In this document: in pieces, positions 1 to 64,000 of the stretch
Numbering within the stretch: the first letter of the stretch is position 1
Layout of the letters: each line of letters begins with the position of its first letter
Assembly (NCBI GenBank): GCA_976551045.1
Contig: CDPCPM010000196.1
Coordinates: forward strand, 2,728,001 to 2,792,000
Length of the DNA: 64,000 bases
Direction: 5' to 3'
Source: Glaucostegus cemiculus
Lineage: Eukaryota
Notes under the pieces: model-generated
Databases searched by the model: none
Seen by the model: the letters and a program-made list of their open reading frames with translations, nothing else
Told to the model about the DNA's origin: nothing
Position numbers and translations under genes: made by a program

Positions 1-332
1 TAGAAGATGTTCAATGTCCGGTTCTCCACGGTATTGCAGGTTAAATAACGTGGAAATAGGTGCAGTCAATTAAAATCAAGGCCTCCCCAAACATACAGAA
101 TGTAGGTGCTCGACTTTGATGACAAACAAGTATAAGTACAAAGGACAATGACTTCTCCACCTGGGACAATTGTTCCAGGTCAGACTATATCCAGATGACA
201 AAGTACAACAATTCCCCCTGAATTACGCGACTAACTTTTGAATTCACCACATCTGTATGTCTGCATATCTTCTGTTATGACGTCAGTTTGTCTCGCAGCT
301 TCATCAGCCGGTATGATTTGTTGGGCCTTTGA

Positions 333-665
333 AGCAGCACGGTGAATCAACTAATCGTTCCACTGCCTCGCATCCTAACTTGGGGTGCCGTGTTTTTGGA
401 TTTTGTCCTTCTCCCTCGTATGCGTGGCTTTCTTCCTGGTTCTCCAGTTTTCTCTCCCTCGCAAATCACAAGGCATGGAGTTGGAAGGTTAAGTTGCTGT
501 TCGAAGTGAGTGGTAGAATCTGGAAGAAGCTGATTGGAATGTGGGAATAACAAAAAAATGGGACCAATATCGGCTAATTGGAAATGCCTGGCTGATGTTC
601 AGCACCGAAACAATGAACCGAGGAACCCCTTTTGGTGCTGATTCTTTGCATGAATTTGTGACAAG
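333..665 (+). repeat. HE1/V-SINE-type SINE
   Basis: GCAGCACGGT start and TTCTCC...GCGTGGCTTTC...CTCCAGTTTTCTC core. Similar + strand copies at ~15180-15520, ~30640-30925, ~38795-39110, ~46370-46700 and ~60630-60980. Confidence 0.7.
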
Positions 666-2149
666 ACAACGGCCTCCATATTCTGCAGCTCTGTTTCCTT
701 TAGTGAAACAGGTGGATTCAGAAGCTGGGAAGTGCAAATGGGACATGGCGAATTATGGACTGTCCCATACTGGGTGTGATGTCAAGGCATTGTGTCGTAC
801 CACAAAGAAGGAGGCTGTTCTGCCTAGCACATCCATGCCGACCTTTTGTCACACCTGCACTGAGCCTATTGCTCTAAGTACAATATCCTTCAACACATTG
901 CCTATTTAAGAGCCTGCTCAAGTGCCACTTAAACATGTTATTTACACCTGATCCCAGCACATCTTCCGCAAGAAGGTTCCAGGTATCATTCCATCTCTGT
1001 GTGAAAACAAACAGTTGTCGCGTCCCTTTTTCAACTCCTTTCTTTCGCCTTTGGCCTATGCCCTCTAACTTTGTGTAGCATGCCTCTGGGAGTGGAATAT
1101 GTTACGCTGACTGGAGACAGTGGTTTCCTACTTGCCGTTAATCAAATGGATGATGTTTTATTTTGTCCTGGAAGTCATACATTCGCTATGAAAATGTGTG
1201 GTGGTCACTTTACGGGGAGTATACTACAGGTGTCCGAATAGTCATCAGGAGATAGGGGAGCAGACATGCAGACAAATCATTGGACAGTAGGAAGAGATTT
1301 CAACTTCCTTAATAGTCATTGGTATTGCTTTGTTGTGAAAGGTATAAGGAAACTGGAATGTTAAAAGTGAGTTCAAAAGAACTTTTGAGAGAGTAGGTAC
1401 AAATTCCAATTGTACAATGGGTTAGTGTTGGAACAAATATAAGGTACTGTCGCTGGACAAGTTGTTGGAATGTCGTTGTAACTTCATTGAACCCTGAATA
1501 TAAAAATGCAATCGATGTCGAGTGAAAATCTGCAAACAGAGGAACCTGATTCAACACCGCCATTTCTCGACCTGCATTCAGAATAGACTGCATAATCAGG
1601 GAACATAAAATCGTCACAGAACAGAAAGACAATACTCAGAAAGACAATATCCATTTACATTTAACCAGCACTCCATACGTTTCGGAGCATAACATGTTAT
1701 CTTCAGTCCGAAAAAGAACAATTGTTCACTGGTACTGTCTTATGTTCATTCAGCGTTTCGCCCTGTTACTGCATCTCTTTAATTCCATAGCCTTAAAACC
1801 TGCATTTTATGTTACGTGTTATCAATTGCTGTCAGAGGTCCCTGAAAATCACATCAACCGCATTTGCTGTCATGTCTTTTCTGCATTTTCACGAAAAAAA
1901 CGCCTCATCAAGAATAGTTTGCCATAACATGGCTTTAACAATGAATACACAGTTTTCCAATGCTGTTGAATGTTCATTCTAAACAACTCTTTGCCGTCCA
2001 ATTTAAACTGATCAGTCTTCAGTAATTGAATTTATCTCTGCTGACATTTTTGAACATGTTGTGATGTTACATTTCTCTGAATTCAGGCGCAAGCCATGAA
2101 TCCGTTGATGTGCGGAAGGAAGCGGCAGGCTCATGATTTCTTCCTTATC

Positions 2150-2250
2150 AAAATCCTGATGCATGGTTTGAACCTGAAACGTCAGCGATGTCCATCCCGG
2201 TACAGCTGCTGCTCGACCCGTTGAGCTCCTCCAGCAGATTGTTTTCTTTT
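2150..2250 (+). mobile_element. Short Penelope-like terminus with hammerhead-like core
   Basis: CTGATGC-ATGGTTTGAACCT-GAAACGTC then GCTGCTCGACCCGTTGAGCTCCTCCAGC; a paralogous copy lies at ~17700-17795. Confidence 0.6.
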
Positions 2251-2964
2251 TCCCCCATAATATCTTAATTCAGAGCTATCCTTGTTGCTATCTCCTTTGC
2301 CTCAATCTAACTGTTCACATCCCCAGATGAATTGAATACAATGGTTGCAGAATACATCCAATTTATTTCTATCGAGGAGTGTATTTAAAGAAATATGAAT
2401 ATAACTGATTTGAACTTTGAGGCGTGTTTAGCCTCTGTATTTCCAAGATCCTTTCATTGTAAAAGATAGTTTCTCCTGAATTAAATATTCTGTGTTAATC
2501 CATATCAGTCAATATTCCCACTGATCTGTTCTATTCTGTCAGCAATCCCTCGCAGTTATTTGAATTAAACTCTAATTTTCCATTGTCTTCCTGTATATCC
2601 TCCAAAAGTGCTGACATTATAAAGCGTGTCTGGAAGGATGTGAAATTTGACTGCGTCGTTAATTACAAACAATATATCTGCAACCATTGCTGTGGAATTT
2701 AATGTTGGCCACGCCAATTAACAGCTGCGTCGCACATCTTGCTCAGATGTTCTTCAATAATCAAGATGTCCTGTTGATAAAGTTGATGCTCAATAAAATT
2801 GATGTTCTGTTCTCCCTCCGAATTTGCAAAAATAAGTTTATACCATAATTCTAGCTTTGAAGATTAATTGGCATGTTACTCGTTATTGTTGACGTTCGAT
2901 AGCCCACTCAAGTTTCGTGAAACGGATTAAGAATTGATCTAACACGATTGAATCGGTCAGCCTT

Positions 2965-3232
2965 TTAAGCATCTCCCCTTCCCCCACTCTCCAGCCCCCT
3001 CTCACTTGGAGTCAGCTATCACCTGGATTCACTTATAACCTGCCTGCGTTCACTCCTACAAGTCCCAACCTTCTTATGCCCTCTTCATTTCCAGTCATAA
3101 TGAAGGGTATCGACCCGAAACGTTGTCTGTTTATTTTCCTCCATACATGGTGCTTTACGGGCTGAGTTTCTCCAGTACCTTTGGGGTGTGTGTGTTGCTC
3201 CAGATTCCAGCAGCTGCAGAATCTCTTGTGTT
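2965..3232 (+). mobile_element. Penelope-like pLTR 3' end with degenerate hammerhead ribozyme
   Basis: CAGTC-ATAATGA-AGGGTATCGACCC-GAAACGTT-GTCTG at 3092-3129, followed by the usual tail GCTGAGTTTCTCCAG...CAGATTCCAGCAGCTGCAG. Confidence 0.75.
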
Positions 3233-3496
3233 CCGTTAAACAATCGGTATTTTTACCACTGGGAATCAGTCAGAATGACCAGCCATTTCGATGCAGGATT
3301 GTGTTTATTATTGGTTGCCACCGTGAATCTATAGAGATGTTATTTTTTTTCTTCAGAGTCGGAGTCATACCGGCAAATCTAGTGTAAAATATCCGGCTGA
3401 AAGTCAAATCAACGCCATTTTCTTGCGCCGATCAACCAGATTACCTTCTTCCGGGACCAACGACTGCCGGTAATTATAATTTCTTCCTTTCTACAG

Positions 3497-4130
3497 GTAA
3501 TTTGTTTCTCTCTCGTGGAACGTCCTCTCCAAGTGCTGCACACTTATCTAGCCGCAGCTGATTTAACAGTTCTGATCTTTGAGGTAATTATTGCGACATT
3601 AAAAATGGTTTTTCCCCATATTCATTCTCGAAATTGATCAGCGTTTGTCGTGTCAACATGACTCTCGTTTTAATTTCACTTGATTGTTCCGTCTGGCTAC
3701 CAGTGGCCTTCACCTTCGACCGATCGTTTTCACATTTTTTTTCTCTCAGATATAGGAGCAAAATATTGTTCCGAGGAAACTGCGGCTTTGTTGATTGCAC
3801 TGGTGTATTTCTTGATGATTAAAAAAAAATGTATATCCTCAGATTTCTATCCCTTGCGGATACGGGTAGCATTTTGGTGGTTTGGAATAATTTTAACATC
3901 ATTTGCACCATATCTGTTGATCATGTGACGATTCAGCGCCCTGAAATAAGGCATATTATAAGCCAATATAATGAGGACCTGATTCCGCGGGTGCAAGAAT
4001 GATGAGTATTCCGCAGATCAAGGGTTAACGAACCGAAGGATATCCATCACCCTATTGTTTACTGTATCTGGCAGATTCATACTACTGTGGGACGTAAATT
4101 GTGTAAGTTTCATTAGTGAATACTTCATAT
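3497..4130 (+). pseudogene. GPR139-like copy 1: decayed exon 2 only
   Basis: Acceptor ctacag at 3491-3496. Remnants ISLDCSVWLPVAFTFDR, SSDFYPLRIRVAFWWF and a TM6 SGRFILLW segment lie in different frames. No promoter or exon 1. Ends at a Penelope-like element. Confidence 0.85.
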
Positions 4131-4199
4131 ATATTCAGTGTTTAATAACATCTTCCCATGCCAGTAAAAATGCAGGGAGTTTATTCTAAATTGCTCACA

Positions 4200-5420
4200 A
4201 GACAACAACCTTACAGAAAAAAAACGAAACATCTTGAAACACACATAGGTCAGGCAGCATTCATAGAAGTTGAAAAGTTTATGTTTCGGGTACAAGGCAC
4301 TTGTGCGTACTGAGAAAGAGAGCAAAGGAAGTTAGTACTCAGTCGCAGAGAAGAAGATGGAGAGAAATAGATCAAAGTGAATAGCTCCGATAGGATGGAC
4401 CTAGTGCCCTTACAGGGGCAGTTTACAGAATATTAAAGCATATTATCTGCCCGTGAAATGTGTCGTAAATAGCGGAGCTAGGGGACATGTCCATCTGGCC
4501 GGATTGTACAGATAAAAATAAACTGAGTCATTATGATGTCGTGTAGAAATAGCAGTTCGGAAGCTGACACAAAGAAAGAGCAAAAAGTTCGAGAATTTGA
4601 TGATTAATATTGCATGCTGCAATGTAATCAGACTGAGGAAGATATGTTATTTCTCGCTTGAAACAGGCCTCATTGTACCAGAAACAGGGGTCACTGACTG
4701 GGAGGGATGGTGAATTAAAATTGAACGTGAGTGGAACCTCAGGGTTACTCCGGCGGACTGAATGCATATGCTGCATGAAACGATTGACCAGTCTGCGTTT
4801 GGTTTCTCCAGTGTAGAAGAGTCCACATTGTAAACACTGTATTCTCCATACTGGACTGGAAGAAGTGCAAGTGAACCGTTGCATCACATGGATTTTTATG
4901 GGAGGGGTGGGGACAAGGTAAGGTGGAAACGGATGAAATGACATGAATTTCATCTGCTGCAATTACATGGAAAAGTGTCGATACGGGAAGTGCGTATTGC
5001 AGTCGGACGAATGAAGCAGCGAGTCTGGAAGGGAACAATCTCTGTAAAAATCTGAAAGGGGGAGAGAGGTGAAATGTTTCGAGTGGTAGTATCGTGTTAC
5101 GCCTGTCGGAACTCGCTAAGGATAATCGGTTTAATGCAAGGGTCGTTGGGATATAAGGTTGGGATTAGAGGCATTACTTGCTCTGCCGTCGAGGACGGAG
5201 GGTGAGAGCAGAGGTGCAGGGATCAATGAGATGTTCAAGGGTTTTGCCAACGCCTGTAAAAGGAGCAACCACCGTCCAAATGCAACATATTTTAGACTTG
5301 CTGTGAGAAGGTAATGGAGTCCTTCAAAAAGATACGATGCACCGAATGGTTTGTTTTCATGCCGGATGAAGCAATGATTCCGATTATTAGGGACACACGC
5401 TGGAGTCCTTGTAGTCAGTA
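4200..5420 (-). mobile_element. Penelope-like retroelement remnant (GIY-YIG endonuclease plus pLTR)
   Basis: ORF 4531..4962 reads QRFTCTSSSPVWRIQCLQCGLFYTGETKRRLVNRFMQH..., a GIY-YIG domain with CxxC. A degenerate hammerhead-bearing terminus lies at ~4230-4320. Confidence 0.85.
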
Positions 5421-5424
5421 TACC

Positions 5425-5830
5425 TTCAAGATTCAAGATTCAAGATTCAAGGTTGCTTTATTGTCATTGAGCCGTTGAGACAACAGAACAATGAGATTTC
5501 ATTGGTACTCCCATGACAGACAATAGGCACAGTACTTAAATATTAAATAAATAGAGGATAAATTAAGTTAGAGTTACACTGTAGGGTTTACTAGATGTAT
5601 TAGAGGGGGAGAGAGAAGAAGCGAGAAAGATCTAGTGCAATCCGTGAAATTTAAAGTCCTTGTTTAAGATTTTCACGGCGTTGGGGAAGAAGCTATTCCT
5701 CAATCTGGCCGTAGATGTGTGGAATGTGTGGAATGATGCGTTTCTTTGAGGGAAGCAGACTGAAGAGGGGATGGGCCGGGTGGGAGGAGTCCTTAATGAT
5801 GTTTGTAGCCTTGTTCAGACACCGGGGCTC
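5425..5830 (-). mobile_element. 3' end of a Rex1/Babar-type LINE with (TCTTGAA)n tail
   Basis: (TTCAAGA) repeats from 5425. The minus-strand peptide IYEPRCLNKATNIIKDSSHPAHPLFSLLPS is the typical RT C-terminus. Confidence 0.75.
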
Positions 5831-7749
5831 ATAAATCAGCAATCTTCTGTGCTGCAGATATCTGTTGTATAATATGCAAAAGGTCTCTGTACCAGAGAGG
5901 GTTACTGGTGTTATTCTATTCAAGTTATGCAGATCATGCAATATGTTTTTAACTACATATTGTTGGGGGTCATGGTACTTCTCCGAAGCACAACAAGAAG
6001 CTTTGAAATCTTCCGCAATTTTTTAGTAGATCTCCACCCACCACTTGTTTTGTATATGGGACCTATTCACTGAAGAATCGCGGCTCTCATTCGTTCCCAG
6101 GCCTGCCAGTGGATTATTGCTGGTATCCTACCAGCTCACTCTGAAAACTCAGTTGAAGATGGCACTAAATGCGAAAAACGTGTAACTTAAATGAACCCGG
6201 AAATATGAAATCTCAATCGTTTCCCAGTGGAAATCTGCAAACATTGGATCCAGATCCAACATCACTATTTCTCTCCCGGCAGTGCGAATATGCTGTATCG
6301 TCAGAGGAACATGGAGTGGTGACAGACCAGGAAGGCACCATTAAATCAGTCGAATTGGAACCGACAGTCATACTTTTGGGTAATTACATTTACTCTCCAG
6401 TCTGGAAATAAACAAAATCTTTTCTCGCCGCTGTTTTCTATTTTGATGGAACCTAACATATGTATCTGTGTCCCTGCATTACATATCATTCCATAGCCTT
6501 AAATGACGAAGGCGTTTTAGGTAATATGTTATCAAATGCCTTTTGAAAATCCATATATGCCACATCAGCAGCATTTCTCTTGTTCTCCGTTCTGTACTTT
6601 AACTAATTAAACAGTCATCAAGTTAGTTTGACATCACTTGGTGTCCACAATTTTCCAAACCATCAGTATTCTACATACTTTTTATTTCCTTTATTCCTTT
6701 ATGAATCCACAGTTGCCCAAGTGATTAACAATTCTGCCCTTGATTGCTATATATGAAATCTCTGCAGCCAAGTTTAAACAGACTGCTTTTCATTTATTGA
6801 GTTTATATCGATACATTCATATACACAAGACTGTAGCACTTGCGGTCTTCCAGTTCGCAGGCACAAGGCATGAATTTCTAGAGGTGTGGAAAATCAAGAA
6901 GACCATAATTTCTTAATTGATGCTGCCCGAACTAACTTCTCCTATGCCTCGGTCTCGCATTTCATCTCCAAAGTGGGAACTCAAAACAAAGATAACGCCA
7001 TCCATCGCAGCATGTGCTTAACGAATGGTGAAGTCAAGTGAATGGAACTTTCATCGCTTTGAATTTCGAGGTATCCATTTAAATGTATAGTTAGGCATCT
7101 TTAAGTATGAAGGTTTATTCTCCCTGTATGAAAGCTTCTATTTCAAACCACTCCTATCAATATTTTTTTGACGTGTTACTCGAATCAACCACTGTTACTT
7201 CCATTGTAAGATTTCCCAAAATTTAAACGTGTAAATTAAAATAAAATATTCGAAAGAAACCGGTTTAATTTTGAGAACACAACGATTTGAGGTGTTATGC
7301 AACCAGCCAGGGGAAACTATGATCTAAGGAAAATATTTTGGTCAAAAACAGCGAAACAGTTTAAAAAATGCATAAGTTCTTCCTTGAACCACGTTTCGTC
7401 ATCGTCTAATAGCTTGCAAAGCTTCTAGACTTTAAAAACATGTTAAATGCTCACGTTGAATACAATTGTCTGCAGATATTTAAGTGTTCATGATATTATT
7501 TTTTATATCACGCCCAGCACCTCGTTCTCATTATTTATAGCATGCTCTAAAGAACAAAGATTGCATTCTTGATGCATGACACCGCAAGAGGTTTGATGTG
7601 TCACGTATGAGTCAGTTAATTTACTCATTGCTCTCTGCATGCATTTGTAAAATTGTGCCTTCATATTCTGCAACGTTTTAGCATTGCAGTAGGAAATGAA
7701 GAAAATAAATATATCTGGAAATATTTATTCCTAATTATAACTTTCTTTA

Positions 7750-7900
7750 TTTACTGACATTGGTGGCAGTTATTGCCCGGCAAACTTAATTAGCAGTATC
7801 AATTGTGATCTGGACTCCATTGTTTGTTTCTTTGACTGTCACTATCCAAATAATTCTGCACTGGTTTTGCATCATAAGGATTCACTTGGGTATAAAGTAT
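7750..7900 (+). promoter_or_regulatory. Full promoter cassette of copy 2
   Basis: GGTGGCAGTTATTGC, TAATTAGCAG (7787), TGACTGTCAC (7833), TTGCATCA, TATAAA (7891). Confidence 0.6.
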
Positions 7901-7960
7901 GACTTGAAAAGCAAGCGACGTGTTCATATTTACAACAGTAACCATCGCTTTTTCCCGAGC

Positions 7961-9018
7961 ATGGAACAGCCGGTAGTCATTCAGATAGAAAATATTTACT
8001 ACCCTATCCTTGCTATCGTTGGCGTTCCTGGTAAGTTGCTTAACATTTGCCCTCAGTCTTCCGCTGTTTAGCTTTTACGACTGGAAGTATCTTCCTGTTA
8101 CTTCGTCTTTTTACAGCTAATTTGTTGGCCATCGTCATTCTCCTCCGGGGAAAGTGTGGTCTCTCCAAATGCACCACCCGTTATCTGGTAGCCAGGGCCG
8201 TAACTAATTTAATAGTTCTAATCTTTGAGGTAATTTTCTACAGAAATTAAAAATGGATTTTTCCCATATTCATTCTTGAATTTAGCTCCCATTTGTAGTA
8301 TCAAATTGATTCCAGTTTTCATTTCCGTTGATTGCTCTATCTGGCTAACGGTGGCATTCACCTTCGATCAATTTGTTACCATTTGTTGTCAGAAGTTACG
8401 GGCAAAATACTGCACTGAAAAAACTGCGGATCGGGTGATCGCAGTGGTGTGTGTCTCAAGCATTCCCTGTATATTTCATCTACGTACCTCGAGAAATAAT
8501 TAACAAGGTAGCTTGGCCGTGCGGTGTATCACCAGATTTCTACAGGTTACCGATATGGGCAGCGTTTTGGTGGATTGAAACCATTTTAACCCCATTGGCG
8601 CCATTTCTATTGATCATGCTACTCAACGCTCTGACAATCAAGCATATTATGCAAGCCAGTAGAGTAAGGAGCAGACTCCGAGGTAGCAAGAAGGATGAGA
8701 GTTCCACAGATCAAGAGGTGGAGAACCGGAGGAAATCGATAATTCTATTGTTTTTCGTATCTGGAAGCTTCATACTTCTGTGGATGGTAAACTTCTTGTG
8801 TTTCATTAGTGTGCACATCATAGAAAGTCAGCATTTAAAAAACAAATTACAACGACCCATTTAAAATTACTGAACAATCCGGATACATGCTGAGGTGTTT
8901 AAGTGCTTGCACGGACACATGCATTTATGCGGTGTTCCAGACAAAATTCAGGAAGGAATTAAAAAATGTGATTAAGCGCTCCTTCACTTTGTTACTTAGT
9001 TCAATAAATTTTGAATAA
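7961..9018 (+). pseudogene. GPR139-like copy 2: full length, exon 1 7961..8030, 86-nt intron, exon 2 8117..9018, three frameshifts
   Basis: ATG, GT/AG and TATA are intact. Relative to copy 6: +1 nt near 8242, ~11-nt deletion near 8465, +1 A near 8840. Also D2.50->N and DRY->DQF. Confidence 0.93.
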
Positions 9019-9189
9019 ATATTAAGGTGAAACCAAATTTGTTTGGAAGTGTCGTTGTTCAATTCTTTATTATTTTATTACAGCCATCTTTCCTGGTAAG
9101 AAGGAATCCATTTGAACCGTTAAGTATAGTCCGGCTGTCATATTCCATTAACCTCCTTCTGTCCTGGAACTAAGGTCTTCGACTGCTGG

Positions 9190-9390
9190 TCAACTGCCCA
9201 CTAATTCTCGGACTGCCTCCCACCCCTTGGAAAATCATAGCTGCCAATTAACCTACCAATACACACGTCTTTGGGATGCGGGAGGGAACCAGAGCACACG
9301 GAGGAAACCGGCAGAATGCACACAGGCAGTACCAGAGTATCGTACCCGTATTGCTGGAATTCCGAAGCTGCAGCATTGCCGGCACACCTG
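9190..9390 (-). repeat. HE1/V-SINE-type tRNA-derived SINE downstream of copy 2
   Basis: CCAATTAACCTACC...TCTTTGGGATGCGGGAGGGAACCAGAGCACACGGAGGAAACC. Equivalent antisense SINEs follow copies 5 (~29700-29960), 6 (~36660-36830), 8 (~45070-45330), 9 (~53170-53400) and 10 (~59410-59640). Confidence 0.8.
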
Positions 9391-11271
9391 AGTCTCATTG
9401 GATAGCCAACGAATTTTATTTTGAATTATCACATGGTGTACATACCCAGAAGATAGGAACCAAAAGAGGCATTGTGCAGAATTGTGCACAACATGAGTAG
9501 CTGGTGTCATAGTGATTGAAATCAATGATATTTGATTAAGAATGCAAAGTTCCCTGTTCTTTCCTTTGATATATTTTCTTTATTTATGATTCGAATGTGA
9601 TGTGCTTTTTTTGTCATTCTGATCTATTTAATACAAACTTCTTTTTTTAATACCTTAAAATATCAAAACCTTTAGAACAGTGACATTTGCCACAGGACGG
9701 TCCAGGAACGGTTCCACCTCCTGTAGCCCAGTCGCTACCTGCCGCCCCTTCATTTCTAGTGCTGTCATTTACCTGAAGTCACCATACTTTGCCGCAACAA
9801 GTACGCGTGGCCTCGGTGTCAATGCAGAGCCAAAGAGCAGGACGGACGGAGCAGGATGCGACCCCATAATATCAAAGCTTGTCTCTAACGTAAACATTTA
9901 GAAAAGCAGCTCTCACGAATCAAGATACGAAGCCTGTATTTACTTAATTCCAGCCGAAATGTTCTGAACATCTGCAACTCAAGAGTGTTTAATATCCAAG
10001 CAATCCAATCTAAGTTCTGAGAAATGAAGAATCTAAAATTGTTCTGTAAATGGCTTCACGGATTTTCATAATCGTAATTGCTGACTTCAATTATATGAAC
10101 AATATATTGTCTCTGGGGACCATTCTATTCCAATGTGATCTATTGGTTGGGAACTAGAACTTTTTGCTTGGACTGACATATACAATGCACTCACAAATAA
10201 AGTGCAAAAATAAATTAAAGTAGTGATTTAGTCCGTAAAAACAATTGAGTAAATTTGTTGTTCGCTGCTTGCAAGGTGCCTATACCACATGTTATGTGAT
10301 TAGTCGCTTCCTAACTTTTACTGTGTTAAACCCGCATCTGCTGATACACGCTCAGTGCGCGGATCCATTCAGCTCTCGTTTTACTATCACATGTCAGAAC
10401 GGTTAGTGCAGCTGACGTTGCCAACATAGATGTGGTAATGTATTTGAAGATAGGCGGCATGCTGGTTCTTTGGAAATCCAAAACCCGTGAGTTTCAAGGA
10501 AAAGTGAAAATAAAAATGCTTGTGAAACTTTTTCAGTGGTAAACAGCAAAGAGAAACCAGTGATGAGCAACATGAACTGCAAATTACCTGGTGGGCTACA
10601 GCCTCGTTCGGTTCTGTGGCTTTGCCAGGAATGTGGCAGTGACTTGGACAAATATAAAAACAATGGTGATGACCTTCACACATGTTATTATTGCTGTTTT
10701 ATTTTCTTTGATAATGAAGTATGAATAGGCTGTTCAACAGTGCAGGGAAATAGCAAATTGAATTCAACGATGAGAAACCAGAGTGCCAGCAACTTGTAGA
10801 CTACATATATGTCTGTAATACAAGTTATATCTGCAGGTTGGTACGAAATTTCTGTACAGAGCATGGTACCAAAGAGGAGACGTTTCTTGCCAGAACTGTA
10901 CACATTACGGGGAGGAGGAGGGCACAGGTAAATAACTATGTACGTCATGTTACAGGAAGTATTTGTTGATTTACCAAGATATTGCTCTAGGCTGGACGAT
11001 TGTTGTCATGAAAAGAGATTGTATAAGCGCGCATTTTCTCTTTTGTTTTATTTAAAGGTAAATTTCAGCAATGAATATAAATAAATGCAGTCGAGATTGG
11101 GTGACCAGAAAGAGCCAACTTCTCCCCTAGAACGTGGAATAACAAAGGGCTACAGGTATAATCGCAATGAAAATGAAAACTATTCCAGATACTGGAAGCC
11201 CGTAATTCTATCAGAACATGTCGGAAACAATTAGGAGATTGGACGGTATCGGGTGAAAACCAATGCCACGA

Positions 11272-12950
11272 GTATTGGTGATGGTATCGGCGTTGGTTTA
11301 TTATTTTGACGTAACTCGGTACAGTGAAAAAATGTCTTGCATACCGTCCGTACAGAACAATTTTATTACACAGTACATCGAGGTACTATAGTTTAACAAC
11401 AACAATAGAATACAGACTAAAGGGTCACAGAAGCAGGGAAGTGCATTGCAGGTGGGCAATAAGATGCAAATTCAAACAGGGTGAAGTCAAGACCACATCT
11501 CATCGGATAAGGGAACCGTTCAGTCGTCTTAGCGCCGTTGGATGAAGTTGTTCTTGTGCCTGGTGGTATGTGCCCTTAGGTTCATATACTGTATATTCTG
11601 AATGATGGCAGAGGAGAGAAGAGAGAATGACCCGGGAGGGTAAGGCTTTTGATAATGCTGGCTGCTTCACCGAGGCAGCGAGATGTAAAGTCTCCATGGA
11701 GGGGAGATAGGTGTCCGTGATGCGCTGGGCTGTGTCAACAACTCTCTGCAGTTTCTTGCAGTCCTGGGTAGAGCAGTTGCCATACCAAGCCTTGGTGCAT
11801 CCAGATAGGATGTGTTCTATGGTGCATCGAAACAAAATTAGTGACGGTCAAACGAGCCATGACAAATTTCTTCAGCCAGCTGAAGAGGTAGAGTCGCCAG
11901 TGAACTTTGTTGGTCATTGTGTCCACATGGTTATACCAGGACAGGCCAGGTGATGTCCTCACCTCGAAAGTTGAAGCTCGCAACCCTCATGACCTCAGCA
12001 CCATTAATGTAGACAGGTGCATATGCACCGTCTCCTTTCCTGAAATCAATGACCATCTCTTTTATTCGAGGGAAAGGTTTTGTTATGATACCATGTGAAA
12101 AAAACTTTCTATGTCCTTCCTGTACTCCGACTCACTGTTACTTGAGATACGGCCTACTACGGTAGTATCATGTGCAAACCTGTAGGTGGAGTTGAAGCAG
12201 AATCTGGGGAGTAGAGTAGAGTGGAGGGCTGAGGATGCAACTTGTGGGGCACTAGTGATGAGAATAATTGTGCAGATGTGTTGCTGCTTATCCTCAATGA
12301 TTACGGTCTGTTGGTCAGAAGGTCCAGCATCCAGTTGCATAAGAGCTGTTGAGTCCAAAATCTCGGAGTCTGGTGATGATTTTGCTTGGAATTATAGTCT
12401 TGAATGCGGATCTGAAGTCAATAAACAAATGTCTAACTTTGGTGTATTTACGGCTAGATTCTCCAGAGATGAGTGTAGGGCCAGGGAGATGATGTCCACT
12501 GTAGACCTGTGTTGGGGGTAGATGAAATGCAGTGGCTTGTAGTTGTCTGGGAGGCTGGAGTTAATTCGTATCATGACCAGCCTCTCGAAGCACTTCATGA
12601 TAGTGGATGGAACAGCCACTGGTCGGTAATCATTAAGGCATGTTACCTTTTGTTTTCCTTCTGTACTAGGATGATAATAGTCTTCTTAACACCGGTGGGA
12701 CCCTCATATTGAAGAAGGGAGAGATTACATATGTCTGCATATACCCCGACCGGTTGATCAGCACAAGATCTTAGCGGACGTCCTGTTACACCATCTGGTC
12801 CAAATGCTTTTCTTCAGGTTCACTCTCCCGAAGAAGGATCTTAAGTCTTCAATGGTGACCACGGGTTCAGTGGCATTTGAGGCTGTCATTTTAGAGGATG
12901 ACAATTCACTTATTTTCTGTTCAAACCGCGCACAGAATGTTTTCTCATGG
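11272..12950 (-). mobile_element. Rex1/Babar LINE, degraded RT plus 3' UTR
   Basis: Peptides VPSTIMKCFERLV, RSTVDIISLALHSSLENL, FAHDTTVVGRIS and ILSGCTKAWYGNCSTQDCKKLQRVV; (CCAATA)-like tail near 11272-11300. Confidence 0.88.
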
Positions 12951-13067
12951 CAGGCTCATTGACCTGGAACTTTCGATCTATTTCTGTTTCTGCTGATTTT
13001 GCCTGATTTATTAAGCATTCTCGGCAATGTCTCCTTGTTTAATTGATTAAATATAATTTATTGTACA

Positions 13068-14237
13068 TGTTGCGGATTAGGTTACTATTGGTGAATGTTC
13101 CTAGCACAGTAGTGTGTGTGTGTGTTGGGGGGGGGTGAGGGTGGGTATGGGTGTGGCGTGATTACGATAACATTATGAGTTAAGGGCGTGCTGACGTTTT
13201 GGAGCAGTCAGTCAGAGAAGAGAGAGCGAGAGGAGAGGGAGAGAGACTCCTTGTCTGCTGGTCTCTGTATCGATGGATGGAAAACAAAAACTTTGTCTGT
13301 CACGACAATCCATCTGGGAAGACGATTGAGAATGTTCTCAAATTTCTGCAGGAGGGGAGCTAGAGAGTTAACTGCTGTTCTGTCGATAACCAAAGACGTA
13401 GGTGATGGACTTTGCCTCAGACTCCTGTGCCTTGCTATCTTTTCCCATGCAAGATGTGGCACTCTAATGTTTCTAATTTGTTCTTCAAGAATGCTAAACT
13501 AAGGATGACGCCATCGTTGGTCACTTCTGCCATTTATTTGCTTTGCAAAACAAAAACACGATTTGTACTTGGAAGTTTGTAGTCATTTAGTCATGTAATA
13601 TAAATAAAGGCTATAATCGCTTGGTCGGGCAGAGCTGATGAACTCCACATTTAGGAGTCTCAACTTTACATGACATCATTCTACAATAAAGATTTCCGGA
13701 GCACATGCCTGCCGAGACCGTGTGATACTTTCCCACAACAAACCACGTCCGTATTTTTGGAATAATCCAGTGGAGTCCACTTCGACTTTAACCTGTAGCA
13801 GGAAACAGATTTTAGTGTGGATAACCATGTCTCGAATGCCTTTTGGCGTGGCAGGTACTTCGGAACAAAGGAATGGAGAATATCAGTGATTGAGATGTCG
13901 TATGTATTCCATCGTGGAACATTTGAATTTCGTATTTTCTCTTTACATCTTCTCTTCAGTCAACGGTGGTTTTGCAGAAGCCTTTGCTTACATTTCACTT
14001 TACGGCTTGCTAACCTAAACTTTGAGAACTATTCCTGGACTTGGAGTTTGAGAATTTTCCACATACATGCGTCAGGTTTTGTTTTTGGGGTTTATGCTTG
14101 ATATCCAAAGTTTTACTTCCAATATTCTAACATTTACAGTCCTTATTTTTTCTTATGATCATAAGTAGTTACTAATAAAATAGTTTTTAACATTTATACA
14201 TGAATCAGTATGTTTATTTTGTTGCTGATACGTCACA
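13068..14237 (+). mobile_element. Older, diverged relative of the same LTR family with an internal insertion
   Basis: Ends TGTTGCGGATTAGGTTACTAT and TTTTGTTGCTGATACGTCACA resemble the reverse complement of the young LTR ends. Flanks are TACA/CACA (imperfect TSD). Confidence 0.7.
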
Positions 14238-17200
14238 CACAATTAAAATTTCATACAATTTTGGCAAGTTTCATCAAATATTCTTCCCAGTGTTAGAGGT
14301 AGAAATCAATATCACACTTATAAGATACAGTATAAAGATGAATTGTTGTCAATGCGGCTTACAGATTTGACAACACACCGAGTAGTGGAACACTTTATTG
14401 GGTCTTGTTGTACTTCTTTGACGGCATGGAAGAATGGGATGAGATATCTTCATTGTTGCAATTTGCTACGAATTCACAAAATAACATGAAACACTGGAAC
14501 TTTTGCGTAGGTGAGGAAGAATCTTGCATGTGGAAATGTTTCTGATCACTGATATTCTCTCTTTTTTGATAAATCGTACTGCAGAGTTTCCAATAAAGGT
14601 TAGTTGGGAATTTTACCTGCCAGGAACAGCCTGGATATTTCTCTTCGTTCCTAGTACGTGAGATTTCGAGGAATTTGGCTGAAATTACAGCCTGTTAAAG
14701 TAAATTGTTACAAACGAAGCATTGCAGTTACTACTCAGTCAGATTACAGGGTCACTTTCTTGGTATAAAATGTGTAATGATTTCCGACCATCTCAAGTTA
14801 AATGTACAGCCTCCTGTTTGACGCCGTTTTACAAAATGTTCCATCTTCTCCTCTTCATGCAGACTCCCCTTCACGGCCGTCCAGGGTAAATGACCTGCAA
14901 ACAGGTGCAGTCAATTAACAGAAAGATATCTACATACAAGTAGTATGTCCGAGCTCGGCAGTAAAGAATCACAGGTATAAAATCAAAGAACGATGACTTC
15001 TCCACCGCGTTTAGTGGTTACAGTCCAAACTACATCCAGATAACAAAGTTCAAAAATACCCGCTAAATTACTCGACTCAATATTAAGGTCACTACATCTA
15101 TACGTATGTGTATCATCTGTTATGAGGTGAGTTTGTTCAGCAGTATTGCAAATGGGTATGATTTGTTGGGCCTTTGAAGCAACACGGTGAAACCGTTCGT
15201 CGGGCCACTGCCTCACATTCTGATCTCGGATGTTGTCTTTGTGAAATTTGCATGTTCTTCCTGTAACCACAAGGGTTTCGTCCAGCTTCTTCAATTTCCT
15301 CTCGCCACACATCACAAAGGCGTGCAACTTGGAAGGTGAATTATTTTCTGTAATGTTCTTCCAGTTAGTAGTGTGTTATAGAATCTGGGAGAAGATGTGG
15401 GAAATGTAGGAAGAAAAGAGAATGGTATCAATATTGGATAAGTGGAAATAGCGGTTGATGTTCAACACGGAATCAATGCGCCGAAAAGGCTATTTTCTTG
15501 CCGATTTTCCAATGACTCTGTGACAACGCAACTACCTCCACTTTCTGCTGCTCTGTTTTCTTCGAGTAAACCAGTGCATCGTGGATCATTGTGACAAGGT
15601 GATCAATCACACCATGCTAGTTAGGTACATAGCTTTGGTGATGGAGACAGATGGAATCAGAAGCTTGGAGGTGCATATAAGATACAGAGTATAAGGACCA
15701 TCCCATACTAGGTCTGCAGAGAGTCATAGTGTGGGACAGCACAGAAGAGGACCTCTCTGCATACCAAACCAATGGCGATCCTTTTCTCCACTTGCACTCC
15801 TCCTATTTGTCTACTTTAGGACAATATTGCCTCTTTAAGTGTCTTCCCAAATGCCTCATAAGCATATTGATTGTTTTTGATCCCATCACCACATTCACAA
15901 GAAGATTCTAAATTTCATTCACTCTGTCATTCATGTCATCCTGTCTTTGTAAAAAGCAAATAGCCAGCATGACCCCTTTGAAATGCTTTATTCTTACGTT
16001 ACGCGTATGCCATCCATCTTTGGATAGCTTGACTGTGGGACTGCAATACATATGATGCTGACTGCAGAGTGTGGACTTCTACTTCCCAATAATCAATTGG
16101 AGGATTTTTCCTTGTCATGTAAATCAGACATTCGCTATGAAACTGTGAGGTGGTTAGTTTGATAGGACTATAATACAGGTTTCCTAACAGTCAACAGGAG
16201 ATAGAGGAACAAATATGCAGATGAATCACAGGACTTTAGGAAGAGATTTCAACATCCTTAATATTAATAGGGATTGATTTGGTGTGAAAGGCTTTAATAA
16301 AAAGTGCAAGCAAAAGAAAATTTGAGACAGTACATAGGAAGTCCAAATGTACACTCGTTGGCAGTGCAGCTGGGTAAATTGTAAGAGTGTCAGTGTGACT
16401 TGATTGAAACCTAAATATGAACATACTAACGATGTATACCGGAAATCTGCAAAATATTGAAGCAGTTCCAACACGACCATCTCTCGCACTGCATTCAGTA
16501 TAGGCCACATAATCAGAGCAGTACAGAATGGTTACATAATAGCAAGACACCGTTGAGCCGGTTGATTTCGTACTGGTAGTTCTACGTTTGGGAGCATTGC
16601 ATGTTCTTTCCAGTTTGATTAAAACAAACTCTATTACAACTGGCTGCTTCCTGTTAGCTCACTATTTTGGCCATGTGGTTCCCTTTATTTAATTCCATGG
16701 CCGTAAAACCTGAAGCAATTTTATGTACCGTGTCCTTGTACATCACAAAAACCGCGTTTGCCCCATTGGCTTTTCTGCATTTTCACAAAAATAAGCTCAT
16801 GAATTTAGTTTCCCATGACTGGCTTTAATAATTCTACGTTTTTCCCTTTATAAGTCCACAGCTGGCTGAGTGGAACGGAACTATTTTAAAATTTGGTCCT
16901 TGTTCCTTCTTGATTTAGTAGCAAGAGGTATTCACAAATTAAGGTTGTACACGTGTTGAAGGTTATAGAAACTACATTATTAGAGGTTTCGGACGAATAA
17001 AATACAAAGGGAGAGTAATACATTAGTCAGAAGGAAGCAAAATAATATTTACCAACCAATCAAAGGACTGATCTATATTATGCAGGATTGAACCTCAGGT
17101 GTCCGACAGCTTTTCATGCAGCCTTCCGTCGGGGACTTAACACCGATCGGTACCTAGCCTCAGAAAAAGTGCAGATCTTCACAATGAACGTGCCCCCTTT

Positions 17201-18844
17201 TATATCCATCAAAAGCTTAACATAGATTTTACCCGAGTACTTTTCCATTTCCTTAGTTGTACCAGCCAGGTCCTCCTTATCAACGGCAATCTTCGACCTG
17301 AACAACTAACTTAGAAGCAGAGACAACAGGTCCGTAAAGAAGAAATCATTCTTCACCAGTACCTAATCTCAAGGATGTGCATCTGTACTCCCATAACTTC
17401 TCAAAACATTCCAACATTCCAAGTTGACACCATTTCGTGTTTCACACTGTTGTACATATGAAGGAGGAATCAGAATTAACTTTTGGTTAATTTATCACGT
17501 TCCTTACACTGACTGACTGCAAATAATGCCTTTGAATGTAATTTTTAAAAGTTTATATGCTAGCAATTTCAATCTGATTCGTATCTTCATATTAATGAAC
17601 ATGGTTTTGGCATGCGCATATTTTCGTTTTTTCCGGCGCACACCAGGGATCAATAGATGTATGGAAGGTTATGACAAGCCATAATTTATTCCTAATGAAT
17701 AGCTTGTTGCAGGGTTCCAACGCAAAACGTCAACTAATTCAATTCCACTCACAGATTCTGCTCGACCTATGGTGTATCTGCAACGAATTGTTTGTGACCA
17801 TTATATCTTATTTATTTCCTGTCAGAACTAACTCCTTCTTTACCTCAAACATTTCACATCCCGAATTAAAATTCAGTACAATGACAGGAGCATTTCTTGA
17901 ATTAAGAGTGAACTCAATGAAACTTGAGGATCATAGACCTGAAATTCGGGGCATTTTTTTAAAAGTCTGTAAACATCGGTTTCTTTCAATGTATAAGATA
18001 ATATCCCCTGGGTTAAACCTTCCGTGGTAAGTGTTTCCACTGATTGTATCGGTTCAAGCGACAATTTGTTCCCATTGTATGAGTTCCAGAAGTGGACGGA
18101 AGAGAAGGCAAAGTAAATCTCAATTTTCACTGGCTATTTGATTTTAGGAATAGAACAGTATGAACAGTTACACTCCTCACCTACGAAAACTAGGATATTC
18201 CGAAGATTTCTTTTTCTGTTAATTCCAGTGCAACATTTAAAACACAAGGTTGAATTTCATCTGGAATCTTCATTTACCTTCGCCCAATTTCTCCCAAATT
18301 TCCCAGTTGCTACAAACTTGTCAGATTCCCCATATGTCATTCTGTTTTCTGGATATATTTTGCTGTTCGTGTGACTATTCTTCTACCTGACACCAAGTGC
18401 TTTATTTTCATGATTTATAGCATTATGAAAAAAAAACAAGGGACGATTGATACATGAGACCTGAAAAGTGTCGATGCATTACATATATAACTATAGATTT
18501 ATTCACAGTTTCTTTTACATTCATCCGTCTGTACAAATATGTATCCTCAGATTCTGCAACATATTATCATTGCTACAGGAAATAGAGAAATTAAATAGAA
18601 GATGAAATGCATGCTCCCAATGATAATGCTCTCCATTCACTCTCTTATGTGACAGTTCTTATGCAGCAACGTCAGTCAGCAGCAGCATTTGTCATCTGGA
18701 TTACTTTGTTTAACTGACTGTAACTATCCTAATCATTTTGCGTTGCTCATGCTTCACAAGGTTTCTCTCGTGTATAATTATAAACTTTAATAGCCATCGA
18801 TGTATTCATACCATTGACAGCAAACGTATTTTATCCCCAAGACT

Positions 18845-20660
18845 GAAATAGCCAGTTATTATTCAGATGGAAAATACTTACTATCCTGTCCGCATATTAA
18901 GTTATCTCGGGGTTTCGTTGTGCAGCATTCATTGCACGAAGTATTTCTTTTACTATTTTGTCTGCGTGTTTTATACATGCCACTCATTGGCATCGAAAAG
19001 CCAGCCGACATATAACGTCTAGAAACGGTTGTCATAGTTTTTATAGGTAACAGCAATTAATATGACATTTCTCATTAATTTCGGACGCAAGCGTTAGGCT
19101 GGTAAGACATGTCGTGCATCCGTATGAAGAATCAGTCTGGATACATTGACTGAAATGGACATTCTTTGAATTCGAGAGGGTGCTAAATAACATGGAATGG
19201 ATATTCTATTGAAATTTTCTCTACCAAAGAGAACCAGAAGAGAACGTGACGCTCCCCAGATGTTATCTGTCTACCAGCTGGTGTTCTGCATATTCAGCGG
19301 GACTGCCGATCGTCCAGAGAATATACTATCTTCCCCATGTATTCTGAATTATCGAAGTCTACATGCTTGGGAGATCTCTGGTTTCAGAAGCTGTGTTCAC
19401 AAAATCTTAATCGGAAAATTGAAATGGGCTCAGAGTGAATAGGAAATAATGTTTTCCTTATGGTATGAAAGGCGGCAAGTCAGACCAATCTAGTCAATGG
19501 CTCCTCAAAGAGCAGTTATGCTTACCCACGAATTGTCATTATGTCACATTATTCGGAAATTCTCATCAACTTTCCCCAGATTCTACCACTTACCGACACA
19601 CTGGGCGAAATTTACAGCGGCCAAGAGAATATCCATATCTGTTGTGACAGGAATGAAGAGCTACCGGAGAATAAGCAGATGGTTACAGCAAAAACGTGCA
19701 AATACCACACAGAAAGCACTGGGGGTCATGATTGAAGCCCAGTCGCTGAAGCGATACCCGCTTTTCTCTTTTCAGAAAGAGGATATCAAAATATCGCACG
19801 GATTATAAAACTGTTTGAAAGGAAATTTTAAAAAAAAAATGTCTGTGTCGTTAATTTCAACCAGTGAATCTGGGACTGGTGCTAAGGAATTTATGAATGT
19901 ACATCGCAATTACCGTAGATATTTGTGCAGCACATCTTGGTCGGTTTTATATCAATAATTAAGATACTTGAACGTGAATGCACATCTAACGTTTCGTTGT
20001 CTTAAATTTGTGCTTGATTCTTCCTCGGAATTGACAAATACTTCATACTACAATGTCCAGCTCTGCAGTGCGAGTACTGCCAGACGCTATTTTTGACATT
20101 ATACAGTCCGTTCTAGTCGAGTGAAAGCGAATCATAATTTTTGCTGACTCGATTGAATCTAACAGTATTTAAAACAATCGAGTGTGTAAAAGATCCAGTG
20201 TGAATCGTTCAGTTCAGTGAAGCACATTGCAGTAGGATTTTTTCATTATTAATCAGCGACGTGAATCTACACGTACATCTGATTTTCAGAAGCAGAGTCA
20301 TATCAGCTATACTGGGGAAAGAAGTAGGTTTGAAAGTCACATAACCCGCACATTCCCTTGTGTCCAACTGTCAGATTAACTTTGCCCTACACAAATGGAT
20401 ATTGCTAATTGTAAACTGGTCTTTTCTGCAGCGAAATGTTGCCAATCGTCTTTGCTTCCCGGGGAACGTGTGGACTGCCCACATGCATTACTCTTTATCT
20501 GGCGTTCATGGCCGGACCTGATCATTGATTAAGTCTCCGGGAGGTAAAAGATGATATTCCCCATATTCATTTCTGAACTTAACACCTCGTTTTTTTTTTC
20601 CCATTGATTGCACCATCTGGCTAACAGCTGTCATCACTTGCAAAATATTTGTCACTACTA
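18845..20660 (+). pseudogene. GPR139-like copy 3: decayed exon 1 and 5' part of exon 2
   Basis: Promoter remnant 18640-18785. Exon-1 remnant (IIQMENTYYP) has no ATG or donor. Acceptor ctgcag ends at 20431, followed by RGTCGLPTCITLYL and PIDCTIWLT remnants. Truncated after TM3. Confidence 0.8.
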
Positions 20661-21432
20661 CGCAGATATCCAACGACTTACTTAGTGCAAACTAGGGATA
20701 TGTTGATTGCAGGTGCGCGGCTGATTAGTTCAATTCTGAAGGCTAGACAAAATGTTGTTTCTGGCAATTCCAGCCATTTATCTGAAATCTCAGTTCAGCC
20801 GGTACGAAACTGAATGAACCTCTAAGTATGAAACTTCAACAGTTGTCGAGTGGAAATCTGCAAACAGTGGAACGAAAGCCAAAACCACCATCTCTCACAC
20901 TGCATTCAAAATAAAATCCAAAAGCAAAGGACATAGAATGGTTACACAACAGTAAAACGCTATTCAGATTGTCGACCTCGTCCTTACTTTATGGAGCATG
21001 AAATTTCATCTCCAGTCTTTAAAAAAACAATTCACTACGATACTCTGTTTTCTGTTACCTCATCATTTTGTCCGCATCAACCCCAATTCCCTTATTCGTT
21101 ATTTTGTGCTTTCTCAATAACAAAAACTGAACTGATTCAACATAGTTTGCCAAGACTTTCCTTTAGCATTTATAAGATGCCGTCCTTGAGATTATATAGC
21201 ATTTATAATATTTGCCTGAGTGTAAATCATGTCATTCAGAACTCTTTTTGTCACCAAGCTAAACCGAAGAGACTTTCGTTGTGAAGTTATTTTCCATGCA
21301 GATTTTTGTAAATGTGGTAACACATACATTTCACCAGTCTTCTCGCGCAAGACATGAATATGTAAACATATGGAAAATTATGACAAGGTCAGAATTTCAT
21401 TTTACACTGCTGCCCGAACTGACTTCTTCTTG

Positions 21433-22231
21433 TGTTACGAAACCAGCAACAAAAGAAGCACACCAATTCATACTTCAGTGTTAAAACTACTTTATTAATA
21501 ACTACTTCCGATAATACGTAAAATAAGAACAAAAATTTAGTAGATTAGCACAAAACAAAATATTAGAATCTTAAACTATAACCCCAAAACTATTCGTCGT
21601 GTGTGTGTGGCAAATTCCTAAACTCCAAGTCCAGGAATTAGTTCTTAAAGTTCAGTTCAATAAGCCGTAAGATGAAACACGAAAAAGGCTTCTTCACAAG
21701 CACCGTCCACTGAAGACAAAACATAGATATAGAGAGAGATTAGAGAGGAATCACGAAATCCGAATGTTCCACTCGAAACTCAGACGACACTTCAGGGCTA
21801 ACTCGGTAGTGTCTTCCTCACCCCGAAAACTCCTGGATCGTGACTGTCCATGCAAATATATGTGTTCTTCTACAGGTTAGCAGCAAAGTGAATTCTGTCA
21901 CTTTGTTCTACAGTATCTGCCACTCTGAAGATCATCCAAAATGTGGCTGTCCACGCAAACACCTGTGTCCTTCTGCAGGTTACCGACAAAGTGAACTCCA
22001 CTGGACTACTCCAGAAATCCATCCACGGATTGTAGTGACAAACACAGTTACTGTCCTTCATCCATCGACAGAAACAAAACAGGCTGCCGTCTCTCCTTCT
22101 TCTCTCTCTCGGTCTGTTTTTCTTTCTTGTAATGACCTCATCACGTTAGTCTTACCTTCTGTTGACGTTGCACACACACACAATGTCCCATCCTAAAGGG
22201 ATATTTGACTATAGTAAGCTACTTCGTAACA
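21433..22231 (-). mobile_element. Solo LTR (Gypsy/ERV-type) with 4-bp TSD CTTG
   Basis: Starts TGTTACGAA and ends TTCGTAACA (9-bp inverted ends, TG..CA). CTTG on both flanks. AATAAA on the - strand near the left end. Internal ~85-bp imperfect direct repeat. Confidence 0.88.
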
Positions 22232-22339
22232 CTTGACATTGGTTAAGCATTTCCAATGCCCGGAGTTGGACTTCAACAGACAAACTGATGCATGCGTGGT
22301 AGCATTTATTTAATGTGGAGTGACGTCAAGTTAATGTGA

Positions 22340-22440
22340 TTTTTTTTTTTACTTAATTTTATTTTCAGCGTAGTAACAGGCCGCTTCGGCCCAGCGCGTC
22401 CCCGCCGCCCAATTTAAACCCCCTACCCGTACGTCTTTAG
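22340..22440 (-). repeat. Short 5'-truncated retroposon 3' end with poly(A) tail
   Basis: T-run then CAGCGTAGTAACAGGCCGCTTCGGCCC...ACCCGTACGTCTTT; CpG-rich, which suggests a recent insertion. Confidence 0.55.
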
Positions 22441-23361
22441 ATTTTTTGTACGTCTCGTTTTTTGTAGAGTAAATTTTGAGATATGTGTGTAACATCTGTC
22501 TTTTCTGACTACTTTCACTGTGATTAAATTACTTTCGCTGAAGTTATCCTTCGGTGTTAATCCGTGACTGTCAAAGTTGCTACTGTGCTTTTTCCTTTCG
22601 AAACTCAAGGACTTAATTTCTGTTGTAATATTTTAGGAAATGAACAGGAGATAATACTATTAAATATTTAACAGTGCTGTTTGTTTTCAGGAAACCTGAT
22701 AGACTTGAGCAATTAAACAGAACTTGGATGAAAATAACGATCCTTTGAAAACTGGCTTCCTCAAGTACAGTGAAACGTTTGAAACGCAACATGAAACCCC
22801 TTGCTAACGTGTTTGTCACGTTCGCTTAACATCTTCCAAACACTGCAGATTGTAGAAACTTGCCAAATTCTTCAGTTGCATACAATTGTCTGTTTATGTT
22901 TCAGTGTTCATTGGATTATTCGTCCATCTCACACTACGGGTTCATATTCATTATTTATGTCATTAATTAAGAAGTAAGATGGCTTTTCTTATACATGAGA
23001 CTTAAGAGATAAAGTATCACATACCGTATATGGCTCTTTAATTTTTCACGTCACCTTTAATAGGTTTGGGCAAATATGTCGTCGGACTATGCAACAGATT
23101 ATCATTCCTCCAGGAAATGGGAAAATCAAATGCATTGTATAAAGTATGTTCCAAATTATCATTCTCTCTGTTTACTTAATTTGGTGGCAGTTATTGCGCA
23201 GTAGCCATAATTAGCAGTATATTTTATCGTTGTTTGTTTAAATGACTGTCACTGATCCCAAGCATGTTGCCCTGTTTATGTATCACAAGGGTTATTTTGG
23301 GCATAATTTACAAACCTTAAAAGCAAGCGACATGTTTATGCACTGTCCCTTCACTCGGAGC

Positions 23362-24705
23362 ATGGAACAATCATTTCTCATTCAGATGGAAAATATTTAC
23401 TGCCCTATCCTTGATATATATGCCGGTCCGAGAGAGCCGCTTATTTTTTTTTTACTGTCACTCTTTCGCTGTGTTGCTCAGGAATTAATTGTATGTGTAT
23501 TATTACTTGTAGATTTGTTTCAAAAGCAACATTTACATATGACGAACGATATTGGTTTCCGTAGTGTTGATAGGGAACGACAATTAATCTGACATGTCTC
23601 CGTAATTTAAGGTGCGGTCCCCAGGTTGAAACAGCAGGTCATGGAACTGTGTGATGTGTCAGAACGGATGGATTGGTTAAATTAAACACCCATAAGCTTC
23701 CGGACCTTCTGAAATGACATGAAAGGATATATGTATTATAATTCTGTCTACTACGGGAAACAGAAGAGCGTCTGCCACTCCCTAAAAATGTACCGGCAAA
23801 CTGCTGGCCCACAGCATGTTCCCACCGCGACTGCAGCATTAATAATCTGGCCGCAAATTTTCTCCCTTCAATTTGTATTTATGTTCGCACATTTAAATAA
23901 ATCTGGGCCCAGAGCTGAGAAATTTAAGGATATTAATAAAATGGAATTTCAGATTAACTTGTTTCTAGACAAGTGAATGATAGTAATATTAATTTCGATT
24001 TTTTATCGATAATTTGTCCACAAACATGATTCGCTCCCGGGACTGTGTGGTCTCTTCAAATGCATTACCCATTATGAGGTGTGCATGACCGTATCTGATT
24101 TAATATTGCTTGATATTTGAGGTAATTCTCTGCCATATTAAAAACTGATATGTCCCATATTCATTCCTGAACGTAACTCCCATTTGTCGTGTCAACTGGA
24201 CCTTCATTTCTGTGTCCAGTGATTGGTAAATCTGGGTAACTCTTACCTTCACCTCCGATCGATTTGTCAGCATTTGTTCTCCGATGTTACGAGCAGAATA
24301 TTGCACAGGGAAACCTACAGCTTTGGTGATAGCAGCGGCGTCTTTCATAAGTATTTTAAAAAGTATCCCAGTATATTTTGCCTTCGTACCTCGAGAAATA
24401 ATTGTGTCTAGGTCATGCGTTTTGCAATCAGACATATGCACCTTGCCACTATGGGCAGCGTATGCATCGTGTGATACAATTTTAATCGTATTTTCACTTT
24501 TTCATTGATCATTCTATTCAACTCTCTGTCAATCACCCATAGTATACCAGACAATAGAGTGAGAATCATATTCCGAGGAAGCAAGAACGATAACCATTCT
24601 GCAATTCAAGAGGCGGGGAAACGAAGAAAGATGAAGATATATTTTTTGTCGTCTATGACAGCTTCATAAGTCCGTGGGTAATAAGTTTCATATACTTGCT
24701 TAGCA
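23362..24705 (+). pseudogene. GPR139-like copy 4: both splice sites lost, stops, truncated in TM6 by CR1
   Basis: MEQSFLIQMENIYCPIL from ATG 23362; donor reads GAGAG. Exon 2 from ~24009 includes LRAEYCTGKPTALVI...IPVYFAFVPREII. Promoter cassette 23165-23310 with TAATTAG at 23208. Confidence 0.88.
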
Positions 24706-24709
24706 CACA

Positions 24710-26215
24710 CTGCTAAGAGTCCTGACACTACACTTCTATTCTGCTTTGGAATTCAATCTCCCAAAATGCCTCACTTCACACGATCCGGGTTGGACTCCAT
24801 CTGTCACTTCTCAGCCTAGTTCTACATTCTATAACTGTCCTGTTGTGATTCACAGCGACACTCTGTGCTATCCACAACACCACCAACCTTTGTATCATCA
24901 GCAAACTTATTAACCCACCCTGCTACGTCCTCATTAAACTCATTTATAAAAGTCGCAAAGATCACGGATCTCAGAACAGATCCCTGCGATACAACACTGG
25001 CCACAGACCTCCAGGCAGAATATATTCCGTCTACCACCCCACTCTCTCTTCCCATGGGAGAGACATGTATGAATCCACACATCCATGTTTCCCTAGATCC
25101 CATGCCTCCTGACTATCTGAATAAAACTTCCATGAGGAACCTTATCCAAAGCATGACTAAATTCCATGGACACCACATCCACTGCTCGACCTTCATCAAT
25201 GTGCTTTGTCACATCCTTAAAAAAAATCATTCAGGCTCGTGAAGCACGACCTGCCCCTCACAAAGCCATACTGACTGTACCTAAACAGCCTATGTTATTC
25301 CAAATGTCAACAAATCCTGTCTGTAAATATCTTCTCCAGTGATGTGTCCACCACTGAAATAAGGATCACTGGTCTTTAATTCTCTAGGCTGTCCCTACTC
25401 ACTTTCTTGAGAAAGAAACAACATTTGCCACCCTATGATCATCTAGCACTACCACTGTGGACAGTGAGGACACAAATATCATCGCCAATGTTCCAGCAAT
25501 CTCTCCCCTTGCTTTCCGTAATAACCTTGGAGATATCCCATCCGTCCCCGGTGACTTATCTATCCCAACGTTTATCAAAAGTTTCAACATATCCTCTTCC
25601 CTCACGTCGACATGTCCTAGCATATAAACATGCCGTTCGCCATCCTCACAAATGTCAATATCTCTTCTTTTTGGTGAATACTGAAGCAAAGTATTCAAGG
25701 GCCTCCCCTGCTTCTTCTGACTCCAGGCACCTGTTTCCTCTTCTATCCCTGATCTTTACGACCCGCCCTCCAGTCATCCTCTTATTCTTTACGTACATGC
25801 AGAACGCCTTGGGGATTTCCTAGATTCTACTCACCAAGGACTTCTGATGTACATTTCTAGCTCTCCTAATGTGTTCTGAAACTCCGTCCTGGTTGCCTTG
25901 GAACTCGCCGGAGCCCTGTCTGGTCCATACTTACTTAACCCCAAGTAAGCTTCTTTGTTCTTCTGGTCAAGACATTCTACAGCTTGTTTCAACTACGGTT
26001 CCTTCACGCTAACAGTATTTCCCTATGTCACTGGGACAAACCTAATCAGAGCCTTATGAAAGCATACCTCAAAAAACCTCCATATTTCCGCCGTGCTCTT
26101 CCCCAAGAACATCTTTTTTCACAATGTCCGCTCCCACGTTCCTGCATAACAGCATCCTAATTCCCCCTCCCCCAATTAAATAATTTCTCATCTCCCTATC
26201 TCTCTCCAAAGCTAT
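24710..26215 (-). mobile_element. CR1 LINE ORF2 fragment truncating copy 4
   Basis: DKSPGTDGISPRLLRKARGEIAGTLAMIF and VASVVSQGSVL...FINEF...NKFADDTKVGGVVDS. Confidence 0.9.
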
Positions 26216-28778
26216 GGTAAAGGTTAATATCAGGAACATATTGTTCCTGGACCATTCTAATCGGATGTGTTCTATTGGTTGGGAACAGAGCCTTATTTAC
26301 AGACTACATGTACACGCCTTGCCAAATAAAGTGCTAAGTACAGTGAAGTGGTGATTGAGTTTTCCTTAACAATTGATTACCTTTTCTCTGCGTGAGAGGG
26401 GCCGAAACTTCCGCTAATGTTTTTTGTGCTTCGTGGTTCTTACTGTGCAAGATATAGTTTTGCTGATACACGGTCAGTGCGTATGACTCATTCCCCTCCA
26501 ATGGTACTATCAACTGTCATTATATTCAGTACATTTGATGTTGTTACTATTTATAAAAAGGGGGAGCATGGCTGATTCTAAGGAAAATCAAACTCCATGG
26601 TGTGGTAGGACCACTGGTTTTGTATTGAATATTGTAGTATGAATGGATTGCCCCGAAGAACAATGAAAGAGCAAATGGAGTTCAATCAAGACAAGCCTGA
26701 GCCATAACTTCTGGGGAGAGATTGCAATCAAGGAGATACACAATAACTTGAAGAAATGTGAACGGAATAAAGCAACATACTACTGCTTCTCATCTACAGC
26801 AAGATGAGGTGATTATTACAGAGAGCATTGTACAAAAACGGAGTTATCTTTCCCAAACTGTAATATAATGCGATGTAAAGCACTGCATACAAGTCTAGTA
26901 GTCATTTGTCAGCAAGTATTTGCTCGCATCGGGGAGGGGGGCTGTATAGAGGTGATTTACTAAGATGTTGATCTGGTTGTCGGAAACTTAAACCATGAAA
27001 AGAGATGGACAAGGCACGTTTCCCTCTTATGTTTTTTTTGAAAGGTGTGCTTTAGTAATGCATATAAATTATTTTTGCTTTGTTAGAACGACTAAAAAAG
27101 AATCAATTTCTTCTTGAATAACTCAGTAGCTGCAGCTTGAATGGTTGTCACCACTCTGACTAATGGAAGATGACATTGGTTCCTGTTGTCCTGGTATGAG
27201 CAGATAGACTGAACAGAGTCCTGCTTTGCAATTTCCGACGAATTGGCAGAAAAAGCCATAAAACACTTGAAGTACTCCACAGGTCAGGTAGCATATTTTA
27301 AAAGGAAAAAAAAAATCCACTCAGAGACTCCGAGCATATCGTTTGTATGGTAAGTGGTATCAGTGGATTTGCCGTAATTTTAGCTGGGAATTTTGCCTGG
27401 ACTTTTATCCAGCCTGAATATTGTTCATTTTTTGCACTTTCGATCCGTAAGGATAGACCTGTTAGCAGAGCCTCGTAAAGTGAACGACGACAAACAAACG
27501 TAGTGGTTAATACTCGGGCATGTTACATTCTCGTGGCGAAGGATTTTAAGGCTAGTAGACATCCACATCTCAAAATACGTCATATTTTGTATCTGCACCT
27601 CATCCGTTGTTCGGAGCTTCTTTTGTATTTTCGTTAGGTGGTACAATTTGACGTGCGTTTTAGGAGCTTAGCGAAATAGGCATCACATCAGCTTCCTGAC
27701 AGTGCTGGAGACCTCAGATCAGTCGTGATTTTGACTGCGGTCTGTGTAAATATTCCACGTTCTCACATTAACTGCATAGGTTCCTCCGAGTGCATATTGG
27801 TAGCTTCTATTTGTCCTGGATGTCATCCTTCCTTCATGAAAAGGCGGCGATCAGTTTCCTGGGAGTATATTGAAGGTCTCAAACTGTGGCAGGAGACAGA
27901 GGAACAGATATACAGACAAATTCAGCTCGTGAAAGATCCTTTCAACTGCGTATTATTGAGGTCATCGGTCTTTCTCCGAGGAACAACAGGAAGCTTCCAG
28001 CTCCTCCACATATATTCAGCAGCTCTCCAGTCAGTTACTTAGTGGGAAACAGGGAGCTTTTCACTGAAGGTGTGCAGCTGTTATATTCAAATTTGAAAGC
28101 CATACAGAAGGTTGCAATTTATTCCTCAGCCATATGCTCTGAAAACTCAAGTTAAGCTAGTACTAAATGCAAGTGTCACGACTGGACGTTATCTACGAGA
28201 AAACTTAACAATTCTCAAGTGGAAACCTGCAATCCCTGTGGCCAGATGCAACACCACCATCTCTTGTCCTGTATTCAGAATACACTCCAGAATCAGAGGG
28301 CATAGACGGTTACAGAAGAGTAAGATACCATTCAGCCCATCAACTTCATTCATGAAATCCTAACATTTGCGAGCATAATGTTTCATCTCTAGTACGGGAA
28401 AGATAGTTATGTAGTTCTATGTTCTGTTGTCTGTTACCTAATCATTTTGTCTACATAAATTTCAACTCCATGACTGGCCTTTCTGTATGACCACAATTAA
28501 AAAATATGTTGCTTAAACTTACTTTGCCTTGACTTTGCTTACGAAAATGTTCAGGCAATAACCCTGGCACATTGTATGTTCACTAAGATGGTTCACAAAC
28601 AGAATTAACAGACTGCCTGCAGATATTCTGTCATACCATTCTGTGATTATAATCGGATGCATATCCGTATATTGAATTACATCTGGTACTAATGATAAGG
28701 AAATTAAGGATATTAATACGATGAACTTGTTCCTAGACAACTGAATGATAGTAATTTTATGTCCTCTTTTTGCTCCAG

Positions 28779-29554
28779 CTAGTTTGTCCACAAACGTCAT
28801 TTTCACCCAGGGAAAATGCGGTGCTGACAGTTGAGGTAATTTTCTACCATACTAATGATGGACAGCTCCCATATTTATTCCTGAAGCTAACTCTACTTTG
28901 TGGGGTTAAGTTGCCCTTCATTTTTGTGTTCATTGATTGTTCTGTCGAACTGTTACCTTCAACTTCGATCGATTTGTCATAATTTGTTGTCAGATGTTAC
29001 GAGCAAAATATTGCACGGACAAAAACGCGGTTTTGGTGATAGCAGCAGTGTGTTTCTTCAGTATTTTACAAAATATACCAGTGTATTTTCTCTATTGACC
29101 TCGAGAAATAATTGACAACGTTGCTTTGCCGTGTGTTTTGTAATCAGATCCAGACAAATTACCACTGTGGGCAGCGTATTCGTCGTTTGAAACAATTATA
29201 ATCCCATTTGAACTATAGAAATTCAATATTCTATTCAAATATCTGACAGACATACAATCTCGTAGCGTGAGGAACAAACTGCGAGGGATCAAGAATAATG
29301 AGAGTTCCACAAATCAAGAGGATGAGAAAAGGTGGAAGTCTATCATTATATTGTTTATATCAGGAAGCTTCTTGGGATTGAGGGTTACAAATTCCATTGA
29401 CTACTGCAGAACAAACAGATATATGCTGAGATATTTGAGTTCATGCACGAACACGATTATTTATGCGGTGTACTCGACAAATTTCAGGAATGAATAAAAA
29501 CATTTGATGACAGGCCCTTCAGTTCTTTTGTCGAATTCTACAAATTCTCTTTAA
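28779..29554 (+). pseudogene. GPR139-like copy 5: exon 2 only, multiple internal deletions
   Basis: Acceptor ctccag ends at 28778. Remnants FVFIDCSV, RNKLRGIKNNESSTNQEDEKRWKSII and YMLRYLSSCTNTIIYAVYSTNFRNE. The 3' intron end matches copy 4; promoter and exon 1 are absent. Confidence 0.88.
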
Positions 29555-32500
29555 TATGTCTTTGAACATAAAATTCGTTTCGGAGTACCAATACTCATTT
29601 GTATAAGATCTTATTACAGTATTCTTTTTGAATTAGTTGGAGGGTATTGAAGCCATCGAGTCTAGAGTGACTGAAGGAGTAAACCTTTAGCTGCTTATAT
29701 CCTTGCAGCATATTCTCCCACAAGCCCAATGACTTCCGACCAATAAGCCCACTGCCTAGCAGGCACAATTCCCAACGGCCAATTAACCAAACAACACGCA
29801 TGCCTTTGAGACGTGGTTAGATACCAGATCACCCGCAGTAAATCTGTACAATTGCAGAGAGAACGTGCAAATTCAACACAGACAGCACGGAATATCAGAA
29901 ACTGAACTAGGATCACTGGAGCTGCGACCAAGCAGCAGTATTGGCAAGCCTTTGCGTCGTTGCAAAGGCAATATATTTCGTATTCAGCAACTACAAGTTG
30001 AACAATTTTCACACTGACTCAAAGTTGTGACTGGCCAGGATTTTACTAAACTGACGCAATTGTTGTCATCGTGAATGAAATCCACGGCCTTCATTATGAA
30101 TGCGAATTTTCCTTTTGTTTTTTTTTCAGTCGATAATCAAGTTACAAATATCAGCAACCCAACCTATTTTATCCAATCATGTTACTCAATGGCTTTTAAA
30201 TATTTAATATCATAAACGTTTATAGTGAATGTTGCCAGCAGTGCGGCCCAGAATATGTTCAGTTTCCTGTCGACCAGTCGCCCACTGCGCTTCACGGGCT
30301 GCTGTTGAGCTCAGGCCACCGCACGTTGCTGGAACAGATAGGTGTCGCTTCGGGGTTAATGCACCGTACAGACAGAACAGGATCCAGCCCAATATCATCA
30401 AAGCTTATCCCTAATGTGTAATCATTTTGGAAAGTGGTTAATACCAATCAGGATACCAAGCCCGGGGGTACGGAAACCCAGCAGGGACGTTCTCAATATC
30501 TCCAGCCCAAGCGGTTTGTGCGCACGGAAATACTGCGAACTGAATGAACTGAGATTGGAGTGATAATGACTTCACTAAATTCATGATCGTAACTTGACTC
30601 TGTACTTCAATAATATGAGCAATATTTTGCCTGAGAAGGGTTCATTCCTGACCTTTAGTGCTGGCTGTGTGGTCTTCATACATTCTCTCTGTGACAGCAT
30701 AGGTTTGCTCCAGGTGTTCTGGTTTCATCCCACAGCTGACAGCTTAATTTGGAATTGTATGTTTCCCACAGTGTGTAAGGTCAATGGTACAATGTGAGTC
30801 GAGTTGAGGGGCATGTGAGGAGAATTTAAACATCTAGGATTAATGTTGTAGTTTTGTAAATATGTGTTCGATAGTCAGCTGGGAATCTTTGAGCAGAAGG
30901 CTTTGTTTCTGTGTTGCGTCGCTCTCTCAGACTCCATGCATACTCATGACTCCATGAATCCTGGCATTCAAACCAAGGTTCTATAGATTTTTGGGTATTG
31001 AGGGCAGCTGGGGATATGGCGGTAGGATATGGCGCGGAGTTAAATAATCAGCTATGAACTTGACAAGTGGTGAAACAGGCTTTAAAATCCGTGCGGACCA
31101 TCCCTGCTCCGAATACTTCTGTTGCAGAATGTAATTCTGAGAAAGGATTGTCTGCAGTGGTCAATTCGTTTTCCAGAGAAAACGTCGTGGGGCCAAATCA
31201 GGAATATTACCAGGTTAATTTGAAGATAAATTGTATGTTGGGGAAGTAGAAAGCTCAGAGTAGTCAGTCTTACTCTTTGTGTGTCCATGTCCAGATCTGC
31301 TTTCCATCCATCCGCGATGTGCTCTCTTCTCTTGAGCTTCGCTTCCTCATGCCATAAGGTCCTGCTAGTATCTGCGCCTAAGTCTAGTGTGAGTTACACT
31401 TGGAGCTCCTGTTCTGTCTGTCACGAATTTGATTAAAAATACGTGATGCAGTAACAATCTCGTGCATGTTGACATTAGGGAGGAGGATGTTTGTTCCTCT
31501 TCACATTCACGAAGGTGGATAAGACCCTAAGACCTGAATGGATTTACCGCTGGATTGTGAAGGATGTAAGTGTCAAGATTGGGCCTTGCCGAGTATTGGC
31601 CTGTCGAATCGGTTCCAATATTTTTGATATACATGGAAGGTCACTGGCGGGCGGTCGTCGGCTTGTTCAAAATGCACTTTTAATATAAGATAATAACATT
31701 TGCTTTGCTCCAGTCTTCTGATACACCAAAACAAAGATATTTGTCAGAGCCCCATCAAAGTTATATTTGTTTCCATATTCCAGAATCGACGGTTCGTTCA
31801 ATCTGCTGAAGAATTTCAGCGGGTTGAGCAGCATTTGAAGAGGACTCAGCTTTTCTCATCGAAAGATGAAATAACACGAGTCGCATCTCTCGCCGTTAAA
31901 TAGGGAAATATCCAGAGACGAGCAGTAGTTGGCGTGGTCGGATGACTAGACCAGAGAGATTTGACGGGAGAAATCTCTGCAAAATGCTAAAAGTGTGGGG
32001 GGTGGGGGGGGGCGAAGAGAAGAATTATGTTTCTGGTCGTAAAAGCATGTTGGAGTTCCCGTATTATACAACAGAGGATACTTCGAATGCAAGGACAGAA
32101 GATGAGGTGAGGGGAAATCTGGCCTTATTCTGTGCAGAAGGACAGGGGTGAGGTGAGAGGTGCGGGAAATATACAAGATGTGTTCAAGAGGCTTGTGCAC
32201 GGTGGTAAGTGGACACCACGATAAAGAAGGAAAATATTTGAGAATCCCATGGGAAATGTATTAGAGTCCTTAGAGGCGGGAAGGTGAGCCAAGGAGATTT
32301 TTCTGTCATGATGTCTCCATTACTCTGCTTAGTTGGGACACAGTTCACAGATCTTCCGGCGATGATAGAATCGAATAAAATGCATCATATCACTGCAAGA
32401 TGGAATATCAGTGGTGTTATTTATTCTGAAATCTCAGCTGAAGCGGTTACAAAAGAGATAGGACCGCATTAAACACGGAAATAGGAATATACAGTCTTTG

Positions 32501-33819
32501 TCGTATGGAAATATGCAGATGCGGGTACGTAATACAACACTACTTATCTCCCGACCTGCATTCAGAATAAATTCAATAATCAGAGCAACACAGAATTGTA
32601 ACAACATAGCAAGACACCACTAAGCCGGTCGCCGCCGTGCCGGCAGTATACTACGTAATTTTGGGAGCACTACATTTCATCTCCAGGCTGAAAACAAGAG
32701 CCGTTTGACGCTACTCTCTGTTGACTAAGCAAATTATTTTAGTCGTGTTGCTTTCTCTCTTTCAACACATGTTTAAAACCGAAAGGCATTTCAGGTCGCA
32801 TGTTTCCAAATGCTTGTTGGCAGTCGATGTAGCTCACATCATAAATAATTAGCTTCTCTGTACTTTCACACGAAACACACCTGATCAAGATACTTTTTCA
32901 TGATTTAACTTTAATAATTTGATTCTGTTTCCTTTATGGATTCACTGTTGTTTAAGAGACCGCGAAGCCTGTCCTTTATTGTTATTATTAAAAAATTCTC
33001 TGTCGCCAAGTTTAAACTGGTTGGTCTTCTTTTTTATTGAGTTTACCTCCAACACATTAATGAACAAGATAGTTACACCTGAATATTTCCAGCACTGTAA
33101 CGGAAGCCATGAACCCTCAGATGTTTGAAAATTTACTCAATTTACCTCTTCAATGCTGCTTGACCTGAATTCACCGTTGCATTTGTCTAACATTTCAAAT
33201 CCGATGTTGAATTCAATATGAAGACTGAGGCATACTTCGTGGCATATCTGTGATGGACAGTGTAGTCAAGAAAATATGAATTTCATGAGCTTGAATGCCG
33301 AGGCATTTTAATGTCAGTATATTCAGCTTTCTTTCAGTTTGAAGATCATTTCCTTGTTTTAAACTTTAGGTATCAATCAAAATTCCCACCGAGCTGTTCG
33401 ACTCAAACTACAAGTAATTACTTTTAAACAGTGTTGTAAGATTTGATGCAACATGCACAAAATATCATAAGAAGATCTTCTGAAATTATGCTTGTTTTTA
33501 TGAAGATGAAGACTGTGCAGTTATCCAACCCTACTCTGGAAACTATCATCTAATGGAAAACACTTGGCAAATACAGTGCACCAATTAAGACGAAACGTCA
33601 AATTTATTCCGAATCACTCTTTCACTTCGCCACTTATCTTCCAAAGCCTCAAGATTCTACACACTTGCTAAATTCACCAGTTGAATGTAATTGCGGTCCC
33701 TGTTATTGTTTTTAATCTCACATTTCGCGTTTCATTTTAGTTCGTTATCGCACGATGTAAAGAGCAGAGTGGGCATTCTTGACGTATGATATCCAATGAG
33801 CACGAAAGTAACCATGCTC

Positions 33820-33905
33820 TAATTTCTTTGTTTGCTTCCGTGATTGTCACAACCCAATCATTTTGCTCTGTTTATGCATCACAAGATTTCCCTCGGGTAT
33901 AAATT
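33820..33905 (+). promoter_or_regulatory. Core promoter of intact copy 6 (CCAAT, TTTATGCATCAC block, TATA)
   Basis: TATAAA at 33898-33903, 71 nt before the ATG (70 and 71 nt in copies 2 and 10). CCAATCA lies ~45 nt upstream of the TATA. The block recurs in front of other copies. Confidence 0.7.
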
Positions 33906-33968
33906 ATGAACTTTAAATACAAGAGACCTGTTAACACTGCTGACATAACACATCACAACTTTCCGAGC

Positions 33969-36514
33969 ATGCAACAGCCGATAGTCATTCAGATCGAAAA
34001 TATTTACTATCCTATCCTTGCCATAGTTGGCGTTCCTGGTAAGCCGCTTATTCTTCTGTCCGTGCTTCACTGTGTTTTTTTACAACTGAATGTATTGTGT
34101 GAAGTTACTTAGCTATTTGTTTTGAACATACTAATAATTGGCATGGGAAATCCAACCAACGTATGACGAATGAACGTAACATTCATAGAGCTGATGGGGA
34201 ACGGCAATTAATCTGACAATATTGTGTGCGAGATCTAAACTGGAGATACAGGCCATGAGTCCGTGTGAAGTGTCAGTACGGATGGATTGGCTATATCAGA
34301 CACCAACGGGTTTTCGGAGGATACGAATAATCTGTAAGGATAATTGGATTATCATTGTGTCTAACAAAGAGAAGCAGAAGAGTCCTTGCCATTCCCCTAA
34401 CAAAATAGCTGGCAAACTAGAAGTTTCTGCATGTTCACGAGGACTGAATTTCGACCATAGAATTGACTGGCTACTCGTAGATGATCTGCCTTACCAATCT
34501 GTAATTGCTCCCGACACCTTAATCCATGAGTTGTGTTAACAAAATCAGGACTGTATTTAATCTTCATCTACGAATCAAAGTTGGCTGATAACGAATGCTT
34601 TCCTTATGACATGGAAGAGGGTCAGTTCGATCTCTGTCACCTCAGAGAGAAATCATGTTCACCCACCAATTTTCCTTCCGAAATACTTTCCCCAAATTCC
34701 CGTCATCACCCCACTGATTCTGCAATCTAGGAGCATGTTATTTTATTAGAGCAGCCATGCAACCGACCAATTTGCTCATTTATCGAATTTGCGAGGAAGC
34801 TGGAGCACCCGAGGAAATCCATGCGGTAACGGGGAGAACGTGCAATTCCACACGCAGATCACTAGGAGTGAGGATCCAACCCGTGCCGCTGGAGCTGTTC
34901 GGCAGCAGCCCCGCCGATGTTCTTTTCTTTCTCAAGATGAAAATAACTCCCATTAGAAAGCATGTTCCATGGAAAATGAAAGTTAACGTGTCAATTGCAA
35001 GCACTACTGATGTTTGATGTATAAACCTACAAATACCCTTGACAAATATTATATCTGCAAACACTGTTCTCAAGCAGAGACTAATACTACGGATTTTAAG
35101 GATGGCCACATTTCTTACCGCAGACATCTGAGTCACACATCTAGGTCGGAATTTCAACGATGCCACAGGGTCTGAACTGGGGGAACACTTATAAAATTAT
35201 TGTCTTAATGCTGATGCTTGGTTCTGCTTCCGAAGTGACAGACAGAAGGGTAGAACATAGGGCGTGGCGCTGGAGAATAATATACATAAAATGCTACTAC
35301 TTTTGATATTAAAAATTCCACTCTGCTCAATTGAATGGGATCATAAGGTCTGACTCTATTGAATCCGTAAGTCTTTATAGCAATCGATATTTGCTCGACT
35401 GAGAATCTGTAAGTCCAGTATGTAATAAGTTGCAGGACTTTGATCAGTATTAATGGGCGAGGGGCAGAATAACGTCCATATCGACGAGACGATGGAATGA
35501 AGTATGGTTCAAGGTCAAATAATCCATGCAATTTTGTGTGATGCATCGTCAGTTCGTCATTAACCAACTAGTGCCGCTAATTTTAGTTTTGTCTTTTCGG
35601 CAGCTAATTTGCTGGCCATCGTCATTCTCCTCCGAGGAAAGTGTGGTCTCTCCAAATGCATCACTCGTTATCTGGTATCCATGGCTGCAGCTGATTTAAT
35701 GGTTTTGATCTTTGAGGTAATTCTCTACGAGATTAAAGACGGGTTTTTCCCATATTCATTCCTGAACTTAACTCCCATTTGTAGTCTCAACTTGATGTTA
35801 CTTTTTGTTTCTATTGATTGCTCTGTCTGGCTAACGGTGACTTTCACCTTTGATCGATATGTCACTATTTGTTGTCAGAAGTTACGAGTAAAATATTGCA
35901 CCGAAAAAACTGCAGCTTCGGTGATAACAGTGGTGTGTTTCATCAGTATTTTTGAAAATATCCCAATGTATTTTATCTACGTACCTCGGGAAATAATTGA
36001 CAACGTAGCATGGTCGTGTGGTGTATCCTCAGATTTCTACACTTTACCGATATGGGTGGCATTTTGGTCGATTGAAACCATTTTAACCCCATTTGCACCA
36101 TTTCTATTGATCATACTATTCAACGCCGTGACAATCAGACATATTATACAAGCTAATAGAGTGAGGAGCGGACTCCGAGGGAACAGAAAGGATGAGAATT
36201 CCGCGGATCAAGAGGTGGAGAACCGGAGGAAGTCGATCATTTTATTACTTGCTGTGTCCGGCAGCTTCATCCTGCTTTGGATGGTGATTTTTGTATGTTT
36301 TATTAGTGTACATTTCATAGATATTCAGTTCTTAAAAACAAATTACAACGACTCATTTACCATTGCAGAACAATCCGGGTACATGCTGAGGTGTTTGAGT
36401 GCTTGCACAAACACATTTATTTATGCAGTGTCCCAGACAAAATTCAGGGAGGAATTAAAAACTGTCTTGAAGAGCCCCTTCACTTTCTTGTTTAATTCAA
36501 TTAAGTCGTTTTGA
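33969..36514 (+). CDS. Intact GPR139/GPR142-like class A GPCR (copy 6), spliced join(33969..34038,35604..36514), 326 aa
   Basis: Exon 1 encodes MQQPIVIQIENIYYPILAIVGVP and ends at G|GTAAG. A 1565-nt intron ends in a pyrimidine tract + CAG. Exon 2 continues in frame (A-N, then ORF 35609..36514). Seven hydrophobic segments, N1.50, AAAD (D2.50), C3.25 plus ECL2 Cys, DRY, P5.50, FxxxW, NTFIY, KFR helix 8. Motifs YYPILAIVGVPANLL, YLVSMAAADL and SVWLTVTFTFDRY resemble GPR139 as recalled. It is a paralogue, so no symbol is given. Confidence 0.93.
34680..34915 (-). repeat. HE1-type SINE in the intron of intact copy 6
   Basis: GAGGAAGCTGGAGCACCCGAGGAAATCCATGCGGTAACGGGGAGAACGTGCAA; a similar intronic SINE occurs in copy 3 (~19500-19760). 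Confidence 0.75.
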
Positions 36515-36526
36515 TGGTTAAGTGAA

Positions 36527-36532
36527 AATAAA
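36527..36532 (+). terminator. Candidate polyadenylation signal of copy 6
   Basis: AATAAA 12 nt after the TGA, followed by a T/GT-rich stretch. Copy 2 has AATAAA overlapping its stop; copies 8 and 10 have AGTAAA at a similar place. Confidence 0.45.
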
Positions 36533-36946
36533 TTCGACTTTGTTTAATTGAATATCAATTTATTGCATCTTTCTTTCCAAGTAAGGAAGCGATTGGAACC
36601 ATCGATTATCACGGTACTACCTTCACTCCAATTCCCCACCATCTGTTTCTGCATTTTAAGCTCTCACATGCCGATCAACTGCCTACTAATTTACCCACTG
36701 TCAACCCACAGCAGGAACAATTCAAGGCAGACAATAATTCGACGAACTAGGGAATCTTTGGTATATGAGAGGAAATTGTACCACTATGAGTGTGTCGACA
36801 AGGGAGTGATGTTAGTGATTCGAATTGCTTTATTCTTGCGAAATTTATCGAGATACAGCGTAAGACTTTGTTTTGAGTTGCACTGACAGGTTATGTCCTT
36901 CGTAATTACGTCGCTGCATTAAAAAGCAAACAGATGCAGAATATAG

Positions 36947-37766
36947 TGTTACGAAACCAGCAACAAAATAAACATAGCAAGTCATATTTCAATGTTAAAA
37001 CTTCTTTATTAATAACTACTTCCGATAATACGTAAAATAAGAATAAAAAGTTAGTATATTAGTACAACAAAAATGTTAGAATCTTAAACTGTAACCCCAA
37101 AAACTCCTCGTCGTGTGTGTGTGTGGCAAATTCCTAAACTCCAAGTCCAGGAATTGGTTCTTAAAGTTCAGTTCAGTAAGCCGTAAAATGAAACACGAAT
37201 AACGGCTTCTTCACAAGCACCGTCCACCGAAGACAAAACGTTGATATAGAGAGAGCTTAGAGAGGAATCACGAGTCTGAATGTTCCACTCAGAATTCAAA
37301 CGGCACTTCAGGGCTTACTCGGTAGTGACTTTCTCACCCCGAAAACTCCTGGATCGTGACTGTCCATGCAAATACCTGTGTTCCTCTACAGGTTAGCAGC
37401 AAAGTGAATTCCGTCACTTTATGCCACGATATCTGCAACTCTGAAGAACATCCATAATGTGGTCATCCACGCAAACACCTGTGTCCTTCTACAGGTTACC
37501 GACAAAGTGGACTCCACTGGACTACTCCAGAAATCCATCCGTGGATTATAGTGACAAACACAGTTACTGTCCTTCATCCATCGACAGAAACAAAGCAGGT
37601 TGCCGTCTCTCTCCTATCTCTCTCTCCGTCTGTTTCTTTTTCTCGTTCTTGTAATAACCCCATCACGTTAGTCTTATCTTCTGTTGACGTAATACGTTCT
37701 TATAGGCGCACACACACAATGTCCCATCTTAAAGGGATATTTGCCGGTAGTAAGTACTTCGTAACA
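36947..37766 (-). mobile_element. Solo LTR, same family, 4-bp TSD ATAG
   Basis: TGTTACGAA...TTCGTAACA flanked by ATAG/ATAG; highly similar to 21433-22231 along its length. Confidence 0.9.
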
Positions 37767-37964
37767 ATAGTGTTGCAGTTACAGAGGATGTGCTGTGCAG
37801 GTTGATATATAAAGTGCAAGGGCCTGAACGAGGTATACTGGGAGATCAAGAGTTCGCAAAATGATATTTTAGCGTATGAAATGTCCGTTCAAGCATCTGA
37901 TGACTGTGTCATAGAAACTTTGCTATCTGGTCTGGTGACAGGTGCTCGCACGTTTATTGCACGT

Positions 37965-38388
37965 ACAACCCAGCGGTAGATAGGGGTGGGAGGGCTGATG
38001 ATTATGTTAATTGCTTTCGCGAGACAGCAGGATGTGTAAACGGAGTCGATGGAGTGGAGGCTGGTTTGCGTAATGGACTGAGCTGTGTTCACAACTCTCT
38101 GCAATTCCTTGCGTTCTTTAGCCGACCAGTTAGCGTACCAAGCTGTGAGGAAGCAGGAATAAGATGTTTTTCTACGGGGCATCTATAAAAAATTGGTAAG
38201 CGTCATCGAGAACATGCCGAATTTCCTTAAGCCTTTTTTTTAGAAACTAGAGGTGCTGGAGTGATTTCTTGGCCGTAGCATTCAAGTGGTCGGACGAAAA
38301 AATAACGTTGGTGATACTTATACATTGGAACTTTCACATGGAGCCATCTCCACCTCAGTACCATTGATGTTCTTGGGGGTAAATCTTC
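37965..38388 (-). mobile_element. Rex1/Babar LINE fragment
   Basis: TAWYANWSAKERKELQRVVNTAQSITQTSLHSIDSVY. Confidence 0.8.
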
Positions 38389-38389
38389 T

Positions 38390-38700
38390 ACCCATTTGCA
38401 CCATTTCTGTTGATTATGGTTCTTAACGCCTCTGAGAGTCAAACATATGATGGAAGACAATCAATTTAGGCAGGGTTTAAGAGGGCGCTAGAACGATGAA
38501 CAGGTGGAGAACAGGAGAAATTCAATCATTCTATTCGGCGCTGTGTCTGGCAGCTTCAACATTCTATGGATTGTAGATTTCATGAGTTTCAGTAGTGTAC
38601 ACTTCACGCATTCTCAGTTTTTGCAAACCAATCTCAATGGCCAATTTACCATTGCATAACAAATCAGATTTTTGCTGAGCTACCAGATTTCATACTAAAC
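38390..38700 (+). pseudogene. GPR139-like copy 7: isolated TM5-TM7 fragment
   Basis: PFAPFLLIMVLNA and EQVENRRNSIILFGAVSGSFNILW are readable. Bounded on the left by a Rex1 fragment and on the right by the unit's downstream block. Confidence 0.85.
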
Positions 38701-40089
38701 GATCAGAACGTGTACTTCACTCAGCTCTCATTTTACACTGATATGCCAATATGTTTAGTATAATTGATGTTGTAATGTATTTGAAAGACGAGGGGTAGGG
38801 CCAGTGCCACACAGCTCCAGAGACACAGTTTCAATCCTGGCATGAGCTGTGGTCTGTGTGGAGATACCACGTTTTCCAAGTAACCGCCATGATTTATCCA
38901 ACTGTGCCTATCTCCTACCGCATCCTAAGGACATGCAGGCTAGTGGGTTAATTGGCTACAGAAAATTGCCCTGTAAATATAGGTAAGATGTAGAATATGG
39001 CTGAACTTGATGAGAATGTGGAGGCGCAGAGTAGGGTGAGACACAAATTCCAATGAATTTCGGATTAGTGGGAAAATGTGGTATTCTTCATGATCAGTGC
39101 GGAAGAAGGGTCCCTTCCATGCCGATTCCTTCAACGAAAATTTGTGTCGTCAAATTCTTCGATATTGTATCTTGCTGTTCTGCTTCCCTCAGTGGAACAG
39201 TTGCACTGTCGATCACTATGACAATGTTTTTTGAGGTGAATACCCTGCGCCAGCTGTTCAGATACATGGTCTTTGTGAGAGATACAGGAAGAAAACAGAA
39301 ACTTGTCTGTTTAAACAAGATGGCAACAATATATACAGCTCCAGAATAGGTGTCACAAGGAGAACAGTTGGAGCGGAATTGAGTCATAGCTTCCTACAGC
39401 ACAGACGCCCCCCTTCAGCCCACCATATCCATGTGGACTTTTTGCCCACATACACGAATCACATTTGTCCACATCAGGAGAGTTTTCTTCCATGCCTAGC
39501 CTGTTTAATAGCCTGTCCTAATTACACTTCAACATATTAATTGCAGTTGAATCCTTCACCTCTCCTCGACGCAAGTTCCAGATATCGTCCAAACTCTGTG
39601 TAAAATACCCACTCCCCAAGTCCACTTCAACAGTCCCTTCTCCGACCTTAAACCAATGCCCTTTCGTATGTGGCGACATTGTCTTGCGAATGGAATATAC
39701 GACACTACTTGCAGACAGCGGTTTGCAACTGCCCTACAACCTTTGCATGTTTTTTTTTTATCCTGAAAGTCAGACGTCTGCATGAAAATATGGTATCTGC
39801 TGATTATCACCATTCCAATTCAAACAGACGGCTCGCAGAACTGTGGTCACCGATGTCATCAGCTCTGATATTAATTGTTGTTACGTTGGGGTGAAAGGCA
39901 CTGGGTGTGTGGAAATTTTCATTTGCATCCCGAAGGGGTTTTGAGCCAGTAGGCAGATAGTCCAACTGGAGATCTTGCATTGGGGTAGCTAATTGAAGGA
40001 AGTGAAAACGGCAACTGCTTGGATTGTCAGTGGGACAACTTAGATCGTCACCATCCACAGCTGTGATTGGTTAAGTCCTCATCTGAAGT

Positions 40090-40680
40090 GCGCAGCACTT
40101 TAAAGGACAGCTGGTTAGAATTCGGGATCAGCGAATAGATATGAAGATAAAAGATGACGATACTACGGTTCAGGAACCTTGCATGACAGGAGATAATTTA
40201 AGTTGCGTCAAGAAAGTAAAGGAATAATTTGCAAGGCATAGGAAGCTGAAAATGGTCAAGGCCCATGAGAAACATAAAGGACGTAGAAAATAACTGAAAC
40301 AAGGTACGAGGAAGGTGGCAAGGGTAATGAAATGTACTTGCCAAGCAGGATTAAGGAAAATCCAAAGAATCTATGCATAAATTATGCACAGAAATGTCAC
40401 GACCGAAAGGGACCTTCAATCAAAAACAAAGGTGCTAAATTCGACCCGGACAAGTGGAGGAGATATGAAATGGCTATTCACATCGGAATGCACCAAGGAG
40501 AAGGACTTGGATGATATTGTGAGCAGGGAACGAAGCGTTGAAATTCTGGGGCATGCTGACAGTTGGAAGAACATGGTGCTGGGTCTGTCAGGAAAATCAA
40601 GGTGGATAGGTCTGCAGTGCCTCATCTTATCTAACCAGGGAGTGAGGGAGACAAGGCAGGAGATTGCTGGGCCTTGATGA
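40090..40680 (+). mobile_element. Old CR1 ORF2 fragment duplicated with the gene unit
   Basis: SRIKENPK-type segment and AGGCAGGAGATTGCTGG. Paralogous pieces at ~48620-49505, ~54300-54850 and ~61720-62100. Confidence 0.7.
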
Positions 40681-40864
40681 GACTTGTTCTTTAGAATTAT
40701 TTCTAATGTTATCGTTACAACTGTAAGTTTCACTGGCCTGTAGTTTTAGCTTTTACCCAATGTCATTTTTGAATATGGGAATAACTAACTATCTCCACTT
40801 TACTGGTAAATCAGCAAAAGGTAACCTAGATTCAAATATCCCTGGCAGAGGCCTAGCAATGCTT

Positions 40865-41340
40865 TTATTTGTTCCAGATTTTAGCATCTGTGGCCCCTGT
40901 AGCTCTAGAGGAGTTCATCGTGTCGAGCAGCACCTGTGGAGAGGTCAGCCTTTCCGTGCAAGAAATGAAATGATTTAAGTTGTATTTCCGTCTGTTGCAT
41001 AGGGAGGTACCAAGAGAAATAGGAACGGCTGGTATGTGCGGATGAGAAGACCGCGGAGTCATGACTGCAGAAATCCCAAGAACATAGCTGGTGGGTGGGA
41101 GGGAGAGGGGTATGTCTCTGTTGACCGTATTATTGGAGCTCTAGGATCTTTCTAAACATTATTCAGAGAAAGACAGGGCTGGTGAGTGGGACGTGAGGGT
41201 CGAGGAACTCTGTCCCACTGACTATGAGGAAAGTGGTGAAGATAGAACTGCAGTGAATAGAAGACATGAGGTCTGGGGAAGAAACCACCAGGAGAAAAAG
41301 GAAGCCACGGTCTAGAAGGAAAGAATTTCAGAGGCGCCGG
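40865..41340 (-). mobile_element. Old Penelope-like fragment duplicated with the gene unit
   Basis: GGAGTTCATCGTGTCGAGCAGCA terminus plus a purine-rich body. Paralogues at ~31775-32290, ~49705-50165 and ~55030-55500, each downstream of CR1-like sequence. Confidence 0.65.
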
Positions 41341-43080
41341 GGTGGGGGGGAACGTACTAGACTCCTGGCAGGAGGGAGTGTTGCGTCTATTTTGGATGCC
41401 ACCATGGCACCTGAGTCTTTCAGGCGCTAGTAGAAGTCTGTAACACGCAGCTGATCTCTGTGCAGTGCTTATTTCGGATTATTCAGATCAAGAAATATCC
41501 ATTGATATACGCGTTGTTTGAGTCATCAATTCTTCTCCAAGAAACAAAGGAAGCCTCGAGATGTTAGATATATTACGAGCAGAACTCTATCCATCCAGTT
41601 TAACAGCGACGCGGTCACTGAACGGGGTCTGCCCTCATTTAGGTTTGAAGGGTAGTGTATGTAGACTTTTATGAACAAAGACATAAAGCTTGATTTCCCG
41701 TCCTCCAGCACAAGCCATAAATCTGTAGTTGTGTGCAAGATTATGACAAGGGCGTAATTTCTTTTTTCAGTGTTGCATGAACTCAATTTTCTTTTGCCTC
41801 ATTTTTGCATTTCACATCCCGAGTGCGAGTTCAATAGAAAGACAGAAGTATGCATCGCAGCATATCATTAATGCACACTAAAGTAAAGGACCTGTGTGAT
41901 TCATAGACGTGAACCTCTAAGTAAATATTTAAATATGCGTATATTCCAGCTTCTTCCAACATGAGTGAATGATTTTCCTTGAGTAACCTATTGTTTCAGT
42001 CACTGTCATTCAGTATTTCTGCAGTGTATTTACTTTCAAAACACGGGAAATTACATTTAATTGCAATATTTTCAGAAATGAATGGGATGGGGAATACCAT
42101 TCTTTAGAAAATGTATTATTTTTCAGGAAATCCGAAATATTTCAGCAGCTGAACACCTCTACAGTTGAAACAGACACCTTATGAAAAACGTTCCGTCATA
42201 TATATTGAAACGCTTAAAACTCATTGTCGAATTTATTGCGAACCCCCTTTTCAGCTTTTCCTTATATCCCCCAAAAACTCCTGTTTCTACAAATTTTTCA
42301 CCTTTCCCTCATTTCTCCCCAAAGCTAAAGTTTCTACAAATTTGCCAACTTTTCCAGTTGCTTGCGTTGTCTGTCTGCAGTTATTTGTTTATGCGATTTT
42401 TCTTCCATCTTCCACGTTACCCTAAAGATCGACACTCAACGATTTAGGAATAATGTTTTCCCCTCCCATCAAAATTTCGAACTGTCCATGAACCCATGAA
42501 TACTGGCTTACTATTCTTTTTTCGGGTACAATTTATTTCTTTATTAAATTTATTGTCATGCTTTGGTCTTTCTCTGCTGTCACAGATCAACAGGTTTCAT
42601 ATGATGAGTGGCAACAAACCTGATTCTATCTCACACCTGGCACCCCATTTTAATTATTTACACCATTATTTGTTGGGGGGACGAGGGGATTCTTGATGAA
42701 TCAGACCTAAAATATGGTAATGTATCATAAATACGCCCACGGATTTCCTGACCGTTCCTTGCATGTGCCTCTCAAATATATTATCAGATTCTGTAAAATG
42801 ATATCTTCGCCACAGGAAATCAGAAATCAAGAACGTTAACTAATGTATTTTCTAACATAATTCTTTCTGTTTACCTACGTTGGTGGCTGTTGCTGCGCAA
42901 CTTCCATAATTAGCAGCAGCAATGCTGTTCTGGTTTTCTTTGTTTGTTTATATCACTGTCAGATATCCGAATTATCTGGACTGTTTATTCATCGCAAGGT
43001 TGCTCTCGGGACCAACATACAGACTTTAAGATGAAATGAGCTCTACATGCACTGACAGGAATCGACGCTTCTTTCCGATC

Positions 43081-44902
43081 ATAGAACAGTCTGCACTAAT
43101 TCAGTACAAATATCCTTGCCATAGTTGGCGTCCGGGTAAACCGCTTTCTATTTTCTATCAGTCTTTACTGTTTTATAAATCTATGTGAAATTATTAATCT
43201 GTTTGATGGACACCTGCAAATTATTAGTATTGAAAATGCAACTTGCGGAGCCTGCGAAACGACATCAAAAATAGTTGTATAATAAATGTGCCTGCTAAGG
43301 AGAAGCAGAATGGAATCCACTCCTCCCCATTACATTTTCTGGCAACGGCTGACCCGCGTATGTTCTACGGGGCAGTGGGTCGGCCACAGAATTGTCAGAC
43401 TGCCCGCAGATGTTCTGGTTTACCGGTATATAATTGTAATTTTATTTATATCGACATATTGAAATTGATCGGTGAATAGTACTGGTGATTTAAGAATGAC
43501 CGCATGTGTCACTGCAGATGTAAGTGAAACACATTGTGGTCGGAGTTTCATCAGTATTCAACCCGCTTCAGCTTGGAACCACTTCTTCCGATTCCGTCAT
43601 GAAGCACATGTACGATTCTACATATGAAGTGACAGAAGGTTATGCAAGAAGGTGTGACGCTTGAGATTTATCAGTTGATCAGCCAGTATTCTACACGCTC
43701 GCCATTATGCACTGCTCAAATGAATGAGGTCAGATTCGATAGAACCCCCTAGACTTTAATACAACCGATACTTGATCCAGTGGAAATCTCTCGGTTCAGT
43801 CAAGCGAGGCACTGTAGTACTTTATTCATAATTTGTTGTATCACTGAAGCTTGTTTTACGGAATCTTGGGCAGATTGGCTACAGTAGGGGAAAGTGGGTT
43901 TGAAAGGCAAATAATGAAGGAGAAGACAGAGCAACTTCTTCCTCGGCCAATGAATGGTGACAAATGTAATGTCGTTATTTTCTGCAGCTGATTTGTTGGC
44001 GATCGTCATTCTAACCCGGGGCAAATGTGGTCTCTGCAACTGCATCACCCGTTATATGCCTTCTGTGGCAGTCGCTGAATTACTGGTTCTGATATTTGAG
44101 TTAATTCTCCATGAGATAAAAGGCGACTATTTTCGAGATTCATTCTTCAGTTTAGCTCCCATTTGTATTTTCAACATGCATTTTCAATTTATTTTCGTCC
44201 ATTGATTGCTCCATTTGGCTCACGGTGGCCTTCACTTTCTATCGGTTTGTCACCATTTGTTGACAGAAGATACAAGCAAAATACTACATCGAAAAACTGA
44301 AGCTCGGATGGTAGCACTGGTGTATTCCTTAAGCATTTTAGAAAATATGCTTATTGATTTTACTCACCACCCTCGAGAAATAATTCAGAATGTAGCTTGG
44401 TACTGTATTGTGAAATCAGATTTCTACACCTTCCCGATATGGATGACATTTTGGTGGTTTGAAACGATATTAACCCCATTTGTACTATTTCTGTTGACCA
44501 TGCTGCTCAACGCCCTGACAATAAGGCATATTATGCAAGCCAGTAGATTCCGTAGCGGGATCCGAAGGAACAAGAATGATGAGAGTTCTAGTGAACAAGA
44601 GGGGGAGAACCGAAGGAAGTCGATCGTTTTATTATTTGCTGTATCTGGCAGTTTCATATTGCTGTGGATGTTAAATTTCCTGTGATTCATTAGTGTGCAC
44701 TTCACAGATTCTGAGTTCAAAACAAACAAATTACAACGACCCATTTACCATTGCACAGCAAACCGGATATGTGCTGAGATGTGTGAGTTCATGCACGGAC
44801 ACGTTTATTTATGTGGCGTGCCAGACTAAATTCAGGCAGGAATTCAAACGTGTGATTCGGAGTCCCTTCGCTTTCTTGACTAATTCAATAAAGTGTATTT
44901 AA
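43081..44902 (+). pseudogene. GPR139-like copy 8: ATG->ATA, shortened exon 1, exon 2 43988..44902 with frameshifts and stops
   Basis: ORF pieces 43954..44205, 44206..44685 and 44693..44902 tile the receptor. TGA near 44261 and at 44683. TATA lost; TAATTAG at 42907. Confidence 0.92.
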
Positions 44903-47174
44903 TGTCTCAGTGAAAGTAAAATTTGTTTCAAAATGACGTTGTTCATATGATTATTATTTTATTGTTTCACACTCGACAATTAAGAAGGAGTCCATTTGAA
45001 CCATCGACTCCAGATCGTCTTTCTGAATAATCCTTTCTGTCACATTCCCCTGCTTCTCTCCCTTTTAACTGGTTCTCTCAGAGTCCATCGAGGGGCCACT
45101 AATTTGCCCTAAGCCCACCTGGACAAAAAGCAATTCACCACGACTAATCAATCGACAAACCACGAATCTTTAGGACGTGAGTGGGGGGAGGGGGATGTGC
45201 TGAAAGGAGCACCCTGGGAAACCAACGCGATCACAGTAAGAATGTTCAAACGCCACTCAGACAGCAACGTCGAACAGGAATGAACCCTCAATCATGTTAT
45301 TCTGAGGCTACAGCACCACGTCTGCGTCGCTGCAAAGCCAAAGAAATTTATTTGGAGCAATTACGTTTTCGGCAGATTGAACACTAAGAAAAATTAATGA
45401 CCGCTCTTGATCGTGCTCCCTTGGAGTGTTTGGTGTCGTCGTGAATGATATCAACAACCTGCATTTAGAAGGAAAGTTTATCCGTCCGTTCCTGTTGCAT
45501 CTCTTATTTCAATTGAAATGTTTATCTAAACTTAACATTTTTTCCAGTCATTTTGATCAGTTTTCTGGATTATCTAAGTAGCAGAAACGTTTAAAACACT
45601 GTCAATTGACACTAATTAGGTCCAAGGAAGGTTGGTCTCCTGCAGACCAATCGCCACCTGCATTGCTTCCACATCACGAGCTGCCATTGAGCTAAGACGA
45701 CCGCACCTTGAAACAGCACGTAAGCATGGACTCAGAGTCAGTAGAGTTTCGGAGAGCGGGACAGACGGAGCAGAGTCCAATCCAGCAGCATTATAGCCTT
45801 TCTCCAATACGTAAATATTATGAAAAGAATATCTTGCGAAACGGGATTCAAGACCCGGCTTTACGGAAGCCCGGCAGCGAGGTTGTGAATACCTGCAGCT
45901 GAAGAGTACTTGATGCCCAAGCGATTCATTGAAAGTTCTGCGAACTTAAAGATCTGAGATTGGCTTGTCAATGACTTCTCGAATTTTATTAAAATCAACT
46001 CTTAATTCAATCTTATAAACAATATTTGTCTTGGGAGACAATTCCAATTCAATTCGATGTACTAGTTAGGAAGTAGAGCCTTACATTCGGACTGACATGG
46101 ACCATACGCACGCATGTAAAGTCCAAAATAAAGTGTAGTAGTCATTTAGTTTATTTGTAACATCCAATAACGGATTACGTTTGCTGTTCGTGGCTTTTAG
46201 ATGCCTCTGCCTCACGTTATATTGTTAGTCGCATATTAGTGCTTGCTGTGTTGAATCTGCTGCTGTTTATACCCTATCAGTGAGTGTGCTACAGTCAGCT
46301 CACATTTTACTCTGAACTGCCACTATTTTTGGTAAAATTGATATTGTAATGCATTTGAAAACAGAACAGGTCGAGCCATTGTCTTCCAGCACCAGAGACC
46401 GAGGTTCAATCCTCATCTTTGTTGCGGTCTGTGTGGACTTACCACATTCTTCCAGAAACCGCGTGGATTCCTCCGAATGTTCCTATTGATGGGCAATTTC
46501 TCAGGGCGTGCGGGTTGGTATTTAATAAACAACCGTTAATTGCCCCTACTGTGGAGTTATGTGGTCGAATCTGGGCGGTGTTGATAGGAATATGGAGGTG
46601 TGAGGTATGGGGAGATACCAATTGCGATAAATGTAGTATTATTGGAAAGGGGTGGCCGAAGGTCCTCTTACCGTGCTGATTCATTCCATTAATCTGTGAG
46701 TCGCCAAATGTCTCTCTATTGCACCCTGCTGTTCTGTTTTCTTCGGTGCAAAAGGTACACTGGGTCACTGCGTCAGCGATTACTGAGGTGAATATCCCGC
46801 GTCAGCAGTTTAGCTGCATGATCTCGGGGATGACGACGTGGAAAAAATGGAATCTGGTAATCTTAAACCGGATGCCAATAAAGAAGTAAGTTCTAGACTG
46901 TCTCTGATGAGCAGCACAGTTCGAGACCCAAAGAGTCATACTGTCGTAGATCACAGAAGGTACCCCTCAGCCCACGCCACAACCATGCCAACTTTTTTGA
47001 CCACTTCTAAAAATTTGCAAACGTTTGACCGAATCTTCGACGACATGTCGAATCACCTGAAACTTCTAAAACATTAGAGCCGCTGGCCAGCTTTCATTGT
47101 GGTTTCAGCTATGTGCTGGGCCCAGGATATGTCCTCAGTGGTGTTGGCAATTTTAAGTGGCTAATGACTAACCC

Positions 47175-48545
47175 CTCCATCATTCTATCTGAGGTTCGCA
47201 CCTGCTTTTACGAAGACCACTATCATCCCGTTACCATACAGAAACAACGTAACATGCCTTAGTTACGACCGACTGGTAGCTCTGTCATCCACCATCATGA
47301 AGTGCTTCAAAAGTCTTGTTAGAGCACGAATTAACCCCAGCCTTCGGAAAACTTCGAGTCTCTGCAATTCGCTTACCGCCGAAATCAGTCTCCTGTGGAC
47401 GCCATTCCCCTTGCTCGCACTCATCTCTGGAACATCTGGACAGCAAAGACACCTCCGTTAGACTGTTGTTTATTGACTACCTCTCCGCCTTCAAGACTAT
47501 ATTTCAAGTAAAACCATCACCGAGATATGGGGCTCAACACCTCCTTCTGCAACTGGATGCTTGACTTGCTGACCAACAGACCGCAGCGAGGATAGGCAGC
47601 AATACGTCGTGCACGATAATTCTCAACACTGGTGCTCCACGAGGCGACCTCCTCATCTCAACTCTATTCCCTATTTACTCATGATTGCGTGGCCAGATTC
47701 TGCTCTAATTCCATCAACGCGTTTTCAGATGATACCATCGTCGTGGGCCGTGTCTCAAGTAACGATGAGTCGGAGCGCAGGAAGGAGATACAGATCTTAG
47801 TAGCATTCTGTCTTGACATAGCCTTTCTCTCAATGTCAGCAAAACCAAAGGACTGGTCGTTGAATTCAGGAAAGTTGGCGGAGTGCATACAGCCACGTTC
47901 AAGAAAGCTCACAAGCACCCTTATTTCCTCAGGAGGCTAATGAAATTTGACATGTCCTCTTTGACACTCACTAACCTTTATTGCTGCAACAAGAAAGTCA
48001 TCCTATTTGGATGCATCGTAGCTTGGTATGGTAATTGCTCTGCACAGAACCGCAAAGAAATTGCAGAGATTTATGGATATAGCCTAGCACATCACGGAAA
48101 TCAGCTTACCTTCCATGGACTCTGTCCATACCTCTCGCTGCCTTGGTGAAGCGTCCAGCATAATGGAAACACCCAGCCGAGTCATATTTTCTTCTCCACT
48201 CTGCCATCAGGCAGAAGATGCAGGAGCCTGAGGACACGTACCAGCAGGCTCAGCGACTGATTCTATTCAATGGTGATAAGACTATTGAACTGGTCCATTC
48301 TACGATGAGGTGGATTCTTGACCTCACAATCCACCTTTCGATGACCTTGCATCTTACTGACTACCTGGAACGCACTTCCCTGTTGCTGCGATATTTTACT
48401 CTGTGTTATTTTATTGTTATTAACCTGTACGACCTCAACACAATGTGTAATGAATTGATCTGTACGAACGGTATGGTATGCAAGACAAATTTTTCACTGT
48501 ACCTAGGTATAAGTGTCAATAATAAACCAATATCAATACCAATTA
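47175..48545 (+). mobile_element. Rex1/Babar LINE, degraded RT plus 3' UTR
   Basis: HSSLEHLDSKDTSVRLLFIDYLSAFKTI, LYSLFTHDCVARF..FSDDTIVVGRVS, GCIVAWYGNCSAQNRK; ends AATAAACCAATATCAATACCAAT. A short minus-strand Rex1 piece precedes it (~47010-47160). Confidence 0.88.
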
Positions 48546-51023
48546 ATTGCGATTGCGTTGGTGTAAAAAGCATTGCGAGAGTGGGATTTTAAAGCTCTAT
48601 CCACAAGAGCTTTTGACTCAGTACGTATACAGTAAAATTGTTGTAATTGCCTTGCTGAACGTAATCTTATGGAATATAGCCGTGGAACGGATTGAACTAT
48701 CAGTGGGGAGAATTTCGGAGATAATTAGTATATCGCTGTAAATTGTTGGGAAATCTGTATGTCTCCCTAAATGTTTGGGTAAATTCACCAAAGTTATTGG
48801 GTAAATACACATCTGACATATGGGATTCATTTATAGGACTGCTGTTTAGAATTCAGGGCCAACATCTTGTTATGAAGATTAAAGAAAACTCTGGCAAAAT
48901 TCTGAAATCTTGGATGACCGGAGAGAATTTAAGTTTAGTCATAAAGAAAACGACAACTTTCGTAAGATGTAGGATACTGAAATCGGACAAGGCCATTGAG
49001 AATTATAAAAGAAGAAGGAAAGAAATGAAACAATGAATCAAGAGGCTACAAGGGCCATGAAATGTCCTTGTGAAGTGGGACTAAGCAACAGCCCAGGGCA
49101 GTCTAACATGTACTAACAAGAAGGTAGCTAAAGACAAGATCAATTAAGCACAAAGGACTAATTTCTACCAGACAGATTAGTGGGTGAGATACTAAATCAG
49201 AATCAGTTTTATTGTCACAACCATATACATACATAGTATGCATAGGAGCGAGATACCGTCGTCCTCAGGTGCACGTCCCAGCGCTCAACTTCCTGATTAG
49301 CTGAATGGACTGTCACATTGGCACACACCATGGAAAAGGACGAGGATGACAGTGAGATCTGGGAAGGATGTGAAATTTCAGATCATGCAGATTTTCGGAA
49401 GGAAAAGGTTCTCGGTCTCTTCGGCAGCAGTAAAATGGATAGGTCTACACGGTCTGATGGGTATCTCCCAGGAGAGCTAAGCAGACAAGGCAGGATATTG
49501 CTAGATATAGCTGAGAACTGCTGTTTGGAATTGTTTCCAACGTTATCGTTACCAAAGTAAAGATTACTGGCCTATTGATGTTGGCTTTCCCCAATATCCG
49601 CTTCGAATAAGGGTACAAAATTAACTATTCTCCAGTTTTCTGCTATATTAGCCGAGGCTAACTGAGATGCAAAGGTCTCCAGCAGAGGCTCAACAATTGT
49701 TTTCATTGTTCCATATTTCAGCATCTCTAGACCCTGCATATGCTGAAGACGTTCACCGGGTCGAAAATCATCTAAAGAGGGCTCGGCCTTTCTTTCCAAG
49801 GGGTGAAAGGATTCGAGCTGAGTCTCCTGCTCTTGCATGGAAAAGTGCGGCTGCTGTGTTTGGATAAGCGGACCAGGGATTCATGACCGGTGCAATCGCC
49901 ATGATGTACTGTAGGGAGTGGAGGGAGAGTGGGCATGTTTCTGTTATCAGAATGTTGTTGGAGCTGCAGGAAATTTCGGAAGAGGATCCGTAGGAAGGGA
50001 ATTTTGGTGGGTGGAATGTAAGGATCCATGGAACAATGCGCTTCATCTGCCCATGGACAGAGATGGCGAGGACAATTGTGCGGGGAATGGATGAGGTGAG
50101 ATCACGGCAGATACACTATGGGAAATGGAAGCTTCTCTCAAGAAGGACAACATTTCAGAGGAGTCGCAAGAATGTACAGAAGTCACTGTGAGCCAATTTG
50201 TTGTTTCCATTTGCATGATTCCATGACACTGACTATTTGGGACACAGTACAGAGTCTTCTTGGCGCTGATGGAATTGTATAATATGCAGATGAACTCTGT
50301 ACATTGATGTTACTTATTTCAGATTGTGCAACTCTTGAAAGATCCAATGAACTACTAATTCTTGAGGTCAACAGCACGATACCTTGAGATCTATCACATA
50401 TGTTAAGGAGATCACCAGTTATCCACGTGTACCAGGGTCGTGTTCACTGGAAGTGCACTATTGTCATTCAGTTTTTAATGTTTGTCTCCATACACATTTC
50501 TGAACAAGATTGCAACAACTGCGTTTCTCCAGTACGCAGAAGACATGAATCCTTCAATGCGTGCAAGATGACGACACGGCATAATTTATTTTTCAGTGAT
50601 TCACGAACAAACTTCTCAGTGTGATATTTTAAGCCTGGAGTGGAAACTCCATGCAAAGGCGGGCATGCATCGAGATCATATCATTAATGGATAGTGAAGT
50701 CAGAGCGATGTGATTTTCAAGGCCTGAATTTCGAGGCAGTGATTTACAAGTCCTTATATTCTGCTTTCTTTCGACATGAAAGAACGATATTCCATGAGGT
50801 TACACTTTGTGTCAGACCATGTCTCGCAGTATTGTCATTGTGTTTTCCCTTTTAAAACACAGGAAATTAATTCTCATTGCAGTATTTCGAGAAATGGACA
50901 GTAAATAAAACAAATGAACCGCTATAAATGAGTTAATATATTTTGAGGAAATCTCGAATATTGGAGAAGATTTGAGATGCGAGCTCTCTATGCACAAGCA
51001 AGAATCGTCGCTTTTCTCTGAGC

Positions 51024-53010
51024 ATGATGCAGTCGGTACTCATTCAGGAAGAACATACTTACTACTCTATCCTTGCCATCGTTGCCGTTCTGGTAAGTTG
51101 CTCATTATTTTATATTACTCTTTTGATGTTCAGACTTTATTGATAACTGCCTGTCTGCTATTAGCAGTATATTTGATGGACACATGCCAATTATCGGCAT
51201 TGAAAACCCAACTGACATGTAAAGAACGAAAATGCCTTCCATCCTGTTGGTAGGGAATGCAAATTAATCTTAATACTTTAGGGTGCGGCTCCTTGGCTGC
51301 AAACACAGGTCATGCGTCTGTGTGAAGTGGCAGCATGGAGATATTGGCTAAATTTAACACTCTAAGTTTGCAGCGACTGCGAAAGGACATGAAATGATAA
51401 ATGTATTATAATTGTGACTACCAGTGAGTTAACGATGGGCACCTGCTACTCCCCGAAATCTTCTGGCTAACTACTGACGCACAGTAGGTTCAGCGGGACA
51501 GAGGGTAGCACACAAAATTAACAGACCTCATGCATATGATGCACCTCATCAGCATAGAATTGTATTTGGTTTTATGAACACGTGTTGAAATAAATTTGTA
51601 ACATATACTGAGGAATTTAAGTATGGTCACATCTGTTTCAGCAGATATTTGTGAAACGCATCGTGTTCAGAATTTCAGCAATAGTCAGAACATTTCAACG
51701 TGGGTGCACTTCTTCAGATTCTCGTCTGAAAGCAGATGCAGTGTTCTGCCCATGACCTCACAGAATTTTATTCAACAAGGTGAGACGTTCGCGAGAGGTT
51801 GGCACAACAGCCGCTATTCTTAATGCTCCGAATTCCGCTCTGATCAAGTGAATGTGGTCTGATTCGGTTATACCTGTCAGACGTTAATACAACGGATATT
51901 TGTTACGTTGGGAATCTGTCAGTGTGGTCAAGCCATAAGCTTCACTATTTTATTAATCAATGGTTCTTGTTTATTAGAATCACGGGCATATTGGCTGTCC
52001 TCGTGAAACAAGTAGTTTTGAATGCAGAATAATGCACTGATATTTCTGTAACGAACAGTCAGTATCGCTGCTCTCTCGACCGATGAATGTTGGTAAATTT
52101 AGATTCGTTTTTGTTGCACGTAATTTGTTGACCATTCTCACTCTGTCCCGGAGAAAGTGTGATCTTTCCAAACACAACATGCGTTATATGATGTCCATGT
52201 CCGCAGATGAATTGCAGCTTGAAATGATTAAGGTAATTCTCCATGAGATTAAATATGCCTATTTCCAAGAGGCATTCCAGAATTTAACCGCCACATGTAC
52301 TTTCAAGTCGGTCCTCAATACTTTTTATGCCATTGATTGTTCCGTCTGGATAACAGCGGCATTAACCATCGATCAATGTTATTGGAAATTATAAGCAAAA
52401 CACTGCACCAAAAACACTGCGACTCGAGTGATAGCAGCACTGTTGATCTAAAGTATTTTGCAGAATATTTTTTCTGTGTCCATTGAGAAATAATTGACAA
52501 TGTTGATTGGTACTACATTTGGAAATGTAGTACCAATTTCGACACCCGTCTGATATTCGAAGCATTTTTGTAGCTTGAAACGATTTCAACACCGTTTGCA
52601 CAATTTTATTTGAACAGTCCACACAACGCCCTGACAATCCGGCATAGTATGCAAGCCAATCGAATGTGAGCGGACTCCGCGGGAGAAGAATGATGTGAGT
52701 TCCACAGCTTAAGTGGTGGAATTCCGGAAGCAGAGAATCATTGTCTTAGTCACTGTATCTGGCCGGTTCCTTCGACTGTGGATGGTAAATAATGTGAGTT
52801 TAATTGGAGTAGACTTTACAGATTCCCATTTAAAGGAAACAGATTGCAACAATCTATTTATCATTGCAGAACAAACAGAATATATGTTGAGGTGTTTGAG
52901 TGCTGGCACGAACACGTTTATTTATGCGGTATTCCAGACAAATTTCAGGAATGAATTAAAATATGGGATGAAGAGGCCCTGCGCTTTCTGTACTAATTCA
53001 ATAGATAACT
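51024..53010 (+). pseudogene. GPR139-like copy 9: 69-nt exon 1, acceptor lost, promoter deleted
   Basis: MMQSVLIQEEHTYYSILAIVAVL at 51024..51092, then GTAAG. Exon 2 from ~52120 (NLLTILTLSRRKCDLSK; AIDCSVWIT; YMLRCLSAGTNTFIYAVFQTNFRNELK). Confidence 0.9.
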
Positions 53011-56000
53011 GTGAACGTAGATTTCGTTTCGAAGTGATGTTACAGAACTCCATATTGTTTTATTACATTTCTTTCCGCCAGGATAGAAAGAAACCAATCG
53101 AACCATCGAGTCTTGACCGGCTGTCAGCCTAATCGCTTCAATCCCATTCCCTTCCTTCTATCCTTGAAAATTATTCTCTCAACCCGATCAACAGAACACT
53201 GCCCATCCACACACGAGACAATCCGCAGTGGCCAATTAATCTGCAAACCACGAATGTTTGGAATGTGGGTGGAATCCGGAGCACCCCAAAGAAACCTTTG
53301 CCATCACAAAAGGAATGTGCAAAACCTCACGCAGACAGCAAGGAAGTGCAGAATCGAACCTGTCACACTGATATTTTGAGGCTGCAGATTTATCTGTGCG
53401 TTGAAAAGTAGTTGCAGACAATCAACTTTCAAGGTCCGTGTTTATGGAAGCCCAGCAGAGATATTCTCACTATCTGCAGATCAAGAGTGTTTTAATCCCA
53501 AACAAATCAAGGAAGTTCTGTGAACTGAAAGATTTGGGATTGTATTGTTACTTCGCGAATTTTAAATAACATAACTGTTGATCCAAATTCACTAACACCA
53601 TATTTCCTCGAGGGACGATTCTGATACAATCAGATGTATTGGTTAAGAAGTTGAGTTTGCACTGGTTTGCATTAACAATAATCTATAGAGGATATTTTTT
53701 TGTCCCAAAAGTCAAACATTAACATGAAAACTTTGGTGGCTGGGTGATGATCAGTATGATGGGGCGTCTCTTGAAATCCATACTGACAACTCGTTGGAAC
53801 ATGGTGGCGCATTTCCTCCTCCTACATTGGAATTGTTAGTACATTGTGATGAAAGGCACAAGAGTGTGGAATGTGAAAGTGCATCCAGAAAGGATTTCGA
53901 GCAGTGCGTAGATAGTCCAACTGGAGAACTTGCATTGATGAAACTAATCTGAGGAAATGTAGCTGAGCAACCGGTTAGATTGTCAGTGGAGGACAGTAAA
54001 GGACTATAAATCATGGGAGCAAAATTAGGCTATTCGACTAATCAACATTGTTCCGCCATTTGGTCATGGCTGACCTATTTTTCCTCTCAACCCCATCCTC
54101 CTGCCTGATCTACAAAACCGTTGACGACCTGACTAATGAAGAACCTATTAAGATCTGCTTAAATGACTTGGCCTCCACAGCCATCTGTGGCAATGAATGC
54201 AAGAGATTAACCACGATCTGCCCAAAGAAATTCCTTTGGCTAAAGAGAATTTCAGTGAGAGTCACTCGCAGCTGTTACTCGGTGAGTCCACATCTGCATG
54301 TACTTCCAAGAACAGCTGTTTACAAGTTGATATGAAAATAAAAGATAATAATGGCAATGCTCGGGAGCCTTGGATGACAGGAGTTAAATTAAGTTGAGTC
54401 AAGATCGGAACAAAAGTCTTGCTTTAGGTGTAGGAAGCTAAAATCTGACCATGTGAATAACATAAAGGAAGCAAGAAAAATACAGAAACAAGGAATCAGG
54501 AGGTCTACAGCGTCCATGAAATATCTTAGGCAATCAGGATTAAGGAAAATGCCAAGGCAATTTTTGCATATATTATAAACAGGAAGATAACCAGCGAAAG
54601 AGAGGTTCAATGAAGGACAAAACAGGTAAGTTATGCTTAGTAAGATGAGCAAGGTACGAAATCCGATATCATATCGGTCCTCACTAACGAGAAGGACGTG
54701 GATGATTCTGAGATCAGGGAAAGCAGTGTTGTTACTCTAGGGTGTGCTGATTGTGGGAAGGAGTAGGTGCAAGATCGCTCGAGAGCACTGAAGTGCATAC
54801 GTCCCCAAGGCCCAGAATACTGATGAAATCAAGGCGGGAGATTGCTGGGCCAGAGTCAATAACTGTCCTTTTAAATTGGGTCCATTGTTATAGATGCAAC
54901 TGTACTGCACACTGGTTTGTCGTTTATAGCATTTTGAATGGAGGAACAACATTATTCTCCATTTTCTGGAAAATCAACCGATGCTAACTAAGATGCAAAG
55001 ATTTCAGGCAGAGGCCCAACAATGATTTCCTTTGTTCCAGTTTCAGGCATCTACAGATGCTGGAGGAGTTCATCGGGTCAAGCTTCACCAGTAGAGAGTT
55101 CAGCCTTTTCCTGCTAGAGATGATAGCATTTATGTTGATGTCAGATGGTTGCATGGGAAATTTCAAGAGTTGAGGGGCAGCGGGCGTGTTCGGATGAGTG
55201 GACCTGGGGAGTCACGAAGCGAGAACCCTCTTTAACATACTGTGGGTGTCGAAGCGAGGGGGTATATGTTTCTACTGGCAGAGTCTTGTTGAAGCTGCAG
55301 AATTATGAGAAAGATGATGTGCATAAAGAGAGGGCTAGGTGGATTAAATACACCAGGGGAAATCTTGATGATCCATTTTCTATGATACAGAAGTGTACGG
55401 GACAAAAGGGTGCGGAACATTTGAGCTGAGTTCAGGGCTATGATCTGTTCAGGGAAAGCCGGGATCAAGAAGGGAAACATTTTATAGGATCTGGAGCCTA
55501 TTGGACTTACAAGAAGCAGTGTGAGCCAAAGTGTTGTTTCCGTGTTGAATGCTTATGTGACACTGATTATTTGGAACAAATTTCAGAGTCTTTCGGGCAC
55601 TGATAAAACTGCATAATATGCCAATACTCTACAGATATGCCAATTTTTGGTGTTGGGCAGTTCATGAAAGGTACTTTGAACTTTGTATCATTGGAGTCAT
55701 CAACAGTTATCCAAGGAACACCAGGAAGTCTTGAGATAGTCTACATATTTTGAGTAGATTTGCATCCATCCATGTGTAGCAGTGAATGCTTACTGAAGAG
55801 GCACTGGTGTCATTCAGTTTTTAATGTTTGACTCCGTAAAGTTTTATGAATAAGGATGTACCACTTGCTTTTCTGCAGTCCTCGGACAGAAGCCATGGAT
55901 CTGAAGATGTGTGCAAGATTGCGACAATTCTCGATTACTTACTTCACTGTGGCACGAACTAACTTCTCTTCTGCCTCTGTCTAGCAATTCAAATCCAGAG

Positions 56001-57019
56001 TACGAATTGAATACAGGGACAGGGGCATGTATCACAGGACATCATCAATGCATAGTGGAAAAAAATACATGTGGGATTCACGGACCTGAATCTCGAGGCA
56101 GTTATTTACCTGTAAATTTCCATATATTCCAACTTCTTTCAAACTGGAAAGAACAATTTTCCATGGAATACATTTCAGTGTCAATCAAAGTCAATCAATC
56201 TTGCACCGTGCATTTCCTTCCAAAACACAGACAATTCCCTTTCATGGTAATATATCTGGAAATGGGTAGGAATAAAACAATAAATTATTCTTAAAAAAAT
56301 GATATTATTGGAGATATTTCACGTATTTGAGCAGTTAAACACCCCTGCTGTGAAAACCATCATTATTTGAAAAATGTTTGATTAAACACATTTAAACGTT
56401 TGAAATTCAGTGTCCTGTTCCTTGCTTTTCACCGCCACATAATATCTTCCAAATACTGCAGTTTCTACAAATTGGCCAAATGCTCCTGTTGCAATCCATT
56501 GTCTGCAACAGGAGCATTTAGAACGAGAGGGTATATTTTCTGATTTTCTGATTCTTCTTCCATTTACCATCGGGTCATGAAGACACATACACAAAATTTT
56601 AAGAATAGCCTGTTCCCTCTACTGTCAAATTTCTGAACGATCCGGTAACCCATGAACACTACTTCGCCCCCCCCCTTTTAACTAAGTAATTATTTTGTAA
56701 TTTTAATGTCCTTGCACGCTACCGCTGCCGCACCTCGAGAAACTTCAGGGCATACAGGAAGTGATATAGAATCTGATTCTTATTCTGATCTCAGACCGAG
56801 CATTTCAATTTAATTATTTAAGGCAACGCGTAAAGATGAAAAAATGAATTGTTGAAGCATGAAACCTAAAGTGTTCGAGCTTATCATGCATATGCCTATG
56901 GCTTTCTTCGAAGTTCCTTGCGTGGGTCTATAAATCCTCAATTTCTGTATTTTTACATCACTGCTCCAGGAAATCAGTTAAAAAATGTCTTAAGTAATGT
57001 ACTGTCAGAATTGTAATTC

Positions 57020-57175
57020 ATTTTGTTTACTCGCTCAAGTGGCAGTTATTGCCCAGTACCCATAATTAGCAGAAACAACCGTGTTTGTTTTACTTTGATT
57101 GTTCAAATAACTTACTAATCCCAATCATTTCGACCTGCTTATGCATCACAAGGGTTCTCCCAGGTATAAATTACA
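57020..57175 (+). promoter_or_regulatory. Full promoter cassette of copy 10
   Basis: TGTTTAC, GTGGCAGTTATTGC, TAATTAGCAG (57063), CCAATCA (57121), TTATGCATCAC, TATAAA (57165). Confidence 0.62.
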
Positions 57176-57235
57176 AACTTTAAAAGCGACTGAGGTCCTC
57201 TTGCACACACACTGGAAAGTCGCATCTGTCCGAGC

Positions 57236-59248
57236 ATGGGGCAGCCGATAATCATTCAGATAGAAAATATATATTACCCTATCTTTGCCGTTATAGGCGT
57301 TCCCGGTAAGTGGATTATTATTTATCTTCAGTCTTTTGATGTTAAGCCTTTACTGTTAATTCTCTGTGTGCTATTAGTAATGTGTTTGATGAGCACATGC
57401 CAATTATTGGCATTGAAAATCTAGCCGCCAAACAAAGAACGGAAGTGACTTCCATAGTGTTCATGAGCAACCACAATCAAACGACATGTCTTGGTAATTT
57501 TTGGCGCAAGTCGTCTGCTGGAAAGGATGTAGTGCCTCTGTGTGAAGTGACATAACGGGAGGATTGGCTAAATTAGACATTCATGGGTTTCGGTGTCTAT
57601 AAAAAGATAGAATGATAACTGTGTTATAATTGTCTCTACCAAGGAGGCTGTATGATGCTGTCCAAAGATGTTCTGCAAAGTGCTGACGCACACTATGTTC
57701 AGTGGGCCAGTCGTGGCCTACAGTAATAGCAGACTGCGCGCAAATGTTCTGTCTTATATGATTGTAATTGTATTTATATCCCCATATTGAAATAAATGTT
57801 TGACTCGTACCGACTAATTTTAGGATGGCCACACAAGTTACCCAGAATCTTTCAGACATTTCATGTTTCGTGTTCCATAAATAATCAAAACATTTCAACT
57901 GGGGTACAATATTTCTGATTTGCGTCTCAAAATAAAAGCACAGATCTGCTGATGAAGTAACAGAAATTTACATAGCACTGTGTGAACCTTGAGACTTATC
58001 AGCTTATTAGCCAGTATTGTTAACGTTTGACAGTATTCACTGGTGAAATGAATGGAATCTGATTCGATTAAACTGGACAGACCAGAATACAGTCTATATT
58101 TCGTCTGGTGGGAAACCGTTAGTCCAGTTGAGCCCTGCGCGCCAGGATTTTGAACATCTTCAGTTATGTCGCGAATCACTGCGTCTTATAATTCAGAAAC
58201 ATGTCCACATCGGTTATAAGAGGTAAAGAAGTCGATTAAAATGTCAGTTAATCCACTTAATTTCTTGCGACGAGCAGCCAGAATAACTGCTTTCCAGACC
58301 AATGAATGGTGATAAATTAAATTCTGTTCATTCCTGCAGCTAATTTGTTCGCCATCGTCATTCTGTCGCGGGGGAAGTGTGGTCTCTCCAAATGCATCAC
58401 GCGTTATATGCTGGCTATGGCCGTCGCTGATTTGCTGGTTGTGGTGATTGAGGTAATTATCTATGAGCTGAAAGATGGCTATTTCCCCTATACATTCGTG
58501 AATTTCACTCCCTTTTGTATTCTCAGTGTGGTCCTCAATTTTGTTTCCATTGATTGCTCCATTCGGCTGACGGTGGCCTTCACCTTCGATCGATTTGTCA
58601 CCATTTGTTGCCAGAATATACGAAAAAATACTGCAGCGAAAAAAACTGCAGCTCGGTAATAGCACTGGCGTATTCCGTAAGCATTTTAGAAAATATACTA
58701 ATGTATTTTGCCACCAACATCGAGAAATAATTGATAACGGAGCTTGGTTTTGTATTGTGAAATCAGATTTCTACAACTTACCAATATGGGTAACATATTG
58801 GTGGCTTGAAACCCTTTTAAAGCCATTTGTACCATTTTTGTTGATCATGCTGCTCAACGTCCTGACAATCAGACATATTATAGAAGCCAACAGAGTAAGG
58901 AACGGGCTAAGAGGGAAAAAGTATGATGACAGTTCCACAGATCAAGAGGTGGAGAACCGGAAGAAGTCGATCGTTCTATTACTCCCTGTATCTGGCAGCT
59001 TCATACTATTGTGAACGGTAAATTTCGCGTGTTTCATTAGTGTGCAATTCACAGATTCTCAGTTTATACTAACAAATTACAACGATCCATTTACCATTGC
59101 AGAACAAATCGTATATATGTTGAGATGTTTGAGTTCATGCACGAACAAGTTTATTTTCGCCGTGTTCCAGAATAAAATCAAGGAAAAAATAAAACATGTG
59201 ATTCGGAGCCCTTTCGTTTTTCTGACTAAATCAATAACGTCTCTTTAA
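57236..59248 (+). pseudogene. GPR139-like copy 10: exon 1 57236..57305, exon 2 58340..59248; three -1 deletions and W6.48->TGA
   Basis: ATG, GT/AG and TATA are intact and the frame is open through DRF. Single-base deletions near 58625, 58656 and 58708; TGA at 59012-59014. Confidence 0.88.
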
Positions 59249-62200
59249 TGTTTTAGTTAAAGTAAACTTCGTATCCAAGGGACATTGTTCGACTTCTATT
59301 TAACTTTTTGCATCTTTCTCTCCAAATTCAAAGGAGGCCATTCACGAGTGCAGACCGGCTGTCAGAATAATTTGTTGACAAATTCTCTTCCTTTTGCCCC
59401 TAAAACTTGTTGTCTCACATCCAAACGACGTTCCTCGAACTACCCAGTGCTCACGCGCACAGGATGAAATTTACAGCGACCACCCAATCTACAAACACGA
59501 ATATTTTGGATAAAAGTTAGAACCAGAAAATATGGAGTAAACCGGCATGGTGATAGTGAGAACGGTGAAGCTGCGCGCAGGCAGCAGCGGAGTACAGGAT
59601 CGAACCTCCGACCCTTGTGTTCTAAGCCTCTGAGTCACCGCATTACCAATTAATTTTATTTTGTGCCATTACGTTTCGGGCATATTGTCTATTAATACAA
59701 AGTAGTGACCGGTTGGAATTGTGCTCCACCTGAGCATCTTATATCAGCGTGAATGAGATCAATGATCATTAAGAATGCAAGTTCATCTGTTCTTTTGTGC
59801 ATTTTTCTCTTGCTATGTTTATTTAATATTAACCGTGTATTGCCGCAGATTTTAATTATTATTTTCAATATATCTAAATATCAGAAACATTTAAAACCAT
59901 TCCAGTTGCCTCAAAGTGGTCTTGAGGAGGATAGCTTCTGTCGACCAGGCGGCATTTGTGGCCCTTCCATTTGCTGTGGATCTGAGCCGTCCGCATTTCG
60001 CTGAAGAAGGTTATCCCGATCAGTATAGGTTAGAAGAGGAGGACAGGCAGAGCAAATACGGCCCAATAGCAAGACATCTTGTTTATGGCGTGTAAACAGT
60101 TTGAATAATATCTCTTGCCAATAGAGCTGTAACACTCGGGTTGAGGGAAGCAGAGCAGTGATATTCTCAATGTCTGCAGCTATATATGGTTTATGACAAA
60201 GCGACTGAATGAAATTTCTGCGAACGAACTATCTCAAATTGGCTTGGTAATGACTTATTGAATTTAATAAACGTAACTTTGGATTCATTGTTATCAACAA
60301 CTTATTGTATTTGAACGATTCCAATTTAATTAGTTGTATTAGTTGTGAACTAAAGCCTCACGTTGGGCTGACATGGACTATGCACACAGAAATAAAGTGA
60401 AAATTAGAATGAGTAAGTTATCTTGTATATTTGTTTCAAAGAAAACAGTGCTGATTGCTGCGTGCGAGGTGCCTGGACCTTGCGTCATGTTATTAGTCGC
60501 TGTATGTTTCTTACTGTGTTAAATCGACTGCTGTTAATATAGGATCTGTCCGTGTGCAACAATCATCTCCCATTCTACTCCACACGGGACCATTATTGAA
60601 AAAAAAATGTTTTAATACATGTGAAAATAGAGCGAGTAGAGCAACTGCCTCACGGGTGCAGAGACCCAGGCTCGATACTGACCTGGAGTGCGTTCTGTGT
60701 GGAGTTCCCACGTTTTCCCTTTATTTGTACTGTTTCCGCTAAGTGTTCTCCCTTTCCATGACACATCCCAAGTACGTGTTATCTGTTAGGTTAATGGGTC
60801 AGTGTAATTTGCCCTTTCTCTGTTGGTAAGTGAAAAATCCTTAGCTGAGTTGATGGGAGCGTGGAGCAAGGTGGTACGTGGATATAAATTTCAGATTTGT
60901 GGAAACGGGTGATTGATTGGTCGTCAGGATCGTGTGGTTAAGGGCCTCTATCAATTCAGCTTATTTCCATGGAGTTGTGAGTCTCCAGGTGCCTCGATAT
61001 TGTATTCTGCTGTTCTGTTTTCTGCAGATCCAGAGTGACAACGTTTTCTGGGGTGAAATCCTCAGACACATGGCCTTGGTGATATTAATAGATGGAAAAC
61101 AGTACCTGGTAGGCCGTAGCGGAATGCCGAGAAGTACAGCTCCAGACGAGGTCTGATGAGGACGAAAACTAGAGAGTCATCACAGAGTCTGACAGTACAG
61201 AAGGTGCCCTTCAGCCTAACATGTCCAAGCCGATATTTTTGCCAACCTGCACTAATCCCATTTGTCCACATTAGGAGAATATCCTTCCAAGTGTTATTAA
61301 GTTAATTCGCCGTTGAAATACCTCTTAATCAAATGTTGTAGTTTATTTCACTATCACTTTTGGAACAAGGTTTCATATATTATTCACTCTCTGGCTATAA
61401 ACAAATATCACCCCCCCCCAACCCCGCCGCCCCAAAGACATGCCTTTGAGACGACCTTCCACTGATCTCAAACCTATGCCCTATAATTTTGACAACTTGA
61501 TCGTGGGAATGGAATAACTAACACTGGCTAAGACAGTGATGGGCAACTTCCAGATAATATTTAATGGAATATTCTCCTAAAAGGCTTACATCATCATGCA
61601 AATGTGAGGTATGGGTGGTGATCACGTTGCTGGGAGGCCTCTTCAAACTCGACAGCAGATAGAGAGAAAACTCGCAGGGTTGTCGTGGCGGATTTCTGCC
61701 TTCCGATGTTAATGGGGATTAGGTTGATGGGAAAGTCAGAGAGTGGGTAAATTATTTAATGTGCATCCAGGGCCTCTATAGAGCAAGTACGTAGGTGGTC
61801 AACTGGATATATTGAATTACGGATCGTAATCTTCGGGAATATAGCTGGATAACTGTTTAGATAATGTGTGGGGAGTTTTTCAGAGATAGTCAGCATATCG
61901 ACTAAGTTATTGGTAAATCCATAATAGTTTTCAGGAAAGCTTTTAAATTACGTCTTGGCTGACAGAAGATGATTTAAGTTTCGGATGACAGGGGATAATT
62001 TGAGTTACGATTGAAAGGAAAAGAAACATTTGTCAGATGAAGGAATCTGAAAAAGGACAAGATCCGTGAGAAATATAAAGGAAAAAAGGAAGAACAGAAA
62101 TGACTTCTGTGTCAATCAATTCCTGTCACTGCGACTGTTCTTTCCCTTCCAAAACACCATGAATTACTTCTCATTGCAATATTTATGGTAATTGACAGGA

Positions 62201-63156
62201 AATAAAATAAATGAACTTTTTAAAAGATGGGTTGATTTGTTTTGATATATCCGAAATATTTCAGTAGCGGAATATCCCTATTATGAAAACAATTATAGGA
62301 TGTAAAATAATTGGTCAATTAAAGTGGGATGATTGAAACACTATACAGAATGTTTGGCTAAATCCCACCAAATTCACGTGAAATCTTCCAAAATATCCAC
62401 CTTTAGAAACTTGCCAAATTCCACATTTGCATGCGATTGACTGCATATATTTCGGTGTTTATTTGATTCTTATCCATCTCCTTCAGAATCCTGATGACCC
62501 ACATTCAACGATTTGGGACGAGATTATTCAGACGGATTTGTGTCGCTGTCCATGAACTCATGGACACTAATTCGTTATTCCTGTTTGCGGATTGTTTACT
62601 TATGTTCCAATTCATCTTAACTTATATGCATTTGCACCGTTCTACTGCCGCAAATCAACACGTTTCACGTCATCTGTCAGTGATAGTAAACCTAATTCTG
62701 ATTTTAATCTTAAACCAAGCACTTCATTTTAATTATTTCCACTATTATTTCAAGGAGAATTTTTTAATGCATGAGACCTAAAGTGTGCCTGCTATTCACA
62801 TACATGCCCTTGAAATGCTTCATAGTTATTTGCCTGCATTAATCAAATTATATCCTCAGATTCTGCAAAAATATAATTGCTACAAGAAACCTGACATCAA
62901 ATATATTTAGTAATGGGCAGTATGTTCGAAATTCTCCTACGATTTTGCTTATTAGTTGGAAGATATTGCTCAGTAGCCATAATTAGCAGCAGTAATCGAG
63001 ATCTGGTTTTCTTTGTTTCGTTTTTAAAAGACTGTCACCAATCCCAATGATTTTGCCCTGCTCATGCATCACAAAGATTCTTTCGGCTATCACTTGGAAA
63101 TTCAGAAAACGTGTGACATGTTCGTATAAGTTCAGCAATATCGCTTCACTCCAAGG

Positions 63157-63225
63157 GCGAAACAGCTGGTACTCGTTCAGAATGGAAATATTTACATCCT
63201 GATACTTGCCATAATTGGAGTTTCT
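63157..63225 (+). pseudogene. GPR139-like copy 11: exon-1 remnant without ATG; exon 2 not in window
   Basis: xKQLVLVQNGNIYILILAIIGVS followed by GTGAG. Promoter cassette 62945-63095 (TAATTAG at 62980, TATA lost). Intron homology continues to ~63670. Confidence 0.8.
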
Positions 63226-63679
63226 GTGAGCACCTTATGGTTTTCGGTCAATCCTTCACTGTTCGCCCTTTACTGTTAAATGTCTGGTGCTATTAGTAAT
63301 TTACTTGATGGATCCATGTCAATTGTTGGCATTGAAAATACAATCGACACGCAAATAATGAAAAAGCCTTCCACGGTGTGGATAGGGAACGGAAATTAGT
63401 ATGACATCTCTCGCAATTTTTGGCTTGAGTCCTCGATTTGAAGGGCAGGTCAGGCCTCTCTGGGAAGTGTCAGTCCCAGTAGATTGGTTAATTTAGACAT
63501 TTATACGGTTGTGGAAGCTGCGAAAGGACATGAATGCATTATAATTTTGACACCCCAGGACAATTAGAATGGCGCCTGCTGCACTCTGAAAATGTTCTGG
63601 CTAACTGCTAACATAATTAGCAGAATCACAGAACACGCACAGATGAAACGGAGTGCCCTCATATGTCCTGTCTTTGTTG

Positions 63680-64000
63680 TTGACCTGCAAAAAGAAACAG
63701 GTATTTGTGTGGACAACAAAGATTCGGAGGTTTTTCGGGATGAGGAAGTCACTACCGAGTAAGCACGAAGGTTTCGTTTGGGTTTCAAAGTGGAACATTT
63801 GGATTTCGTAATGACTCACTAAGCTATCTGCATCTCCGTTTTGTCTTCAGTCAAGGGTGGTTTTGAAAAAGCCTCTACTCACGTTTCGCCTTCGGGCTTG
63901 CTGAACTGAAATTTGAGAATTATTCCTGGAATTGGAGTTTGGGAATGTGCCACACACACAAACACACGACGAGATTAGTTTGAGGGTTAATGTTTAAAGT
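63680..64000 (+). mobile_element. Partial LTR of the same family inside the copy 11 intron
   Basis: Reverse-complement match to ~21580-21880 (GTCACTACCGAGTAAG, TTCCTGGA..TTGGAGTTT, GCCACACACAC); runs off the window. Confidence 0.75.

What the first reader, a model, noticed from the sequence alone, without database searches (positions are those of the whole stretch)
3497..63225. Tandem birth-and-death array of at least 11 GPR139/142-like receptors: candidate unrecognised sensory receptor family
Seen: 11 same-strand copies in 60 kb, only one intact. The genes are compact, with almost no N-terminus, a divergent ECL2 and a shared promoter. Established: mammalian GPR139 and GPR142 are single-copy receptors activated by L-Trp/L-Phe, and cartilaginous fish have very few classical OR genes. 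Inference: clustering, a high pseudogene fraction and pocket diversification are hallmarks of chemosensory or immune-sensing families (OR, TAAR, MRGPR, FPR). This may be a lineage-specific amino-acid or peptide sensing repertoire. Such genes are often auto-annotated as probable GPR139; I know of no functional characterisation.
Basis: partly seen in the sequence, partly recalled or inferred. Interest (0 to 1): 0.8.

Follow-up and report, generated by a model that had tools for sequence, protein, structure and literature searches.

The report
Giant orphan receptor family in rays
The eleven receptor gene copies in this stretch belong to a family with thousands of copies in this ray-like genome, whose single-copy counterpart in amphibians has a nearly fixed binding pocket while the copies here vary strongly there, so it looks like a large unstudied set of chemical sensors, though where it is switched on is not known.

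Summary
Confirmed, and far larger than reported. The window holds 11 plus-strand copies of a two-exon class A GPCR; one is intact (326 aa). They lie in a cluster of about 4.5 Mb. A family motif has 5,633 exact hits in this genome (control 0); 36 of 80 sampled hits have an unbroken exon 2. That gives about 2,500 open copies as assembled, perhaps 600-1,300 distinct, because near-identical copies (2-14 each) are common. It is not GPR139 or GPR142: both are separate single genes here. The family forms its own clade across sharks, rays and a chimaera. Its sister is a gene with one cluster per species in amphibians, sturgeon and reedfish. Pocket positions are nearly invariant in amphibians (pocket/core divergence 0.17) but hypervariable here (2.2-2.5). 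Two subfamilies show positive selection on the outer face (omega 5.3 and 3.1); the window's own subfamily does not. Half of GPR139's Trp/Phe site is lost. Best reading: a diversified sensor repertoire for outside chemicals, olfactory or immune. Expression is untested. My paper searches found no description. This scan noted the family before on other genomes (e1-7813824, e1-7939187).

The parts
33969..34038 (+). Intact gene, exon 1 (23 codons + 1 base; N-terminus and start of TM1)
   Evidence: GT donor at 34039; matches the N-terminus of annotated relatives such as P0003
34039..35603 (+). Phase-1 intron inside TM1 (codon for the Ala before N1.50); GPR139 of the same genome has an acceptor at the same place and phase
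   Evidence: splicing inferred, no RNA joint seen
35604..36514 (+). Intact gene, exon 2 (rest of TM1 to stop); 7TM class A receptor
   Evidence: Pfam 7tm_1 E 4.6e-15; AlphaFold2 model with seven helices and an ECL2 hairpin, pLDDT 91.3
33801..33968 (+). Upstream stretch conserved among neighbouring copies, with a TATA-like box at 33898-33903; putative promoter and 5' UTR
   Evidence: function inferred
3506..4313 (+). Pseudogene copy 1, exon 2 only; 15 frameshifting indels, 3 stops
   Evidence: no exon 1 above shuffled score
7961..9014 (+). Pseudogene copy 2: exon 1 7961-8030, 86-nt intron, exon 2 8117-9014; 4 frameshifting indels, 1 stop
18744..20656 (+). Decayed copy 3: upstream stretch and exon 1 near 18744-18917, 5' fragment of exon 2 at 20437-20656
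23362..24790 (+). Pseudogene copy 4: exon 1 23362-23430, exon 2 24010-24790, 3' end missing; 5 frameshifting indels, 3 stops
28752..29554 (+). Pseudogene copy 5, exon 2 only; 12 frameshifting indels, 6 stops
38391..38679 (+). Copy 7: 3' fragment of exon 2
42982..44902 (+). Pseudogene copy 8: decayed exon 1 region 42982-43141, exon 2 43988-44902; 3 frameshifting indels, 2 stops
51024..53002 (+). Pseudogene copy 9: exon 1 from 51024, exon 2 52121-53002; 7 frameshifting indels, 5 stops
57236..59248 (+). Pseudogene copy 10: exon 1 57236-57305, exon 2 58340-59248; 4 frameshifting indels, 1 stop
63059..63231 (+). Copy 11: upstream stretch and decayed exon 1 only; no exon 2 found in the window or the next 10 kb

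Best explanation
The window is a piece of one tandem cluster of a cartilaginous-fish mega-family of class A GPCRs. An ancestral single-copy orphan receptor related to GPR139/142, still kept with a fixed pocket in amphibians, sturgeon and reedfish, began to duplicate before chimaeras and elasmobranchs split (shown by the tree). Copies keep the signalling core (shown), vary the ligand-facing face (shown) and die often (shown). The family therefore works like a receptor repertoire for a broad and changing set of outside chemicals (inferred). The most likely site is a chemosensory epithelium, with each cell using one or a few copies (inferred; nothing here tests it). The window's own subfamily is an old, slower branch under purifying selection with a moderately varied pocket.
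For: 5,633 motif hits, control 0; 36 of 80 sampled hits with unbroken exon 2. D2.50, C3.25, D3.49, R3.50, C45.50, P5.50, N5.58, F6.44 and N7.49 invariant in 63 of 63 non-redundant open copies; omega 0.21-0.24 in the inner half. Pocket/inner-helix divergence ratio 0.17 in 22 amphibian sequences against 2.22 for all 63 copies and 2.38 for the 20 of the window's subfamily. Site model: omega 5.3 at about 10% of codons in 13 copies of a second subfamily, 2dL 172, all 23 sites on the outer half; 2dL 167 after re-alignment without gap-adjacent columns; omega 3.1, 2dL 40 in a third subfamily of 7. Tree: family 95/84, family plus bony-fish/amphibian gene 99/96. Known olfactory repertoires of cartilaginous fishes are only 20-62 genes despite many sensory neurons (PMC10869828, passages). 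The bony-vertebrate counterpart was found only in amphibians and two early-branching ray-finned fishes.
Against: No expression evidence of any kind. No positive selection in the window's own subfamily (2dL about 0, three starting points), and its pocket omega (0.29-0.34) overlaps its core omega (0.21-0.24). Region-wide omega does not exceed 1 with confidence in any class. An omega of 5 and very recent amplification fit a pathogen arms race at least as well as smell (my knowledge of OR versus immune families). The cluster end abuts TRIM (RING, B-box, PRY-SPRY) exons. The catshark sensory-organ paper does not mention the family in its main text (PMC11979771, passages).
Confidence: 0.45

Rival explanations
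1. Immune or mucosal surveillance repertoire: the receptors sit on leukocytes or barrier epithelia and detect microbial or parasite peptides and metabolites, like formyl-peptide and Mas-related receptors.
For: Omega 5.3 and 3.1 confined mostly to the outer face; 14 copies of one gene at 99-100% identity on 11 contigs; TRIM exons interleaved with and next to the cluster end; an annotated bamboo-shark model joins a family member to a RING protein; nearest solved relatives after GPR139 are peptide receptors.
Against: TRIM linkage may only mark a duplication-prone region. No immune-tissue expression seen. A repertoire of this size is typical of olfaction, not of known immune GPCR families (own knowledge).
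Confidence: 0.3
2. Reproductive or social recognition: receptors on gametes, reproductive tract or pheromone-sensing cells that read conspecific peptides.
For: Strong positive selection is common in such genes (own knowledge); GPR139/142 are placed with the MIP/sex-peptide, FMRFamide and proctolin receptors (PMC8514136, passages).
Against: No direct evidence; hundreds of dead copies and deep shared subfamilies across sharks and rays fit a broad repertoire better than a matched ligand-receptor pair.
Confidence: 0.1
3. Mostly passive amplification: segmental duplication (and some assembly redundancy) multiplies a few functional genes; pocket variation reflects relaxed constraint.
For: Window 21412-51409 has a 99.917% identical twin 969 kb away; 2-14 near-identical copies per gene; 44 of 80 sampled motif hits are broken; no positive selection in the window's subfamily.
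Against: Invariant micro-switches in 63 of 63 copies non-redundant at 98%; core omega about 0.2; omega well above 1 at outer sites cannot come from relaxation; many divergent members in many species (1,883 clusters at E<=0.001, which include unrelated GPCRs; 113 clusters at 50% identity with E<=1e-30). GPR139, GPR142 and two other relatives are single in the assembly.
Confidence: 0.12

Closest known systems
GPR139 and GPR142 (class A, activated by L-Trp/L-Phe)
   Same: Best solved relative of the family profile (104 bits against 83 for neurotensin receptor 1); same intron place and phase at the start of exon 2 as G000 GPR139; F3.33 and W6.48 kept in the window protein.
   Different: Only 22% and 20% identical to the window protein; separate clade; single genes on other contigs; H187 and N271 positions replaced by Glu and Tyr, R6.51 and P6.50 lost; the family has the C3.25-ECL2 cysteine pair that GPR139/142 lack.
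'GPR210A/B' orphan subtypes of fishes and coelacanth (Rinne et al. 2019, PMC6504862; passages read)
   Same: Named as an orphan beside GPR139/142 with three subtypes. G000 has two single-copy genes that group with coelacanth/silverside and bichir/anchovy proteins; the expanded family plus the amphibian/sturgeon/reedfish gene is a third such lineage.
   Different: Match to the named subtypes is inferred, not checked by accession. The paper's main text has no word 'shark' or 'cartilag' and describes no expansion. The branching among the three lineages, amphioxus genes and GPR139/142 is unresolved in the careful tree.
OR, TAAR, V1R/ORA, V2R/OlfC olfactory receptor families
   Same: Tandem clusters, high pseudogene share, compact genes, conserved core with varied pocket; open-copy number of the same order as the largest OR repertoires (2,399).
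   Different: No Pfam olfactory family hit for the window protein, only 7tm_1; different ancestry; one intron in TM1; olfactory expression not shown.
FPR and MRGPR families (immune and sensory peptide receptors); invertebrate expansions from the FMRFamide/sex-peptide receptor group such as nematode srw (recalled, not tested here)
   Same: Lineage-specific clusters with positively selected outer faces; srw-type Pfam hits on a few family members and on look-alike clusters.
   Different: Not orthologous by any test here; FPR and MRGPR families are tens of genes, not hundreds to thousands (own knowledge).

Membership tests
Class A (rhodopsin-like) GPCR | Seven helices with D2.50, C3.25, DRx, P5.50, W6.48, N7.49/Y7.53 | tested here: met
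   P6.50 is absent in 62 of 63 and 7.50 is Thr in 60 of 63
GPR139 orthologue | One-to-one best match and tree sister of GPR139 | tested here: not met
   A separate single gene on C73 carries the GPR139 motif; window protein 22% identical to it
GPR139/GPR142 clade | Falls inside the clade of these two genes | tested here: not met
   GPR139+142 100/100 apart from family+bony gene 99/96
GPR139/GPR142 clade | Trp/Phe site F109, H187, W241, N271 | tested here: not met
   Window keeps F and W, has Glu and Tyr at the other two; N at the N271 position in 4 of 63 copies
GPR139-related group in the wide sense (GPR139/142/'GPR210') | Closest vertebrate relative by profile, shared TM1 intron | tested here: met
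   GPR139 query ranks GPR142 then family copies among 128 scored
GPR139-related group in the wide sense (GPR139/142/'GPR210') | One clade to the exclusion of invertebrate peptide receptors | tested here: inconclusive
   99/98 against only two unnamed long-branch outgroup proteins
'GPR210' subtypes of Rinne et al. | Identity with the Ensembl proteins named in the paper | not testable with these tools
   Accessions could not be matched to P0233/P0276/P0297
Chemosensory receptor family (functional class) | Clustered, birth-and-death, large repertoire | tested here: met
Chemosensory receptor family (functional class) | Diversified ligand pocket on a conserved core | tested here: met
   positive selection in 2 of 3 subfamilies tested, not in the window's
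Chemosensory receptor family (functional class) | Sparse expression in chemosensory neurons | not testable with these tools
   no RNA holder listed
Chemosensory receptor family (functional class) | Activation by outside chemicals | not testable with these tools
   needs a ligand screen
OR / TAAR / V1R / V2R | Sequence membership | tested here: not met
   only 7tm_1 at E<=0.001; GPR139 is the best solved relative

The most novel reading that the evidence does not exclude
Sharks, rays and chimaeras have a fifth, overlooked olfactory receptor family, independently recruited from a GPR139-related peptide/amino-acid receptor, with hundreds to thousands of genes. In this genome it would rival the largest vertebrate OR repertoires and overturn the view that cartilaginous fishes smell with only 20-62 receptors. 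The single-copy amphibian/sturgeon gene would mark the ancestral ligand.
Probability: 0.4. Interest if true: 0.95.

Novelty: new variant of a known kind. Interest (0 to 1): 0.8.

Why it matters
Surveys count 20-62 olfactory receptor genes in cartilaginous fishes and call them poor in GPCRs (PMC10869828, PMC8455134; passages), because they look only for known families. A hidden family of hundreds to thousands of open receptor genes, filed as 'probable GPR139', changes that count whatever its tissue. It makes an old question, how sharks and rays sense chemicals well with so few receptors, testable by re-mapping existing RNA-seq. If the family is immune instead, it is an unrecognised innate sensing system in the earliest-branching living jawed vertebrates. 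The conserved single-copy Xenopus and salamander gene gives a laboratory handle for finding the ancestral ligand.

Tried and rejected
Expression: no RNA holder listed for the window gene. The one listed run (X1, RNA only by guess, share 0.07) gave 56 short contigs at 80-95% likeness and no splice joint; not used as evidence. Seven unnamed Logan proteins were read; none begins with the exon-1 peptide, so they show no splicing. Supplements: that of PMC11979771 (catshark tissue expression) was too large to read and may bear directly on expression; no hit for GPR139 terms in 3 files of PMC10115646 (1 not searchable), 2 of PMC11406177, 12 of 24 of PMC8455134 and 8 of PMC13188829. An EBF/Olf-1-like site just before the window gene's TATA-like box is not kept in paralogues (consensus recalled); rejected as evidence for olfactory expression. 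The 26-base satellite noted in e1-7939187 is not in this window (3 unrelated tandem repeats). Foldseek does not separate class A receptors: GPR139 ranks 7th among near-equal hits. ESM Atlas gave only generic GPCR clusters. The idea that the assembly is simply a doubled diploid was rejected: four related genes occur once, yet some family genes occur 14 times. Five other window ORFs had no Pfam hit. Synteny with the amphibian gene could not be tested.
Full report
OBSERVATION. The window lies at G000:C196:2728001-2792000 of a 2.85-Gb assembly. The nearest named proteins are from a skate (83%) and a stingray (80%), so I infer a ray or skate. One gene is intact: exon 1 at 33969-34038, a GT..AG phase-1 intron, exon 2 at 35604-36514, 326 aa. 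Ten more copies lie on the same strand. Seven keep most of exon 2 with 3-15 frameshifting indels and 1-6 stops each; three are fragments. About 170 nt upstream of the start codon, with a TATA-like box, are shared by 10-17 copies in the surrounding 234 kb, while the middle of the intron is not. The protein is a class A GPCR; AlphaFold2 gives seven helices and an ECL2 hairpin at pLDDT 91.3.

SIZE OF THE FAMILY. A protein search of the genome scored 140 of 18,480 candidates; all 140 had E below 1e-96, 111 lie on C196, and 107 have no stop inside the match (my counts). Hits on C196 run from 1.02 Mb to 5.61 Mb. A 10-codon TM3 motif has 2,807 + 2,826 = 5,633 exact hits; the reversed control has 0. 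I fetched 80 hits: 40 of the first 100 listed (all on C1) and 40 of the first 100 of a synonymous variant with 725 hits (14 contigs). An unbroken exon 2 covering the family profile was found in 13 of 40 and 23 of 40, together 36 of 80. My arithmetic: 45% (Wilson 35-56%) of 5,633 is about 2,500 (1,950-3,150) open copies as assembled. The sample is not random and exon 1 was not checked for most. The motif also misses genes: 3 of 20 intact C196 picks lack it. Against this, redundancy is large. Window 21412-51409 has a twin 969 kb away at 99.917% identity. Three genes tested have 2, 2 and 14 copies at 99% or more. Dividing by a guessed 2-4 gives roughly 600-1,300 distinct open genes; this range is an estimate, not a count. 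Four related single genes occur once each, so the assembly is not simply doubled.

RANGE AND ANCESTRY. Of the best 120 relatives, 113 carry a name and all are sharks, rays or skates, mostly labelled 'probable GPR139'. A chimaera protein (P0131) is 52% identical and nests inside the family. True GPR139 is a single gene on C73 and GPR142 a single gene on C301 (GPR142 named by its 55% identity and tree place); the window protein is 22% and 20% identical to them. The acceptor at the start of GPR139's second exon has the same place and phase as in the window gene. The family profile finds GPR139 as best solved relative, 104 bits against 83. In the careful tree of 32 proteins (a subset of the 61 plus added rows) the 15 family members form one side of a branch (95/84). 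Their sister (99/96) is a gene of amphibians, sturgeon and reedfish. A salamander query returned 25 proteins: 20 amphibian clusters, each from a different named species, one sturgeon, four elasmobranch; it has no one-to-one match in G000 (best 38% identity among 119 scored). No teleost or amniote member turned up, but these searches need shared words and one search scored only 8,000 candidates, so loss there is not shown. Two further lineages are single in G000 (C233, C46) and group with coelacanth/silverside and bichir/anchovy proteins; amphioxus has relatives too. Rinne et al. 2019 name an orphan next to GPR139/142 with three subtypes in fishes and coelacanth, 'GPR210' (passages); the match is my inference.

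SELECTION. In 63 open copies non-redundant at 98% (72 before), nine micro-switch positions are invariant, while P6.50 is lost in 62. On 19 of 22 independent sister pairs (3 below 80% identity dropped) omega is 0.21-0.24 in the inner half, 0.49-0.57 at 32 pocket positions and 0.55-0.64 in the loops; for the 9 pairs of the window's type it is only 0.29-0.34 against 0.21-0.24, with overlapping intervals. The pocket list is the usual class A set, recalled and placed by helix numbering. The control is telling: among 22 amphibian sequences the pocket diverges 0.036 and the inner helices 0.209 (ratio 0.17); among the copies here the ratio is 2.22, and 2.38 in the window's subfamily. A codon site model of my own (fixed tree, not PAML; gene conversion not screened) gave omega 5.3 at 9.5% of codons in 13 copies of one subfamily (2dL 172), with all 23 sites above 0.9 on the outer half. 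This held after re-alignment and removal of gap-adjacent columns (2dL 167, 22 sites). A third subfamily of 7 gave omega 3.1 (2dL 40, 18 sites, mostly outer). The 20 copies of the window's subfamily gave no signal from three starting points.

LIGAND. GPR139 needs F109, H187, W241 and N271 for Trp/Phe (PMC5430874, abstract; positions placed with the alignment). The window protein keeps the first and third and has Glu and Tyr at the others; the basic residue at 6.51 is gone. The amphibian gene keeps F, W, N and a Lys at 6.51, invariant in 22 of 22. I infer that the ancestor read one amino-acid- or peptide-like ligand and that the expanded copies read many others.

MECHANISM AND RIVALS. Shown: duplication, death, conserved signalling core, varied outer face. 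Inferred: a repertoire for outside chemicals (about 0.8 in all). The tissue is open: chemosensory epithelium 0.45, immune or mucosal cells 0.30, reproductive 0.10, mostly passive amplification 0.12. For smell: repertoire size and the gap between many sensory neurons and 20-62 known receptors (PMC6368271 abstract). For immunity: strength of selection, very recent amplification, and TRIM exons at 5.58, 5.63 and 5.65 Mb of C196, at and just beyond the cluster end (69 of 254 long ORFs scanned). There is no expression evidence either way.

NOVELTY. Ten library searches were run. GPR139+shark gave 4 papers, none on this family by title and abstract start; 'coupled receptor 139'+cartilaginous gave 0; a four-of-five-term search gave 0; 'receptor 139'+shark gave one snail genome paper; GPR210 gave only Rinne et al. 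among relevant hits; none of the 40 listed holds the word GPR139. Passage searches of the catshark, whale shark and vertebrate chemoreceptor papers found no mention. Subscription papers are not covered, and the catshark supplement could not be read. The scan itself noted this family on two other genomes; my reading was set before I saw them. Expanded GPCR arrays are a known kind; this ancestor, this scale and this lineage appear undescribed. Verdict: new variant of a known kind, interest 0.8.

Noticed in passing
window 21412-51409 versus G000:C196:3718001-3748000: A twin 969 kb away, 99.917% identical over 30 kb (19 mismatches, 4 gaps); many C196 hits pair up at about this offset. Haplotype duplicate in the assembly or a very recent segmental duplication.
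   Followed up: partly
L028 (G000:C1:955744-956654): 14 copies at 99-100% identity on 11 contigs, more than two haplotypes can explain.
   Followed up: partly
L141:2228-3064, L146:4392-4955, L148:692-1288 (C196 5.58-5.65 Mb): TRIM exons (RING, B-box, PRY-SPRY) at and just beyond the end of the receptor cluster.
   Followed up: partly
L145:702-4496 (-): LTR-retrotransposon pol frame with integrase placed before reverse transcriptase, an unusual order known from Gmr1-like elements (name recalled); L1-like elements nearby.
   Followed up: no
L141-L160 (C196 5.58-5.78 Mb): GC rises from about 0.37-0.44 to 0.57 beyond the cluster end.
   Followed up: no
L008 (C233) and L009 (C46): Two single-copy GPR139-related orphans, probably the GPR210 subtypes; cartilaginous fishes were not covered by the paper that named them.
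   Followed up: partly
L137, L138 (G000:C414:698320 and 727381): A pair matching the early-branching skate protein P0312 (75% and 68%), which keeps Trp-Pro-Arg in TM6 like GPR139; candidates for the founder locus.
   Followed up: no
P0313 and P0275 (reedfish): The reedfish counterpart of the family and a second GPR139-related orphan have the same longest-contig length (316,334,699), so they probably share a chromosome.
   Followed up: no
amphibian, sturgeon and reedfish counterparts: D2.50 is Asn in 22 of 22 amphibian sequences and in sturgeon, Ser in reedfish; W6.48 is Asn in both fishes.
   Followed up: no
window 8031-8116: Copy 2 has an intron of only 86 nt against 1,565 nt in the intact gene.
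   Followed up: no
window 4531-4953 (-): ORF that looks like the endonuclease part of a Penelope-like retroelement (recalled resemblance); no Pfam hit.
   Followed up: partly
window 43334-46453 versus 57668-60718; 21432-22231 versus 36946-37766: Old unit duplications with flanks (68% over 3.1 kb) and a younger interspersed repeat (88% over 0.8 kb).
   Followed up: no
P0388, P0167: Public gene models that fuse family members with C2H2 zinc fingers (whale shark) or cluster with a RING protein (bamboo shark); probably annotation joins of neighbours.
   Followed up: no
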